A stretch of DNA of 64,000 nucleotides from a virus (Duplodnaviria > Caudoviricetes). Positions 1 through 64,000 of the stretch are shown piece after piece (the stretch's first letter is position 1; each line of letters begins with the position of its first letter). The translations under genes were made by a program, and so were the position numbers. The notes beneath the pieces are model-generated. The model worked only from the letters and a program-made list of their open reading frames with translations, made no database searches and had not been told where the DNA came from. Where the stretch lies: the IMG/VR virus record IMGVR_UViG_3300025316_000014, positions 2,090-66,089 of that record; one strand, given 5' to 3'.

Positions 1-1941
1 GATGTCGCGGATATTGCTTGTGATTCACCACCTTCCGGATTTAATGGTATCACTACTTTAAATGGATTACTTTCTGCTTTTGCTGCTTTATTGGCATCAT
101 TCAACGGCGCCGGGCAACTGGTGCAACTCGACAGCAGTTCACCGACGCCGAAACTGCCGGTAGCGGATGGGTCGCAACTGGTAAACCTGCCGCTAGGTGT
201 GCAATGGTACGACAATGCCGGTGCGAGCAGCAGTTCCCCGGCGTGGAATGACGGCACATTTACCATCAAGCCGTCAATCGGGCGTATGCAATCCGTCTTC
301 ATTGATGGGCCGGGGCGCACATTCATCTGCGCCAATTTCACGCTGGGGGATCAGGTGACGTTGCGTATCATTGACGAATATTCCTATGCCGTCACCTTCC
401 CCACACATGGGTATGCCGCGGGAAACTGGGACTGGGTGGGGGGCACGCCATTTGATATGACGACCGTTCCGTATGGCGGATGGGTAATGATGACCATCAC
501 GGCGGTGTTGTGTAACGATGGAACGAACATCAGTTATGTGGTGCAGTGCGACGAGCAACATTTGAATGTCCCAGTTATTGATGTAACATCTACAGACATT
601 GCTATGAACGGGACGCAAGCGGCTGGGTCCACCGGGAAAGTCGCTGATGCCGGCCACGTCCATCCGACAGATACAAGTCGGGCAGAAGCAGCCAACTTCA
701 CCGCAGTGACTAATGATGCACAACTCAAACGCGCTGCAGGGGATTATTCCTCATTCACAGCAAAAGCCGCGCCCGTTGATGCTGATGTAGTATTGATTGA
801 GGATAGCGCTGCAAGCGGGGCGAAGAAATCCACTACGCTCGGGGAGATCATTGCCCTAGTCCCAGGTGGGGTAACGTTGGACACGACGGCAGCGCATATT
901 CAAATGGATGGTACACAAGCTGCCGGGTCTCAAGGGTTAGCAGCAGACTCTGGGCACGTCCATCCGACAGATACTAGTCGGGCTGCGACAACTGCATTAC
1001 CACCGTATTTTATTGTAGCTAATTTAGTAGATATGACTGTTGCTGGGATCTATTTTCTAACAGCGTTGAACAAATTCGTGTATTACTATAATCTAGGAGG
1101 GTCAAACGGTTATTATTATATAACTGCACCGATTGATACCACAGCTACTGATATTCAAATGGATGGGACGCAAGCTGCGGGCAGCATAGGAAAAGTGGCA
1201 GACTCTGGACATGTGCATCCGACAGACACAAGTCGGGCAGCGACAACTGATATTCCGGTTATCGACCAGACAGCCACTGATATTCAAATGGACGGGACGC
1301 AAGCTGCGGGCAGCATAGGAAAAGTCGCTGATGCTGGACATGTCCATCCTACGGATACGAGCCGCGCGGCAGCGGCAGATATCCCTACTACAATGGATGT
1401 GGACGCCATTACCTATGATAATCCAGACCAGGGGTTTGAGCTTAAAGATTGTACAAGCCTTGGGGAGGCATTGACAACTATTATCGAACTGATTGATTAT
1501 GACATAAATCAATGCCAACCTATAATGGTAGAAGCAGTGCAGTTGACAGCCCCATCCCCATCAGACGGGTTGAAAGTGCTGATCAACGGAACAGCAGGGA
1601 GTGGATTTACCACATCAAATTCTATCGCAACATATACTAATGGTATTGGCTGGGCGTATTCGCGGCCTAATGTGGGAGTCATTGCTTGCAATTTAACTGA
1701 TGGTAAATGTTATGTTTTCAATGGCTCAACGTGGCCACAGCTTGTATTACCGGGTACTGATGGCAAACTGCCAGCTATTGATGGTTCAAACTTAACAGGA
1801 ATTACTCTAGCAAAGGTCGCAGCAGATTCAAGTATTACTCCCATAACTGATGGGACGTATACTGTAGGTATTGGCACATCACAGAATGGGACAATCACTG
1901 TGGCGGGTGGTATTATTACTGCAGTTCAACAAGCATCATAA
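1..1941 (+). CDS. Tail fibre protein with repeated HxH (GHVHPTDTSRA) modules; 5' partial
   Basis: Frame is open from base 1; four ~29-aa repeats I(Q/A)M(D/N)GTQAAGSxGxxADxGHVHPTDTSRA; G/S/T-rich; DGKLPAIDGSNLTG motif typical of fibres. Confidence 0.75.
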   Translation, partial: DVADIACDSPPSGFNGITTLNGLLSAFAALLASFNGAGQLVQLDSSSPTPKLPVADGSQLVNLPLGVQWYDNAGASSSSPAWNDGTFTIKPSIGRMQSVFIDGPGRTFICANFTLGDQVTLRIIDEYSYAVTFPTHGYAAGNWDWVGGTPFDMTTVPYGGWVMMTITAVLCNDGTNISYVVQCDEQHLNVPVIDVTSTDIAMNGTQAAGSTGKVADAGHVHPTDTSRAEAANFTAVTNDAQLKRAAGDYSSFTAKAAPVDADVVLIEDSAASGAKKSTTLGEIIALVPGGVTLDTTAAHIQMDGTQAAGSQGLAADSGHVHPTDTSRAATTALPPYFIVANLVDMTVAGIYFLTALNKFVYYYNLGGSNGYYYITAPIDTTATDIQMDGTQAAGSIGKVADSGHVHPTDTSRAATTDIPVIDQTATDIQMDGTQAAGSIGKVADAGHVHPTDTSRAAAADIPTTMDVDAITYDNPDQGFELKDCTSLGEALTTIIELIDYDINQCQPIMVEAVQLTAPSPSDGLKVLINGTAGSGFTTSNSIATYTNGIGWAYSRPNVGVIACNLTDGKCYVFNGSTWPQLVLPGTDGKLPAIDGSNLTGITLAKVAADSSITPITDGTYTVGIGTSQNGTITVAGGIITAVQQAS

Positions 1942-1968
1942 TTTATTCGAAAGGATTCATATTCAATA

Positions 1969-2475
1969 ATGAGTATAACGGCTCCTAAAATCACAATGAA
2001 AAGAGCAACACGGAAATATAAAAGAACGGTTGCTCATAATGATCAACTTATAGCCCATAATGATCAACTTATTTCTCATAATGATAAGCAAATTGCACAA
2101 GAAGAACGAGTAGACGCAAATGAATCAGCGAAATTAGGAGCTATTGGGATTGAGGGAGCGCTTGGGGTTATCGCTTATAGATTGAAAATAGGAGATGAAC
2201 GTTTTGCTTTGATGGAAAAAAAACTAACTGATTCAGCAAAAGATAATAATACAAAACTTTCAGAACTTGCCGTGCAATTAGGTAATATTACAACGAGAGT
2301 GGAGGATTTCATTGCTGCCTGCGCAGTGTGCACAGCAAATATCAAAGTACTTTCTAATGAATCAGAGCAAAGAAAAGGCACAAAAAATTTAGGGAAAGTT
2401 ATCTGGGCTATAGGAGGGTCAGTAATAACCGCATGGGTATTGAAACTTATCGGAGTATTAAAGTTTAAATTTTAA
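1969..2475 (+). CDS. Coiled-coil membrane protein (holin/XhlA-like lysis accessory candidate)
   Basis: Central coiled coil, C-terminal hydrophobic helix VIWAIGGSVITAWVLKLIGVL, located after the tail fibre. Confidence 0.45.
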   Translation: MSITAPKITMKRATRKYKRTVAHNDQLIAHNDQLISHNDKQIAQEERVDANESAKLGAIGIEGALGVIAYRLKIGDERFALMEKKLTDSAKDNNTKLSELAVQLGNITTRVEDFIAACAVCTANIKVLSNESEQRKGTKNLGKVIWAIGGSVITAWVLKLIGVLKFKF

Positions 2476-2476
2476 T

Positions 2477-2908
2477 TTAAACAATTGATAATACATTATA
2501 GTCTTTGCGGTATGACGACTTTTTTGCAATGCTAATCGCAGCCGGCCATCCTCGCCATATTTTATTCTCCTTATACAACATAAATTTATATTCTTCATCA
2601 TGTCCGAATATATAAATTCTATGGGTAATTTCAGAATATACTGCAACAATAGACAACCCACCACAAATGCCATACGCCCTAATCCAATTTTGTTGGTGAG
2701 GCAAAAGGAGTTTCATCGCTCGCTCTCCGGTTAACGAAACTCCTTTTGAAACTTTTACCTCTATTGCGATCGCAATACCTCCCCACCCGATGCCGAATAT
2801 ATCAAATGGCTTTTTGCCAGTATTCTGTCCATCGGCAATACGGCAAAGCAAAATATTATCAGCTTTTGCTCCAGCAAGAATTCCAGGATATAAATCTCGT
2901 TCTGTCAT
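2477..2908 (-). CDS. RecU-like Holliday junction resolvase (PD-(D/E)XK)
   Basis: PFD...IEVK...LPHQ motifs; ATG at 2908 overlaps the upstream stop (ATGA). Confidence 0.65.
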   Translation of the reverse strand: MTERDLYPGILAGAKADNILLCRIADGQNTGKKPFDIFGIGWGGIAIAIEVKVSKGVSLTGERAMKLLLPHQQNWIRAYGICGGLSIVAVYSEITHRIYIFGHDEEYKFMLYKENKIWRGWPAAISIAKKSSYRKDYNVLSIV

Positions 2909-3183
2909 ATCTTTAACGCCTCTCGACATCTTGCGATAATCCTATCATAAATAAGAATTGTTCGATCACCTTCTGGCATACTGTTATAATAAAGGAATTG
3001 CCGCAATATTGTTCCTGCTCTTATTATAATGGATATATAGTTAGGTTCTTTTAATTTTAATTCAAGTTCCAAACTATCCAACATCGCGGTTAATTCTGTG
3101 TTCTCTATTCGTCTTCGGGATTTTATGGTCGCCCAAAATTCTTCATAGTTGTCTTTATACTCGAATTCGTTATCGGTTGGCAT
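2905..3183 (-). CDS. Hypothetical protein
   Basis: SD AAGGAG upstream; operon packing. Confidence 0.6.
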   Translation of the reverse strand: MPTDNEFEYKDNYEEFWATIKSRRRIENTELTAMLDSLELELKLKEPNYISIIIRAGTILRQFLYYNSMPEGDRTILIYDRIIARCREALKI

Positions 3184-3192
3184 AATACTCCT

Positions 3193-3774
3193 TTAGTATT
3201 TTCGGACTTCCCAGAACACAGTGTTGAGTCTAAGAATACCGACAGGCACAGGATAACATGTGAATTCCACAATATGATCCGGCCAACGGAAGAATAATTG
3301 GCGAAGGTTAGCGAATGATGCACGGTCCATAGCATCCAATAATAATTGGCTTGCTTCATGGCGGTTTACGGTATACCCACCTTCAGCAAGAGCATGCTTC
3401 ATTATTTTATTAACCGCAGATATGTATAATTCAATATCAACAGGAAAACGATATAATGGCCCAGTGAGCGTTATTTCACCTTGCACTAATCTGGAGACAT
3501 TATTATCACATGCCGAAGCAGTGATAAGATCAAAATTCGCTCCATGCCGTACCCATTCTGTGGCGAGTTTAATGATATCTTCCCGCCCAAAAGGTTCACA
3601 ATAGTGCGGGAATTTTGACCCTTCTCCTGGGATGCCGTTATACATCAGCCCTACTATATCATTTAACCCGCCGCTAATATATTCGGATAATGACCATGCT
3701 GGCCAACGGTTGCCAAATTCATTTGCATAATATAATTTACGCATTTGCGATTTGTTTTTGATATCATGGACCAT
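3193..3774 (-). CDS. Hypothetical protein
   Basis: 193-aa ORF with GGAGGGGAG SD. Confidence 0.65.
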   Translation of the reverse strand: MVHDIKNKSQMRKLYYANEFGNRWPAWSLSEYISGGLNDIVGLMYNGIPGEGSKFPHYCEPFGREDIIKLATEWVRHGANFDLITASACDNNVSRLVQGEITLTGPLYRFPVDIELYISAVNKIMKHALAEGGYTVNRHEASQLLLDAMDRASFANLRQLFFRWPDHIVEFTCYPVPVGILRLNTVFWEVRKY

Positions 3775-3793
3775 GGATATTCTCCCCTCCTAC

Positions 3794-4174
3794 TCAATAC
3801 TTGCCGGTATCCTGTCGCACATGATTTTCAGCGTGCTTTGCCATATAAGCCGTATAAAAATCATCGGCTGTCATGCCAAGATTTATTGCCTCTTCAACGA
3901 TGAAGTGAATCAGGTCGACAACTTCAACTTTGATTTCGGCAATATGCCGCTCAGTTAAAAAATCTTGTGGTTCTATCTGTTTATTGCCTGATTTAACTGA
4001 CCAGTGCTTCCACGGTAGCCAGTCAAGCAATTCTGCGCCTTCCATGATAATCGCTTGGGCGGTTTGCTGCAAATGCTCAAGGCGTTTTTCTGGAGTATTA
4101 TTGCCGATGCCGTCTTTGCGGTATCGATCAATAAGATTCTTTTGCATAATAAAAATTTGCTCAAGTTTATCCAT
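3794..4174 (-). CDS. Dimeric all-alpha dUTPase / NTP pyrophosphatase
   Basis: MEGAELLDWLPWKHW, EVVDLIHF and YxxKxxENxxRQ motifs. Confidence 0.8.
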   Translation of the reverse strand: MDKLEQIFIMQKNLIDRYRKDGIGNNTPEKRLEHLQQTAQAIIMEGAELLDWLPWKHWSVKSGNKQIEPQDFLTERHIAEIKVEVVDLIHFIVEEAINLGMTADDFYTAYMAKHAENHVRQDTGKY

Positions 4175-4349
4175 AATTCCCCTTATAATATCGAAGATAT
4201 TTTAAAATTATAGGCGCACTACAGCCTTAGTTGCTTTAATACTGTAAGAGACCAATAACCTATAATTTTAGAATTGGCACGGAACAGAACCCTTTAATAA
4301 TGTAAATACTTCAGGATTCTGTTCCGTATTGGAGTCGACTTTACTGCAG

Positions 4350-5630
4350 TTAAACTTCGAGGATTGTCGCTCCAACTCGAGTTGCAATCGGGCGAGGCAT
4401 GCGGGCATTAACCATATCAAAACCTGCTGCCCATGCTCCTGCCGCCGCTTGAATTTCCCGACTATGATTGTCGCTGACAGTATCATCATGAGCTGCATAG
4501 CGGGTAATGGCATTGAGTAAATGCCACTCGGTATTACCCGGCTCTTGCTCGAATGCCTCAAGAATCCGCGGGAAAGCACGGTCAGAAAGACGCATTGCTT
4601 TAGTCCGTTCACGAAGCACAGTATGATAGTCTCCGTCGAAAGCAATCGCAGCCATTTGTCGGCTTTTGTCAACTATTGCTCCGAACTGGTTGAACACTTC
4701 TTCAGTAGCGACATTCGTCCAGAGAAGTTGATGGTTGCGCCCAGTTGCTGTTCGCTGAGACCAGCCGAAAACATTTTGATTACTGACCATGCCATTCGTG
4801 CAAACAAGGCGTTCCACATATAACGCAATCTCAATATTGCGGCCAGGAGCAAATACCAGTGATGCGCCCATTTGCAGAATATCGCCGACAACAGGGGTAA
4901 TCATTTGCTGACGTTGCCCAGTCAGAACAATCCGCAATCCGTCATCATTGATCTGGAACTGTTTGATGGTCGGAGTATCATGCGTGGCGAAAACATTATA
5001 GAATGTCTGTGCCAAATCCGCATATGAAGTGATGTCCCGGGAACCATGAGTAAAGTGCTGAACATTTTGATCATCGATCACGAGGTTCAGAGGGATAGGG
5101 CGAGCAGTCTGAATACGTTCGTTAATCACTTCTGCTTGCAAACGAGGGGATAATTTCATGATAAAATCAGCTGGGAATACGCCAAGCCAGCCGAATTCGA
5201 TAGCACTACGGCTTGTCAACCCACCGACAACACCATCTTCCGGAGTAGTCAGAACAAGACGATTGTCCTGATTTACGCCAGCCTCAATAGCGAGCAATGA
5301 TGTATGAACAACACGATGATTTGTCACATCACTCCATGGCATATTTGGCATAATATCGACGTTGATATCTTCCGAACCGCCAATAGTCGTCGGAGTGATA
5401 ATTGCCGCATTTCTGCGAGCACGAGCACGAGGAGGAGTTGGGATTGCTTCACCTTCTACTGCCTGGAGTTCTTGCTCAGCGTCCTGCAGGTCGGCTAACC
5501 GATCTGCTTCGGAAAGCAATTCCATATCCGGTTCAACTTCTGGAGCAGTTTCCAATTCTGCTTCTACTTCCGCTCCTTGAGCGGTGGAAAGTGCATCCTC
5601 CACAGGGATGATACGCTTACTTTTGGCCAT
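4350..5630 (-). CDS. DUF932-like domain protein with acidic N-terminal extension
   Basis: RLVCTNGMV and TEWHLLNAIT motifs; likely start MAKSKR at 5630 with GGAG SD. Confidence 0.55.
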   Translation of the reverse strand: MAKSKRIIPVEDALSTAQGAEVEAELETAPEVEPDMELLSEADRLADLQDAEQELQAVEGEAIPTPPRARARRNAAIITPTTIGGSEDINVDIMPNMPWSDVTNHRVVHTSLLAIEAGVNQDNRLVLTTPEDGVVGGLTSRSAIEFGWLGVFPADFIMKLSPRLQAEVINERIQTARPIPLNLVIDDQNVQHFTHGSRDITSYADLAQTFYNVFATHDTPTIKQFQINDDGLRIVLTGQRQQMITPVVGDILQMGASLVFAPGRNIEIALYVERLVCTNGMVSNQNVFGWSQRTATGRNHQLLWTNVATEEVFNQFGAIVDKSRQMAAIAFDGDYHTVLRERTKAMRLSDRAFPRILEAFEQEPGNTEWHLLNAITRYAAHDDTVSDNHSREIQAAAGAWAAGFDMVNARMPRPIATRVGATILEV

Positions 5631-5806
5631 GGTAGACTCCTTTTTGTTAGCTCCCCTTTTTATTATGTCACCCAATGGGCAGGGGGCATTGACCCTTTAT
5701 AGTTGACTGCCGCCAAGTTACGGGACAGTGTGGCTCATGGCCACCAGCAGTCAACTATATATATATGTACCCAATTTCAGATAGACCCAAACACTTTCTG
5801 ATATTT

Positions 5807-6970
5807 TTATTTTTTCTTTTTCCCTTTAATAGAACTAGTTTCTGAAGGGACTTTTACAATAGTATCCTTAATAAATTCCCTAAGTTCTGGAACCACGGCA
5901 AGCAATTTATCTATACCGCCAACTTTTACGGTAAAGAGATCACTTGACATATTCTGTAGTTTGTCCATAAGCTCCGGATCATATTCATCTGCAACAGTAG
6001 TTAATATTTGCCAAAATGGCCAAAATTCTACTTTACGAGTTAACCCAAATTCAAGAGTGAACACCTTATCGCCATGGGAATATTCCCCCTTATTGCTTGT
6101 GATTTTTTCTCGTACCTGCTCCTCAGTTTCATCAATTAATGCCGCGATAACCTTCGCCATTGCTTTTAATCTTTCCCAACGGTCGATAGGCTCTTCAGGC
6201 AATAATTTTGCAGCACTTGAAGCAGCGAATGTTGTAAAATGTTTCTCAAATTCACCGCACATTTCATGCCGTGGACATGAGGCACAATATTGATGAACAG
6301 TTTCTGGATACCCACTATATGAGTCTCCTTGCAGACTGCTTAGTGCTTCCATTGCAGTAACTTGCTCCCACATGTTGCGTACTTCATTAGAAATCCCAAT
6401 ATCTTCAGAAGGTAGCGACTCCCATTCGACAAAATATCCGAGGTTAATGTAGCCAATCCGAGTAATAATCCGCTGGAAAGGATTGCCTATCATTTTCCGG
6501 ACTGCAGCGGGGTATAGTCGTTGTTGTATTTTTTGTTGCCAATCTTCAGAAGATTCTGGCATACGGCTTGACTTGTGGTCAATGATTAGAATAGCATCAT
6601 CTGCCGTGGTTGTATAGATATCGATATACCCTAAAATTGGAGGAGCAGCCCCCCCAGTAATATCTACATAAAATTTTAGTTCAGTTTGCATCGGACGGAC
6701 CTTTAATTCATTCAATAATTGTACATAATCAAGCAATTTTTGTCGCTCTTTTATAGGAATTAATTTGAATGTAGGATGAGAAAGCGGATCAGTTCCTTCT
6801 GTGATAAACCGCTCACAAACCTCATGGCAAACCGTGCCGATATCCGCATATAATTTTGGCGACGTATCAGGAATACCTTCCAGGTAATGTGCTGCCCAAC
6901 CTCGTGGGCATTTGTAAAATGATTCAATTGAGCTTGCACTCAAATGATCGATGTCGTTTAGTGTTTTCAC
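5807..6970 (-). CDS. Cas4/RecB-like PD-(D/E)XK exonuclease
   Basis: LSASSI..F..CPR, GYID, IIDHKS, QxxLY, CxxCxxxxxC. Confidence 0.8.
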   Translation of the reverse strand: MKTLNDIDHLSASSIESFYKCPRGWAAHYLEGIPDTSPKLYADIGTVCHEVCERFITEGTDPLSHPTFKLIPIKERQKLLDYVQLLNELKVRPMQTELKFYVDITGGAAPPILGYIDIYTTTADDAILIIDHKSSRMPESSEDWQQKIQQRLYPAAVRKMIGNPFQRIITRIGYINLGYFVEWESLPSEDIGISNEVRNMWEQVTAMEALSSLQGDSYSGYPETVHQYCASCPRHEMCGEFEKHFTTFAASSAAKLLPEEPIDRWERLKAMAKVIAALIDETEEQVREKITSNKGEYSHGDKVFTLEFGLTRKVEFWPFWQILTTVADEYDPELMDKLQNMSSDLFTVKVGGIDKLLAVVPELREFIKDTIVKVPSETSSIKGKKKK

Positions 6971-6971
6971 G

Positions 6972-7316
6972 TTAATATCCTCCTATTGAGTTATTCGCTT
7001 TAACGAATTCGTTAACTTCCTTTCGGAACCTATACCGCTCTTTATAACATTTCGCCAATCGTAGTACTGTCCTCGCTGTGATTGCAAAACTATTAAATAG
7101 ACGAGCATGCTTATAAATTATTGACGGACCTGGTTTAGACAAGAGTCGCCACCCGTTGTTTGTCAACCACATATAATCCCCCGCATAATGACGTTTTTTT
7201 ACACACCACTTACCTTCCACGGTCTGTAAAAAAGTATAACGCCCTTTATATGGAAAGGTTAATATAATTTCTAAATCCACCCCTCCTGGAGGAATAGATA
7301 TTCGTTGGCAGGTCAT
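6972..7316 (-). CDS. Hypothetical protein
   Basis: SD GGGAG upstream of ATG 7316. Confidence 0.5.
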   Translation of the reverse strand: MTCQRISIPPGGVDLEIILTFPYKGRYTFLQTVEGKWCVKKRHYAGDYMWLTNNGWRLLSKPGPSIIYKHARLFNSFAITARTVLRLAKCYKERYRFRKEVNEFVKANNSIGGY

Positions 7317-7333
7317 TTTATTATTCTCCCTAA

Positions 7334-8053
7334 TCAATACTGGAGCGCACAAGGGTGCTTACATTCATTAAATTGGCAGGGTGGCCCCATAAGTTCCGCT
7401 ACCATATTGGAAGCTAATGATGCTCCATCCCCGGATAGTTGATATTCAATAGCCTCAAACAAGCGACGAATTTCATCTTGAGCATGCCCGCACATTCGTT
7501 GCCGTGATATTAATATTAACTCACGCGCATTTACTGTCATGCAAATTTGTGTCTCACACGCATTCGGCAGCAAATAACGGGCATCCTCTCCAGCTTGCCG
7601 CTTGTTAGCTCCGCTATCCTGAAGCATCATACTTAGTCGTTTATACGCGTTTTGGATTATGCCGACTGTGTCGTTATATAAAAGACATGCCTCAGGATTT
7701 CCCTGAATTTGTTTTGGTATAATATAAGAGAACTCCCCTTCATCAACATACCTTTGGGACCGTTGAGCGTATGTTGCAAGTCGATGTCGAACAAGTTGAT
7801 GTGAACACGCTCGGGAAATTCCGATAATTCCAATCTCAAATTGCAGTTTTTCGAGCATACTCCAATGTCCAGTGGAGATGATCTTCTCTTGCAAAAAGGC
7901 ATACATTTCATCTTCACTTTTATGCACAGAATCGTGTATAAGTGATTCAATTCCTCCCTTTGCATAACAGGTCCGAGCAGCAATATACATCGGCAATAAT
8001 GTCGACGGATTACTGATAATAGTGACTTTTAATTCAGCTATAGATTGATTCAT
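7334..8053 (-). CDS. thyX: Flavin-dependent thymidylate synthase (canonical copy)
   Basis: GHWSMLE, SRACSHQLVRHRLATYAQRSQRY (RHRx7SxRY), EDARYLLP, AQDEIR. Confidence 0.92.
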   Translation of the reverse strand: MNQSIAELKVTIISNPSTLLPMYIAARTCYAKGGIESLIHDSVHKSEDEMYAFLQEKIISTGHWSMLEKLQFEIGIIGISRACSHQLVRHRLATYAQRSQRYVDEGEFSYIIPKQIQGNPEACLLYNDTVGIIQNAYKRLSMMLQDSGANKRQAGEDARYLLPNACETQICMTVNARELILISRQRMCGHAQDEIRRLFEAIEYQLSGDGASLASNMVAELMGPPCQFNECKHPCALQY

Positions 8054-8069
8054 CTCCCATTCTCCTTTT

Positions 8070-8543
8070 CTACTGGCGGTTGCGCCATGCGTCAACAAGT
8101 TGAGCAAATTTGATAGTCTCCGATTCTGTCAACTCCAGAATTTGAAAGTCTGCTACAAATTCCGCGACCTCTTTGGCGAGTTGTAGGCGCCGGTAGGTGG
8201 CAAGCGCATCGGAGACACATGACAACGCTATTATGCGGTTGAGTCCGGCCATAGGCTCAAATATCTCATTGTATGCCCTACTCTCAAAATCATAATTTGA
8301 TGCCGCCTTTTCTAGGTCATCTACAATAGATGTCACATCGTCGCACACTTTTAGTTGCCACGCCTTGAGCGCCTCTACCTCTGCCCGCGCCGCGTCCCGT
8401 TCCGCCGCCAGCTCCCTAATTTTAGTTTGCAAATTTATGTCTTCTTTTCTCATATTTGCCACGCAATCATGGCATAAAGATGGAGTGCAATCACTCCATA
8501 TATAATAAATATAGTTGCATTGACACCGCTCGCATTTTAACAC
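8070..8543 (-). CDS. Hypothetical Zn-finger / coiled-coil protein
   Basis: CxxC...CxxC followed by coiled coil; GTG start after a strong SD. Confidence 0.55.
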   Translation of the reverse strand: MLKCERCQCNYIYYIWSDCTPSLCHDCVANMRKEDINLQTKIRELAAERDAARAEVEALKAWQLKVCDDVTSIVDDLEKAASNYDFESRAYNEIFEPMAGLNRIIALSCVSDALATYRRLQLAKEVAEFVADFQILELTESETIKFAQLVDAWRNRQ

Positions 8544-8544
8544 G

Positions 8545-8660
8545 TTATTCCCCCTTCCCTTTAGCTTTCCCACAACTCATACAAAAAACATTTTTTTCTC
8601 AGTACTCCACCAATAATCATGCCACCCCAATTTGCAGAGTAGTTTGCTAATATTAAACAT
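8545..8660 (-). pseudogene. Small DUF1660-like Zn-binding protein, frameshifted
   Basis: KLLCKLGWHDY in frame 0 and CMSCGK...stop in the -1 frame across A7/T6 homopolymers. Confidence 0.4.
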
Positions 8661-9009
8661 CGGCAGTTCCCTTCGTCTTCCTCCAAAATTCCCACCATTT
8701 TTTCGATCGTAAATTTGCAAGTTCTTGAACAATATTTTTATAAGTTTGAAAAAGACTTTCATATTTATGTTCAAGGTCAGCATATTTTGCATTATTATGC
8801 CAAAATTCTTTATTATATTTTTTTATTGTTTCTTGATTTTGCTTATTTTCTATTGTCAACTTTGCTAAAGCATCTTTAGTTTTTTCTAATTCTGCTTCAG
8901 CAGGAGTATTTTGTATACCTTCAGCTATATCAAGTAATTCGAAAAACTCTTCACGAGTTACTTGGCCATACCCTAATTTGCGCAATTCATGAATACGTTT
9001 ATTTTTCAT
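8653..9009 (-). CDS. Hypothetical coiled-coil protein ending in a KKWWEFWR motif
   Basis: SD AAAGGGGAG; heptad pattern. Confidence 0.6.
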   Translation of the reverse strand: MKNKRIHELRKLGYGQVTREEFFELLDIAEGIQNTPAEAELEKTKDALAKLTIENKQNQETIKKYNKEFWHNNAKYADLEHKYESLFQTYKNIVQELANLRSKKWWEFWRKTKGTADV

Positions 9010-9439
9010 TTCTCCCCTTTCTTATTATTGGCGGTGATAACAAAGTGCCAATTTTGTTATTAATATGCAACATTTCATCTAACCATTCTGGCAACTCTTC
9101 ATTATGTGAATCACACCATTGGCAGATAACATTTATTTGTGCTTGTGTCGCAATTTTATCTCCTTCCCACCATATTCCTTTCCCAGAACCGTATGCCCAT
9201 GGTTCATCTCATAATTTAATCCAACCAGCTTGCTCTAAATCAGTAATACCACGGCTACGTTCAAGAGTGATCTGTAGTCGAATATGTTCTTCACGAGAAC
9301 AGCAGAATAATTCCCCCTCCGGGGATAACCAGGCATACCTTACTAAGCTATTCTCGACTAGCACTGTAAATAATGGAACAATATCATTATCATCCCATTG
9401 TTCGCGTGCAATGTTTACTAAACTGTATTGGCTGTTCAT
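8999..9439 (-). pseudogene. Phage small-domain gene interrupted by an in-frame TGA (9209-9211)
   Basis: WLSPEG...H...LEQAGWIKL*DEPW...TQAQINVICQW; frame stays open 69 codons after the TGA and fills the gap to the next gene. Confidence 0.55.
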
Positions 9440-12420
9440 CGTTTTAACACTTCTATCCCTCTGACAAATAAACAATCGCCTGTCCACCAGCCAGCAACAG
9501 CAACATAATCACTGACTAAAATTTCTTTGAAAAATGGCAGTAAACGAGGAGCATCTTTCGCCGCAACTTTTGCCAAAATAACTCCTGTTTCGTCTTCGAC
9601 AACAATATAGGCTCTGTCATTACTAACTTCTTTTACAGTAACATATCCTGCAATGCCGATATCATTTATTGGAGACCCGAACGGTAATTGTCCAGGTTGA
9701 TATAATTGTTTAGCAATTCGTTTCTCTCTTTCCACCTCATCTGTATGAGGCACTGGTGCCCATGGAGCTAACCGTATAAGTTTTTGGATATTATACGGAG
9801 CATTACCTGTCGGTTTAGCAGCAGTTAATGCTTCTCTAGGAGCTTTTGGCATCGCGGCAAGCATTATTCCCCATGATGCGAATGGAGCAACAGTGGCCAA
9901 CTTTTCAGCTGTTTTTTGCCCTATACCTTTAATCCCAGTATATCCTCCTACAAAGTATTTATCGGTAACTGCTCTGAAAGATGCTCCTGAATATTGTGGA
10001 TTTAATATATCAATTTGCCCACCTAAACCCATGAATTCTCTAATCAACCGTTTTTGTGTCCATTCATTATCATCAAGAGCAAGATATGCTTCATAAAATT
10101 GTGCAGGAAAATGCGCTTTAAGATAAAGCATCCAATATCCTATAAGAGCATATGTTGTGCCATGAGCTAGATTAAATAAGTACCCGCCGCATTCTTCTAT
10201 TTGCTCCCACCATGATGTTGCTTCGGCTGAAGAGAGATTATTCGCTATACAACCCGCTATGAATTTTTGCTCCCATTCCGAATTAAACCCGGATTTAACT
10301 TGTATCGCTTTACGTAAAGCATGAACATCTTTCCATTCAAACCCTGCAACTTCACGAGCAAGCCTCATTACTTGCTCTTGATAAATAATAGCTCCATAAG
10401 TGCTTGAAACAATCGTTTGACATTTAGGATCAATATGATTCAAGTATCTTTGGAAGGTTATATTATCCCGTTTATGTAAAGCGTATAAAGGTACAAGTTT
10501 TGCAGGTCCAGGACGGCATAAAGCTGATGCAGCAATTAAATCTTCAAATGTGTCTGCTCCAATTTCCCTTATAACCCGGGTTGCTGATGACCCATCAAGT
10601 TGGAAAATACCAGCAAGGCGTCCGTCCCTTGCTTCTTGCAAAGCGGCTTGATCATTCAACGGAATATGGTAAATCCAATTTACTTCTCCATTCCCAATAT
10701 TTCGCAATGCTCTTCCAATAATGTCAAGTCCGTTGACCGATAAAACATCCATCTTAAGGAAACCTAAATCCGCCGCTCCTCGTTTATCAACTGCAGCAAC
10801 AGGTTTACCATCTTTGCTAATAACAACCCCAATCATATCTGCTAAATCCCGAGATGAAATAAGCAGACCAGCGGCATTTACAGAAGACTGCCGATATTGT
10901 CCGATAAGTTTTGGGAATATTGCAAGTTGTGGATATTTTGATATAATAGAAATAGCATCCGCATTTATCGTATCATCAAGCTGTTCTTCGCTATCATTAT
11001 CGGCAGTAAGCGTATCGGATAATTTTGCGTATTCCGCTCGTGGAATATTCAAAACGAATGCTGTATCTTGCAATGCTTGACGAGCATGAAGCTGAGATAA
11101 TGCCGTGATTTGAGAACATTTTGTTCTACCATATTTATTAAAAACATATTCTACAACAGAATCCCTCGCTCCGCGTTCAAAGTCCATATCCACATCAGGC
11201 GGGTCTACTCGGGTATCATCAAAAAATCTTTCAAATGATAAATTATGGGCAATTGGGTCAGTTTCACTTGCTCCTATTAGCCAGAGCAGCAAACAACCAC
11301 CGGCAGATCCACGGCAAGCTGCGACGGTATTCCGCTCTTTAGCATGCCGGACCATATCCTCTACGACGAGTAAATAATCAGCAAAACCGCGGCGGCAAAT
11401 TACTTCCCATTCATACCACATTCGGTTAGCATACGCAGATTCTTTTCCGGGGAGTATCTGCCCAGCTATTTTACGGGTATCTATCCCTCGTTGCGCTAAA
11501 TCAAGAAGATACGCTCCTGAATCTGCAAAGTTCGCTGGAATTGTAGGGAAAGTGACAGGTTCGGCTTGCGGTATTATCACCCGACAAATTTCTCCAATAA
11601 TATCCGTATTTATAATAGCTTGCCTTAACCATTCGGGAGGAGTATTTATACAAACTGCTTGCGCTCGATCAAATAATTCCTCTGCCGAACAATAATATTG
11701 ATAAGGAGGAATATGTATTCCAATGTCAATATCGGTAATCTTTTTTCTCATTCCCGCACGTAACATAATTTGTTGTGCAGCATAATCTGTTGGGCGAGGG
11801 AAATGAGCATCAGCTGTTAGCACAAGAGGGAGTTGTAAATCGGCGGCAATCCGTGTTATAGCATCAGCTGTCAGGTGGCTTACATCATAATCAGGCTGAG
11901 GAACAAGTTCAATAAATAATGCTTTAATATGTTTTGAAACATTATAAATAAAATCACATGTAGCATCGTACCCAGAAGATTGTAATAATCGAGTAGGATA
12001 GCCACTTGCGCATCCAGTTAATACAATTAGCCCTTCTTGATTATTATATAAGGTTCGCCAATCAATTCTGGGCTTATAATACGCATTCTCCCAAGATAAC
12101 CGACTTAATTTTAATAGGTTTACATACCCTATTGCATTTGCAGCAAGGACAGTCACATGAGGGAAAGCATTCACGCCAAGGGATGCCTGAAATCTTTCTC
12201 GTTTTGTTATATCGTCTACAATATAAAATTCACATCCATAAATCGGCTTGATATTTCTTTTCTTTGCTGCCCGAGCAACTGGTACATGGCCGAATACATT
12301 GCCATGATCAGTTACTGCTATAGAAGATTGGCCTAATTCAACAATTCGGTCAATAATTTGATCAGCCGTGCCATACCCGTCAAGGAAAGATGTCGTTTGA
12401 TGCCCGTGCAAATGGATCAT
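9436..12420 (-). CDS. dnaE: DNA polymerase III alpha subunit (C family) with PHP domain
   Basis: HLHGH..SFLDG, TDHG, GCEFY, RGSAGG, PDVDMDF, KMDVL, GIFQL, YQEQVM, YLFNLAH. Confidence 0.95.
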   Translation of the reverse strand: MIHLHGHQTTSFLDGYGTADQIIDRIVELGQSSIAVTDHGNVFGHVPVARAAKKRNIKPIYGCEFYIVDDITKRERFQASLGVNAFPHVTVLAANAIGYVNLLKLSRLSWENAYYKPRIDWRTLYNNQEGLIVLTGCASGYPTRLLQSSGYDATCDFIYNVSKHIKALFIELVPQPDYDVSHLTADAITRIAADLQLPLVLTADAHFPRPTDYAAQQIMLRAGMRKKITDIDIGIHIPPYQYYCSAEELFDRAQAVCINTPPEWLRQAIINTDIIGEICRVIIPQAEPVTFPTIPANFADSGAYLLDLAQRGIDTRKIAGQILPGKESAYANRMWYEWEVICRRGFADYLLVVEDMVRHAKERNTVAACRGSAGGCLLLWLIGASETDPIAHNLSFERFFDDTRVDPPDVDMDFERGARDSVVEYVFNKYGRTKCSQITALSQLHARQALQDTAFVLNIPRAEYAKLSDTLTADNDSEEQLDDTINADAISIISKYPQLAIFPKLIGQYRQSSVNAAGLLISSRDLADMIGVVISKDGKPVAAVDKRGAADLGFLKMDVLSVNGLDIIGRALRNIGNGEVNWIYHIPLNDQAALQEARDGRLAGIFQLDGSSATRVIREIGADTFEDLIAASALCRPGPAKLVPLYALHKRDNITFQRYLNHIDPKCQTIVSSTYGAIIYQEQVMRLAREVAGFEWKDVHALRKAIQVKSGFNSEWEQKFIAGCIANNLSSAEATSWWEQIEECGGYLFNLAHGTTYALIGYWMLYLKAHFPAQFYEAYLALDDNEWTQKRLIREFMGLGGQIDILNPQYSGASFRAVTDKYFVGGYTGIKGIGQKTAEKLATVAPFASWGIMLAAMPKAPREALTAAKPTGNAPYNIQKLIRLAPWAPVPHTDEVEREKRIAKQLYQPGQLPFGSPINDIGIAGYVTVKEVSNDRAYIVVEDETGVILAKVAAKDAPRLLPFFKEILVSDYVAVAGWWTGDCLFVRGIEVLKR

Positions 12421-12427
12421 AATTTAT

Positions 12428-12655
12428 TTACCTTCCGCAGATTTGAAAATCTGTTTGCCGTAAAAATCCTTGCTGCCAAAAAATTTTTTGACCACATCTC
12501 TTATACGGATTATCTTCCAATGAACATTGCCGATAAGCCGCGAGTTGCCCAATGCGAAAAGCATTCACATATTTTTGAGGAACGTTATACGGGATAGGAG
12601 ACAATAAATTCCGGAATTGATCTGTCATAAATTTCGCATCAATAACAACCGCCAT
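12428..12655 (-). CDS. Hypothetical protein (NPY...WxxGF motif)
   Basis: Small ORF packed in the operon. Confidence 0.5.
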   Translation of the reverse strand: MAVVIDAKFMTDQFRNLLSPIPYNVPQKYVNAFRIGQLAAYRQCSLEDNPYKRCGQKIFWQQGFLRQTDFQICGR

Positions 12656-12657
12656 AA

Positions 12658-13068
12658 TTACCTTCTTTTTCTTCCTGCTGGCCCACGATAATTCGCGAAA
12701 AAAGCCCGCATTTCTGAAGCGTACGCTTCATCTTTTTTTAATTTTGAAGCAAGCCGTTGCCTCCATCCTGGACAATCGTCTGCAGGTTCGTCGGCAACAT
12801 GGTGGTTAGCAACGCCTAACTCAGCGTAGTTGCTACACATTCCGCTGATATGGCGTAACTTCATCACATAGGAATATACAAGGTGATTACAGGTACCACA
12901 TGTTTTGATAATAATTTTTGGTTCCCGGCATTTTCTACGACGGGGAACTTTTTCTTCATTATCACAACATTCAGCTGTTTTGAGAACTTTAGGAAGTTTA
13001 GGAACTTGTTCTACAAGTTCCCTTCTAACAAAAGCTCCGTTGACAAAAACCCATTTTCCAGTACTCAT
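12658..13068 (-). CDS. Hypothetical Cys-containing protein
   Basis: CxxC...C...CPGW; promoter-like motif immediately upstream. Confidence 0.55.
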   Translation of the reverse strand: MSTGKWVFVNGAFVRRELVEQVPKLPKVLKTAECCDNEEKVPRRRKCREPKIIIKTCGTCNHLVYSYVMKLRHISGMCSNYAELGVANHHVADEPADDCPGWRQRLASKLKKDEAYASEMRAFFANYRGPAGRKRR

Positions 13069-13128
13069 ATTGTTATTATACCCTAATTACATATAATTAT
13101 ACGCAGTTTTGGCTAATTTAAGATTATT

Positions 13129-13320
13129 TCAAAGAATAGGAATTGAATCCGGGAATTCTTTCCCTAATGCTACTTGGCAATCATAGCATAACGGCGAGTA
13201 TTTAGTACTCTGTTGAATATTAATATTGGAAACAAGTTTACCACAGCGCATACAGCTAACCTTGAAATAAGAAGACGGCTTTCTAGTTCTTTCAGCATCA
13301 TAATTAAAGGCGGAGCACAT
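13129..13320 (-). CDS. Small Zn-finger protein
   Basis: CMRC...CYDC; SD AAGGAG. Confidence 0.5.
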   Translation of the reverse strand: MCSAFNYDAERTRKPSSYFKVSCMRCGKLVSNINIQQSTKYSPLCYDCQVALGKEFPDSIPIL

Positions 13321-13798
13321 TATTCACTCCTTTCGTTTTCGTAGCACATCTTCCTTTTCTTGAAGATATGCTTGTCCAATCCAATAATGGCATTTGTGGA
13401 GCAATAAGGCGAGAAAAAGCATCAATAGCTAACTCGCGTTCGCGATGGTAATGTCCCCACCATGACTTCCAGAATGCTTGGCTAATAATATCTTCTTCTC
13501 GGAGTGCGTCTACCACGCCTAATCGCGAAGCTTCTATTACATGGCACAATTCATGTACTACAATCTCTCGCAGATATGCCATATCTGTATCTGTAAAGAA
13601 ATCATCGTAAAAATAGAGGGTAAAAAAGCGTTGTTGAAATGAGTACCGTACATAAGCTATACTCCCTGAATCCTTTGGCGGTCGTTTATGCGAGAGTATA
13701 AATCTCCACTGTGCGAGTCCCATACGGTCTGCAATCTCGCAGATATATTTATTCAAAATATCCCAACGAATATCTTCATCTTTTCGATTTATTTTCAT
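13304..13798 (-). CDS. Zincin-like (HExxH) metallopeptidase
   Basis: IVVHELCH with downstream Glu (ERE). Confidence 0.6.
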   Translation of the reverse strand: MKINRKDEDIRWDILNKYICEIADRMGLAQWRFILSHKRPPKDSGSIAYVRYSFQQRFFTLYFYDDFFTDTDMAYLREIVVHELCHVIEASRLGVVDALREEDIISQAFWKSWWGHYHRERELAIDAFSRLIAPQMPLLDWTSISSRKGRCATKTKGVNNVLRL

Positions 13799-16689
13799 TA
13801 TTCACTCCTTTCTGCGATATAATCTCGCAGATATTGTACGAAAGTCGCTGTCTTTTCATATCCCATTTTGCGACCACGTTCGGCAGGGCGAATACATCCA
13901 AGTCGTTGTAATACTGCAATAGGATTAACTTGGGTAACTGCTAATGGCCCACCAGGTATAATCGCATTCAATACTGTTGGCATAATTACTTCTAATTTTG
14001 TCAATTCTTTTGCAATAAATAAAGCATCCTCTGCATTAAACTGGCGTAAGAATATAGACATATCCTGCGAAATAGCGTCGCTTGTATTATCTCGTACAGT
14101 GTCCGTATACTCGAGATAACCCATTGCAGAATGTTCATACCACATAGCAAACATTTGTTCTGCGGCAATAATATGTTCTGCTTTAACTATTACCGTATTG
14201 TTTTCCGCAGAATATAATTGAACAGCAATACTAACTGCGACTCTTGCAATTCTTCGTATTTGATCAGCTGGTTCAACAATTGGAATTGTCGACGAATACT
14301 TGTCGCACATCCGCAAAGCAAGAGCACTTATTATTTCGTATGCTTGTGGGGTAAACATTACTGCTGGAGTGGAATGCGCCCAAGCAATAAGCCCTTGATG
14401 AGCAGCTTTGCTATACCGAGCTTTTTCTCCTTTATGGACTGATGTTAAATTATGAAGAGAAACGTCCTCTTGCCTTACAATCATACCAAAATCAAATCTA
14501 GCGATTTCTTCGGGTTGTGGTATAATATCCTGAATTAACTCTATACCGGAAAGAGACTGTTGAGAAACGAGGGAACCTTTACCAGGATTAGCCAACCAAA
14601 TAGCTCGTACTCGTGCTCTAAATTCTGCTCCGACTATTTTTGATATTTTGACAATTCCCTCACTACGGGGTAATGCCATTGCCGCCATTAAATCACCGCC
14701 GCCTATCGATTTAAACTCGTCAAAACAAATTACTCCACCGTCATTATTAGGAAGTACTCCGGGTAAAGCATAAAATTTTCCTGAACTTGTTTTTTCTATG
14801 CCGCCTAATACTCCTGCAATTGATTGCATTTTACAATCCACAAGTGCTCCAGAACCATATAATTCTGTTAAGCGAGTGAACGTCATAGTTTTGCCGCAAC
14901 GAGTATCCCCGATAACTATTGCTTCAAGCCAACCACGGGTTACTAATGCTTCTGCAAAATTGAATGAAAGAAGTGAATGCCATATAGTCCGATATGCCAT
15001 ATGCAAATCCCGCCGACCATAAATAAATGTTGTGCTATCCGCTAAATCATCCGCTACATCGCATAACTTTTCAAAAGCAGTTTGCCCAGAAGCAGGCTGG
15101 AATGTTTTCAATTCATTAAGAAGTTCAGGAGTAGCTAATTCTGCGAAAGTTGCTCTATGTGCTCCATGATAACCATCAGCTAGAAAAACTCCAAGTTGCT
15201 CTTCAGGATGAGGGTAGACAGTACCATTTAATATATAATCTCTGCCTTCCTCTACTCTGTCCTCTCCTAGAATAAAATAAGCTTCTCTATAATTCTTTTC
15301 AGCTCCATCTTGTTGTTCGGATAACGGCTCTGAGATTAATATTGGCTCAACGTCAACAGATTGAATAGGCTCAATATTCACCATTTCGCATGCTGGAGAA
15401 ATGCCTAATGATTTTTTAATGAAGGATAATTGTTTTATTTCCGGGACTTCTATCATTCGGAATACATCAGAGGATGTTGGATCAATATTCAATACTGTCG
15501 ATCCAGCTAGTGTTGTGACCATAGGGCATCTACGACAAGAAGTACTTCCGCTCCCCTGGCAAGTGACTCGCATTTCTATCGGTAATATATATCTTTTTAC
15601 AGATCGAGCAGTTACTCTCGCCATGAATTGAATGCGGTTACCAGAATTTTCAGCGCATATTGCTGTCCTGAATGTCCGCTCCTCTGGTTCATTATTTATT
15701 GTAGGCACTGATGGAGACGACGCATTGTCAATAAGGTAATGAATGGCAGTAATAACCTGAGTGGGGGACGAACCGGATACATATAAGAACCTTATATAAT
15801 CGCTAATATCAGCATTATCTGGTCGCCCTTCCCATACTGGTAATTGTATTATATTTATTTGCGCGGCAATATTTGTAAGTTCAGAAACACATCTCGCAAC
15901 CGCATCTTCTCCAGGTTTGTCAATGTCCATAAGAATAGAAATGTGCCGCCCTGCCGCCCAACGTAAATCTGGTACAGGGACATTCGCTCCAAGGGTTCCG
16001 CATACAGCAGCAAAACCATGCGACCGAAGGGAAACTACATCCGGTTCGCCTTCGCATAAAATAACTGGGTCTTCATTCCATGCCTCTTTTGGCCAAACAA
16101 AATTACCACCTTCTCCAGACACTCGCCAGATAAACTTGGGGGAAATGTTTGGACGGTACATTCTCGCATTAATAAGTGTACCACTTTGATCATAAATTGG
16201 GAAAATAATGCGGCCAGTTCCTTCATCAAAACCAATTTTTAATTGATACGCAACTTCAAATGACCATGGTTTAATACTTGAAATCCAATCACGAATATCT
16301 TGTCTATTTCGCAGTGTTAATCGACAGGCGTCAAGCCACTCAACTGAAATAGGTTTTGAAACATGAAATTCATGGCAAAGATCGCGTTCTGTTTTGCCAT
16401 AATCTGGGATAGCTCTTCCTGCACTGTCGAATTCATCTGCTCGCATAATCGCCATAAATGCAATAAAATCGCCGCCTCTTTCACTATTAAAACATCGCCA
16501 GAGGCCACTTTGTACATTAACAGAAAAACTAGGATTGCTATCTGATATATCAGGGAATGGGGAGCATGCTCGACGTTCTCCTCTATTATTAGCTGCTCCG
16601 AGGTTAGGGATATATGCTTCGTATACCGTATCCCAACCGATGCGTTCTAATACTGCTTTTAATTCTGCTTTCAATGGGATAATCCTCAA
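13798..16689 (-). CDS. DnaG-type (TOPRIM) primase fused to an MCM-family AAA+ helicase
   Basis: Degenerate CHC2-like N-terminus (PSFSV..WRCF..GGD), CEGEPD and DID TOPRIM motifs, IGDTRCGKT Walker A, GVLPNNDGGVICFDEF, LANP, ARFDF arginine finger. Confidence 0.8.
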   Translation of the reverse strand: MRIIPLKAELKAVLERIGWDTVYEAYIPNLGAANNRGERRACSPFPDISDSNPSFSVNVQSGLWRCFNSERGGDFIAFMAIMRADEFDSAGRAIPDYGKTERDLCHEFHVSKPISVEWLDACRLTLRNRQDIRDWISSIKPWSFEVAYQLKIGFDEGTGRIIFPIYDQSGTLINARMYRPNISPKFIWRVSGEGGNFVWPKEAWNEDPVILCEGEPDVVSLRSHGFAAVCGTLGANVPVPDLRWAAGRHISILMDIDKPGEDAVARCVSELTNIAAQINIIQLPVWEGRPDNADISDYIRFLYVSGSSPTQVITAIHYLIDNASSPSVPTINNEPEERTFRTAICAENSGNRIQFMARVTARSVKRYILPIEMRVTCQGSGSTSCRRCPMVTTLAGSTVLNIDPTSSDVFRMIEVPEIKQLSFIKKSLGISPACEMVNIEPIQSVDVEPILISEPLSEQQDGAEKNYREAYFILGEDRVEEGRDYILNGTVYPHPEEQLGVFLADGYHGAHRATFAELATPELLNELKTFQPASGQTAFEKLCDVADDLADSTTFIYGRRDLHMAYRTIWHSLLSFNFAEALVTRGWLEAIVIGDTRCGKTMTFTRLTELYGSGALVDCKMQSIAGVLGGIEKTSSGKFYALPGVLPNNDGGVICFDEFKSIGGGDLMAAMALPRSEGIVKISKIVGAEFRARVRAIWLANPGKGSLVSQQSLSGIELIQDIIPQPEEIARFDFGMIVRQEDVSLHNLTSVHKGEKARYSKAAHQGLIAWAHSTPAVMFTPQAYEIISALALRMCDKYSSTIPIVEPADQIRRIARVAVSIAVQLYSAENNTVIVKAEHIIAAEQMFAMWYEHSAMGYLEYTDTVRDNTSDAISQDMSIFLRQFNAEDALFIAKELTKLEVIMPTVLNAIIPGGPLAVTQVNPIAVLQRLGCIRPAERGRKMGYEKTATFVQYLRDYIAERSE

Positions 16690-16709
16690 TTGAAGAAAGA
16701 GTTATCGAA

Positions 16710-16751
16710 GAGAAAAATACCCACCGGAATACTATCTGTAATTCCGGTGGG
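16710..16751 (-). terminator. Intrinsic terminator between the SSB and primase-helicase genes
   Basis: CCCACCGGAAT/ATTCCGGTGGG 11-bp stem followed by TATTTTT on the minus strand. Confidence 0.65.
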
Positions 16752-16783
16752 CGATGACGGTATCGGTTAATTAAATATTGATA

Positions 16784-17638
16784 TTAACCGACAAGTTCTG
16801 GGCTATCCGTGCCGACGGAGTATGTACCATTCACTTTGTTGCGGATTTGTCCGCCATAATCGTCGTGTTTGATGCCGAATTTCACGATATTATCAACAAA
16901 ATCCTGGCCAGCAGCATCGCCGATATATCGCGCTCCATCAGGGGATAGCAATTCAGTCGCTTCACACAATGACTTCCAACGCCATAATGCAGCATCTTTA
17001 AGGGAAATCGGGTCGTTGATAGTAACCCCCGCGAATTCCACCGGGAAAGTTGTTCGCATGGTAATAGTGACTAGACCGGTTTTGTCAGTTTTCGAACGGC
17101 CGATTGCGACTTTTGTGATAATCGCTTCATAAACAAGATTTTCCGGAAGCGGACGGAAGTTATTTGTTTCCACTCCCATCATGTTATATGACGCGAGGTC
17201 AACAGGGTCAGAATTGCCTCCAGCATCCGGTGGAGCAACTGCTCCAGCCGCAGCAAATTGGGCAGCGAGATTTGCAAGATCAGCGGCTGGTGGAGCATTT
17301 GTTGGCACATTTGCAAAAGGATCGATTACTCCAGCAGGCATAGCTGCGGGTACTGCAGCAGGTACACCCGGAACGAGTGGAATGCCTGGAGCGACAGGAA
17401 TGCCTGGAGCAGGCGGCGGGGTTGGTGGAATGACAGGAGCAAGAGCGAGCATATATCCCTGCCCGATTAAGTCCGCGTCTTTCCACCCGGAAGCAATAAA
17501 TTGATCATAAGTGATCGTTCCGGCTTTTTCAGTCATTACATGAATAGCCGGCAGTGCGTTTACTGCAGGAATTGAAGGGGTAACTGTCGGCGAAGCAACA
17601 GTCCCAGGGGTCGGTGTACCGGTGGCGCGTTTAGCCAT
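16784..17638 (-). CDS. DUF669-like single-stranded DNA-binding protein with Pro/Ala-rich N-terminal arm
   Basis: FRPLPE..YEAII..V...SK...Y.G..RNKV pattern; adjacent to the Sak4-like ATPase. Confidence 0.6.
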   Translation of the reverse strand: MAKRATGTPTPGTVASPTVTPSIPAVNALPAIHVMTEKAGTITYDQFIASGWKDADLIGQGYMLALAPVIPPTPPPAPGIPVAPGIPLVPGVPAAVPAAMPAGVIDPFANVPTNAPPAADLANLAAQFAAAGAVAPPDAGGNSDPVDLASYNMMGVETNNFRPLPENLVYEAIITKVAIGRSKTDKTGLVTITMRTTFPVEFAGVTINDPISLKDAALWRWKSLCEATELLSPDGARYIGDAAGQDFVDNIVKFGIKHDDYGGQIRNKVNGTYSVGTDSPELVG

Positions 17639-17648
17639 AATATTCTCC

Positions 17649-18404
17649 TTATTTCGAATTACTGGCGCGTATTGCGCTCAGCATTTTCCCGATAAGATAG
17701 TCGATGTCTGGTGTCTCATATTCCGCAAGAACATTGAATCGATCTTTCGCATCGGAAAATTGATTGCGCTGAAATCTAATAAAGCGCACAACTTTTGTAC
17801 TTATAACACTCGTTGCAGGATCTTTTACTTGTTGATCAATAATTCCATATTGCCCGAGTGCATCAAAGTGTTTAGCATATTGCGTTCCGTATTGCCCTTG
17901 AAAAGAAGGCATATACATTAAACGATTTGTTGCCATATCAAGGTCTTTTACTTCATGAGCGAGGAATATTACATGCTTTTTCATTACTCTGAATAAGCGA
18001 GTAATATTCTCCATCATGAGTAAAATCTCCCCCCAACACTGTTGGTCAGGAGCGACCATTTTATGTGCTTTAGTAATCTCAGCAAGTAAAACTTTTTGTA
18101 ATTCTGTCGCGGTATCTATTACAACAAGATCAAAACTACCTTGATGAGCATAAAGCCATTCCATGCCGCTCATAAAATCCACCTTACCACTATCGGGGCC
18201 AACTGGCCATAATTTGATAAGTTGACGTTGAATTGTCGGCCATGTTTTAAGAGAAACTGCTCCAGAGTCAACATCAAAAATCACTGTCCGTAACCGTTGA
18301 CTCCCACCAGCCAAAACAGTTTTACCTACTCCTGGTCCACCGTATATTAAAATATGGACGAATTCTTCTGTAGGAGTATCAAGACTAATTGGCTGTGTTA
18401 TCAT
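17649..18404 (-). CDS. AAA_24 / Sak4-like recombination ATPase
   Basis: ILIYGGPGVGKT, VVIDTATE, IFLAHE, AKDR. Confidence 0.8.
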   Translation of the reverse strand: MITQPISLDTPTEEFVHILIYGGPGVGKTVLAGGSQRLRTVIFDVDSGAVSLKTWPTIQRQLIKLWPVGPDSGKVDFMSGMEWLYAHQGSFDLVVIDTATELQKVLLAEITKAHKMVAPDQQCWGEILLMMENITRLFRVMKKHVIFLAHEVKDLDMATNRLMYMPSFQGQYGTQYAKHFDALGQYGIIDQQVKDPATSVISTKVVRFIRFQRNQFSDAKDRFNVLAEYETPDIDYLIGKMLSAIRASNSK

Positions 18405-18765
18405 TAGGAGTAACCTCAATTGGATTAAAAAAATCTTCAACAAAATCGAATACTGCATCAATATCAATAGCGATAAATGTCTGCCCATTGCCAACATTTG
18501 TCATTAAAAACCCATTGCTAACCCGGCTTATTTTTATTGTTTGGGCATTCCGACGGAGTTGCAATTCCGACTGTCGGCGGCGATCATTTGGAGTAGAAGT
18601 TCTGCAGACATGGCATTGGTTAAATGCTTCCCCGAATGTACCATAAACAGCATGACAATCTTGGCATTCTTTGAGGATAACATTACAATTAGAACATCGA
18701 GGTTGGGGTAAAATAGTAGAAAATTCAACAGATTTCCCACATATTGGGCAATCAACAGTGCGCAT
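18385..18765 (-). CDS. Double Zn-ribbon protein
   Basis: Four CxxC pairs; SD AAGGAG; promoter motif upstream. Confidence 0.6.
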   Translation of the reverse strand: MRTVDCPICGKSVEFSTILPQPRCSNCNVILKECQDCHAVYGTFGEAFNQCHVCRTSTPNDRRRQSELQLRRNAQTIKISRVSNGFLMTNVGNGQTFIAIDIDAVFDFVEDFFNPIEVTPNDNTAN

Positions 18766-18856
18766 AATAGCGACTCTCCTTCTTGGCTAGACTCTGCGTC
18801 TTAGCATAAATTATATATACCCTGGGCGAACACCTTATAAACCTTTTAAAGAATAT

Positions 18857-20563
18857 TTAGTTTGAATTCGGACTATTATTTCCTTTTCGCTTTACAGTGC
18901 CTGGGGATAGACGAATAGCTAAGTCTCGTTTGTTATCGGTAGCTTGTAATACTGGTTCATCAATTGTATTTTCGCAAACTAAGTCAATATATTGTACTGG
19001 ACCTATTCTTCCCATCCTATGGGAGCGATCCTCGGATTGCGACCGTTCAAGATATGACCACGAGTGGCTATAATAAATATTCCAGTCGCAAGCCTGTAAA
19101 TTATGCCCGCAAGCAAGTTTCTTGATTTGAGCAACAATAACTTGTACACCATTTTCATCTCTGGAATTGAAAGATAATTTTATATTATCAAGGTCGCTAT
19201 TAGAAGTATTTCCAGTTGCTATAACAACTTTTTCTGCTCTAAGAATTGCAGATAATTCTCGTTGTAATCTTATTATTTCGGCGGTAAATTTACACCAGAT
19301 AATACAACGGATATTCGGATATTCTAATAATCTATCCGCAGCGAAATGTTTTAGCCAATCAATTTTATACGACGGCAATTCTTCCAGACGAGTATCCTCT
19401 TCAGGGTCGTCGCTGACAATTGGTTTATGCCCGCCGACTATTTGTTGTAACCGCAACATTGTCACGCGTTCCCCTGATAAAGATAATAAAGAACCTAATG
19501 CTAAATCACCATCAACTGCCACACGATCATATAGCTCTCTTACAGAGCGGGGTAGAACGAACTTTACTCTAACAGAAGGAACTTTCTCAGGTAAATCAAG
19601 GCATGATGTTTTTGTAGCCCGGAACCATAATGGCTCAATAATTGACATAAGCATCGGGACATTTTTTGCGCCAATAATTTTCATCATTTGTGTTGGCCCG
19701 TCTATTCCACGACGATAAATTGTTCCTATTTCGCCGAATGCTTCAAGAAAATCATGCGCACTTCCAAGCCGCAAAGTAGGATCGATAAGAGTTAATTGCG
19801 AATACAAATCTCCAACATGATTGCCAATTGCAGTACCGGTTAATGCTAACCGAAATGATGCTTGGCGGGCGATGGGGAGTATAGCTTTATACGCTAATGT
19901 TTGCGGATCTTTTAATCGCCAACTTTCATCCAAAATAAGCATATTCGGATGAAAGTCGAATAACTCTAATTTTAATTTATTCGCCATTTCATAATTGATA
20001 ATAACAATTGTGGGTGTGAATCCATGTTCAGTTGTCATTAATAAATCACGCCGTTCGGCTGATGATCCAGTGCCGATATCTATTATATTAACGTTCATAT
20101 TGATACGTTCAGCTTCAGCAATCCATTCTCCGACAAGGGACTTGGGGCAAGCAATTAGTGTTCGGAATGCTCCTACTGCTTTAATTGTGGCTAATGCTGC
20201 CCTGGTTTTCCCAGTGCCCTGCTCAGAACCATTAAAAAACCCGCTGCGGGAGGACCCAATAGCAATAGACTGAAGTTGATGCCGAGCGAATTGATCGGGG
20301 TCAAGATGTGCGTTTGATAGAATAGTTTTAATAGTCTCAATAATAGTATTCGGAATATCCATTATTTGACTTCTTGCAATATTATAATCTTCTGATGTTG
20401 CGGTAATTACAGAAACTGCTTCGGCGCACATAAAATTCAAACGAGTTGCCGGCAATGCGACAGTCTCACTATTAAATACATGTGCTCCACTTCGGGATAA
20501 ATCCGCGACTTCGTTAATACGACCATACGCGTAAATCCAACCGTCTTTGAATCCAAGTTTCAT
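18857..20563 (-). CDS. SNF2-like SF2 helicase
   Basis: QGTGKT, LILDES, ALTGT, GHNLQ, QSEDRSHRMG. Confidence 0.9.
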   Translation of the reverse strand: MKLGFKDGWIYAYGRINEVADLSRSGAHVFNSETVALPATRLNFMCAEAVSVITATSEDYNIARSQIMDIPNTIIETIKTILSNAHLDPDQFARHQLQSIAIGSSRSGFFNGSEQGTGKTRAALATIKAVGAFRTLIACPKSLVGEWIAEAERINMNVNIIDIGTGSSAERRDLLMTTEHGFTPTIVIINYEMANKLKLELFDFHPNMLILDESWRLKDPQTLAYKAILPIARQASFRLALTGTAIGNHVGDLYSQLTLIDPTLRLGSAHDFLEAFGEIGTIYRRGIDGPTQMMKIIGAKNVPMLMSIIEPLWFRATKTSCLDLPEKVPSVRVKFVLPRSVRELYDRVAVDGDLALGSLLSLSGERVTMLRLQQIVGGHKPIVSDDPEEDTRLEELPSYKIDWLKHFAADRLLEYPNIRCIIWCKFTAEIIRLQRELSAILRAEKVVIATGNTSNSDLDNIKLSFNSRDENGVQVIVAQIKKLACGHNLQACDWNIYYSHSWSYLERSQSEDRSHRMGRIGPVQYIDLVCENTIDEPVLQATDNKRDLAIRLSPGTVKRKGNNSPNSN

Positions 20564-21228
20564 ATAATCACGTCCTCCATAAATGGAAGATATGCGGTAA
20601 GAAAGTTTTTAGGATCATAAGAAAGTTCTGCCCCGGTATCGACAATGTTTTGATATACCTCTAATGCGATAGGCGGGATAGTAAGACAATCCGCCCAGAA
20701 TTCTGCTTGGGGGGGGGTATCATATTCTTTTATTATTGAACATAACAAATTTGTCAAATTTCCATATCGTTTTATTTTATTATTGTTATCCTCAATAATT
20801 AATAATATTGCTGGTATAGGATTAACAGCTAAACTTATTACTTTATGGGGAATACCTTCTCCGCCATTTGTTTGCCAGCATAAGTATTTATATGTTGCAA
20901 CACAACTTGAAGCGCCTTCTGCTCGCCACCCAGCGATAGAGAATGGGAATACATTATCGGTTGCTCGTGTTTTGTGGTAATCAATCCAAGTAATATTGGA
21001 AGTGATGTCATGCAAATGTAGTATATCACCAGATGTTATTGGATAATTAATAATGTATACTTGTTCGTCTAAAGCAATCTGTTCAAATGGCAATCGGTCG
21101 CAAGCATAAATAGGGTGAAATGGTTTTCCGATCCGGCGATATTCTGCTTCATTGTCAATCTTCGCCCATTGATATACGACAAATGCAGAAGCTTTGCCGT
21201 CAAGATCATCACAATAAAAACACTTCAT
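20560..21228 (-). CDS. Degenerate DHH-family phosphoesterase-like protein
   Basis: DDLDG..SA and WIDYH (the DHH motif is altered). Confidence 0.5.
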   Translation of the reverse strand: MKCFYCDDLDGKASAFVVYQWAKIDNEAEYRRIGKPFHPIYACDRLPFEQIALDEQVYIINYPITSGDILHLHDITSNITWIDYHKTRATDNVFPFSIAGWRAEGASSCVATYKYLCWQTNGGEGIPHKVISLAVNPIPAILLIIEDNNNKIKRYGNLTNLLCSIIKEYDTPPQAEFWADCLTIPPIALEVYQNIVDTGAELSYDPKNFLTAYLPFMEDVII

Positions 21229-21231
21229 ACC

Positions 21232-21489
21232 TTATCCTTTTTTCTTGCGGTTTGTATAATCCCGTGTTTTAAACACAAGTCTTCCAGATTCAATCCAGGC
21301 TCGGAAAGTCGGCCCAGTAACAAGATACACTGTTCCGATTTTACGCCCGCCGAATTCTCCCCGACGGATAGCTGCAATAAAATTCCGTACTGGTACTTTT
21401 AATGCAAATGCAAGATCGTCAATCGTATAATAATCGACACCTTCAATAATAAGTACGGGTGTAACTGTAGATAAAAGTTGCTCTTCCAT
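21232..21489 (-). CDS. Excisionase-like winged HTH DNA-binding protein
   Basis: YTIDDLA..LKV.......IRRGE..G.KIG..Y.V pattern. Confidence 0.7.
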   Translation of the reverse strand: MEEQLLSTVTPVLIIEGVDYYTIDDLAFALKVPVRNFIAAIRRGEFGGRKIGTVYLVTGPTFRAWIESGRLVFKTRDYTNRKKKG

Positions 21490-21538
21490 ATCTTCTCCTT
21501 ATAATATATAATGTTATTATACCCGTATATTTGTATAA

Positions 21539-21775
21539 TTATACGTTATTTTGCACATTTTTTTTACTTTTTCTTCCGGCTATTTTAGCAGTCGTCAGTG
21601 CTTCTTTAGTCGGCATCGGAACGCCGGAATATGGAGACAAATCTTCTACTTTTTTACGAGGTAATTCAGGAGTATGATTACCACCGATAGGCGGAAGATT
21701 TACCCCTAATACTTCAGCAATTGCAGCGAGTTGTAAAAAATGACTTTGGCGGCCAATAGTTCCAATTTTTTTCAT
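21539..21775 (-). CDS. Hypothetical protein
   Basis: SD AAGGAG. Confidence 0.5.
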   Translation of the reverse strand: MKKIGTIGRQSHFLQLAAIAEVLGVNLPPIGGNHTPELPRKKVEDLSPYSGVPMPTKEALTTAKIAGRKSKKNVQNNV

Positions 21776-22044
21776 GATGATCTCCTTGTTGTTCGTTATA
21801 GGGTTGCTCCATAGCGTAGTCGTATTGACGGATCACTATGGAGTAATGCCTGATTTATTAAAGGGCAGACAACGAATATATTACTTCATATTTCTACCTC
21901 CTTCTTGCTTTTCAAATTAGCATATTTGAAAAGGATCGCAATAATCAATTTTATGATATTACCAGTTTATTATACGGCACACTAAATAAAGCAGCATAGC
22001 ATATAATATAATGACAGTAATATCACGATAAGGATTTGGAGTCA

Positions 22045-22299
22045 TTAAGACGTCCCTTTCACAAGGCGCCCTTTAGCGTCACGAATAGTGCCGCCGCGCA
22101 TAATTTGTAATGTCTTCGCCACGACAATATCTGTAAACGGGGGAGTTTTCTTTTTTTCTCCGGTTATTTCATCAAGATAGTGAACAATATATGTTTTCAC
22201 CTCTTTAATAACCGGCGGAATAATTTCCGCTTGCGGAACAATTGGAGTGTTCACCCATGCGGAAATAGGTTGATGTTTTTTCTGTTTAGCCATGACCAT
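22045..22299 (-). CDS. Hypothetical protein
   Basis: SD AAGGAG. Confidence 0.5.
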   Translation of the reverse strand: MVMAKQKKHQPISAWVNTPIVPQAEIIPPVIKEVKTYIVHYLDEITGEKKKTPPFTDIVVAKTLQIMRGGTIRDAKGRLVKGTS

Positions 22300-22621
22300 T
22301 CTCCTTCTCTTTTTGCCAAGGGCCGAAATGCCCTGGTTGTGTCATATTTTCAATAGCTTCGCTATTTAAATAAACTGTCCTATGTGTGACTTTGAAAAGA
22401 TTATAGTAACCCTGTTGCGGGAGAGTTATGTCCATAACCGGATCAAAGACTAACATACCTATACCATCTTTGCTCTCAAATTCTACCCAAGCATGAGCTA
22501 GTTGTTGTTCAGTCAACGGGCTTGTCAAAATTCCATGAACAAGGGTATATTTCTGGTCATTTAAGGCAAGTCGTCCGGATAGTTCATAACAATGCTCAAT
22601 GCGTTCTTTTAATGCAGTCAT
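22286..22621 (-). CDS. Hypothetical protein with C...HG...HAWVE...D (papain/transglutaminase-like) pattern
   Basis: HCYE, LVHG, AHAWVE, VFDP, HFGPW. Confidence 0.45.
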   Translation of the reverse strand: MTALKERIEHCYELSGRLALNDQKYTLVHGILTSPLTEQQLAHAWVEFESKDGIGMLVFDPVMDITLPQQGYYNLFKVTHRTVYLNSEAIENMTQPGHFGPWQKEKENGHG

Positions 22622-22625
22622 TATG

Positions 22626-23366
22626 TTATCTTCCTTTAACATGTAAATCATCAGCTCGATGGCTTTTTAAAGCTATTGGTAAAATAGTTTTTTGTATTAA
22701 TGCCCATTCTGGATCATCACACTGTAATGTACTAATATGTGCAAGCAATTGTGCTATTAATTTCATATCTACAGTACAGTTTGATCCTCCACACCATAAT
22801 GGCCAGCAAGAATAATCAAGATCCGCTCCACAAAGATCCGCTCCACAAAGATTTGCTCTACAAAGATCCGCTTCACGAAGATCCGCTCTACAAAGATTTG
22901 CTCCACAAAGATTTGCTCTACGAAGATCCGCTTCACGAAGATCCGCTCTACGAAGATCTGCTCCACGAAGATCCGCTTCACGAAGATCCGCTCTACAAAG
23001 ATTTGCTCTACAAAGATTTGCTTCACAAAGATCCGCTTCACGAAGATCCGCTTCACAAAGATTTGCTTCACAAAGATTTGCTTCACGAAGATCCGCTCCA
23101 CGAAGATCCGCTCCACGAAGATCCGCTTCACGAAGATCCGCTCTACAAAGATTTGCTCCACAAAGATTTGCTCTACGAAGATCCGCTTCACGAAGATCCG
23201 CTTCACGAAGATCCGCTCTACAAAGATTTGCTCCACAAAGATTTGCTCTACGAAGATCCGCTTCACGAAGATCCGCTTCACGAAGATCCGCTCTACGACC
23301 TCCTTCTATATTGATTAACCATTTTGCATGCAGGTCAAGTATTTGGCATATTTCAATAGTATTCAT
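22626..23366 (-). CDS. Pentapeptide repeat protein
   Basis: About 32 A(D/N)L(R/C)x repeats between an HxxWL N-cap and a WPLWCG C-terminal region. Confidence 0.9.
   Translation of the reverse strand: MNTIEICQILDLHAKWLINIEGGRRADLREADLREADLRRANLCGANLCRADLREADLREADLRRANLCGANLCRADLREADLRGADLRGADLREANLCEANLCEADLREADLCEANLCRANLCRADLREADLRGADLRRADLREADLRRANLCGANLCRADLREADLCRANLCGADLCGADLDYSCWPLWCGGSNCTVDMKLIAQLLAHISTLQCDDPEWALIQKTILPIALKSHRADDLHVKGR
22818..23297. repeat. 15-bp coding tandem repeat array
   Basis: AAGAT(C/T)(C/T)GCT(T/C)(C/T)AC(G/A) units with a higher-order 5-unit block repeated. Confidence 0.9.
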
Positions 23367-23375
23367 TATATTATC

Positions 23376-23576
23376 CTACCTTTTCATTTTATTCGGTGGC
23401 ATAGCACTCGGGCGGACGAAAATAGCCTGGTATACAGAACATCCATCTTTTGAATCAAAAGAGCAGTTTACGGACATTAATATATACTCAAGATTAATTA
23501 ATTCAGCACACTGTTCTTCAAAACGAGGAATGGAATTAATCTCACAGATTGCAACAACCGGCTTAATTAAACTCAT
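23376..23576 (-). CDS. Hypothetical protein
   Basis: ORF overlaps the upstream stop. Confidence 0.45.
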   Translation of the reverse strand: MSLIKPVVAICEINSIPRFEEQCAELINLEYILMSVNCSFDSKDGCSVYQAIFVRPSAMPPNKMKR

Positions 23577-23866
23577 TTAATCCTCGCTTCCACTTCCCGG
23601 CATTCTGCACAAAAGCATCCTTCGGATGCGGCCGTTCTCTTCCACGATGTCATGACTATAGAACTTCCTACTTCATAAAACTCTTTACCACACAATGTTT
23701 TTTTCGATTCTGCGAAAGCACGTAAGTGAAGTATTCGAGATGCTTCTTTCGCTTTGATAGTTGCTAACTTCTCACAATATACTTGGAGTAATTCGGGGAG
23801 TTCATCATAAGTAATACTTAATGCTCCCCAGTCCTCTATTTGTTGAATACGTTCAGACGTAAGCAT
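23573..23866 (-). CDS. Hypothetical protein
   Basis: SD GAGGG; CxCxxC at the C-terminus. Confidence 0.5.
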   Translation of the reverse strand: MLTSERIQQIEDWGALSITYDELPELLQVYCEKLATIKAKEASRILHLRAFAESKKTLCGKEFYEVGSSIVMTSWKRTAASEGCFCAECREVEARIK

Positions 23867-23870
23867 GATA

Positions 23871-24029
23871 TTATAACCCTCTTGCACATAGGCAAACAAC
23901 AACGCATATCGCATACAAGAAGACAACAATAATGAACATTCGGATAATCATTGTGCCCCAGTTCTGCTGAAAATGTTGAAGAATTATTGGGTCCCAATCT
24001 CCCCACAAATATTGCATAATTTTTTTCAT
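23871..24029 (-). CDS. Small membrane protein
   Basis: SD GGAGGGG; hydrophobic C-terminal helix. Confidence 0.45.
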   Translation of the reverse strand: MKKIMQYLWGDWDPIILQHFQQNWGTMIIRMFIIVVFLYAICVVVCLCARGL

Positions 24030-24030
24030 T

Positions 24031-24654
24031 TTAATCCCCTCCTGTTTGTGAGGGTCCTCTGAGCAACCAGAGTAATGGAGCAGCTTCCATAATACTGTCA
24101 TACATTGCTTCCGGATGGAACTGCACGCCAGCAGTTAGCTCATCATTTGATACAATCGCTTCAATGGTTCCATCGAGGGCCTTCGCCATAACACGAAACC
24201 CGGATGGGCAAACAGCCGCCGCTTGATGATGCAAACTATTCACAAGCGGGGGAATAGTGAAAATATTCCTTTTAGCAATATATCCAAGTTGATGATAGCA
24301 TGGGATAATCGGATGCTCATGAGCAGCACGATTAATATTCTGGATTAATTGTGCTCCATTCATCGCAGCGATTAATTGATGCCCACGGCAAATCCCAAGC
24401 GTCGGAATATTCCCTTCTTGAGCACGAACGAGCAAGCGACTTTCAATACAATCTCGCAAGGAAGGAGCTATTTTTTTCTCATTCGGAGTATAAAACCCCT
24501 GCCAGATGTCCGCTCCACCTAATAACAATAAGCGATCAAACTTACAAATTCGAGCATCTTTTTCGGTTAAAATCCAAGTGATATTGACGTTCACTTCAGC
24601 CAACATATTTTTTATGCTTTTGGAAAAGCTTCCGGGATATGCAACAAGTTTCAT
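24031..24654 (-). CDS. Class I glutamine amidotransferase / peptidase C26 (PuuD-like)
   Basis: GGADI, LGICRGHQ, VNSLHHQA, GVQFHPE. Confidence 0.88.
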   Translation of the reverse strand: MKLVAYPGSFSKSIKNMLAEVNVNITWILTEKDARICKFDRLLLLGGADIWQGFYTPNEKKIAPSLRDCIESRLLVRAQEGNIPTLGICRGHQLIAAMNGAQLIQNINRAAHEHPIIPCYHQLGYIAKRNIFTIPPLVNSLHHQAAAVCPSGFRVMAKALDGTIEAIVSNDELTAGVQFHPEAMYDSIMEAAPLLWLLRGPSQTGGD

Positions 24655-24890
24655 AATTCTTCACCATTTCCTTCATCAATTTTTACAAGACCGATTAAAG
24701 CCATTCCGCGGATAAGTTGCTCAGCGTCTTCGTGCTTGAGTTTATGACCACTATATAACTTTACTCTTCTTGCGATCTCGTCAACATAAGCATCGAGATT
24801 AATGGATCCTAATCTATCCGCTTTTGCAAGGGCTACACTAATGGTAGCCCCTTTCGTTTGCTTACCATCCGGCCAAGTGATTGTTACCAT
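24651..24890 (-). CDS. Hypothetical protein
   Basis: Translationally coupled between the amidoligase and the C26 gene. Confidence 0.55.
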   Translation of the reverse strand: MVTITWPDGKQTKGATISVALAKADRLGSINLDAYVDEIARRVKLYSGHKLKHEDAEQLIRGMALIGLVKIDEGNGEEL

Positions 24891-25882
24891 TATGCAGCAC
24901 TCCTTAATGAAGCAACTCTCTTCATCCAGAATGCGAGGTGCTTGGCAGTGCAGTGCAGGTCATTCCACATTGAACTTGAAGAGACGGTTTGAGTATTCGC
25001 TGCGAAGCGCATCATCGACTGTCCGAACCCTAACCATTCAACGATTTTATCGAAGTTCACAGTACCTTGATGCTGACGGAATTCGATAGTACCATGGCGG
25101 AGGAATGCACTGAAATTTACTGACGCATAACGGGTTCCGGTTATTTGACAGAATTCATGAATGGTTTGAGCATTCTGAAGACGAGAAGCAGTTAACATCC
25201 ACTTAATTCCGCCGCAGTATTGGGGGTTGCGAGTTGAGCGACGGGACGGGGCGAGCATCATGTCAATTTCTTCTTGATGACTTGCATAGTATTTTGCAAG
25301 CTTCTTGAAAGAATCGATCGTGAAGTCTGTTGTCCCGTGGTGAATATGCAGACCGCAAGTTGTGTTCACTTTCGCTTTAACAACAACAAGGGCTTCACAT
25401 GCTCTGCGGAGTTGGCTACGACCGTCTTCTCCTTGAAGGATGGGGCTCACAACTTCGCAACCATAATAAAGAGCAGTTGAACCACTTCCTCGAACGGAAG
25501 AATCACTGACCAGCTTCCAAGTGGTTGTGGAGTCGTTGTGGTTGTAGCCGTTGTCTTCCACATGCAAACCACGAATTCTCATTTCGTTCATGAGAATTTG
25601 GCGGGAGTTTTGGAGCGGAAGTAAGCATTCAATTTCAATTCCGAAGGTTCGGTTGTCAAACCACTCAGCGGCATTTGTTCCGAGTGTGGTTGTCAATTCA
25701 GACGTCGGAACGCTATGGTTGAAGATGGAGCGACGGGTTGCTCTGTTTGAAGTGGAGGGGATTGCAATCCCGGCTTCGCGGGCGGCCCTTCGTGCTCTGC
25801 ACTCGCGAGACTGTTGTGCTCTGCGGGCTCTGGCTGCGATTTCGCTCTGACTTAATCCGAAGGTCTCAGCTGTTCGTGGCAT
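24890..25882 (-). CDS. Putative amidoligase (COOH-NH2 ligase, amidoligase 2 family)
   Basis: TFGIEIEC, WKLVSDSS, EVVSPIL, CGLHIH, RY..VN, TIEFRQH. Confidence 0.85.
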   Translation of the reverse strand: MPRTAETFGLSQSEIAARARRAQQSRECRARRAAREAGIAIPSTSNRATRRSIFNHSVPTSELTTTLGTNAAEWFDNRTFGIEIECLLPLQNSRQILMNEMRIRGLHVEDNGYNHNDSTTTWKLVSDSSVRGSGSTALYYGCEVVSPILQGEDGRSQLRRACEALVVVKAKVNTTCGLHIHHGTTDFTIDSFKKLAKYYASHQEEIDMMLAPSRRSTRNPQYCGGIKWMLTASRLQNAQTIHEFCQITGTRYASVNFSAFLRHGTIEFRQHQGTVNFDKIVEWLGFGQSMMRFAANTQTVSSSSMWNDLHCTAKHLAFWMKRVASLRSAA

Positions 25883-26050
25883 TTTAATTACCCCTTTCTG
25901 AGTCGGGGCTCTTGGCTCCCGCTCTATATATATTATACCCACCGACCGACGATCTAAACACAATAACCTATAATTTTGAATAATTTTGAAAAATATTTTC
26001 TTGAGAGTGGACCTTCCCCTCACTTACTGCTAGACGACTGGGCGTAAAGA

Positions 26051-26105
26051 AAAGCTAGTTAACAATATTATGTGTTCATATATAAAGCTAGTTAACAATA
26101 TTATG
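26051..26105. repeat. 22-bp perfect direct repeat (operator candidate)
   Basis: AAAGCTAGTTAACAATATTATG at 26051-26072 and 26084-26105. Confidence 0.75.
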
Positions 26106-26259
26106 GGTTTTTCCAATGACGGATAACACCAGCCACAATCACACTATTTGTTATTAAATAAGTTAACAGAATCAAAGTCCGAATAATCGCAACAATATCC
26201 GACTCGCGATTACTTTCGCTTATTTTAGGGCCTAATGCTTTACACCACAACCGCCACAT
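26101..26259 (-). CDS. Small membrane protein (MWRLWxKALG...VIRHW family)
   Basis: SD AGGAG; one TM helix; motif recalled from T4-like aquatic phages. Confidence 0.6.
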   Translation of the reverse strand: MWRLWCKALGPKISESNRESDIVAIIRTLILLTYLITNSVIVAGVIRHWKNP

Positions 26260-26276
26260 AATTATCTCCTGTTTCG

Positions 26277-26567
26277 TTAAATTTTCTTCTTGCCATTTGC
26301 AACAATTTGCGAAATTCGTTGGCATGATATTCCATAATATCGTGCAAGACTTGTTTGCGAAAGTGTTTTAGCGTCTACACAAATATTTTTATCACGGGCG
26401 AGATTTATTATTGGCCGGTAGTGTTTCAAATGTGGAGTTGTTAATGCTTCTTCAAATGTCCACCCGTGAGACAACCGCAATCCTAAATTTGCATAATTTG
26501 TTCGACAACATTCTTCTCGCGCCCAGTCGCATAAACGCTGAGTTTTCCCGTTAAAAGTATATAACAT
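26277..26567 (-). CDS. DNA-binding protein (HNH-associated GWxxEEALT module plus HTH)
   Basis: FNGKTQ.L..WA...RL..GWTFEEALTTP; SQTSLARYYGISCQRISQIV. Confidence 0.55.
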   Translation of the reverse strand: MLYTFNGKTQRLCDWAREECCRTNYANLGLRLSHGWTFEEALTTPHLKHYRPIINLARDKNICVDAKTLSQTSLARYYGISCQRISQIVANGKKKI

Positions 26568-26743
26568 TATTCGTCTTCTTTCTGTACTGGATACCTTCCA
26601 ATACAATATACAGCAAGCCCACCTAACATCCAACCAGCCGTGGCAGTCACTGCTGGGATGTTGTCCTGCAGACCAGCATATAAAAAAGCTCCAAGAGCGA
26701 TTAAGAAAACAATTTTGCCTATTATGCGTATAATATGTCGCAT
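26567..26743 (-). CDS. Two-TM membrane protein (58 aa, not in the ORF track)
   Basis: MRHIIRIIGKIVFLIALGAFLYAG...GWMLGGLAVYCIG; its stop overlaps the next ATG. Confidence 0.55.
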   Translation of the reverse strand: MRHIIRIIGKIVFLIALGAFLYAGLQDNIPAVTATAGWMLGGLAVYCIGRYPVQKEDE

Positions 26744-26745
26744 TA

Positions 26746-26937
26746 TTATATTCCTTCCTCAGTTAACAAAATAGCGATTACTAGGTTAATGTTTTTATAA
26801 ATATAATCATCTGGAATAGCTGGAGACGCCCCACACATTTCTTCATTCTCCCGTTGTTGCATAATTGCAGTATGCCCTTTTTCAAGTTCAATTTGTATTG
26901 CGCGGAGGAAGTCTTTTCTGATAAGCACTTGTTCCAT
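26746..26937 (-). CDS. Hypothetical protein
   Basis: SD AAGGGG. Confidence 0.5.
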   Translation of the reverse strand: MEQVLIRKDFLRAIQIELEKGHTAIMQQRENEEMCGASPAIPDDYIYKNINLVIAILLTEEGI

Positions 26938-27280
26938 TATGTCCCCTTACTTTATATACTTCGATTTGCCTTCTCCCGAATTTTCGGCATGCGCTTCGGG
27001 AGGACATAAAGATGTCAATTCATCTCCCCTTGATTCTTCGCCCAGTATCTGCCGCATAACATCGGCCGATGCCAGAGATATAAACAAAACTTTTCAGCGG
27101 GATAACTTTCGGATCCACAGCAATCATTCCCTTTTTTGTTTGTCGTCCACATTTTGTTTTACCATGAATACAATACGCTGTCGCAATATATACTGTGCCT
27201 TGCCCCAAGGATGTGAATAGCAACAGACATATTAAAATGTAGAAGCGACTTGATAAATATATTGTATAGTCTCTTGACAA
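26888..27280 (-). pseudogene. 3D (three-Asp) domain cell-wall protein interrupted by an in-frame TGA (27020-27022)
   Basis: Signal-like N-terminus; ATAYC...IAVDPKVIPL...DTGRRIKGR*IDIFM...FGRRQIEVY. Confidence 0.75.
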
Positions 27281-27606
27281 TCGTTATCTCCCCAATATAA
27301 TAAGACAACTTTTTCTCCCATGAAATAATACTGAGCAACTTCATCAATATCCCGATATTGAGGCGGGTGGGCTGAAAGCCCTGGACGGTATAAATATGTA
27401 AAGTTATTCTTATATAAGAAACTACCTAACTTATTAGTGGCCAATCCCCAATGCTCATTTGTGTTAGCTGTTTGCAGGCGCATGTCAAAGACAACGCTAT
27501 CTTGAGATAACCTCTTCACAATATTTATTGCTGTTAGCCCTATTATATTTAAGACTTGTATGGACCCAGGTGGACCGTCTACCCCAGCTTTTAGATAGTT
27601 ACGCAT
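27232..27606 (-). CDS. Hypothetical protein
   Basis: 124-aa ORF in the operon. Confidence 0.5.
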   Translation of the reverse strand: MRNYLKAGVDGPPGSIQVLNIIGLTAINIVKRLSQDSVVFDMRLQTANTNEHWGLATNKLGSFLYKNNFTYLYRPGLSAHPPQYRDIDEVAQYYFMGEKVVLLYWGDNDCQETIQYIYQVASTF

Positions 27607-27618
27607 AACTTATTCTCT

Positions 27619-28227
27619 TCAGCTGTTTGAAAGATCGTCGAAAATAATAGGAATACATTGCTGCAAATCTAATAGCAATGGCGTGATCAGCTCTAACATT
27701 TGATAATGATTATCAGGCGTTGTTCTGATTGCTAAAAAATGCCGCCATTCTCTATAATTCGCTGTCATAATTAATTCTGTTTTTGTGCATAAAGGGAGAA
27801 CTGCTCGTGCATTTTGCCTGGATTCCCCAAGTTCAATCATCTCCATATATGCTGACTCTGCTGCGAGGGTACTTGCTTCCCATATCTTTTCGGCATTAAG
27901 AGATAACCGTAATGGTTTAATTACCTCAATATTGCCCGCGTTATGGTAGTTGCAGAAATACGAACTTTCTTGTGCAAAAGAACAATTCCGATGCCGAGTA
28001 ATTGCATTTGCCGTTGCGCGGTCGGTAATGAACCTGACAGATAATATACTATGTTCAATCATCGCATGATGACCACTACGGATTAATTTTTTCACGAAAG
28101 CTTGTGCAGAATCCGAAGTGATTTTTGCTTCCGATTTATAACACGTTCGCCCAGCCATTTCGATATCATACAGCTCATCCCCCCGGATGGGAGTAAGTAT
28201 ATCATACCGCGGTAATACTATTAACAT
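27619..28227 (-). CDS. thyX: Second, divergent flavin-dependent thymidylate synthase homologue
   Basis: AGRTCYKS, GHHAMIEH, RHRNCSFAQESSYF, ARAVLP..TKTE...TANYREWRHF...R. Confidence 0.85.
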   Translation of the reverse strand: MLIVLPRYDILTPIRGDELYDIEMAGRTCYKSEAKITSDSAQAFVKKLIRSGHHAMIEHSILSVRFITDRATANAITRHRNCSFAQESSYFCNYHNAGNIEVIKPLRLSLNAEKIWEASTLAAESAYMEMIELGESRQNARAVLPLCTKTELIMTANYREWRHFLAIRTTPDNHYQMLELITPLLLDLQQCIPIIFDDLSNS

Positions 28228-28242
28228 GCTATTCTCCTTCCT

Positions 28243-28527
28243 TCACACAGAAACAATGGTGCCATTTTTGAGGTTAATTTTGTCGTTTTCGTGATCGATT
28301 CTTTCGATCTGGTTCCAGGGCATAATCGGCATTTTGTGCCAATCTGTTTCATGAGCATAGCGGTCACAAAGGGTCAGCCCTTTATCTTCGAGAATAAACC
28401 GCTTATGTAAAATAATATTATTCGTTTTGAACACGCGGTTTGTGTCAAAAACTCGGGGGTTGTCGCCGGGACTATGATACTTGTTATCCTCTAACAAATA
28501 TATAATCGCAAGTTCTAATCGTGTCAT
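28243..28527 (-). CDS. Hypothetical protein
   Basis: SD GAGGGAG. Confidence 0.5.
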   Translation of the reverse strand: MTRLELAIIYLLEDNKYHSPGDNPRVFDTNRVFKTNNIILHKRFILEDKGLTLCDRYAHETDWHKMPIMPWNQIERIDHENDKINLKNGTIVSV

Positions 28528-28595
28528 GGTATTACTCCCTCATCTCTGCATTCGCTATCCGATATGCTGCATATAATAACCATTGTGGGTCGCTG

Positions 28596-28916
28596 TCAAT
28601 TCCAATATATTCTCGTCCACATTGTGCGCATGCTACACCGACGGACGCAATTCCGCCGGATCATAATACATCCGCTGTGCCCCCTGAGTAATATGGATAA
28701 TCTTTCCTGCGGAGAATACTGCAATATCTTCATGCCCTCCCAGTGGGCGAATGTGCACAATGTGCAAGTATGTAATTGTTCATTATTAATAATAACATAG
28801 GTAACAATAACTCGGGTATTCCCTTGTAAGCGGAAATGGTGTTCGATATCAACAACTTGCCGTGTTGAGATATGGTTAGTATAAATACCGCCTATTTTAA
28901 TTTCAGACTGTAACAT
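28596..28916 (-). CDS. Hypothetical protein, paralogue of 29133-29459
   Basis: Shared MLxSEIKxGxIY...RxVxxI...YxxCxLxxFAxW. Confidence 0.5.
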   Translation of the reverse strand: MLQSEIKIGGIYTNHISTRQVVDIEHHFRLQGNTRVIVTYVIINNEQLHTCTLCTFAHWEGMKILQYSPQERLSILLRGHSGCIMIRRNCVRRCSMRTMWTRIYWN

Positions 28917-29136
28917 AATCCGCGACTACCTCCTGTGGTACCTGTTTTCCAGTATTCATGGCTCTTCGTACTTCGTCCTCATGATACATTTTGAATTCAA
29001 TATAGGGAGCATTTGGATTATCCCCAATTTCTGGCTGTTTCAATCGTCGGCGTTCTTCTATTTGTATTCGTATCCATTCAGCCTGGGTCACCTGCCACGG
29101 TTCTTTGCCCGCTGTTTCAAATTCGGTTAGTGTCAT
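28903..29136 (-). CDS. Small protein with PWQxT...H...V..A...GK.VP.EV..DY motif
   Basis: Motif recalled from large polyvalent phage proteins. Confidence 0.5.
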   Translation of the reverse strand: MTLTEFETAGKEPWQVTQAEWIRIQIEERRRLKQPEIGDNPNAPYIEFKMYHEDEVRRAMNTGKQVPQEVVADYVTV

Positions 29137-29459
29137 GATATATTCCTCCTGGACATTTGTGCAAGTACGACTAATGGGTTCGCATCAATAATTGCCTGCC
29201 GTTGTTGCTCTTGAAGATATTTTTTGATTTGAATCGCTGGAATTTTTTTCATCGGCAATGTTTGCTCTGGATCAACGTGAATCGCCCATGCGGCAAATAC
29301 AGAAAGTAGGCAAATATATTTTCTTGGGGAATACCGCATATATGAAACAATATATTCAACGACGATTTTCCCGTGCCCATTTTTATGAATATTCATAACT
29401 TTTCGTTTTTGATCAATGCCTTGATATATTATTCCGAGTTTAATTTCAGACAGCAACAT
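29133..29459 (-). CDS. Hypothetical protein, paralogue of 28596-28916
   Basis: Shared N-terminal domain. Confidence 0.55.
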   Translation of the reverse strand: MLLSEIKLGIIYQGIDQKRKVMNIHKNGHGKIVVEYIVSYMRYSPRKYICLLSVFAAWAIHVDPEQTLPMKKIPAIQIKKYLQEQQRQAIIDANPLVVLAQMSRRNIS

Positions 29460-29460
29460 T

Positions 29461-30036
29461 TTATGTTGTCCTTGCTAAATCATCGCATGGCTGATTGAAA
29501 GGAGCGTCAGCAGAGGCATGGGACCGGAACCGCAGCGCTTGCAAATATTCATTTATTTCCGGCGTATATAAATGAAGGTTCATATTCGCTCGTATACATA
29601 AATTCCCACCCATCGGTTCAAGTTGTTCGGCAAGACGACGACCGAATTGTGATCCGCCAATAATTCGATCCATTGGGCGGAGAGCATCAAATGCCGCATA
29701 TTGTTCAGGAGTATAACATTTTGGATAGTAGCCTTCTGGAATTTCTACGACCACGGCATCGAACGCATAATATTCATGTTCAACTTCTTTCCGTGTTACC
29801 CATAATAATGGGTTCTTCGCTAAGTATTGAATTTCTTCAAAAATAGCCAGTGGGCGTTGTGGCGTTTTCCCGGGAAATCGTTTGAAAATTTGGCCAGCAT
29901 AGGTAATATAAATGTCGCCAATCTTCGTCCACCGTAGCCGCAGCCCGTCCTCGCATGAGTCAATTCTTGAACATTTTCCTTTGAAATCACGACGGATCGC
30001 TGCCATGAATAACTCATTATCCTGAATTGCTTTCAT
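29461..30036 (-). CDS. Hypothetical first early gene
   Basis: Downstream of the GTTT-N15-GGGTATAAT promoter at 30071-30099. Confidence 0.6.
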   Translation of the reverse strand: MKAIQDNELFMAAIRRDFKGKCSRIDSCEDGLRLRWTKIGDIYITYAGQIFKRFPGKTPQRPLAIFEEIQYLAKNPLLWVTRKEVEHEYYAFDAVVVEIPEGYYPKCYTPEQYAAFDALRPMDRIIGGSQFGRRLAEQLEPMGGNLCIRANMNLHLYTPEINEYLQALRFRSHASADAPFNQPCDDLARTT

Positions 30037-30956
30037 AATATTTCCTTTGTGTATGTGTGCAGTGTATAGGTATTATACCCTGTTGGGAGGCGGATAAACC
30101 TCTTTCTTTGTTTATTCATGTATTTATTGCACGGGCATATATGCGCGCGAGAGAGTCTTTTTGTTTTGAATCCAGAGGATATTTATTTTAATTGCTATTA
30201 CTATACACACACATATGCTCTTGATTTCAAAAAGGAGGTTTTGGTTTCAAAAAGGGAATTTTGGTTTCAAAATGAGAGTTTTAGTTTCAAAAAAGGAGGT
30301 GATAATTTTGTATAATTTTGTTGTGGTGTAGGGGGTGTTACGCGGACGAAGTTTTGGAAAAGTGACTTTTGCTATTTGTGATATTTTGTACTAATATCTT
30401 TTTCGCATGTTTTATTTTAGTAATAGTGAAGGAAATCGAGTAAGGATTACAGGCATAATGGATAGATTTGTTGTCATGTGTTTGTATGGATGCACATACC
30501 GTTGAACAACTGAACATCTTGTGTATGTATGTGAAAATATTTGTGAGGAATTCTTATTTTTCTTCACTTACATACTATATATATAGATTATCCTGGGCGT
30601 GCATGCACTAGATGTTTAATTGTTGAGTGGTGTGTGTGACTATATACATATACTTATACATATTTATATATATATATTTGAGTTCAAAAAGGGGGTATTT
30701 GTATTAAAAACGTATGTGCGTTGAGTGCGGATCTTATTTGGAGAATGCCGTTTGGAGGAAGGGGAAAGAGGGGAGAATGTATTGATGAGACGATGAAAGG
30801 TGGAATAGCATGGTTATCTTTATTGCGATGGTCTTTATTCTTATGACGCTGCCCTACTCAGCCAAACCACTTTGGCAAATTGTGAACGGAATTGTACGGA
30901 GTAGCGTTTGGATAGCATCCCGTTGGGGTAAACTATAATATTCATCTGGGTGGAGG
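30037..30956. promoter_or_regulatory. Divergent control region (possible origin or packaging end) with promoters, tandem repeats and a long hairpin
   Basis: Coding strand switches here; promoters at 30071-30099 (-) and 30906-30938 (+); TTTCAAAA repeats at 30221-30300. Confidence 0.7.
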
Positions 30957-31241
30957 ATGGTCATGGCAATGGTAGCTGAGTTAACAAAATATACAGAGGC
31001 TAAGAAAGTGTATGCAGAAGTTGTTCAAGAGATTGAAAAACTTGATGCAGAAATTCTTCACTCACGGCAAGCAGATGTTAACGTGTCTTCTTCTCCAGTT
31101 GACCAGTCAAAACCAGGTTACCTTTACCGTGCAAAATCCTCAACGAAAACTGAGGCACTTGAAAAGAAAAAAGAGCAACTTATTCGGGACCGTCAGTCCG
31201 CTTGGGATACGATGATTGCTGCGAAAAAACTTCTCGGATAA
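30957..31241 (+). CDS. Conserved-ends helical ORF family, copy 1
   Basis: TEAKKVY...AWDTMIAAKKLLG. Confidence 0.65.
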   Translation: MVMAMVAELTKYTEAKKVYAEVVQEIEKLDAEILHSRQADVNVSSSPVDQSKPGYLYRAKSSTKTEALEKKKEQLIRDRQSAWDTMIAAKKLLG

Positions 31242-31254
31242 AGGACGAACTATT

Positions 31255-31332
31255 ATGACCATTGAACAATTCAAATCCGCATATGAACAAGCAAAAAAAG
31301 AGTGGAAAGCCGCGAAAGCTATGGTGAAATAA
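31255..31332 (+). CDS. Conserved-ends helical ORF family, copy 2 (25 aa minimal)
   Basis: MTIEQFKSAYEQAKKEWKAAKAMVK; SD AAGGA. Confidence 0.5.
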   Translation: MTIEQFKSAYEQAKKEWKAAKAMVK

Positions 31333-31333
31333 T

Positions 31334-31885
31334 ATGGCAGGCTATTCAGCACTTGTTCCACTTCCAGATAAGGGCGATATTAACTCGGGAGTCAGTCCGA
31401 TGTCTGCTGCATTTCTCATGCAGACATTCGGCAGTCCGGGAGCAAATCCTTCGGATAATTGCGCGCCTGTCACAAATCCAGTAATGAAGCAGAGAATTGT
31501 TACTGTTTCTGTTGGACCGTTTCGGGTAACAGGTGATCGGTTAGCGGTTGCCGATCTCAGAACGATCTTTGCAGATGTCGCGGCGAAGGACGCTAAATTG
31601 TATGCTTCTTTAGGATCGGCGGGCATGTTATGCTTCAGGCATACCCGTGGGTCGACAACAGAATTATCAAATCATTCATGGGGCGATGCGGTTGATTTAA
31701 CCATCAATGGCATTCTCACCCAACGGGGAGCAACACAAATTACCTCGGGTCTCCTTGCTTTGTATCCATATTTCCATGCGGTCGGCTGGTATTGGGGTGC
31801 AGGATTTTCAACGCCGGATGCCATGCACTTTGAAATGGGTTTGGATCGATTAAAATCTCTATATCAACTTGAGTTGAACGGGTGA
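31334..31885 (+). CDS. Endolysin, M15-family peptidase
   Basis: R...SNHSWGDAVDL...WG..F...DAMHFE. Confidence 0.85.
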   Translation: MAGYSALVPLPDKGDINSGVSPMSAAFLMQTFGSPGANPSDNCAPVTNPVMKQRIVTVSVGPFRVTGDRLAVADLRTIFADVAAKDAKLYASLGSAGMLCFRHTRGSTTELSNHSWGDAVDLTINGILTQRGATQITSGLLALYPYFHAVGWYWGAGFSTPDAMHFEMGLDRLKSLYQLELNG

Positions 31886-32304
31886 TGGATATGACGCCCT
31901 TTTATAATATTTTCCATCGGAATGTGAATGAAGAACATGCGGCAAATCTTGCTGGTAAAGGGTGGAATGATAAAATTATTTTTGTCTTGGCTGGAGCGTC
32001 AGCTAGTGGAGTGATGTTCTGGTTTTGTGTTTTGTTGTCAGCAATTCCTTTCGGAATGCCAAAATGGATGGCAGTTATCCTCTTCATCTCAAATACTCTT
32101 CAACTCTGTTATCTCCCTGTTATTCAAATTACTCAAAAGAATAATGGCGAGCATTCTGAACTTCGGGCAGCGGCAGATCATTTGAAACTTCTTGCTTTAT
32201 CGGAAAATCAAAATGAAATAAAAACGGCGCTAACTTCTATTAATGATAAGCTCACTGTATTAAATGATGACCTCATTTTGTTCAATGACAGGCAAAAAAA
32301 ATGA
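31882..32304 (+). CDS. DUF1003-like membrane protein (lysis module)
   Basis: Two TM helices, SNTLQL..LPVI...Q...ELRAAADH, C-terminal coiled coil. Confidence 0.55.
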   Translation: MMDMTPFYNIFHRNVNEEHAANLAGKGWNDKIIFVLAGASASGVMFWFCVLLSAIPFGMPKWMAVILFISNTLQLCYLPVIQITQKNNGEHSELRAAADHLKLLALSENQNEIKTALTSINDKLTVLNDDLILFNDRQKK

Positions 32305-32531
32305 CAGAATTTTTGCGATTGAAAGCGATATATGAACATGCTGTGGCGGAAGAGAAGAGAGTTCGAGAGGAAATTATTTTCAATAACAGGGCGATAGCCC
32401 ATGCAACAACAGCAGCGGAATTAGCCCAAGCTCGGGGGAACAAGATGCGAGCGGAGTTACTTCGTCCTATTGCAGAAGGTAGAACAATGACGGCATGGGA
32501 AAACATGCGAAAAGCTCATCGGGAGCTTTAA
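32301..32531 (+). CDS. Conserved-ends helical ORF family, copy 3 (divergent)
   Basis: MTEF..LKAIYEHA...AWENMRKAHREL. Confidence 0.55.
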   Translation: MTEFLRLKAIYEHAVAEEKRVREEIIFNNRAIAHATTAAELAQARGNKMRAELLRPIAEGRTMTAWENMRKAHREL

Positions 32532-32554
32532 CAGCAAAAAGGAGCATATAAATT

Positions 32555-32992
32555 ATGTCACAGAACATTATTGTCGTTGATCCGACGACAGGCCACGTCG
32601 ACCCGCATAGTATTGCTTGGCAGCATGAGGAAAATATTCTCGGATTATTTCATCCGATTATCACAATTGAAGATAAAGATATTGTCGCGGTTGAAGAGCG
32701 GGTTGATGCTTCTCCGTCAATTCATCCCATTGAATTGTTCGTTGGCGATGTGGCGGTTTTTGCTCATTATAAACAATGGGAAGATGTTGCAAAAGCTTCT
32801 GGGCAGATTATTATCGAAGGCGCGAAACTCGAAATTCCTGAAGTAGCGGCGGCAATCATTGAAGCGGTTGCCCTTATTGAGGTGATTAAGACGAAAAACA
32901 TTCCGGCGATTGAAACCGCGGTGGTGTCTCTTAGTGGGGAACTTTTCAAGCTTATCCCGGAGTTCGCTCTTATTATCACTAAAAAAGTTTAA
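32555..32992 (+). CDS. Hypothetical protein
   Basis: SD AAGGAG; 145 aa. Confidence 0.6.
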   Translation: MSQNIIVVDPTTGHVDPHSIAWQHEENILGLFHPIITIEDKDIVAVEERVDASPSIHPIELFVGDVAVFAHYKQWEDVAKASGQIIIEGAKLEIPEVAAAIIEAVALIEVIKTKNIPAIETAVVSLSGELFKLIPEFALIITKKV

Positions 32993-33061
32993 TAAGGAGC
33001 GTTTACTCTTCCTATGATTGGGTATAAGTAATATATATACCCAATCATAGGGAGCAACTTT

Positions 33062-33268
33062 ATGAACGATGCGATTAAAGGTTTTTTCAAAGGCGGGGAA
33101 GTGGTACTACTCTTCGCCGGCTTTTTATGTAAAGGATTAGCCTTTAATCCACCATTGCCATTTGCCTGGGGAGTTGCTGCAAAAGCCGCCGGGAGTATTT
33201 TATGGGTTGCTTTTGATGGGACGTTCGCTTATTTAATGGTCCCTCTTAATAAAACTATCAAAGAGTAA
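33062..33268 (+). CDS. Holin-like two-TM protein
   Basis: Two hydrophobic segments with charged termini; near the endolysin. Confidence 0.45.
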   Translation: MNDAIKGFFKGGEVVLLFAGFLCKGLAFNPPLPFAWGVAAKAAGSILWVAFDGTFAYLMVPLNKTIKE

Positions 33269-33271
33269 ATC

Positions 33272-33484
33272 ATGACTTATCAGGAAGCAAAAGATAAATA
33301 TGATTATGCAAAAGACGAGTATGCACGAGCAGTAGAAAATCTACAAAAAGTGCAACGTCTTTCTATACATACTGGTAAGACTGGGGAACTCGCAAGACTC
33401 CAAGGAATGGTGGCGGATTTACTTAAGAAAGCGACTGCCGCACGGCGTCAAATGGACGACCTGAGAATGACTGAAAACCTGTGA
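33272..33484 (+). CDS. Conserved-ends helical ORF family, copy 4
   Basis: MTYQEAKDKYDYAK...KATAARRQMDDL. Confidence 0.7.
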   Translation: MTYQEAKDKYDYAKDEYARAVENLQKVQRLSIHTGKTGELARLQGMVADLLKKATAARRQMDDLRMTENL

Positions 33485-33491
33485 GGGTATT

Positions 33492-33707
33492 ATGACAGAA
33501 TTTGAAGCTCGCAAAGCTTATATGACAGCAAAACATGAATATGATATTGCTCGAGCTGAATGGGTTCGTGCATCAAACGCTGGAATGAAATGGGGTGCAA
33601 AATCTATTGACGCATATAAAGCGGATATGGACAGCAAATTGAAAGTTGCTGTTGCCGCGAAAAAGGTTTTGGATAGCGTTGCTGAACCATATATTGAAAA
33701 AGATTGA
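33492..33707 (+). CDS. Conserved-ends helical ORF family, copy 5
   Basis: MTEFEARKAYMTAK...AVAAKKVLDSV. Confidence 0.7.
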   Translation: MTEFEARKAYMTAKHEYDIARAEWVRASNAGMKWGAKSIDAYKADMDSKLKVAVAAKKVLDSVAEPYIEKD

Positions 33708-33716
33708 ATTTCCAAC

Positions 33717-33892
33717 TATGCCTTTACTAGCCGGCTAAGGCCAAAGTGCGCATAACATCAAGTCTCCTATTGCCTAATTTTGTTCTCGTAACAGGACAAA
33801 GACAATGCCTGGAGCGCAACAGAGGAAACCTGATAGATAACCTGAAGTGACACCTACGTAGATAAAGAAGTGGTGCGGCAATCTAGAGAGAC
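33717..33892 (+). ncRNA. Candidate structured non-coding RNA
   Basis: Closing stem GTCTC-CTA-TTGCC/GGCAA-TAG-GAGAC with internal hairpins (see findings). Confidence 0.35.
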
Positions 33893-33918
33893 GGATAATA
33901 CATTTTAGGAGCGACAAA

Positions 33919-34164
33919 ATGCCACATGGATATACTGGAGCACAGCTTACCAGAGCGATGGGGATTACTGGCACACCGAAACAATTTGCTCGTGATGCTT
34001 ATAAAAAAGCTAAAGACGATTATGAAAATTTATTTCATTCTACCATGGCATCCACAATCGGGTTATCAACATCCGATTGTAAAAATTTACCGAATATAAA
34101 AACTGCCTGGCAGAAAGTCGTTGACGCAAAGAAAGTTCTTGACGCTATCAAGGAGCAACCATGA
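33919..34164 (+). CDS. Conserved-ends helical ORF family, copy 6
   Basis: ARDAYKKAK...AWQKVVDAKKVLDAIKE. Confidence 0.7.
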   Translation: MPHGYTGAQLTRAMGITGTPKQFARDAYKKAKDDYENLFHSTMASTIGLSTSDCKNLPNIKTAWQKVVDAKKVLDAIKEQP

Positions 34165-34334
34165 CAAAATCTGAAGCTGAGGTTGCATATAAAAAAGCAG
34201 TGCAAGATTGGAAAAATGCGAAGCTTGAAGTTGAGACAAGCGAAGGGGCAGACGTTCAGCAAACTGCGGCTATTAATAAAGCTTGGCAGAAAGTTCTTGA
34301 TGCTAAGAAAGTTTTGAATGCTATGAAGGAGTAG
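34161..34334 (+). CDS. Conserved-ends helical ORF family, copy 7 (57 aa, not in the ORF track)
   Basis: MTKSEAEVAYKKA...AWQKVLDAKKVLNAMKE; ATGA overlap. Confidence 0.7.
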   Translation: MTKSEAEVAYKKAVQDWKNAKLEVETSEGADVQQTAAINKAWQKVLDAKKVLNAMKE

Positions 34335-34337
34335 GCG

Positions 34338-34604
34338 ATGACGAAATCTGAAGCAAAAAGTATATATGACAATTTGAATAAACAGTGGTCCGATTATGAG
34401 TCATATGTCCAAGCAAAAAAAGATGTCGATTTTAATACAAAGCAAGTTGCGTTAGCTCGTCAGAGTGATCCAAATAAAGTAGCATATTGGCAATCAGAAC
34501 TGGCTGCGGCGACAGCAAAACTTCAGTCTAAAGGCACGCCGAAAAAAGTTACCTATGAGCAGGTTGTCGCGGCACGAAGAATCTTCCAAGGGATGCAAGA
34601 ATAA
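34338..34604 (+). CDS. Conserved-ends helical ORF family, copy 8
   Basis: MTKSEAKSIY...YEQVVAARRIFQGM. Confidence 0.7.
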   Translation: MTKSEAKSIYDNLNKQWSDYESYVQAKKDVDFNTKQVALARQSDPNKVAYWQSELAAATAKLQSKGTPKKVTYEQVVAARRIFQGMQE

Positions 34605-34606
34605 TT

Positions 34607-35167
34607 ATGACTGACGAAATCCCACAAGGAGAAGAACAAGAAATTGACCCTGAAGCGCCGTATGGCCGCAACAGAAATGGAACACCTTTACTCCGCCCTC
34701 CAGTGGATCGTTCTATTCAAAGAGAGCGCCGTGGATATGTCGCGGAGTATTGTCGTAGAGGAATTTATAATACTGCTGAACTGGACCGGTTATTAGATAC
34801 TGAACATGATATCAGAGTACCGGCGCTAACAATCCAAAAGGATGTTAATTTATATCTTCGGCGAGTGATAGAGGAACAGAATATCGGCCGTGCAGCATGG
34901 CAAGCCAGGTTGATTGATCGATTAGTCGCTGGACAGCAAGCTATTTTCGCTCGGATTCAAAGGGGGGATGATCGGGCAATTCATTCTGAAATTGCAATTC
35001 AACGGCGCATTTCTGAAATGCTTGGACTTGATGCAACACCTAATGACCGGACAGAAGATTTTGGCGCACAATTGAATGAATTAATCAATGCTCAAGATAT
35101 CGCGATGGGCAAAGTTCCTTCTCCTCCCTCTGGAGTGAATACGTCCTCAGAGGTCACTGAAATATAA
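34607..35167 (+). CDS. Terminase small subunit (probable)
   Basis: HTH-like N-terminus, RR..MLGLDA motif, upstream of TerL. Confidence 0.6.
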   Translation: MTDEIPQGEEQEIDPEAPYGRNRNGTPLLRPPVDRSIQRERRGYVAEYCRRGIYNTAELDRLLDTEHDIRVPALTIQKDVNLYLRRVIEEQNIGRAAWQARLIDRLVAGQQAIFARIQRGDDRAIHSEIAIQRRISEMLGLDATPNDRTEDFGAQLNELINAQDIAMGKVPSPPSGVNTSSEVTEI

Positions 35168-35178
35168 AGGAATAAATC

Positions 35179-35367
35179 ATGACGGAAGCTGAAGCGAGAA
35201 AGGTATGGACTGATGCGAAGTCGGCATACCAGATGGCAGTATCCACACATAGTGATGGGAAAGTTATTTCAAAAGCATGGAATGACATTATAGCAGCAAA
35301 GCGTGCCCTTGACGCGATTATCTCAAAAGCTACAACTAACCGCTTCCCCGGAGTGTTTGGGCAATAA
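35179..35367 (+). CDS. Conserved-ends helical ORF family, copy 9
   Basis: MTEAEARKVWTDAK...AWNDIIAAKRALDAI. Confidence 0.7.
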   Translation: MTEAEARKVWTDAKSAYQMAVSTHSDGKVISKAWNDIIAAKRALDAIISKATTNRFPGVFGQ

Positions 35368-35407
35368 CTACAACTAACTGCTTAAGAAAACTGTTAAGGA
35401 GTAAATC

Positions 35408-35581
35408 ATGACGAAAGCAGAAGTACAAAAAGTATATGATGCTGCGAAAGCGGAGTATTTAACTACAGGCAAAGCATAAACTGATATTGATGAAACCGTC
35501 CGCAAAGCACTTGATGCAGAAACAACTGCTGGCCGTCCTAGAATTTGTCCACCTAATTTAGCACAGAAAGCGGAGCGGTGA
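35408..35581 (+). pseudogene. Conserved-ends helical ORF family, copy 10 (TAA at 35477-35479)
   Basis: MTKAEVQKVYDAAKAEYLTTGKA*TDIDETVRKALDA; 5' end nearly identical to copy 11. Confidence 0.55.
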
Positions 35582-35624
35582 TGATGAAACCGTCCGCGAA
35601 GCACTGGGATGCAAAAGGTTAACC

Positions 35625-36935
35625 ATGGCGATTATCCTTTCGGATAAACAAAAAGAGGCAATGACAAATGCGGATCAACGATGGAATTTGTTTATTGGAG
35701 CGACTCGTTCCGGTAAATCGTATGTTCAGCAAATGCTTATTCCTCGTCGCGTGAAAGAAAACATTCCGGGTTTATATATTCTTATGGCGAAGACTCAAAG
35801 CAATGTTGAGTCAAATATTTTATCGCCAATGAGAGATATATTAGGCCCGGAATTTATTTCACGTATCCGCAATATTAATGGTGTGACAGTAGCGAAGATA
35901 TTCGGAAAATCCTTTAGTATATTAGGCGGGGATAATATTCGGGCAGTCGATAAAATTCGAGGCAAGACGATCGGTTATGCAGCCGTTGACGAAGGGCCGA
36001 CGCTTCCTCATCCTCTTATTCAACTTCTTAAGACCCGGTTCACTGACCCTAGAGCAAAAGCTGATATTACAGGAAATCCTGAAGGACCACGGCATACATT
36101 CAAACTTGATCTTATCGATCGCGGCACATTGCCGCCTGGACATAAGGATTACCTTCGGGGAGTATATCATTTATCCTTTGGCTTGCTTGACAATCCTTCA
36201 TTAACTGATGATATTCGGGAACAGTTATGTTCAGAACTTCGTGGGGTTTGGTATAAGCGATTAATTTTGGGGTTGTGGGCGGCGGCTGAAGACGCAATTT
36301 ATGATATGTTTGATCCCGATAAACATATTACCGAAATTGATCCACAAGAAAATCAAGTCTATCGTCGATATGTCGGTCTTGACTATGGAACAGGGGCGCC
36401 TTCCGCTTTCATAAAGTTAGCATTATTGCATACAGGGCAATGGATTGTGACACATGAATATTACTGGGATAGCCAAAAAGAAATGGCAGAAAAAACGGAT
36501 GCGCAATATGTCGCGGATCTTCATCGGTTTGTTGCAAATCCATTATCACCGTCTGTTATTGATCCAACGATTGCAAGTATTTATGCAGACCCATCAGCAA
36601 AATCATTTATTCTTGCTGCGAAACGGGAACGCCTTCCTATAACGCTTGCAAACAATTCTGTTGTCGATGGTATTCGTCATGTCGCATCATTATTCGGCGC
36701 CGATAAATTACTTATTCATAAGCGATGTGAACAACTTTTGAATGAACTACCCGGATATACTTGGGATGCGAAAGTGGCGGAACGAGGAGAAGACGCTCCG
36801 GTGAAAAAGGACGACCATGCGTGTGATGCTATGCGGTATGGAATTTGGTCTACCATTGCGATATCAAAATCATCTTCTCGTGGTGTCATTCCTCAAACAG
36901 CGCAAAGTCAATTTGCTCGCCTTCGTGGAATGTAA
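35625..36935 (+). CDS. terL: Terminase large subunit (PBSX-like)
   Basis: GATRSGKS, AVDEG, TGNP, GLDYG, DPSA, DDHACDAMRY. Confidence 0.93.
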   Translation: MAIILSDKQKEAMTNADQRWNLFIGATRSGKSYVQQMLIPRRVKENIPGLYILMAKTQSNVESNILSPMRDILGPEFISRIRNINGVTVAKIFGKSFSILGGDNIRAVDKIRGKTIGYAAVDEGPTLPHPLIQLLKTRFTDPRAKADITGNPEGPRHTFKLDLIDRGTLPPGHKDYLRGVYHLSFGLLDNPSLTDDIREQLCSELRGVWYKRLILGLWAAAEDAIYDMFDPDKHITEIDPQENQVYRRYVGLDYGTGAPSAFIKLALLHTGQWIVTHEYYWDSQKEMAEKTDAQYVADLHRFVANPLSPSVIDPTIASIYADPSAKSFILAAKRERLPITLANNSVVDGIRHVASLFGADKLLIHKRCEQLLNELPGYTWDAKVAERGEDAPVKKDDHACDAMRYGIWSTIAISKSSSRGVIPQTAQSQFARLRGM

Positions 36936-37025
36936 TTGTCTATATTAACGGTGATAATATAGGTTTGTATTTTATCAGGATATGGTATAATATACAGAAG
37001 TCCCTGAAATATAAAGGAGTAAATC

Positions 37026-37313
37026 ATGACGAAAGCAGAAGCTCAGAAAGCTTATGATGAAGCGAAAGCGGAACTTATTAGTGCGGAAAAAGGCTATGCA
37101 GAATTGCAAAAAGAATTACAGGCAGAGGTTGACGACTGGACAACTGAACTTCAAAATCTGAAGGGTTCTGGATCTGCCGGCAAAATTGCTCATGCTAAGG
37201 ATAAAATCCGTGAAGCGAAATCTGGGATGGGGCGATCCCATGATTTAGGTCTCACCATGGCACTGGGCAAAGCCACTGCAGCCAAGAAAGTACTTGATTC
37301 TATTAAAAGGTAA
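37026..37313 (+). CDS. Conserved-ends helical ORF family, copy 11
   Basis: MTKAEAQKAYDEAK...KATAAKKVLDSIKR; has its own promoter upstream. Confidence 0.75.
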   Translation: MTKAEAQKAYDEAKAELISAEKGYAELQKELQAEVDDWTTELQNLKGSGSAGKIAHAKDKIREAKSGMGRSHDLGLTMALGKATAAKKVLDSIKR

Positions 37314-37316
37314 CAA

Positions 37317-37757
37317 ATGGAAGCTCCATCATTAACTGATTCAATGACTCCATCAGAACAAACAAAATTTGCCGCATATTGCCAGGCGAATAATGGACTT
37401 GTTTCTGCTTCTTTTGACGCGGAAGTAAGCATTAAACAATTGACGAAAGATTTCAATTTGCTCAGTCTAAAATGGACTGCGATCGCGGCACTTTTTCAAG
37501 GAGTTGTCTGCGATATTCCTGAAACCGACCCACGGTGGAGTATTGAATATGTAAAAGTGCTTCGGTTATTAGCGAATGATCGTACTCGGAATTTATCTCT
37601 TGAACAGCTCGACGCTATTGACTCCATGTGCTATCATTGCAATAATCATAGACCAGGAGAATTTTTTGATTGTATGATTACAGAAGGCGAACGAACAACC
37701 GGTCGTTCGGCAGCAACATCAGTATTAGAATGCGAGAAGTTGGTGTGGAGGGAATAA
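37317..37757 (+). CDS. Hypothetical protein
   Basis: Coupled to copy 11; CYHC motif. Confidence 0.55.
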   Translation: MEAPSLTDSMTPSEQTKFAAYCQANNGLVSASFDAEVSIKQLTKDFNLLSLKWTAIAALFQGVVCDIPETDPRWSIEYVKVLRLLANDRTRNLSLEQLDAIDSMCYHCNNHRPGEFFDCMITEGERTTGRSAATSVLECEKLVWRE

Positions 37758-37758
37758 G

Positions 37759-39339
37759 TTGGCAATTCCTACTGAAGATGAGAAAAAGAAATTCTGGACG
37801 CAGAAGCATTCTGATGAATACCGCAGAATCATACAAATGAGGACATTGTATGAAGGTAAGCATTGTATCGTCTTATATGACCGCGAAGGTGGATGGAAAC
37901 TTCCAATTTATGTTACACACAACTGGCTGGGCGATCGCTTAACAAATACATTAACTTCTATGTGCTGGCGGCAATTCCCTTATATTAAAGCTGAAGAAAA
38001 AAATCGCCAAGATGATGTACAATCAATATTGAAAGATGCGGCTATTCGTACTCTCACAGCAAATACACAAAACGCCGTAAGTTATGCTGGTTATGCTTCT
38101 TTATATCTCACTTGGTCCCAACGATTAGGTATGCCTATTCTTCGTCGTTGGGGGGAGAATATCGGTGAATTTGCCTGGTGGGAATTAGAAGGACACACTC
38201 CGTGGGCCGTGACTTTTTATAAAGAAGAAATGCTGGCTAAATATAAAGGGCGGGAAAATGTTCGCGTAAAAGTCGGTGAACGATTTGAATTAGATCCGCA
38301 AAAGAAACAAGTTATGGTGACGAATTCAGCATATCTTGTTTCGTCTACAATGGGAAGTGTTGGCAGCTTTACTGACCCTTGGAACCTCGCCGCGGAAAAA
38401 GATCCTTCAAGCCAGTTAGGCGGAGTGAATTTAGACGAAAATATACCGCTTAATATTATCTACCCTAACAATACTCCAAAAGATAAAGCCGTGATGAACA
38501 TGGATTGTTTACCTGGATGTCCTGTTGAAAATACCGGCGAAGGGTTAGGGACAACTGATTATACAGAATCGCTCATCAGCCTACAAAAAAGTATGGCACG
38601 GTTAGCAACACAACGGGATATTGCTATTGTGATTAATGAAATGCCTGCTTTAAATGTACCTGCTCATTGTTTGAATCCGGATGGGACTTTAGACTTGGGC
38701 AAAATCTGGGTGACAATGAGCGACCCTGGAGAAGACCCTAAAAATACTATTCCTATTAATTTTAATAACTGGACTGGTAATTTAAACGAGTCGGCAAAAC
38801 AGTGGGAATTGAATGACGCAGCATTTTATGCCTTAAGCGGGTTATCGCCAGCAATTGATGGGAAAGCAGTTGGCGGCGGTGGTGAATCCGGATATGCTCG
38901 CATGCTAGGATTAATTAAGCCAACTTCTGCAATTGAAATGCGTCGTTTACATTGGGACCCAGTATTCGAGTGGATGATGCGAGCTGTCCCACAAATTGAC
39001 CAGTCTTTAGGAAAAGGTAAATATGGCGATTCTATTAATGATATTGCCATTATGTGGCCAACGGTCATTCCCGAAGATCCTGATACCCTGACTACCCGCA
39101 TCGGTCAAGGGTTCCAAAAATGGGTAAGCCGTAAAACTGCGGTAACAATATCAAACCCGACCTGGTCCCCAGATCAAGTTGACTCGGAATTGAAGCAATT
39201 AAACGATGAACTTGATGAAGCTTCCGCAATTGCAACTGCAGGAGTAGAAAAACCGGATTTAGGGAATTTGCCGTCAAAGATTAAGCCTGAAGTTGTTCCT
39301 GAAGTTATCCCTGAAATTAAATTAGAAAAAGGGGGATAA
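37759..39339 (+). CDS. Portal protein (SPP1-like)
   Basis: Position after TerL, 526 aa, YEGKH, G.TDY, ESG.A, SRKTAV....P.W....V..EL. Confidence 0.75.
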   Translation: MAIPTEDEKKKFWTQKHSDEYRRIIQMRTLYEGKHCIVLYDREGGWKLPIYVTHNWLGDRLTNTLTSMCWRQFPYIKAEEKNRQDDVQSILKDAAIRTLTANTQNAVSYAGYASLYLTWSQRLGMPILRRWGENIGEFAWWELEGHTPWAVTFYKEEMLAKYKGRENVRVKVGERFELDPQKKQVMVTNSAYLVSSTMGSVGSFTDPWNLAAEKDPSSQLGGVNLDENIPLNIIYPNNTPKDKAVMNMDCLPGCPVENTGEGLGTTDYTESLISLQKSMARLATQRDIAIVINEMPALNVPAHCLNPDGTLDLGKIWVTMSDPGEDPKNTIPINFNNWTGNLNESAKQWELNDAAFYALSGLSPAIDGKAVGGGGESGYARMLGLIKPTSAIEMRRLHWDPVFEWMMRAVPQIDQSLGKGKYGDSINDIAIMWPTVIPEDPDTLTTRIGQGFQKWVSRKTAVTISNPTWSPDQVDSELKQLNDELDEASAIATAGVEKPDLGNLPSKIKPEVVPEVIPEIKLEKGG

Positions 39340-39398
39340 TTGCAATAATTGAAAGTGGTCGATAATAACAAACTGTCTAATCTAATAAGGAGTATGTT

Positions 39399-39569
39399 AT
39401 GAGTAAGAAGGATGTCTTCGGCACACCGAAGGGCCGTGAAATTCCGGCATACGCTAATGACCCGATGAAGGTGCCGCATGCTGGGAATGGTGGAGTGAGA
39501 GTGGTAGGCGGTCCCGAATTAGCAATGAGTCGGGAAGAGCAAAATAATCGGAAGACTGAAACGGAATAA
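39399..39569 (+). CDS. 56-aa hypothetical protein (not in the ORF track)
   Basis: SD AAGGAG; MSKKDVFGTPKGRE...; followed by a terminator. Confidence 0.5.
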   Translation: MSKKDVFGTPKGREIPAYANDPMKVPHAGNGGVRVVGGPELAMSREEQNNRKTETE

Positions 39570-39608
39570 ACTCTTGGAATAATTTAGACTGCCAAAGGAA
39601 TTGGCGGT

Positions 39609-39646
39609 GACTGGCGGCGTGCCTTCTCCGCTGCCAGTCTTTTTTA
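39609..39646 (+). terminator. Intrinsic terminator
   Basis: GACTGGCGGCG/CGCTGCCAGTC stem followed by T6. Confidence 0.8.
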
Positions 39647-39677
39647 TTATAACTTTCCTTTATCATAAGGTAAATTA

Positions 39678-42600
39678 ATGTCAATACATTTTGAAAATCA
39701 ACTTCAGGCGATTAAGTACTGCGAAGGGAAATATCCTACAGTGCATTTTGACTTTGGCGGAATGTCGCTTGAAGTACTCGATCAATTAATCCCACAAATC
39801 AATAAGTTAGCTATTGAATATCCTGGAGTTATGAATCAAATGAAATTGATCGGCCGTGGGTTGCATGGTGAATGTGAAGGGGGTTATGCTTCAATAAATG
39901 ATGCCGGGAATGCTATTCATTTGAATGAAAAATACTTTTCAAATGCGGAGTTATTTAAGCAATGCTTGCAAGAAGATGCTGCGGAGGATTTTCACCCAGA
40001 AGGGTGTAATACATTTGCAAGCGTATTTTCTCATGAATTCGGCCATGCGGTTGAAACTTATATGCGGACTCCGGATGCAAATCTTGGAGAAGGATCTGCT
40101 TTAGCAGGAGCATTCGCTGATAAAATGTATGGCTCATCGTCATTGTCTCATTATTCTCAAACAAACCCTAATGAAGCATTCGCTGAAGGTTTCGCTGCAA
40201 TACACCATGCGCCTCCAGGGGCTGGTTGTCTAAAGACACGATATATTGAACAGCAACAGACACTCTTGAATGTTGTCAAAAAACGTGACCCATTATCTGG
40301 AGCTGAAACAGAAAAGCTCGCAAATGAAATGGGACTACCTAACCTCTACAATAAGCCAGTTCAAGTTGACCAGCTTAACGTGGTAAAGAATGTGGAGGGA
40401 ACAGAGGAAGGCCTACAACCTGGAAAGTTCGCAACAATCAAAGAAGCGCAAGCCTGGATGAAGCAACATTATCCAAAGATTATTTGTACTGGTTTCTCGG
40501 AAGCGCATGTTGATTGTTTAAATCCTACGATTGAACAATTCCATATTCTTGCTCAAAAGTATCCAAAAGTCGCTAAGTCATTACAACGGATTAGTGTAGA
40601 GAAAATGCCGGCGGATATTTATGCGCAAGCTTCTGGCGAGTCAGCCTTACTCTTGAACCCTAAATATTATGGTAACCCTAAATTATTTAATAAGGTACTT
40701 ACTGAAGACTCGAATATAGGATTTGGGCCGAAGGGATGTGGAACAATTGCCGCGATATTAACCCATGAATTTGGGCATAGTGTTCAAGAAGCATATAATC
40801 TTATCCCTCCGGAGTCAGGAAACAAAGAGAAGTTTTTCGCAAACCATCCGGATATTTCAAGAATTTCGCAATATGCTATGACAAATTATCGTGAAGCGTT
40901 CGCTGAATCTTTTGTCGTTTTAAATACTCCAACTGCCTCTGACGTTGCACGTTATACTCCGTATGTTACAGACTTGGCACGGTGGTCAGAAAACTTGCAG
41001 AAAAAGAATGCAGAAAAAGCCGCAAAAGCTGCACAAAAAGCTGTTCTGCCGGAGAAAGAAAAAAGGGCATCCGAACCTTCTACGAATACGGAAAATATTC
41101 TTCCAAAGCCGAAACCTGAGGTTATTAAGCCAGCATCCCCTCCTCCTGTTGACCCAGAAACACAACAACTTTTGGATTGGTATCAACGCATCGAGGCGCA
41201 ATTAACTGAACAACTGACCGCGTCATTATTGGCAACTTCTCCTCATGAATATGCGCTTGCTCAGGATAGACTGCGGCAAGTGGAAAATGAGATTGGCAGA
41301 CTGCGGGGAGCGGCTGATACTTGGGATGAGCATGTTATTCGAGCAAGTTTTCATCAAGGTCAGCAATATGCCGCTGATGAATTATTAGCGACGGGCATTT
41401 CATCGTTTGAACAACAATCTTTTAATACTATTCCTACAGAATTATTAAAATTATTAGCATCAGAAGTTGCTGGTAAACGTGATGGAATGATATCGAATAT
41501 CCTGCGGCAACAACATGATTATCTTCGGACGCTTGCTTCTGGGGAATTAGCCGAAGGATTTGGTCTTGGCAAGTCTGCATACGCAATTGGATCAGCTATC
41601 CGAAATGGAACGATCAATCAAATCAGAAATGGCAGAGCTATTCAAGATCTTGCGGACGGAATTGTACAAACAACTGGCGTGCGCTATTCGGATGGATCTA
41701 TCCATAGTTTACAGGCTTATGGGCAGATGGCCGCTCGTACAGGAACAATGGCAGCATACGCCGTTGGAGCTCAGCAAAATTTTATTGATATGGGTGTTCA
41801 TGTTGCCTCAGTGAGTAAACAAGGTTCTTTGTGCTATATTTGCCGACCGCTTGAAGGAAAATGTTTTGCTTTAGACGAAGAAGGGGAGAAACAAGGATAT
41901 CCGCCATTAGGGAAATATCGTTTCCCGTTACACCCTAATTGTTTACACTCTTTAGTACCGGAAATGTTTCCTGATAAAAAAGAAGATTTGTTACCACCGA
42001 AAGCATTCCTGCAAGGAGATAAGCGGGAGATGCTCCGTCAATTCAAAGAATCTAATAACTCCGATTATAAAATGTCGCGAAGAGGATTTACCAGTCGGGA
42101 TCAAGTGAGAACTTGGCGGAATGCTAATCCTGATGTTGCATCAGAAGATCTTCGTGGGCCAAGGTATCGATATGCTGGAATTGAAAAGCGACGAAATCAT
42201 GCAGTAGAAGCAATGCTTCAAGACCCCAAACTTACGTATGCCGCAGCGATGTCTCGTCAAACTGCTCAATTTATGAAATCAAGCGAATATATTCGGCTTG
42301 TTCCACCGGTGACGCCAACAGAACAAAAAAGGCGGGTACGGTTTGGAGCAATGTCGCTTCCGGATATGCCTGCAATGCAGAATAAATATGTTCAGGAAAT
42401 GAAAAAGCAATTAGGTTCTGTTGACTATATTGACTATAGCGGTAATGAACCGACAAGCCATTTTATGTATCCAGACGGGACAGTGACAAAACCTCTTCAA
42501 GATGGACATTGGGATATTGCATCGGACATATCAGATAATATTAATGAATCTATTGGAATAAATCTTGACGGATTTTTGCATAAGTCTGGCACAATCCGGA

Positions 42601-45320
42601 TTGCTACAACTGTGAAGAACAGTCAACCTGATTATACAGCTGTTCAAATTTCTGGTCCGATTACTCATGCACAATTAGATGCCTTAGTTAATATATCTAA
42701 GGAAAGTGAATTTACTCTTGTTGAATATTATGAAACACCAGGAGCAAAAGTACAGGAATTTAATACAAAAACAATTGGTCGAATTCCTATTATCACGGCG
42801 ACGACCCCAGCAGAGACTGCCGCTTTTACTCCTGCTGGAGTATACCCGAAGTATGAAGGGAAATTCAAATCTCTTGCTGATGCTCAACAATACTGCCAGA
42901 AAAAATGGCCAGACAAAACTTTTGATTTTGGCAAGGGCCGATGGGAAATGCACATTGATACTGTTGGGCCGACTGTCGAAAGAATGGAGGAAATGTTCAA
43001 ACAGTACCCTGCGGCAGAACAGGAATTTTCTGGGATCATGCCGGATATAGACCCCTATGCGTTTGCTTCAGCGATAACGCAACCCGGTAAAGGGACGTTG
43101 CTGCGATTGTCCTCGGAATGGTATAAAGACCCACAAAAATTCCATGAAGAATTGGCCAGGTCTGTTGCTGTAGGTTTTCACCCGGAAGGGTGTGATACTT
43201 TTACAAGTATTTTTGACCATGAATTTGGCCATGTTATTGCGAAAGCGTATAACGATATTCCTATCCCTGGAGGAATTAAGCCATATGATCAACCGTTATT
43301 CGGTAATGAGGATGTTCAGGATATTAAGACTCTTTCAGAATATGCCGCATCAAATGCTGATGAAGCGTTTGCCGAAGCATTCTGCGCATTGAAAAATTCT
43401 CCTAAAGGTGTCGCATGTTTGACAGCGCATTATACTGAAAAGGTAAAAAAATGGTTAGCAGAACCATTACAACGACGAAAGAAAGTAGAAAGAACGGTAG
43501 ATATTGTATTGCCAGATGAAGTAATGCAAAAATCGATGCCTGCTCCTAAAGGTGTTACTCCGCTTATTCCAGGATCAATAACTAAAAAAGAAGCGGAAAA
43601 GCAAGATAAAAAGTTATACGAATTATTGCGGGCAGGGCCGGGTGGTGCAAATGATAAAGAGTGCAAAGCACACATTATGCGAACCCTTTCGCAAAAACTT
43701 ATTAAAAATTCTGCATGGCGGGAGTATGCCGGAATTGACGCAGAGAGTGAAGCTATAGAAATTCAATATAGGGAAGCAAAAAAGATTGCGGATATATCCC
43801 CCGTTGATTACCCTGAAGTTATCCAGGCGAGAGAGATAAAAAGAAAAGCTATATCAGAATTTGAATCTGCTCAAAAAGTGGCAGCTAAATTTAAGGAAAA
43901 ATTTGAATGGATGCGATCAGCAATGTATAAAGCAAAAACTGATGGAGCTCCTGAGTATGCCCAATTAGTTGAGGATACATTGGCAGCTAAAAAAGGGTGG
44001 GATGAAGCAATCGCTTATGAAGAAGAAGAAGGGTATAGATTGCGGACTGCTATTTCAGAAGCACAAAAAGCAGATGTAGACGCATATGAAGACGCAAGAA
44101 CTGCTCAATATGAGGCTAAAGAAAAAGCAGAAAAACTTCTTGCTAAAACCGCGACGGCTAAATCTGAAAAGGCTGTCTCAGATGGGGTGAAACAATGGGC
44201 AATAACAAGCGGCAAAGCTCCGCTGTCTATTGCGATTCAGCTTGCTACTCATGATGAATTCAATCTTGCTTCTTCGGCAGCATTCCCTGGTGACTTTCGG
44301 CCAGCAACTATTGTTACTGCAAAAGCTGAAGTAGAAAGAACTGATAAAGCCAGAAATGATGCTGTAACTGCTCCTTCTATGGGAGAAGAGGAATGGCAAC
44401 AAATTGATAGGAATGCAGGATTAGCTAAGCGCCATTTAGCTCAGTTAGAAATGTTAGCCGCTTCCGGGTATAAAGAAGCATTCATTGCTCATTCTAAAAT
44501 AAAAGCAAGGATTACGACTCTTGAAACAATGTTATTAGAACAGAGAATAACATCATCAACCCAAATTGAAGAATTAAATGATTTGCGGGATCAAGCACAA
44601 GAACTTGCTCAACGGGAAGTACAAACTTTTCATGCGATAAAAAATAATTTATCTCAGGATGATGTTACTAATGCGGTAAGTTTTATACAAGCTGAGGCTA
44701 TTTATAAAGAGAACGGGGAAACACTAAAAGCATTCGTTCGTGCTCAATATGACGAGACTCAGGCATGGTTTAAAGAGCATAAAATTAAGGAAGTTATTTT
44801 ATATCGCGGGATGGGGTTAGAAGGTAGTAGAGAAAAAAATGTTCCGCAGCAAGAAGATGTCCTCTTAAGACCATTGTCTTCATTCGCTCATAGTCTTAAG
44901 GTTGCAACAGATTTTCATGGCGATCAAGGGCAGGATATTGTTCTTGGCGTGCATGCCCCGGTTAGCCAAATTTTATCGAATACAAATACTGGTGCCGGGT
45001 GTCTAAATGAGGATGAAATGGTTGTACTTGGCGGGCATATTGCCGCCACAGTGGTTGCTCCTGGTTTAGTGACTTATAATACGATAGAAAACCTTGAAGA
45101 AGCATTTTATGGTAAAGACTTATTATCACTGGAAGGCTTAAGAAAAGACGCTAAACAGAAAAAAGAAATGCTTGCAGATCATGAATCTAAAATGACAGAG
45201 GATTCTACTATTAAAAGTGCCAATATTTTAACAACATTAAAGAAAATATACAGAGGTGCTCTTGAAAAATATATTAAGGCTGGAGGAGATGAACGAGATT
45301 TATATGACGAAAGTGACTGA
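39678..45320 (+). CDS. Giant MuF/minor-capsid polyvalent protein with three zincin domains and a C-terminal ADP-ribosyltransferase
   Basis: Three HEFGH...Y...N..EAFAE repeats; MAARTG, CYIC, HPNCLH (MuF); LYRG, LSSF, NEDE (R-S-E ART). Confidence 0.8.
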   Translation: MSIHFENQLQAIKYCEGKYPTVHFDFGGMSLEVLDQLIPQINKLAIEYPGVMNQMKLIGRGLHGECEGGYASINDAGNAIHLNEKYFSNAELFKQCLQEDAAEDFHPEGCNTFASVFSHEFGHAVETYMRTPDANLGEGSALAGAFADKMYGSSSLSHYSQTNPNEAFAEGFAAIHHAPPGAGCLKTRYIEQQQTLLNVVKKRDPLSGAETEKLANEMGLPNLYNKPVQVDQLNVVKNVEGTEEGLQPGKFATIKEAQAWMKQHYPKIICTGFSEAHVDCLNPTIEQFHILAQKYPKVAKSLQRISVEKMPADIYAQASGESALLLNPKYYGNPKLFNKVLTEDSNIGFGPKGCGTIAAILTHEFGHSVQEAYNLIPPESGNKEKFFANHPDISRISQYAMTNYREAFAESFVVLNTPTASDVARYTPYVTDLARWSENLQKKNAEKAAKAAQKAVLPEKEKRASEPSTNTENILPKPKPEVIKPASPPPVDPETQQLLDWYQRIEAQLTEQLTASLLATSPHEYALAQDRLRQVENEIGRLRGAADTWDEHVIRASFHQGQQYAADELLATGISSFEQQSFNTIPTELLKLLASEVAGKRDGMISNILRQQHDYLRTLASGELAEGFGLGKSAYAIGSAIRNGTINQIRNGRAIQDLADGIVQTTGVRYSDGSIHSLQAYGQMAARTGTMAAYAVGAQQNFIDMGVHVASVSKQGSLCYICRPLEGKCFALDEEGEKQGYPPLGKYRFPLHPNCLHSLVPEMFPDKKEDLLPPKAFLQGDKREMLRQFKESNNSDYKMSRRGFTSRDQVRTWRNANPDVASEDLRGPRYRYAGIEKRRNHAVEAMLQDPKLTYAAAMSRQTAQFMKSSEYIRLVPPVTPTEQKRRVRFGAMSLPDMPAMQNKYVQEMKKQLGSVDYIDYSGNEPTSHFMYPDGTVTKPLQDGHWDIASDISDNINESIGINLDGFLHKSGTIRIATTVKNSQPDYTAVQISGPITHAQLDALVNISKESEFTLVEYYETPGAKVQEFNTKTIGRIPIITATTPAETAAFTPAGVYPKYEGKFKSLADAQQYCQKKWPDKTFDFGKGRWEMHIDTVGPTVERMEEMFKQYPAAEQEFSGIMPDIDPYAFASAITQPGKGTLLRLSSEWYKDPQKFHEELARSVAVGFHPEGCDTFTSIFDHEFGHVIAKAYNDIPIPGGIKPYDQPLFGNEDVQDIKTLSEYAASNADEAFAEAFCALKNSPKGVACLTAHYTEKVKKWLAEPLQRRKKVERTVDIVLPDEVMQKSMPAPKGVTPLIPGSITKKEAEKQDKKLYELLRAGPGGANDKECKAHIMRTLSQKLIKNSAWREYAGIDAESEAIEIQYREAKKIADISPVDYPEVIQAREIKRKAISEFESAQKVAAKFKEKFEWMRSAMYKAKTDGAPEYAQLVEDTLAAKKGWDEAIAYEEEEGYRLRTAISEAQKADVDAYEDARTAQYEAKEKAEKLLAKTATAKSEKAVSDGVKQWAITSGKAPLSIAIQLATHDEFNLASSAAFPGDFRPATIVTAKAEVERTDKARNDAVTAPSMGEEEWQQIDRNAGLAKRHLAQLEMLAASGYKEAFIAHSKIKARITTLETMLLEQRITSSTQIEELNDLRDQAQELAQREVQTFHAIKNNLSQDDVTNAVSFIQAEAIYKENGETLKAFVRAQYDETQAWFKEHKIKEVILYRGMGLEGSREKNVPQQEDVLLRPLSSFAHSLKVATDFHGDQGQDIVLGVHAPVSQILSNTNTGAGCLNEDEMVVLGGHIAATVVAPGLVTYNTIENLEEAFYGKDLLSLEGLRKDAKQKKEMLADHESKMTEDSTIKSANILTTLKKIYRGALEKYIKAGGDERDLYDESD

Positions 45321-45349
45321 AACAGCATAAAGATGGGTATAATAAATAT

Positions 45350-45562
45350 ATGTTATATCCTGATAATAATCCAAATAATGCTGATTGGACAAAACAACAA
45401 TGGAACCTTCCTCCCTATAAATCTCCGGAATTCAATTCCGGACTTGTAGCAAGCGGGTTAACATTAGATCAATTCAAAAAATTACCAGTTTACTTATCGG
45501 CAGTCAAGCGTGGGCTTATTGTGGACGATGAGTGGAAAGGAAAAGCTGATGGCTATGAATAA
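45350..45562 (+). CDS. Small protein downstream of the toxin domain (immunity candidate)
   Basis: Position; GGGTATAAT immediately upstream (possibly leaderless). Confidence 0.5.
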   Translation: MLYPDNNPNNADWTKQQWNLPPYKSPEFNSGLVASGLTLDQFKKLPVYLSAVKRGLIVDDEWKGKADGYE

Positions 45563-45797
45563 TCCTGTGCTTTCAGATACGATGTCCGCTAAAGGAGGTT
45601 GTGGATGTTTATTTATTATACTCCTTTTTGTAATCTTTTGTGTCTGGTGGATGAATACTTTCGGCGAGGCAGGATACCAGCAGGAAGTACAATATTATCG
45701 AAACAATATGACACAACAGGATAAAATTAACGTGGTTAATGATTATCAGAAGGAACAACGACAAAAAGCAGAAGACCGAAAATATGGAGGAGAATGA
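45555..45797 (+). CDS. Small membrane protein
   Basis: GCGCLFIILLFVIFCVWW TM helix. Confidence 0.45.
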   Translation: MNNPVLSDTMSAKGGCGCLFIILLFVIFCVWWMNTFGEAGYQQEVQYYRNNMTQQDKINVVNDYQKEQRQKAEDRKYGGE

Positions 45798-45798
45798 T

Positions 45799-46107
45799 AT
45801 GATTGGGCCAGCGCCTATTTGTATGAATTGTGCGTTATTTTCTCGGAATAAAAACGCGGCTCCACTATCATGCAAAGCATTCCCTGATGGAATTTCTGAC
45901 GCCATTATTATGGGGAAGGTTGTTCATGACCATTTAGTGGCAGGGGATAATGGGTTTACATTTACTCCTAACACCGGACAGATATTCCTTATTTTTCGTC
46001 ATGGACAATCACTTCCATGTGGAGCTGGGAATACAAAAGCTGAAGCAGAAATTACTGCTGAAAGATTATCTTTTATTTTTGATGAAAAATGTATCATAAA
46101 GCCATAA
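45799..46107 (+). CDS. Cys-rich CxxC...CxAFPDGI protein typical of MuF neighbourhoods
   Basis: SD GGAGGAG; CMNC, CKAFPDGI, HDH. Confidence 0.55.
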   Translation: MIGPAPICMNCALFSRNKNAAPLSCKAFPDGISDAIIMGKVVHDHLVAGDNGFTFTPNTGQIFLIFRHGQSLPCGAGNTKAEAEITAERLSFIFDEKCIIKP

Positions 46108-46178
46108 ATTATATGTTTGCTTCTGTAAAGGAACGTGGTATAATATACTTAATAAGTTCCTGGAAGGAAATATAAACC

Positions 46179-46448
46179 ATGCGTATGAATAACAACGAGT
46201 CAAAAACTTCAATTACAACACCACGGGGGAATACCGCTTTTTTGGATATCGTAACAGACAACGATGGGACTCACGTGGAGGTTAGTAGCGGAGGAATTTC
46301 TGTGGAAAATCGTTCTAGCCTTCCTTCTGATGTAAGCTTGGTTGATAAAACAGTTGTTGAATATGATGATCTTCGGACGAATATCAACCACCTTAATCCA
46401 ATAGATATTACAGAAGAGGATGACGACGACAAAGAGGACGACGGCTAA
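46179..46448 (+). CDS. Acidic hypothetical protein (moron-like)
   Basis: Own TGGTATAAT promoter; acidic C-terminal tail. Confidence 0.55.
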   Translation: MRMNNNESKTSITTPRGNTAFLDIVTDNDGTHVEVSSGGISVENRSSLPSDVSLVDKTVVEYDDLRTNINHLNPIDITEEDDDDKEDDG

Positions 46449-46597
46449 ACAAGTACAGCAATGACTGTATCCAGCGTAAAATTCACCTGACTCGCTGGCA
46501 GGTGTCCGACGAATTATAACGGACTGATAGCTTGGATAATTAATTATTCAAGCCTGGAGTGAATGAACCTGACTCCAGCAGGTGAGGAGAAAGCATA

Positions 46598-47281
46598 ATG
46601 CCAACTACAGTTGAAATCGATGGAAAACAAGTAACTCTTTTTACGAATGAGGAGTTAAGTGCACAAACAGCCGCCGCCCGAACAGCAGCCATTGCAGAAC
46701 TCGATATTAATGCCAAAACGGCAGCCGCCCGTCGGGATGCAGAAGCAAAGTTAACAGCCTCTCAACGAGAAGCGGCTGCGAGGATTGCTGGCACTGAACA
46801 AGCCGCCGAAGCGAAAATGGCTGAACTGCAAGCCCAACTTGATGCCGCTCTGCAGGATAGGACGACTACAGTTGCTGAACTTGAAGCATTAAGATCTGAC
46901 CTTGAAGGAGCACGAACAGGACAAGATCTTGCGTTCGATCGGGCAGTCGATATGCAAATTGAAAGCGAACGCCGTATGTCAATGATTGAAAGTGGTGTTC
47001 GCCCGGCAAAAACAGCAGAAGTCGAGGCGTTGTTACGTGCAAAAGGAACAGATTTTAGCGATGATATTGATGTCTTAGTTGATATCGAATTGTTAAAAGA
47101 AGACGCTCCTGGTTTGTTCACAAAAGCCGTATCAAATAGTGACAGTTATATTCCATCGGGGACAGCTCATAATTCCCCACGAAGTGTGGGGTTACAATCC
47201 GTGCAAGATATTGAAGCTTTATCGCCACGAGAATACGCGAAATGGCATGAAGAAACGTACGGTAAAGGCAGAAATCGCTAA
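46598..47281 (+). CDS. Capsid scaffolding protein
   Basis: Ala-rich coiled coil, PGLF motif, LSPREYAKW, directly upstream of the MCP. Confidence 0.75.
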   Translation: MPTTVEIDGKQVTLFTNEELSAQTAAARTAAIAELDINAKTAAARRDAEAKLTASQREAAARIAGTEQAAEAKMAELQAQLDAALQDRTTTVAELEALRSDLEGARTGQDLAFDRAVDMQIESERRMSMIESGVRPAKTAEVEALLRAKGTDFSDDIDVLVDIELLKEDAPGLFTKAVSNSDSYIPSGTAHNSPRSVGLQSVQDIEALSPREYAKWHEETYGKGRNR

Positions 47282-47349
47282 TTAAATCTGACGTGCCATA
47301 GTGTGGTCGTCAGCCAATAAGAAAATAAATCGAAGGGGGAAGCCAAACT

Positions 47350-48534
47350 ATGGCACAAAATCAATTTCTTACTCCTAAAATCGTAGGGTTGGAAGCTCTG
47401 CGAATTTTACGCCCAGCTCTTGCTATGCTGTTGAATGTTAACGTTGATTATTCTGCGGAATTTGTTAACGTTGGTGATACTATCAGTGTACGCCGCCCGA
47501 CTGACTTTTCTGTAAACGATATGCTTGCCACCGATGGTACGTATAACGCAACAGTTGTACAAGCCGTCAAAGAAGGCTCTGTGCCGGTGAAGATCAACAA
47601 GTGGAAGGATGTTTCCTTCGCATTGAATGCCAAGGATAAAACTTTGGTTTTGCCGATTTTTTCCGACCGCGTATTGGCTCCTGCAGTAACGAAGTTAGTG
47701 ACTGCAGTCGAAACTGATTTGCTTGGACTTTTCAAAGACATTCCGACATATTATGGTACGCCGGGAACTACTCCGGCTACTTTGCCGGATTATGCAGGGA
47801 TTAAGAACACTTTGTTCCAGCAAAAAGTGCCGTTTATCGACAAGAAGATCTCCCTGTTTCTTGATGGTGTTGCGACGATGAATCTTCAGCCATTGCTCAC
47901 TGTTTTATCTGGTGGTTCTGGTGGGAGCAATGCGAACCTGGAAGGTAATCAACTTGCAGTTGACATTTACGGCATGAAGCCGTTCAGTTCGCAAATTATC
48001 GTCCCCTTTACTCCTGGAACGATCGCAAATGGAGCAAGTCCGGTTGCTACTGGAACAGCGCTTGCTGATTTAGCATCTGGCACTCAATATATCAACATTG
48101 CCTCTGGATTGGCCACTGGCACGTTGAAACATGGCGATATTTTGACATTCGCTGGGTGCACTGGCACATATGTTGTCCTCGGACCGAATGCTGGTGGGGC
48201 AGGAGCAGAAGTTTATACTGCTTCCGGTGGCGTTCTTTCCGCCGTTCCTATTTACCCCAATTTGGCCAGTAATATCGCTGGGGCGGCTGTCACTTTGCTC
48301 GCAGCTCATACTCCGAATTTAGCCTTCCATCGTGATGCGTTTACGCTCGCCATTCGTAACCTTGCTCAGCCCGAAAGCATCAAATCCGAAATTATCACGG
48401 ATGAAGAGACCGGATTATCGCTGCGCGTTTCCTTTGGATGGGATGTGAATTACCAGCAAGATGTTTGCAATATCGGCATCCTTTATGGAGCGGCTACCCT
48501 GGATCAACGTTTGGCCGCGCGTTTCTTGGGTTAA
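47350..48534 (+). CDS. Major capsid protein, P22 coat family
   Basis: N.FLTP, GDTISVRRP, NLAFHRDAFTLA, GLSLRV, ILYG. Confidence 0.88.
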   Translation: MAQNQFLTPKIVGLEALRILRPALAMLLNVNVDYSAEFVNVGDTISVRRPTDFSVNDMLATDGTYNATVVQAVKEGSVPVKINKWKDVSFALNAKDKTLVLPIFSDRVLAPAVTKLVTAVETDLLGLFKDIPTYYGTPGTTPATLPDYAGIKNTLFQQKVPFIDKKISLFLDGVATMNLQPLLTVLSGGSGGSNANLEGNQLAVDIYGMKPFSSQIIVPFTPGTIANGASPVATGTALADLASGTQYINIASGLATGTLKHGDILTFAGCTGTYVVLGPNAGGAGAEVYTASGGVLSAVPIYPNLASNIAGAAVTLLAAHTPNLAFHRDAFTLAIRNLAQPESIKSEIITDEETGLSLRVSFGWDVNYQQDVCNIGILYGAATLDQRLAARFLG

Positions 48535-48636
48535 TCTTCCAAGGTAACGAATTCCATTTGTAAGATTTATTGTCCTCCTGGGTTATTTATTTAATTCAGG
48601 AGGGCAGATAATTGAAATTAAATAAAGGAGTCTATT

Positions 48637-49167
48637 ATGACACTTGCCAATATTAAAGAAACAATTGCCCGTGTGTTTTCTGTCCCGCCGGGTGGGTTTA
48701 TTATCGCAGAGGCGTTGACCACTTTGTTCGCCACGGTTGGTGGACATGATCATGATGGTATCAATTCGGCACTCGTTCCTGGTAGTGTACGAACTGCGAT
48801 TTTGAATTTGACTGAAGCGAATATAAACGCTGGTGGAATTGCGATTGCTACTCCCCCTGGTTTGCAGTTGACAGTCGTAGGATTTAAAGCTTATCCGGTC
48901 GGCATTTTTGCAACAGGAGCAGGTATTGTTCTTGCCGATACTGAAGCTACCCCGGTCCCTGTAGGGACAATTCTCACTGCGGCGTTGAATGATGGAGCAG
49001 CAACTCCAGTTGCGAAGAATGCTTCTGACACGAGCGCAAACGTGAATATTGGGGTTGGTTTCGGCATTGAATTACCGGTAGGCGTTAGCTTGACATATGG
49101 AGTGTCTGGCTCGCCATTCACCAGTGGAACTTCTTGCCGGGTTGTTGTGTTCTACACATTGCAATAA
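48637..49167 (+). CDS. Head decoration / minor capsid protein (putative)
   Basis: Position after the MCP; GHDHDG motif; beta-rich. Confidence 0.5.
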   Translation: MTLANIKETIARVFSVPPGGFIIAEALTTLFATVGGHDHDGINSALVPGSVRTAILNLTEANINAGGIAIATPPGLQLTVVGFKAYPVGIFATGAGIVLADTEATPVPVGTILTAALNDGAATPVAKNASDTSANVNIGVGFGIELPVGVSLTYGVSGSPFTSGTSCRVVVFYTLQ

Positions 49168-49177
49168 GAGGTTCTTG

Positions 49178-51034
49178 ATGGTTGTTGCTATTCTGATACC
49201 GGTTAAAGCATTCGCCGAACGGGCAGAAGCATTTTTTAATGCGCTCATTCGTTTAGAATATCCAAAAGAAAGTTTGCATATTATTTTCCTTGATGATTTT
49301 GCTGATACAGCAAGCAAGCGTGCTCTTGAATATTTTCAAACAGATGAGCGCATTAAAACATATGCTTCAATAGAAGTGATACCTGGAATTGATTTTTGGG
49401 GAGATAATACCACTTCCAGAGACGCAGCTTTATTCGGGGATAAAATAGCTTTTTATGGACATTTATCCCGTATCCGTCAACGATTGCTTGATAGAGCGAG
49501 AGAACTAAAAGTTGACGCCGCATTATGTATTGATAGTGATGTATTGATTGCTCCGCAATTATTGAATCATCTTATCGCCCAGCAAAAAGATATCGTCGGC
49601 AGCATTATTCCTGTTACTGAATCAAACGATAATGGTATACAAGAATTTATTTATAGTCGTCCTATTAATGCAATGAATCTTAATAATAATAGTGATAACG
49701 ACTACCACCATTGGACGCATTATTCTCCTAACTGTTGCACTCTTGTACATATGACAGGCGCAGTTTATTTGTTATCTAAACAAATATTAAATTCTAGTGT
49801 CTCATATCCAGAACTAGCTCATTATCAAGGAGAAGATTTAGGTTTTTGCGCCGCATTGCGAAAAGCAGGATTTACAATATGGCTTGATTCAACTCCTCTT
49901 TGTATTCACATTATGAGTCTTTCTCGGCTGCCTAAAGCAATAGCCGATTATCAAATGGCGTGGAGCAAAGAATCTATTAATGAATTTACTGAAAAAATAT
50001 CTACTTCAGTATTCGTATCTAATAAATCTATTCCTGCAACGTTTGTCTATCCTCCTACTATCCCATGGGGAACAATGTTCCAACGGCCGCAACAAATAAT
50101 GAAAGCTTTAGCTAAGCAAGGAGCAAGGTCAATATTTGTTGACACATCTCATAATGTTCATTCACCATTCGAAGAAGTTGAGGATAATCTTTTTGTTATT
50201 AATGATATTAGCCAAGCCACACAATTAATCTCCCGACCATTAATAGGGTGGGTTAGTTATCCTCCAACATATTCCTCTTTTACTGTTTTATCACCGGATA
50301 CAATGATTTTTGATGCGCTTGATATGCCTGAAGGAGAATTCGCTGGGTGGAAGCATGGATATGCTGCCGCACAGAATAACGCGAGCATAATTTTTTGTTC
50401 ATCACAGGCTCTTTATGATTATAATAAAGCAACTCATAATAATAAATGTGTATTATTATTAAACGGGGCTGATTATAAGCATTTCTCAACTCGAACTACG
50501 CTTGCTAATGACATGCCGAAAACAGGACGTAAAGTTTTAGGTTTTGTTGGAGCGCTTGCTTCTTGGCTTGATTGGGCATTACTTGAAGAATTGCCTAGTT
50601 TACTTCCTGAATACGAGATTGTTTATGTCGGTTCATGGTTTGGAAGCATTCATGGAACAAATAATCCGCAAGTGCATTTCCTTGGCCATCGTCCATATTC
50701 TGATTTGCCTAAATATATATCTGGGTTTGATGTTTCAATGGTGCCATTTAAAATAACCTCTATGACAAATGGTGTTAATCCAATTAAACTTTGGGAGTAT
50801 TTAGCGGTAGGCGTCCCTGTTGTTAGCACTCCTCTTCCTGAGGCTATCGCATTGAATAAAGTTGTTAGTATTGCATCATCCCCTCAAGAATTTGCAGATG
50901 CTATTCGCTCTTCTTCTTCACATTGCACTCCTGGGCAACGCCGACGAGTTGCTAAAAATAATAGTTGGGACACCCGTGCTATAACTGTTTTTGACACTTT
51001 ATATAATTCTGGTATTATTAAAAAGAGTACATAA
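49178..51034 (+). CDS. Bifunctional glycosyltransferase (GT-A family-2-like plus GT-B family-4-like)
   Basis: IDSDV and GEDLGFC; FQRPQQI, NGADYKHF, NPIKLWEYLAVGVPVVST. Confidence 0.85.
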   Translation: MVVAILIPVKAFAERAEAFFNALIRLEYPKESLHIIFLDDFADTASKRALEYFQTDERIKTYASIEVIPGIDFWGDNTTSRDAALFGDKIAFYGHLSRIRQRLLDRARELKVDAALCIDSDVLIAPQLLNHLIAQQKDIVGSIIPVTESNDNGIQEFIYSRPINAMNLNNNSDNDYHHWTHYSPNCCTLVHMTGAVYLLSKQILNSSVSYPELAHYQGEDLGFCAALRKAGFTIWLDSTPLCIHIMSLSRLPKAIADYQMAWSKESINEFTEKISTSVFVSNKSIPATFVYPPTIPWGTMFQRPQQIMKALAKQGARSIFVDTSHNVHSPFEEVEDNLFVINDISQATQLISRPLIGWVSYPPTYSSFTVLSPDTMIFDALDMPEGEFAGWKHGYAAAQNNASIIFCSSQALYDYNKATHNNKCVLLLNGADYKHFSTRTTLANDMPKTGRKVLGFVGALASWLDWALLEELPSLLPEYEIVYVGSWFGSIHGTNNPQVHFLGHRPYSDLPKYISGFDVSMVPFKITSMTNGVNPIKLWEYLAVGVPVVSTPLPEAIALNKVVSIASSPQEFADAIRSSSSHCTPGQRRRVAKNNSWDTRAITVFDTLYNSGIIKKST

Positions 51035-51702
51035 TGATATCAATAAATAAAGTACAGGGATTATTAAAATCAATAAGTAATAACGCATACTATAATGATG
51101 TATATAGTTTATGTGAGATATCGTATTGGGAGCATATTTATCAGTGGATGGCCGCGGATAATTATATAACCCCAGTTGAACAATGCCTTGATATCGGATG
51201 TGGCTATGGTACACTAGCTCTTTACGCCCATCTTTTATGGGGGGTGCATGTTTGTTGTACAGATTTTGTTGATTATTATTTTCAAAAAAGTTTACTTGAT
51301 TTATATAATATTGAATATGCTACTACGAATATTGAATTTGAAGTACCGCCATGGGAATATATATATGATGTTATTATTTTTACGGAAGTTCTTGAGCATC
51401 TGAATTTTAATCCGGTTTATACATTTAATCATATATGCAAAGTATTAAAACCGGGCGGATATTTATATTTAAGTACTCCGGATATTCAGTCGTGGAGAAT
51501 ATGCAATAAATATATATCATATCATAAAATGTTAAAGCCGTCTAATGATATTGTTTTACAGGATACTCATATGTATATTTATAGTGAAGCAGAAGTACGA
51601 GAGTTAGCTCACTTTATGAATTTGCGAGTTATTCATTTTGATCGTTCTTCTGGTATGAATGGGGCGCAACATTTGAATTTTGCCATGCAATACATGCCAT
51701 AA
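51034..51702 (+). CDS. Class I SAM-dependent methyltransferase
   Basis: LDIGCGYG, YDVIIFTEVLEHL, LKPGGYLYLSTP. Confidence 0.9.
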   Translation: MISINKVQGLLKSISNNAYYNDVYSLCEISYWEHIYQWMAADNYITPVEQCLDIGCGYGTLALYAHLLWGVHVCCTDFVDYYFQKSLLDLYNIEYATTNIEFEVPPWEYIYDVIIFTEVLEHLNFNPVYTFNHICKVLKPGGYLYLSTPDIQSWRICNKYISYHKMLKPSNDIVLQDTHMYIYSEAEVRELAHFMNLRVIHFDRSSGMNGAQHLNFAMQYMP

Positions 51703-51728
51703 ACTAATAAATAAGGGAGGGTGCTATA

Positions 51729-52313
51729 ATGAGTGGAACACAAATTGCTGATTATACAATAACCCCAACAGTCGGGGTTAACACATATGTTGACCCTGGA
51801 CAAGCATTAGCTTTTGCTAAAATGATATACCCTCAAATTCCAACGATCAATGCTTTATCAATAACATCCCCTGACGCAGCATGGAACGGAGCAGTTATTC
51901 GAGCGTGTATGAAAATCGAGGCACTTGACCCCAGGATGTGGCTTGGTTGGAAAACAAATATTAATTCGGAATTGCAATGGCCACGAATTGCAGTACCGGA
52001 TTTACGGATAAACGCATGGGGGTATAGTCCAGTTTATGGTTTTGGTTTCTTTTATGACGCTAGTTTAATGCCACAAACATTGCAACTTGCACAAACTCAT
52101 GAAGCAATATATTTGTATTTACTTGATAGCGATGCTGGATATATTACTACTGTAATGATGTCATTAAAGGGAATAACTGATATTAGCTTGCAAAAAAGTT
52201 CCATTAAAACTGCTCCAGTAGAATTATTCGGTGGATTATTCTGTAATCCATTCGCATGGACTTTACTTAAATATTTACGTCGTGTCGGGCCATCTTCAGT
52301 TAAGATGTGCTAA
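51729..52313 (+). CDS. Head-tail adaptor (DnaT-like family)
   Basis: NTYV...A, G.K......LQWPR, AQ..EA; position. Confidence 0.65.
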   Translation: MSGTQIADYTITPTVGVNTYVDPGQALAFAKMIYPQIPTINALSITSPDAAWNGAVIRACMKIEALDPRMWLGWKTNINSELQWPRIAVPDLRINAWGYSPVYGFGFFYDASLMPQTLQLAQTHEAIYLYLLDSDAGYITTVMMSLKGITDISLQKSSIKTAPVELFGGLFCNPFAWTLLKYLRRVGPSSVKMC

Positions 52314-52366
52314 TATATAGACGAATTTAGAGTTTAACTCAAGCTATATATGGGCATAAATATAAT

Positions 52367-52696
52367 ATGTTAGGCAGTCCATTCGATAGTTTTATGCCAC
52401 ATACTTGTACGATTGTAACTTTAGGTGATCCAAATCCTGGTAATGACGGAGAGACACGGATCAATCAAGTGACAACAACAAGTTCATGTCATTTTACTGC
52501 CGAAAATAAATTACAATTATTGAAGGATGGTACTTGGGCACAGCTACAAGGAACAATGCTTTTACCAGTGAATGTTCCAATACCAGACCCGACAAGTTTT
52601 GTGATAATTAATGGGATTAAATATCGACCTAAATTAGTTAGCCAGACAACCTTCCCGTGGGGAGGGATTGCTGAGCAAGTAATAGGTTTGGAGTAA
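52367..52696 (+). CDS. Head closure protein (putative)
   Basis: Size, beta-rich composition, INGIKY, position. Confidence 0.55.
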   Translation: MLGSPFDSFMPHTCTIVTLGDPNPGNDGETRINQVTTTSSCHFTAENKLQLLKDGTWAQLQGTMLLPVNVPIPDPTSFVIINGIKYRPKLVSQTTFPWGGIAEQVIGLE

Positions 52697-52699
52697 CTC

Positions 52700-52996
52700 A
52701 TGACGAAACAAGAAGCGCAGAAAGCCTACGGCGAAGCGAAGGCCAAATTACAAGCAGTCGTTATTGCTATTAGTGATCAGCAAAATAAGCTTATTACATT
52801 GCAGTTTAGTGAGGTTAGTGCTAGTGGAACAGGCGATCATGGAGGCGGACGAGCATTTACTTCTAAAGCTGAGAGTGAAAGAAAGCAAAATATTTCAAAA
52901 GTGCAAAACGAACTTAAGTCGCTTGACGCTGCGAAAGAAAAGGCACTGAATGCTGCCGCGGCAGCCAAGAAAGTTCTAGATTCAATTAAAGGGTAA
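52700..52996 (+). CDS. Conserved-ends helical ORF family, copy 12
   Basis: MTKQEAQKAYGEAK...AAAAKKVLDSIKG. Confidence 0.75.
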   Translation: MTKQEAQKAYGEAKAKLQAVVIAISDQQNKLITLQFSEVSASGTGDHGGGRAFTSKAESERKQNISKVQNELKSLDAAKEKALNAAAAAKKVLDSIKG

Positions 52997-52999
52997 CAA

Positions 53000-53404
53000 A
53001 TGGTTCAGCATAGTGTTATACCTCCGAATATGGGTGAAATTCGAGCGCAATTAAATGCGGCTTTTGCAGCTGTCCCTGTTGAAGGTAAAAAAGCGATGGG
53101 AGCAATTCTTTCACCTGCAATTAAATGGACAACAGAACGCACACCTTTTGGCGATACTGGTAATCTAAAATCAAGTATTACTGAAGCGTCGAAGGTGCAT
53201 CCCGATGGGTTAGGTTTTACACTTCGGACAAGCGGAATTGAATATGCAGCAGCGCAAGAATCTAATCTTGATTATCAACATATTAATCAAGAACCTAGTG
53301 GTGAACGTGGTCCACTTTATATTTATCGCGGTATTAGGTGGGCAGCAGCGCACGCCTACGAGCACCTTGCTGCGATGCACAGACGAGTTTGGGGAGGACA
53401 TTAA
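53000..53404 (+). CDS. HK97 gp10-like neck / tail completion protein
   Basis: TP..DTGNLKSS and EYAAAQE motifs. Confidence 0.65.
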   Translation: MVQHSVIPPNMGEIRAQLNAAFAAVPVEGKKAMGAILSPAIKWTTERTPFGDTGNLKSSITEASKVHPDGLGFTLRTSGIEYAAAQESNLDYQHINQEPSGERGPLYIYRGIRWAAAHAYEHLAAMHRRVWGGH

Positions 53405-53405
53405 C

Positions 53406-53702
53406 ATGACGAAACAAGAAGCGCAGAAAGCCTACGGCGAAGCGAAGGCCAAATTACAAGCAGTCGTTATTGCTATTAGTGATCAGCAAAATAAGCTTAT
53501 TACATTGCAGTTTAGTGAGGTTAGTGCTAGTGGAACAGGCGATCATGGAGGCGGACGAGCATTTACTTCTAAAGCTGAGAGTGAAAGAAAGCAAAATATT
53601 TCAAAAGTGCAAAACGAACTTAAGTCGCTTGACGCTGCGAAAGAAAAGGCACTGAATGCTGCCGCGGCAGCCAAGAAAGTTCTAGATTCAATCAAGGATT
53701 AG
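53406..53702 (+). CDS. Conserved-ends helical ORF family, copy 13 (duplicate of copy 12)
   Basis: 288 bp identical to 52699-52986; SD GGAGGA. Confidence 0.75.
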   Translation: MTKQEAQKAYGEAKAKLQAVVIAISDQQNKLITLQFSEVSASGTGDHGGGRAFTSKAESERKQNISKVQNELKSLDAAKEKALNAAAAAKKVLDSIKD

Positions 53703-53705
53703 CAT

Positions 53706-54635
53706 ATGACAGTGCCTGCAATTAGTTCAATATCTCCAACATACGGTGACCTATCTAGTACTATTATAGTAATTGGTACTGGTTTTAAGAATGCGACCAC
53801 GGCTACTGTTGGAAGTATTGAAGCTGATTTTACGGTAATTAGTGATACATTATGCCATGTTCAAGCTCCATCGAATGCTTATGGTTTTGTAACGATTACT
53901 AATCCAGATGGAACAGCAACAAGCGCTCTTTCTTTTATGACAATTCAGCCTCCAGTGGTTACTTCATTTTCGCCGGAAACTGGGCAAGCAGGCGTTACTG
54001 GTGTTCAAGTATTAGGCATAGGCATGGCATCATGTTTAGCAGATTTTCCGGGATCAGGAGTAACAGTAAATGGTACGCCATTGGACAGCGGATATGCAAC
54101 TGGTGAATTTGGAATATCGTTTAGAATACCTAAATCCGCGACAACAGGTATGATTGTTATAACAAATCCTGCTGGTTCAACATTTTGCGGACCATTAATT
54201 ATACCATATAATTATGCAACACAAGCTTTTGCAAGAGCATTTAATGATGCGGGATTAGGAGCAGGGGATGATGTGTGGACGATGGAACGGCAGTCTGGAG
54301 CGAAACCCCAAACCGTTCTGCAAGAATTTGAAGTAGTTGATGACGACGAAGCTCCACATTTTAATCTTTACCCAATACAAATTGCAATCTACCATCCGAA
54401 TAGGCATGAAACTTGGCGAAGATGCCATGAAGCATATACTTATTATCGACAATTTCGCGGTAAAAGCTCTATCAATCCTGGATACACGTTTTATAATTGG
54501 CATTCGGAACAAGTCCGTTGTCAATTTTCTGGGGTAGTTGATTCTATCGAAATAACAGGAGCATTACTTTTTAAAGCAATGCTCAATATTACTTTAGTGA
54601 CGCTGTATAGGACCGACAGCGAATTATTAGTATAG
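53706..54635 (+). CDS. Tail terminator-like protein with two N-terminal IPT/TIG Ig-like domains
   Basis: PAISSISP..G....IGTGF...VISDT...ITNPDG and PVVTSFSP..G...ITNPAG; position before the tail tube gene. Confidence 0.6.
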   Translation: MTVPAISSISPTYGDLSSTIIVIGTGFKNATTATVGSIEADFTVISDTLCHVQAPSNAYGFVTITNPDGTATSALSFMTIQPPVVTSFSPETGQAGVTGVQVLGIGMASCLADFPGSGVTVNGTPLDSGYATGEFGISFRIPKSATTGMIVITNPAGSTFCGPLIIPYNYATQAFARAFNDAGLGAGDDVWTMERQSGAKPQTVLQEFEVVDDDEAPHFNLYPIQIAIYHPNRHETWRRCHEAYTYYRQFRGKSSINPGYTFYNWHSEQVRCQFSGVVDSIEITGALLFKAMLNITLVTLYRTDSELLV

Positions 54636-54653
54636 GTCCAAAAGGAGAATATC

Positions 54654-55163
54654 ATGTCAAATACTACACAGGATACCTTCCACAATTCGTCGCGAGTTTT
54701 GGCCTATATGTCGAACGATGCAACTCCAGTTGCAGTAATGATCCCGACGCTTACTTTCGATGAAACTCCGGTGGAAAAAGAGGAAACTTGGTTTTCCTCA
54801 GGAGACGTCCCAAGTACTGGCGATCATGCTGGTACAGCATTTGAAAGTGGAACAGTTAACGGTCTTGGCAAGGCGTATAAAGTCGAGACGAAAATGTTCA
54901 AAACTACGGATGCAACTCCTGCACTCAATAGTGCTCTAGCTGCTCTTCGGGCGACTAAGAATAAAATTGGCCTTAACCGTCGGTTAACATTTGTTATTGT
55001 CGATCCCGATGGAATGACAGAACAATGTGTTTGCGATGTGATGGAAATTGTCTCGATTAAAGGGCCAACAGAAAATAGTGCCGCATTTAGCTTTAGTTTA
55101 CACCGCCGTGGCGCTCCGAGTACTTTTGCTGGTTCTATTACCGGGCAACCGCCAGTCGTATAA
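54654..55163 (+). CDS. Major tail tube protein
   Basis: Size, FSFSL...GAP C-terminus, position before the chaperone. Confidence 0.65.
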   Translation: MSNTTQDTFHNSSRVLAYMSNDATPVAVMIPTLTFDETPVEKEETWFSSGDVPSTGDHAGTAFESGTVNGLGKAYKVETKMFKTTDATPALNSALAALRATKNKIGLNRRLTFVIVDPDGMTEQCVCDVMEIVSIKGPTENSAAFSFSLHRRGAPSTFAGSITGQPPVV

Positions 55164-55195
55164 TTGTGGTAGGAAGATTAACCACAATTGATTAA

Positions 55196-55246
55196 ATATT
55201 AATGCCCTGATTTAAGAAATATTGGCTTAGATTAGGGCATTAATAT
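55196..55246 (+). terminator. Long stem-loop after the tail tube gene
   Basis: ATATTAATGCCCTGATTTAAG/CTTAGATTAGGGCATTAATAT. Confidence 0.5.
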
Positions 55247-55269
55247 AATTCAAATAGAGGAGAATAACC

Positions 55270-55755
55270 ATGCCTAATATGGTAGATATCGATGCAGCAT
55301 ATGGCAGCATTGGGAACCGTCGTAGTATCAAATTATTTGGAGAAGAGCATTCTGATATTAAGGAAGTGCCTTATCAACTTGGTTTAGCATTAAATGATGT
55401 TCAATCTCTTCCTCCTGCAGAACAGGACGCCTTGGTTTTACAGGCGTTGCAGCATGTATTCGGCGCGGAACGGTTTTCTCAGTGGGAAAACAATCCGGAA
55501 TGGACACAAAGCCATCTACAATTATTGATTGCATATATACTATCCGGATTCAAAACTATTGGGGTAGAAGCAGCTGCGGATAGGATTGTAGAAGGAAAAA
55601 ACTTACCGGCGGAGGGGACAGTGGAGACTCCTCCTTTGACCTCTTCGGAAACTTTGCCCTTGTTTACGCCGACTTCCGAAGAGAATACCGGATTGACCTT
55701 GACGACCCCGGAAAACTTACCTGGAGACAATTCCTTGACCTCATCGGAGGGTTAA
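55270..55755 (+). CDS. Tail assembly chaperone (G)
   Basis: Position upstream of the TMP; slippery A AAA AAC at 55596-55602. Confidence 0.75.
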   Translation: MPNMVDIDAAYGSIGNRRSIKLFGEEHSDIKEVPYQLGLALNDVQSLPPAEQDALVLQALQHVFGAERFSQWENNPEWTQSHLQLLIAYILSGFKTIGVEAAADRIVEGKNLPAEGTVETPPLTSSETLPLFTPTSEENTGLTLTTPENLPGDNSLTSSEG

Positions 55756-55895
55756 GTAGTGACAGTCGACTTGCTAATTTAAAATATGAATTATCAAGAA
55801 AAGAGACCCCGGCAAATCTTGGGCGACCTATGACTGACCACGAATTGGATGAATGGATGATCGCCATGAATACCGCAGCAAAAGAAAAGGAATAA
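55270..55895 (+). CDS. Tail assembly chaperone frameshift product (GT, Gp15-like)
   Basis: -1 frame reads VYADFRREYRIDL...LTWRQFLDLIGGL and stops at 55893-55895, just before the TMP. Confidence 0.75.
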
Positions 55896-55901
55896 ATATA
55901 T

Positions 55902-58900
55902 ATGTCCGGCGAATCTATTAACTATGGAGATGTGGTTGCCCAATATCGTCTTGAAACTGGACAATTTGGGGAGTCCGTATCGCGTATTGTAGAAGGATAC
56001 GGCGAAGTTGCCGGATCTTTAATAGGTCTCGTCGGACATTTACGTATTGTCGATCTTGGCTTTGCCGGATTAGCTACTGCAGCTATTAAATCATATAGTT
56101 CTACCTATGATGTTGTTCGTCAATTTACTCGTGAAACAAATCTTGCCGCCTCTGCAACACAAACTTTTAAAGATCAACTTGATGAGCTTTCTTCTACTAC
56201 TCCTGATGAATTAAATGTTATCGGGAATGTTATGGCCAAAATTGAAGCTAGAACTGGACTAGCCGGCCAAGCAGCGACAAGAGTAGCCGATTCATACCTC
56301 GCTGTTTCTCGTATTTTTGGAACTGGTGCTGGACAACTTGCTGATATTGGGACGAATATTTCTCAATTATTCGGCATTTCTGGACCAGAAGCTATGGATA
56401 AATTTGCTATAGCAACTAAAATGTCCGGAGCAAGTATTAATGATTTGATGTCAACAATGCAGCAGTCCGGAGCTGTTTTCAAAGATTTGGGATATTCATT
56501 TGACCAGACCCTTGCCTTAATGGCAAATTTTGAAAAACTTGGCGTAGGTTCAAAAGCTATTATGGGTATTAGGTCAGCGATGATGACTGAAGGAGTCTCT
56601 GGTCCACAAATAGCCTCGATTATTAGTGAAATTAGCAGACTGCAAAAGACTGGGCAAACGCAAGATGCGTTTGCAATGACAGAAAGGTTTTTTAAACGAG
56701 GAGCTCCTGAGTTAGTCCCGGCAATAGCACGAGGAGCATTTGATACTGGCCCTATGCTTGACGCAGTTAGCAAGAGTGCAGGTATAGTTGACACAATGAA
56801 AAAAGATCTTAATATTGGAGAGATCTTTACTATTGAATTACATAAAGCAGAAATTGCTATCCGTCCAATAGGCGAATTATTCACTAATATGGCAAAACAA
56901 ATTGCTCCGATAACCGGAGTTATTTGGAATATTGTCGGAGCATTTACCGGTCTTTTAAAAACTCCTGTTGGTAAATGGGCAGCAGAAATTCTTATAGGGT
57001 TGACAGCAATACGAGTGGCATTCCTTCCACTGATTGGTTTAATTTCTGTAGTAAAAGTTGGTATGGCAGGGGCATGGGCAGCGGGTATTGGAGGAGTTGG
57101 TAAAAATCTTGCATCGCCTTTTGTAGAAGGAACTCGTATTATACAAGGTGGTCCTCAAGCAGTATTAACAGCTCAAACTTCTGTGAAAAACGCCGCGGCC
57201 ATGACATTAGAAGCGGAAGCAGCAACTGCAAAAGCTGCTGCCCTTACCCTAGACGCGGAAACAGCTACAGCTTCTGCTTTAGCTTCTACTGGTAATTCGG
57301 CAGCAGCAACCACTGACGCAACAGCTATGACAGCTGAAGCAGAAACTGCTACAGCTGATGCCTTAGCTTTAACAAATAAAGCAGCAGCCGCCCGTGCATC
57401 AGCAGCGGCTGATTTATTAGCCGCTGAAGGGGCGGCAACTGCCGCGGTAAGTTTTGGAGCAGTTGCTTTAGCTCTTGGCCCTATTATTCTTGCGATAGTA
57501 GCTATCGGAGTAGCATTCGCAGGTATTAGCGCTTTAATTGATGAAGCCGCTGGTAAATATACTCGATTTGTTGAAAAGTCTCATAAAGGCAATCAATGGC
57601 AACAATTTGGGGATTTCTTCAAATGGATTGCTGGTCAAGCTCCAAAAGATGAATCATTTCATGATTATTATGTTCATCCTAAAGTGGATATGAATGATCA
57701 GAAAGCAGTTGCTGCCGCTCTTGAAAAAACTAAAGCGGATGTTATTCAATTCCAAAAAGATGTTGATAACATTCCTGAGGATGATAAAACTCCAGATGCA
57801 GAGCATAAACGATATCAACTTCGTGATGCTCAGGATTTCCAAGCGAAATTACAACGTAACACTCCTGCGGAACAGCCTATTATTCCTCCACCTTGGATTG
57901 AAGATTTTTATGGTAAGGGTTCTTTGTTTTGGCAAAAAGTACAACAAGGAACTATTGAAGCATCTAATAACGCAAAAGAATACGGGCGGGTTATACAGCA
58001 AATCGCTGGAGACCCAACTTTAACCGAAGCGAATAAGTATGGGTTGCAAGCTCAGGCAAAATTAGCTCAACAAAAAGTTGCGGATGCGTTAGAATTAGGG
58101 CAGTATAAAGCAGACCAGGAAGACGCCGCTGATAAACAAGAACGGGAGCATGCAGGTCATATTGATGCCCGTATGATTGCGATAATAAAACGAACCGCTG
58201 AAGTAAATATCGCAAAAAAGCAAGCGGATCAACAACAACATCAAGCTGATATGCAGAATGACGCTCAAATTAAGCAAGCACAAATAGAACGAGCTGCGGC
58301 ATACCGTCAAGCAATGCGTCAAGTAATGGTTGACTCAGTAACATTCAGTGCGGCACAAATAAGCGCAGAATCAAGCATTCGGCATGAACAAATGAAACTT
58401 ATTGATACTGCAGATAACGTCGAAAAAGTGCGCATTGCTGGAGCAACTCATATTTTTGAGGTCGAGAAAAAGAATGCTATTGAACTTTCTGCTAAGCAAA
58501 TAGATATCGAAAAACAAATGGCTCTGGCTCATAAAACAATGAGTGCGGAAGAAGTTGCTGATTTACAAAAAGCAAATGATATTGTTCTTGCTCATATGAA
58601 AAACCGGCACTCAATTGAGCAAACGGATGCTGAAGCAGCAGCATTACATAATGAGCGGGTAGCTCAGCATCAAGAAGATGTTTATAAAGGTTCTTTGTCT
58701 CTTCGGACAATAGCTTTACAGTTTACTATCGACACCGGATTACTATCCCAGCATACCGAAACAATTAAACATCGATATGCTGAAGCATTTTCTATTAATG
58801 ACCGATCAGCAATTATCAATGCTACTCACGCTTTGGAAGTTCAAAAAATACAAACTCGAGCAATGATAGAAAAACAAGCGATTATTGATCACGGAAATGC

Positions 58901-59768
58901 TCGAGTAAAAAAACAAATTGATATCGACAATATGCTTGAAGGTCAAGCAAAAGAAATGCAACATCAATTACAAGCTGAGGAATTTGCTCGTATTGAAGGT
59001 GTAGCTGCGAAGCAAAAAGAGGCAGACGCCGATAAGCTTTCTGCTGATTTACATCAACTCGCTATAGAAGATCGTAGGCGGGATGCTAACGCCGCAACAA
59101 TTCATGCGAATATCGAGGCCCAATATGTAGCGCAAGAACTTGGCGAAAAACGACGAGCAGGGTATGCAGAAATGTATGCTGACATTATTGGAGGAATATA
59201 TTCAGCACAAGTGCACGCCCAAAGTGAATTAAATCAAGCTGATATTGATTTTTACAAGACAAAAGCTAATGCTGAAGCAACGTTTAACGCTGAGAAAATT
59301 AAATCCGGTGCGAATATCGATGTATTGCAACAACAACTTAATGAAGCAATGACGAATGCTTGGAATACGCTGCAAGGAAAGAAAATATCCGTTGAACTTA
59401 CACTAGAAAAATCAAAATTAGAACAATTCAAAGAGACTGTAATGTGGGGGGTAAAACATAGTGTTGAGGATGATCCTCGCTTCCAAGCTGGTGTAGAAAA
59501 AGGAATGCGTGGAATGTTTGCCTATGCCGCAATGAGAGGGTTAAACGGTCTGGCGCCGGCTACTGCAAGTATGGCAGGCTTTCAAGGATTAAATATACCG
59601 AGCATCCCTATTTCAAATTTGCCTTCGGTTGTTCCTCCTGCTCCTGTTGCTCCTATCACTTTACGAATAGCATTAGATAAGGAAAATCTTAAGGTATTCG
59701 TTGACTCAGAAGTTAACAAACAAGTTAACGTTGTCATGGTTCCGGTATTAAACCGTCTGGGGCGTTGA
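55902..59768 (+). CDS. Tape measure protein
   Basis: 1288 aa, Ala-rich and helical, TP901-like core region, TM segments. Confidence 0.88.
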   Translation: MSGESINYGDVVAQYRLETGQFGESVSRIVEGYGEVAGSLIGLVGHLRIVDLGFAGLATAAIKSYSSTYDVVRQFTRETNLAASATQTFKDQLDELSSTTPDELNVIGNVMAKIEARTGLAGQAATRVADSYLAVSRIFGTGAGQLADIGTNISQLFGISGPEAMDKFAIATKMSGASINDLMSTMQQSGAVFKDLGYSFDQTLALMANFEKLGVGSKAIMGIRSAMMTEGVSGPQIASIISEISRLQKTGQTQDAFAMTERFFKRGAPELVPAIARGAFDTGPMLDAVSKSAGIVDTMKKDLNIGEIFTIELHKAEIAIRPIGELFTNMAKQIAPITGVIWNIVGAFTGLLKTPVGKWAAEILIGLTAIRVAFLPLIGLISVVKVGMAGAWAAGIGGVGKNLASPFVEGTRIIQGGPQAVLTAQTSVKNAAAMTLEAEAATAKAAALTLDAETATASALASTGNSAAATTDATAMTAEAETATADALALTNKAAAARASAAADLLAAEGAATAAVSFGAVALALGPIILAIVAIGVAFAGISALIDEAAGKYTRFVEKSHKGNQWQQFGDFFKWIAGQAPKDESFHDYYVHPKVDMNDQKAVAAALEKTKADVIQFQKDVDNIPEDDKTPDAEHKRYQLRDAQDFQAKLQRNTPAEQPIIPPPWIEDFYGKGSLFWQKVQQGTIEASNNAKEYGRVIQQIAGDPTLTEANKYGLQAQAKLAQQKVADALELGQYKADQEDAADKQEREHAGHIDARMIAIIKRTAEVNIAKKQADQQQHQADMQNDAQIKQAQIERAAAYRQAMRQVMVDSVTFSAAQISAESSIRHEQMKLIDTADNVEKVRIAGATHIFEVEKKNAIELSAKQIDIEKQMALAHKTMSAEEVADLQKANDIVLAHMKNRHSIEQTDAEAAALHNERVAQHQEDVYKGSLSLRTIALQFTIDTGLLSQHTETIKHRYAEAFSINDRSAIINATHALEVQKIQTRAMIEKQAIIDHGNARVKKQIDIDNMLEGQAKEMQHQLQAEEFARIEGVAAKQKEADADKLSADLHQLAIEDRRRDANAATIHANIEAQYVAQELGEKRRAGYAEMYADIIGGIYSAQVHAQSELNQADIDFYKTKANAEATFNAEKIKSGANIDVLQQQLNEAMTNAWNTLQGKKISVELTLEKSKLEQFKETVMWGVKHSVEDDPRFQAGVEKGMRGMFAYAAMRGLNGLAPATASMAGFQGLNIPSIPISNLPSVVPPAPVAPITLRIALDKENLKVFVDSEVNKQVNVVMVPVLNRLGR

Positions 59769-59769
59769 A

Positions 59770-62700
59770 ATGATTACAACGCGAAATGAGCTTGCAACTT
59801 GGATATCCGGAGCACAAAGTTCACCTAATTCTGTTAATTCTGGTAATTTTATTATGGGCAGGATGAATTGCACATTGCATTTTTACCCTGCTTATAATAA
59901 ATCACTTCCTACTGGCCAACCATTCACAGGATATTCTTTACCGCTTTCCCCTTCACAATGTTTAGCAATGGCGGTTAATATTTTTGATACATTAGTATCC
60001 TATGTTAATATAATGCACGAATTTATTGGGTTACCTGGTAGTTATTTTTGGCCGATATCCAATACAATAGTTTTTGAGTTAGTAGTTACCTATCCTTATG
60101 GGTTGCACACAAATACTGAAGTCGTGAACGATATATACCGCGGGGACTCCAACCTCTTGCCGTTTAATCCGCTTTCACCAGCAGACCAGACAAAACAATA
60201 TTGTAAATACGGGTATCCGAATAGTATTACTGGAGTAACTACAGAAAATCCTCCAACGAACACCATTGTCCTTCCATATTCTACAGGTATTGCTATATTA
60301 ACACTTCATGCAGGTGGGCATAATTATACCATTGGCGACATAATTACTGTGGATACTGGATCAACATTAGCCACTTGTGTTGTGAATTCTGTTTCTAGCG
60401 GGGGAGTCATTACTGCGTTAAGTTTAACGACTCCCGGACTAGGGTATTCACGCGGAATAGAAATAGCTACTACTTCATATGGCGGTATATTAAATATATC
60501 AGTTAATAATAATGGTTCTGGATATATTACTAACGATACCTTTACTATTAACGGTCCAGAGACATTAGCTACTGGGCATATTTCTGGGTTTAATGATGTT
60601 TATGCTTGCCATATTTTACCGCCGGTCGGTTGTGGAACTGGGTATAAAGTTGGGGATACATTTTCTGCGAACGACGGAAGTGGCCAAGTTAACGGAATTA
60701 TTACAGCCGTTCGAGATATAAATATTGGGGATCAAATTATATCTGGAGTAGTATGGAATTTTGATTTAACAAATAAACCACCTCATGGTTATTATGTTGA
60801 ACTAGGAGCAAATATTCCGACTACAACTAATGGTAATGGGACCGGTCTTTTGCTCACTGGGTCCCCTGGAGAATTTTGGGGTGGTAGTCAATATTATACC
60901 GTGCTTAATACTTTACAATATTATGCTTATCCATGGAGTGGAAATTCACTTAATGGCATTGAAGCCTTGGGACATGGCTATGCGGTAGCAGACACCTTCA
61001 CTACAGTTAATGGAGCAACTGGAACAGTACTCGAGACAAATAATTTATGGTTTCCTGCACGACTTGAAGGTGGAATATGGATCGCAGCAGGATGGGTTAA
61101 TGGAGTAGTTTTAAGTATTGACCCTCAACATGGAATGTCTGCTTCTGGGAAATTCGTTACAACAACTAGCGGAAGTGGTCAAGGATTGTATATTAGTTCA
61201 GGTAGTCGGTTATCGCATACCCCTATCTTAGTATTAGATACTCCTGGAACAGATTATAATATAGAAAATGGAGTAGAAACTGTAGCGACTTCTGGGGGAA
61301 TAATAACAACAATTTCAATTGCGGATGCTGGTACGGGGTTTAATGGTGACAGTTTTACAATCAGTGGCGGTAATGGACTTGCAACTGGGCGCGTTATAAA
61401 TAGTAGAACTGTCACGCTAGATATTCCATATACTGGATTAATAATTACTATAGGACAAGGAAGATATGGCCATGGATATAATATAGGCGACACATTCACA
61501 ACATCAGTAGGGTTGACTGGTACAGTAACTGCTGTTACTTCTGGAATTTTCCCTGATGCGATGGGTAATTATAGATCATATACTGGTGTTCCAATTGCGA
61601 TAAGTTTACAAAATTTAGGGACAAGTATTCTAAATACAGAATATCTTACAACTGCGGTTACGGGAAGTGGAGTAAACTTACGGGTTCACACTATTTCAGT
61701 TACTACTGCATCGATCCCGACTGCGATAGCAATAACTAATGGGGGGAAATTATATAATACTATAACCGGAGTAACAGTTTACGCCGTAGGAGTAGGGAAT
61801 TATTGGGAACCGGTAACAGCAGGCGGATTAACAATAGATATTACAGGAACAACTGGCATGGGATCTGGGTTGACAGTCAACATCCTTTCGGTGCAGGCTG
61901 GATATGGATGTACTGTTGATATAGTTGATTTAAATGTTACTGAAACTGATTTTGATACTGCTTGGGCTGAAGCTGTATACATAGGCGGTCCATTCAATGG
62001 GCAAATAAAGACTCCGTCTATTATTTATTTGCCCACTATAAGATCGGTTGCAGGATATATTGCTATGACTATTGCTGATTTTAGGACATTAAGTTTTGTT
62101 TATCCGGAAAACACTCCTGTAGCAAATATATATCATCCTAACATTATTGTAAACGGCAATACACAATCATTATTAGGGGTTATCCTTGGCAATGTAAGCT
62201 TTGCTACATTCCAAGCATACGTTCAGCAAACTGTTGTTAATGGTACAATACCAGGTATTTATCAAGTAAGTGATTGTTATTATTCGCCTATCGCATCTTT
62301 ATCTTTTCCTAATCCACAAGATTTTATTAGGGATATGAATATATGGGTGCCACCTACGAATATTTACTACTCCCCAAGTTTTAATTCCATATATTTTATA
62401 CCAGGGTTCTGGTTTAATCGCAATCAATATCCTAATCCTGTCGCTCCTGTCTATTCGGTAATTTCACTTGATGATCCATATACTCCAAGCGGAGGTACGC
62501 AACCTTTATTTTCGTCTCTTAACATTCCTCCGACCTGGTCTTCAGGAAATATTTCTACATTACCTGATGATATAATAACTTTACCATATAATTTTGCTTC
62601 AGGACCAGGAGAAGGCACAAGTTATTATAACAATTGTAAGGAATTACAAGGAACCCCTCCTCCAGTTGATGATATCAAATTTACAGCGATAGACGATTCA

Positions 62701-63708
62701 CCAGCAACATTAATCCCTTTCCCCGAACAAGCAGTCCCTTCCCCGTATGCTCCATTCGTTTATCCTGTCCGCTATGCGAATGTTCAGTATAGCCCTATTC
62801 CTGGGAGTACGGCGGATGTATGGAGTTTTATACAATATCTAATTCCATCAACAGTGGACAATGAACAAATAGACCATTTTTTAGGTAATTATATTACCTT
62901 ATATACTTTTGCAATTTCATTCGCCGATGCTACTCCCATCGTTATTCCGTTTACTGGGTGCAATATATGGCATGTCACTTTAGGAACGCCACATAATCCT
63001 TCAATTGTACCTGCAAGTGGAGAAGTATTTCAGAGTACTTCCGGGTATGTAAATTTTAATTTAATTGATACTTTTGATGTAACCATTCTTGATTATTATG
63101 CTACTCGTTGGATATGGGCGATGGTTGCTCTTACTTCTAATTATCAAGGATACATTCCATATGCTCCTCTTGATAGTGAGAATACTGGAGTTATTCCAGT
63201 TGGGACTACTATTCCTTATTCCTCTGGTCCGCGGCAAAATCCACCGCCGTTCGGAGGAGGAGTGAATCCTTCAATTTTAGTAGCTGATAATATCGGCCCT
63301 GTAACTATTGCCGCGGTGTCTGCTTTATCAAGTGGAATATTATATCAAGGGCTTATTAATTTTAGTCGCCCTGTTACTGAAACGTTTACTTTTATTCCTC
63401 TTCCTCTCCCTCCGAATGGAATGGGGAATGCTTTAGATAGCGCTCTTGATAGATTTGGATTTAGGCATATCGTTAAAGTAACGTCAACCGGAGTTTACCA
63501 TGGGCTGTATGTAAATAATACAATATTAATCGGGTCGTTAACTTTAATAAAAGCAACAATTTATGCGACTGGATTACAAATTACTATACAAGTGAATGGA
63601 TCACTGGTTGTTAATATTGACGGGTTAACTCCATCGCATTATATAAGTGATAATGAAGGAGCATCATGGAGGTTAGCTATTTGTGATGTTCAAGGAGGGT
63701 TCCATTAA
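59770..63708 (+). CDS. Large tail-tip / receptor-binding protein
   Basis: T/G-rich repeats GxGYxxGDTFT...GxGxGL; terminal Asp-box SDNEGASW. Confidence 0.6.
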   Translation: MITTRNELATWISGAQSSPNSVNSGNFIMGRMNCTLHFYPAYNKSLPTGQPFTGYSLPLSPSQCLAMAVNIFDTLVSYVNIMHEFIGLPGSYFWPISNTIVFELVVTYPYGLHTNTEVVNDIYRGDSNLLPFNPLSPADQTKQYCKYGYPNSITGVTTENPPTNTIVLPYSTGIAILTLHAGGHNYTIGDIITVDTGSTLATCVVNSVSSGGVITALSLTTPGLGYSRGIEIATTSYGGILNISVNNNGSGYITNDTFTINGPETLATGHISGFNDVYACHILPPVGCGTGYKVGDTFSANDGSGQVNGIITAVRDINIGDQIISGVVWNFDLTNKPPHGYYVELGANIPTTTNGNGTGLLLTGSPGEFWGGSQYYTVLNTLQYYAYPWSGNSLNGIEALGHGYAVADTFTTVNGATGTVLETNNLWFPARLEGGIWIAAGWVNGVVLSIDPQHGMSASGKFVTTTSGSGQGLYISSGSRLSHTPILVLDTPGTDYNIENGVETVATSGGIITTISIADAGTGFNGDSFTISGGNGLATGRVINSRTVTLDIPYTGLIITIGQGRYGHGYNIGDTFTTSVGLTGTVTAVTSGIFPDAMGNYRSYTGVPIAISLQNLGTSILNTEYLTTAVTGSGVNLRVHTISVTTASIPTAIAITNGGKLYNTITGVTVYAVGVGNYWEPVTAGGLTIDITGTTGMGSGLTVNILSVQAGYGCTVDIVDLNVTETDFDTAWAEAVYIGGPFNGQIKTPSIIYLPTIRSVAGYIAMTIADFRTLSFVYPENTPVANIYHPNIIVNGNTQSLLGVILGNVSFATFQAYVQQTVVNGTIPGIYQVSDCYYSPIASLSFPNPQDFIRDMNIWVPPTNIYYSPSFNSIYFIPGFWFNRNQYPNPVAPVYSVISLDDPYTPSGGTQPLFSSLNIPPTWSSGNISTLPDDIITLPYNFASGPGEGTSYYNNCKELQGTPPPVDDIKFTAIDDSPATLIPFPEQAVPSPYAPFVYPVRYANVQYSPIPGSTADVWSFIQYLIPSTVDNEQIDHFLGNYITLYTFAISFADATPIVIPFTGCNIWHVTLGTPHNPSIVPASGEVFQSTSGYVNFNLIDTFDVTILDYYATRWIWAMVALTSNYQGYIPYAPLDSENTGVIPVGTTIPYSSGPRQNPPPFGGGVNPSILVADNIGPVTIAAVSALSSGILYQGLINFSRPVTETFTFIPLPLPPNGMGNALDSALDRFGFRHIVKVTSTGVYHGLYVNNTILIGSLTLIKATIYATGLQITIQVNGSLVVNIDGLTPSHYISDNEGASWRLAICDVQGGFH

Positions 63709-64000
63709 TGGCAACAACCCGTGAAGTTTTTACACAATTCGGACAAGTAGCGATTGCGTATTGGGATGATACTCATTTTATAAGCGACACTAACTGTATC
63801 ACATGCTCTATTGATGTGACGTTTTTCGATAATGGAGCAGGATGGGATGGCTCGCCAGTTGTTGTTTGCGATATGCTTACAGAAAGTGAATTTTCGTTTG
63901 ATGTTGACCCGTCTGGTCGCTGGTGGATATGTTTTACGGATAATCTTGGAGTATTATATCAATATTATTCAGATAATTCTGGCAGTTCGTGGTTAAAATA
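63708..64000 (+). CDS. Tail protein with Asp-box; 3' partial
   Basis: TAATG overlap; frame open to the window end; YSDNSGSSW. Confidence 0.55.
   Translation, partial: MATTREVFTQFGQVAIAYWDDTHFISDTNCITCSIDVTFFDNGAGWDGSPVVVCDMLTESEFSFDVDPSGRWWICFTDNLGVLYQYYSDNSGSSWLK

Follow-up and report, generated by a model that had tools for sequence, protein, structure and literature searches.

A lineage-restricted family of small genes with conserved ends, predicted to encode helical hairpins, at gene junctions in the structural arm of a freshwater phage

The window is a stretch of 64,000 nucleotides from the 66,089-bp record of an uncultivated, freshwater, siphovirus-like phage. Copies of a mini-gene family are dispersed over 23 kb of it, at gene junctions. 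The family makes up about one seventh of the genes in the structural arm, and its 13 loci total about 3 kb (roughly 4.5% of the record). We scanned the whole record, in six frames, with a profile of the family. There were 13 matches, on the + strand only, and none elsewhere. These are the 13 loci of the original prediction, each at its predicted place. Intact ORFs of 57–98 aa are present at 11 of them. Several entries in the earlier list of ORFs needed correction; for example, the ORF at 31255 is only a stub, and the one at 35408 is a broken gene with its remnant out of frame.

All copies are on the + strand. Copy 1 (30957..31241, 94 aa; AWDTMIAAKKLLG) is the first gene of the + strand arm. 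Its start is probably the second ATG, at 30963, giving 92 aa as in the gene caller's product (P0002, 92 aa). Copy 2 (31255..31332) is the stub; its 25 aa hold the N-terminal motif alone, and only 1 nt separates its stop from the start of the endolysin gene. The start of copy 3 (32301..32531, 76 aa) overlaps the stop of a holin-like gene (ATGA). Copies 1 and 3 have a more divergent C-end, AWxxMxxA[KH][KR]xL. At copy 4 (33272..33484, 70 aa), a conserved 5′ DNA unit (GAGTAAATCATGAC) overlaps the stop of a gene for a 68-aa membrane protein. In copy 5 (33492..33707, 71 aa), the C-terminal motif is followed by 6 additional residues and, in copy 6 (33919..34164, 81 aa), an 18-aa N-terminal extension precedes the motif. 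The minimal member, with 57 aa, is copy 7 (34161..34334). It is followed by copy 8 (34338..34604, 88 aa), for which there is an orthologue outside this phage (P0004).

Copy 9 (35179..35367), of 62 aa plus a tail, follows the gene at the TerS position. Copy 10 (35408..35624) is a pseudogene. A TAA closes its reading frame after 23 codons, and what remains of the C-terminus is in a different frame, directly before the TerL start. Copy 11 (37026..37313, 95 aa) is between TerL and a 146-aa gene plus the portal. Copy 12 (52700..52996, 98 aa) is upstream of a 134-aa neck-region gene (53000–53404), and copy 13 (53406..53702, 98 aa) is identical to it from the nucleotide ahead of the ATG up to and including codon 95. 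Because 2 of the 13 copies have decayed, individual copies are dispensable.

The family loci are embedded in a chain of lysis, packaging, head and neck genes. Among the neighbours, an M15_4 endolysin, TerL, the major capsid protein, an Ad1 adaptor and the major tail protein are supported; the portal label is weak. Of the labels in the original prediction, which could be verified only in part, the endolysin and TerL stood. The 'TerS' (34607) had no family match and keeps its label by position alone, and the 'holin-like' gene (31882) is so called for its two hydrophobic segments. Copies 37026 and 52700 are followed by genes unrelated to each other, and the 134-aa gene at 53000 has no PDB relative.

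The N-terminal consensus of the family is MTKxEAxKAYxxAKxx[YW] and the C-terminal consensus is [AW]xxVxxAKKVLDxIK. In 91 pairs from 14 sequences, identity was 46% for the N-terminal 17 residues and 40% for the C-terminal 15, compared with 19% and 18% for shuffled sequences. Conversely, the middles were near chance, with a mean identity of 0.27 versus 0.23 for shuffled middles (91 pairs, 14 sequences). Hence, the claim that the middles are unrelated holds among paralogues. For the orthologous pair formed by copy 8 and P0004, identity was 0.75 in the middle and just 0.40 in the C-end. To compare the similarity with chance, each copy was scored with an HMM built from the others, and 1000 composition-preserving shuffles of that copy were scored likewise. 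This test omitted 53406 (a duplicate of 52700) and 35408 (broken). As had been predicted, the similarity was beyond chance; every one of the 11 copies outscored its full set of 1000 shuffles (15.5–38.3 bits versus shuffle maxima of 8.2–12.9 bits). Copy 1 reached 23.3 bits (shuffle maximum 10.9), the weakest intact member, copy 3, reached 15.9 bits (11.7), and the stub reached 15.5 bits (10.5).

The likeness might instead be fortuitous, as between coiled-coil ORFs rich in Ala and Lys, or might stem from overlapping ORF calls, which would fit the biased composition of the copies (Ala 11–20%). The family profile also caught P0012 and P0015, which are repetitive or coiled-coil proteins. However, this explanation is already refuted by the shuffles, and we give it practically no weight. 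Matches were confined to the + strand and to non-overlapping ORFs with a preceding SD, and the same two ends are present in outside proteins. The match to P0015, a 1241-aa repeat protein (profile E 2e-6), was rejected as compositional; its hhalign probability was just 21% and its Pfam matches were generic coiled coils.

We also compared substitutions at the ends. Values of pS were 0.70 (N end) and 0.80 (C end), versus pN of 0.46 and 0.41, and conserved end residues are encoded by differing codons among copies. Synonymous sites at the ends are thus near saturation, which argues that the protein is under selection. Judged by pS (0.70–0.80), most ends are old, and are maintained by selection on the protein rather than by ongoing homogenisation. 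Some of the conservation at the ends has a different origin, namely the SD and start context of the family on the 5′ side and the SD of the next gene on the 3′ side.

AlphaFold2 predicted a symmetric helical hairpin for both a long and a short member. The helices are H3–46/H51–94 in the 95-aa protein of 37026 (pLDDT 88.2) and H3–26/H32–56 in the 57-aa protein of 34161 (pLDDT 87.4), with the turn central in both; the alignments behind the models are shallow, at 12 and 14 rows. The predicted antiparallel hairpin is therefore borne out by the models. Conversely, the notion of a scaffold displaying a swappable insert is not. The middle corresponds to the two arms of the hairpin and the turn, lengthening symmetrically, and there is no insert. 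With such a fold, the conserved ends would pair at the base, and the 'variable middle' would be the arms and tip. Each arm has some 20 to 45 residues, depending on the member. In a crude propensity scan, the window of lowest helix propensity fell at 0.44–0.57 of core length in 10 of 14 members. None of 10 members has a hydrophobic segment, so the proteins are predicted to be soluble, and all 12 copies assessed are mildly basic (pI 7.9–9.8, net charge +0.5 to +4.6). DNA-mimic anti-restriction proteins of the Ocr/ArdA type have a strongly acidic surface; the pI and positive net charge of all 12 copies led us to reject this class. Fold searches of PDB and BFVD gave no matches at E ≤ 0.001. The matches obtained were generic hairpins (efflux adaptor hairpins, SipB, ING4, ROP and tape-measure segments). 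The best feature score in the ESM Atlas was 0.79, and the structure matches there were, again, efflux-adaptor hairpins.

The copies are closely packed with their neighbours. Gaps are −4 to +13 nt at most junctions, and −4 to +3 nt at 9 of the 18 junctions listed. The last codons of the family genes (IK[E/G/R/D]) double as the SD site for the next gene, and an AAGG-type SD within them serves six of nine downstream starts. Promoter-like sites were at the level of shuffled sequence (23 versus 24.3 ± 4.4; 10 versus 11.1 ± 3.0), as were terminator-like sites (9 versus 8.5 ± 2.9; 5 versus 3.1 ± 1.6), and neither kind recurred at the copies. Thus, the genes appear to have no regulatory signals of their own.

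Conservation at the DNA level was as the original prediction described. A 66-nt 5′ unit occurs seven times and a 62-nt 3′ unit three times, and there is a 300-nt repeat, 98% identical, at 52699/53405. The 5′ unit at 35148..35195 (+ strand) consists of ~30 nt of upstream DNA (CAGAGGTCACTGAAATATAAAGGAATAAATC) and the first codons. It is common to 36995–37042 and, in part, to 33241–33288, and the ~30-nt upstream stretch extends into differing upstream genes. The 3′ unit at 37259..37320 (+ strand) takes in the final codons with their stop, a CAA and the ATG that begins the following gene; it is shared with 52942–53003 (81%) and 53648–53709 (69%). Between 52700 and 53406, a 288-nt tract, from 1 nt before the ATG to codon 95, is 100% identical. 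This tract is bounded by the ORF, and the upstream DNA is unrelated. Other pairs are mosaic, with ends of 76–87% DNA identity and unalignable middles. For 37026 and 52700, the ends are 87% identical (30-nt windows) and the middles 37–60%. For 33919 and 34161, C-end DNA is 80% identical and the N-ends only 39%.

These patterns, within one genome, suggest that copies have spread and diversified by recombination through the conserved ends. The ORF-bounded tract, the mosaic pairs and the shared upstream 30 nt favour this part of the original prediction, but the age of most ends (pS 0.70–0.80) does not. The pair of copy 8 and P0004, less alike in the C-end than in the middle, points the same way, and genes for an AAA_24 protein and a PD-(D/E)XK nuclease are present in the early arm. 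A diverged relative (X7) is represented by two short, low-depth contigs from one run. The contigs match the TerS-position gene and TerL at about 95–98% and part from the window within copies 9 and 10; upstream of TerL, their sequence can be read as an intact C-end of the family (...AAAEKNLDNAKG, followed by a stop). In short, low-depth contigs from the sequencing runs, no joints, such as a deletion between the 52700 and 53406 repeats, were seen, and none of the runs listed for the phage was an RNA run. Inverted repeats numbered 11 pairs in 30800–37500, none of them flanking copies consistently, and 0 pairs in 52500–53900. A transposon-like element (MPME, MITE or IS) was rejected because no inverted-repeat pair brackets the copies and the products are hairpins of 57–98 aa.

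The family is almost absent elsewhere in 15 billion proteins. A search of protein databases with the family HMM, as had been proposed, returned only five outside members from 1.84 billion representative proteins. Pfam-A matched none of 10 members at its curated cut-off (the best, DUF1090, scored 20.8 bits versus a cut-off of 24.4), and 0 of 4 outside members reached the Pfam cut-off. PHROGs gave no significant match (best E-value 0.025). Searches of viral, metagenome and genome contigs, with one member or an alignment, gave no confirmed relatives; confirmation was by tblastn against one member, so that copies sharing the ends alone could escape. The only identical TerL locus (L081) is the same phage, and TerL of other relatives is at most 34% identical. 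Among 160 loci (1.46 Mb), the family HMM matched L081 alone, with none of the other 159 at E < 0.1. A phage collection had no DNA match to this phage, its best TerL being 38% and its best capsid protein 31% identical. Rfam gave no matches, no tRNAs were found, and no equivalent of the family is described in the open-access literature searched. In agreement with the view that this is not a described system, Pfam, PHROGs, PDB and BFVD held no relative. On this sequence evidence, the mini-gene family is real, lineage-restricted, rare and previously undescribed.

Overall, our best explanation, which we consider somewhat probable, is an old family of hairpin paralogues, recombined via their ends, that act as virion- or assembly-associated accessories. 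The family would be a lineage-restricted multigene set of small, soluble, mildly basic α-helical hairpin proteins. The N-terminal segment would start helix 1 and the C-terminal segment would end helix 2, the two lying side by side and closing the base. Selection on the protein would have kept the ends of these old paralogues. Recombination starting and ending in the conserved termini would account for duplication and partial overwriting, and the phage is predicted to encode its own recombination-type proteins. The genes would be read as links of translationally coupled chains. The role as accessories we infer from gene position and fold alone. The conserved base may be a common docking surface for one co-produced partner that belongs to the virion or to its assembly, and the arms may diversify reach or tip. 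Alternatively, closure of the hairpin could be the sole reason for which the ends are conserved, and docking would then play no part. Anti-defence, decoy, virion-accessory and mobile-cassette roles, as raised in the original prediction, are candidates.

Several other readings use the same observations. Proteins made during head assembly, as expected from genes in the structural arm, might form a packaged and injected arsenal, the ends being a head-targeting or packaging signal and the arms diversified anti-defence effectors, like T4 internal proteins. The proteins are small, Lys-rich and mildly basic, the diversified copies are numerous and carry a conserved terminal tag, and, in the X7 relative, copies turn over faster than the genes around them. 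AcrIIA2 is weakly similar at the N-terminus (E 0.031, 36 positions), which is a lead only. Even so, we judge this unlikely. Both ends are conserved, not the N-terminus alone, the variable part is a coiled-coil arm of chance-level sequence with little room for specific effector folds, and neither a prohead protease nor a cleavage motif was recognised. The AcrIIA2 match, to profile positions 1–36 only, was not significant (database of 177,635 sequences) and came with no fold match, and the AcrIIA2 fold is no hairpin. [quoted passage not shown] The likeness to IPI, IPII and IPIII is one of small, diverse, Lys-rich proteins, made with the head genes and with a short conserved terminus (PMC3012670). 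However, the T4 proteins are conserved at the N-terminus alone, which is removed by the prohead protease, and IPI has a compact α/β fold. The present family has two conserved ends, a predicted two-helix hairpin and copies dispersed at junctions, and PHROGs held no sequence match between it and the T4 internal proteins.

A selfish coding cassette, copying itself into junctions by short-homology recombination and of no benefit to the phage, would explain why copies are exactly at gene junctions with their own SD and start plus the next gene's SD. It would also suit the duplicated DNA that reaches about 30 nt upstream into unrelated genes, the one identical tract bounded by the ORF, and the two decayed copies of 13. 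We nevertheless hold it to be quite improbable. The unit has no transposase, nuclease or integrase, and its copies are not bracketed by terminal inverted repeats. Conservation of the ends is at the protein level, with synonymous sites saturated, and the turn stays central across 57–98 aa, which implies selection for a folded product. Very improbable, in our view, is that the ORFs are translational relays, which pass on ribosomes and set the next gene's expression ratio, the peptide being irrelevant. A relay would fit the short gaps (9 of the 18 junctions have −4 to +3 nt) and the position of the following gene's SD within the last codons (6 of 9 cases). A-rich first codons are a good initiation context, and the conserved first codons look like one. 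However, conservation reaches past the start and SD (Y10, A13, K14, [YW]17, W/V/AKKVLD) via differing codons, the predicted fold is consistent across lengths, and 57–98 codons are needless for a relay. There is a small chance, much as for the selfish cassette, that the family is a self-renewing library of virion-delivered proteins, the ends serving both as docking or packaging handle and as short DNA homologies for arm shuffling. Phage recombination proteins would then copy, move and overwrite arms between junctions and co-infecting relatives. Such a library would be the coding counterpart of PeSL-type shuffling joined to T4-IP-type delivery. As one report describes, PeSL cassettes of T4-type phages are short conserved intergenic units with proposed recombination-mediated modular shuffling (PMC2839356). 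The units here are likewise short, conserved and repeated between genes, with shuffling by recombination proposed. However, PeSLs are non-coding promoter and terminator units of early hyperplastic regions, whereas the units here are the termini of a protein-coding gene that belongs to the structural arm. A PeSL regulatory cassette was rejected on the shuffle-level promoter- and terminator-like sites, none of which recur at copies.

If, as in the accessory reading that we prefer, the base docks on a component of the virion or of its assembly, the hairpins would amount to a compact natural scaffold whose arms are free to vary in length. The family would also illustrate how a phage expands and reshuffles a gene set within an operon usually deemed rigid. 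Were the copies selfish or relays, they would show that additional ORFs can spread along a late operon of coupled genes and leave it undisturbed. The tight lineage restriction limits generality, whichever reading holds.

Other small proteins and elements were considered. Freshwater cyanophages also carry NblA, a small protein that folds as a helical hairpin; its Pfam profile was not among the matches at E ≤ 1 for 10 members. The cyanobacterial HIP1 octamer was not enriched (3 versus 0.92 expected; 9 of 100 shuffles reach 3), so we make no host call. WXG100/Esx proteins are helix-turn-helix hairpins of about 100 aa, often neighbouring paralogues. The hairpin is common to both, and Bacillus anthracis EsxB was among the weak fold matches (E 0.67, not significant). 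The class was rejected; there is no WxG in the loops (GSGSAG, GTGDHGGG, SEGAD, HSDGK etc.), no Pfam WXG100 match at E ≤ 1 and, unlike for WXG100/Esx, no secretion system in the gene context of the family. The MPMEs of mycobacteriophages, small elements of about 440 bp that differ in position between phage genomes otherwise alike, have a putative transposase ORF and terminal inverted repeats. Unlike MPMEs, the family copies are not bracketed by inverted repeats, and their product is a predicted helical hairpin. Phage morons are extra genes between conserved late genes, typically single and unrelated, with their own promoter and terminator. The mini-genes resemble morons as additional genes between late genes; unlike morons, they are 13 related copies, coupled and without signals of their own.

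ORFs or ORF remnants are present at all 13 positions where the original prediction placed members of a family with conserved ends and variable middles. These begin at 30957, 31255, 32301, 33272, 33492, 33919, 34161, 34338, 35179, 35408, 37026, 52700 and 53406 (copies 1 to 13). A family profile was built from 12 copies and searched against all six frames of the whole 66,089-bp record. There were 13 matches, every one on the + strand, and no family match was found elsewhere in the record. Chance similarity is excluded by the control that had been proposed for the ends, a comparison with shuffled sequences. Each of 11 non-redundant copies was scored against a profile of the remaining copies, with 1000 shuffles per copy. 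The real scores were 15.5-38.3 bits and the best shuffles 8.2-12.9 bits; in 11 of 11 tests, none of the 1000 shuffles reached the real score. We also compared three segments of each of 14 sequences, ten of them from window copies and four from outside proteins: the N-end (first 17 residues), the C-end (last ~15) and the middle that remained. Averaged over pairs, identity was 0.46 for the N-end, 0.40 for the C-end and 0.27 for the middle, compared with 0.19, 0.18 and 0.23 for shuffled segments. Hence, on the basis of both tests, the pattern of conserved ends and variable middle is quantitative. The existence of a paralogous family is strongly supported.

The repeats described at the DNA ends are also present, as a 66-nt 5′ unit occurring seven times and a 62-nt 3′ unit occurring three times. 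Copies 12 and 13 show 100% identity over a tract that opens on the base preceding the ATG (52699 and 53405) and runs through codon 95. Two loci are degenerate. The locus at 31255 is present, reduced to a 25-aa stub. Copy 10, at 35408, is indeed broken; a TAA after 23 codons makes it a pseudogene, and its C-terminal remnant is out of frame and abuts the TerL start. Within this pseudogene, near-identical ~30-nt stretches (GATGAAACCGTCCGC.AAGCACT...) lie 93 nt apart, at 35488-35520 and 35581-35613, which suggests a small internal duplication. The neighbour called TerS exists at 34607, with a label that derives from its position only.

The antiparallel helical hairpin of the original prediction is borne out by two AlphaFold2 models, built on shallow family alignments. 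The 95-aa copy 11 is predicted to form two helices, at residues 3-46 and 51-94 (pLDDT 88.2, pTM 0.58). The 57-aa copy 7 has predicted helices at 3-26 and 32-56 (pLDDT 87.4, pTM 0.69). The turn is central in both models and the N- and C-terminal motifs would thus be adjacent at the hairpin's open end. For 10 of the 14 members, a crude scan placed the weakest helix-propensity window at 0.44-0.57 of core length. The hairpin loops are rich in Gly, Ser and Asp. Taken together, the models strongly support a product that would be a hairpin with its conserved ends paired. The notion of a swappable insert on a scaffold did not survive; the middle is two arms plus a tip, and the arms lengthen and shorten together, which argues for selection on the folded product. 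A membrane protein is ruled out, since none of 10 proteins examined has a hydrophobic segment. The proteins are mildly basic (pI 7.9-9.8), which rules out an acidic DNA mimic.

Synonymous change at the ends, taken over every pair, is close to saturated (pS 0.70 for the N-end and 0.80 for the C-end), and non-synonymous differences are lower (pN 0.46 and 0.41). Invariant residues are encoded by differing codons (ACA/ACC/ACG/ACT, GCA/GCC/GCG/GCT and CTT/TTG/CTA). Hence, most copies are old paralogues kept by peptide-level selection, and action of selection at the protein level is strongly supported. Further constraints overlap the conserved ends. The 5′ unit includes the SD of the family gene itself and, for several copies, also the stop codon of the gene before it (GGAGTAAATCATGAC); the unit is absent from other starts in the plus-strand arm. 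At the 3′ end, the terminal codons IK[E/G/R/D] spell AAGG(A/G), which acts as SD for the following gene in six of nine close junctions. At most junctions the gap to the neighbouring gene is −4 to +13 nt, and no promoters or terminators of their own were found for the family genes. A location in translationally coupled chains is therefore strongly supported.

The identity tract shared by copies 12 and 13 stops three codons short of the stop; upstream of it the DNA is unrelated and downstream it has diverged. Segmental duplication is not expected to give such ORF-exact limits, which would fit conversion between two members, resolved in the shared ends. Copies 11 and 12 have both ends in common (87% identity in terminal 30-nt windows and 76% over 45-51 nt), with middles that align no better than random DNA. 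Copies 6 and 7 are 80% identical at the C-end and 39% at the N-end. The outside protein P0004 matches copy 8 at 75% in the middle and only 40% at the C-end, where it is closer to other paralogues. For copies 9 and 11, similarity reaches ~30 nt upstream, into the final codons of the TerS-position gene at one site and into intergenic DNA after TerL at the other. Contigs from X7, a sequencing run with a diverged relative, differ from the window at 16 of 303 nt in the TerS-position gene and at 8 of 540 in TerL. These contigs diverge from the window sequence at two points, 17 nt inside copy 9 and directly ahead of TerL. The last 30 nt ahead of TerL in these contigs, translated in the frame of the window's stop, give what we read as a putative intact family C-end. 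Such comparisons strongly support an apparent footprint of recombination at the ends. The proposed spread of the family through its conserved ends is favoured by the identity tract, the mosaic ends and the X7 breakpoints. These are patterns rather than demonstrations, from one genome with context, and such recombination is graded as probable only. Separately, a contig in three runs from two studies matches copy 11 at 37088-37125 alone, flanked on each side by over 250 unrelated nt; the probable source of this 38-nt match is a different organism with a short stretch in common at the 80% threshold.

No Pfam family reached the cut-off and no PHROG was significant. Searching 1.84 billion representative proteins with a family profile, without restriction on length, gave 16 matches at E ≤ 0.001: nine of the window's own proteins, five outside members (P0004, P0009, P0010, P0011 and P0016) and two repeat proteins. 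No fused forms appeared in this search. A word-indexed search across 5.8 billion clusters was in agreement. P0010 and P0011 have both family ends and new middles, and P0016 is similar to the 57-aa copy. One repeat protein, the 1241-aa P0015, was rejected as a relative, with an hhalign probability of only 21% despite E 2e-6. Its N-terminal units of ~65 aa resemble the family's helix-loop-helix at that E value, a resemblance that is probably compositional. Fold and language-model searches returned generic hairpins only, and loci around 159 distant TerL relatives contained no family members. The family is thus new and narrowly distributed, on a theme known from multigene and hyperplastic ORFan sets in phages. 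Its clean pattern is an unusual one to find in a structural operon, and the family is limited to one lineage.

The nearest analogies are T4 internal proteins, PeSL cassettes, Esx-type hairpins, morons and MPMEs. The likeness to T4 internal proteins is a conserved targeting end with a diverse body (PMC3012670); that to PeSL cassettes is repeated units mediating shuffling (PMC2839356). Where the defining features of the five systems are testable, the family lacks them. It belongs to none of these systems, nor does it demonstrably work like any of them. We suggest that the conserved hairpin base would be a shared docking surface for a co-produced partner, and that the variable arms may diversify reach or tip. 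With such a base and such arms, the most likely role would be that of a virion- or assembly-associated accessory. Among the rival explanations, a packaged arsenal, by analogy with T4 internal proteins, ranks first. A selfish junction cassette ranks second, and a pure translational relay third.

The window covers bases 2090-66089 of the IMG/VR virus record, which is linear and ~70% complete by CheckV estimate; an identical 13.3-kb stretch occurs in a 68,294-bp metagenome contig. DNA of this phage is present in freshwater and lake metagenomes from several studies, and a diverged relative was found in one run labelled marine. There is no close relative among sequenced phages (no DNA matches; best TerL 38%, best capsid 31%). 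No tRNAs were found and the HIP1 octamer is not enriched, so no host can be assigned. Proteins of replication and recombination are the products of the minus-strand arm (about 2.5-30 kb): a DnaE-type Pol III alpha subunit (PHP, NTPase and finger domains), a primase-MCM-type helicase, a PD-(D/E)XK nuclease, an AAA_24 protein and a SNF2 helicase. The AAA_24 protein and the nuclease are plausible recombination proteins that may take part at the family ends. The phage's own Pol III alpha gene and a gene for an Amidoligase_2 protein lie at 9436-12420 and 24890-26023 (−).

A 0.9-kb intergenic region separates the divergent arms. It contains three 20-nt head-to-tail repeats (TTGGTTTCAAAAAGGGA-like) at 30221-30297, and a fourth copy 417 nt further (30678-30714); these may act as operators, iterons or promoter elements. 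The plus-strand arm encodes an M15_4 endolysin, TerL, a weakly assigned SPP1-type portal, a minor-head/zinc-protease protein, the major capsid protein (phrog_283), an Ad1 adaptor, a TIG-domain protein, the major tail protein and a tape-measure-like protein. At 33008-33054, within the 69-nt gap before gene 33062, is a 19-nt inverted repeat (95% complementary, 9-nt loop) whose 3′ arm spans the ribosome-binding site of that gene. The minor-head/zinc-protease protein (1880 aa; 39678-45320, +) joins zinc-finger protease and minor-head (MuF-like) regions. A CATGAATTTGG.CAT stretch is repeated in its gene, at 40764 and 43218, which suggests two HExxH metalloprotease motifs. Between the genes for capsid and head-tail adaptor, at 49097-51702, are two that encode glycosyltransferase-like (645 aa) and methyltransferase-like (222 aa) proteins, an unusual site for such enzymes.
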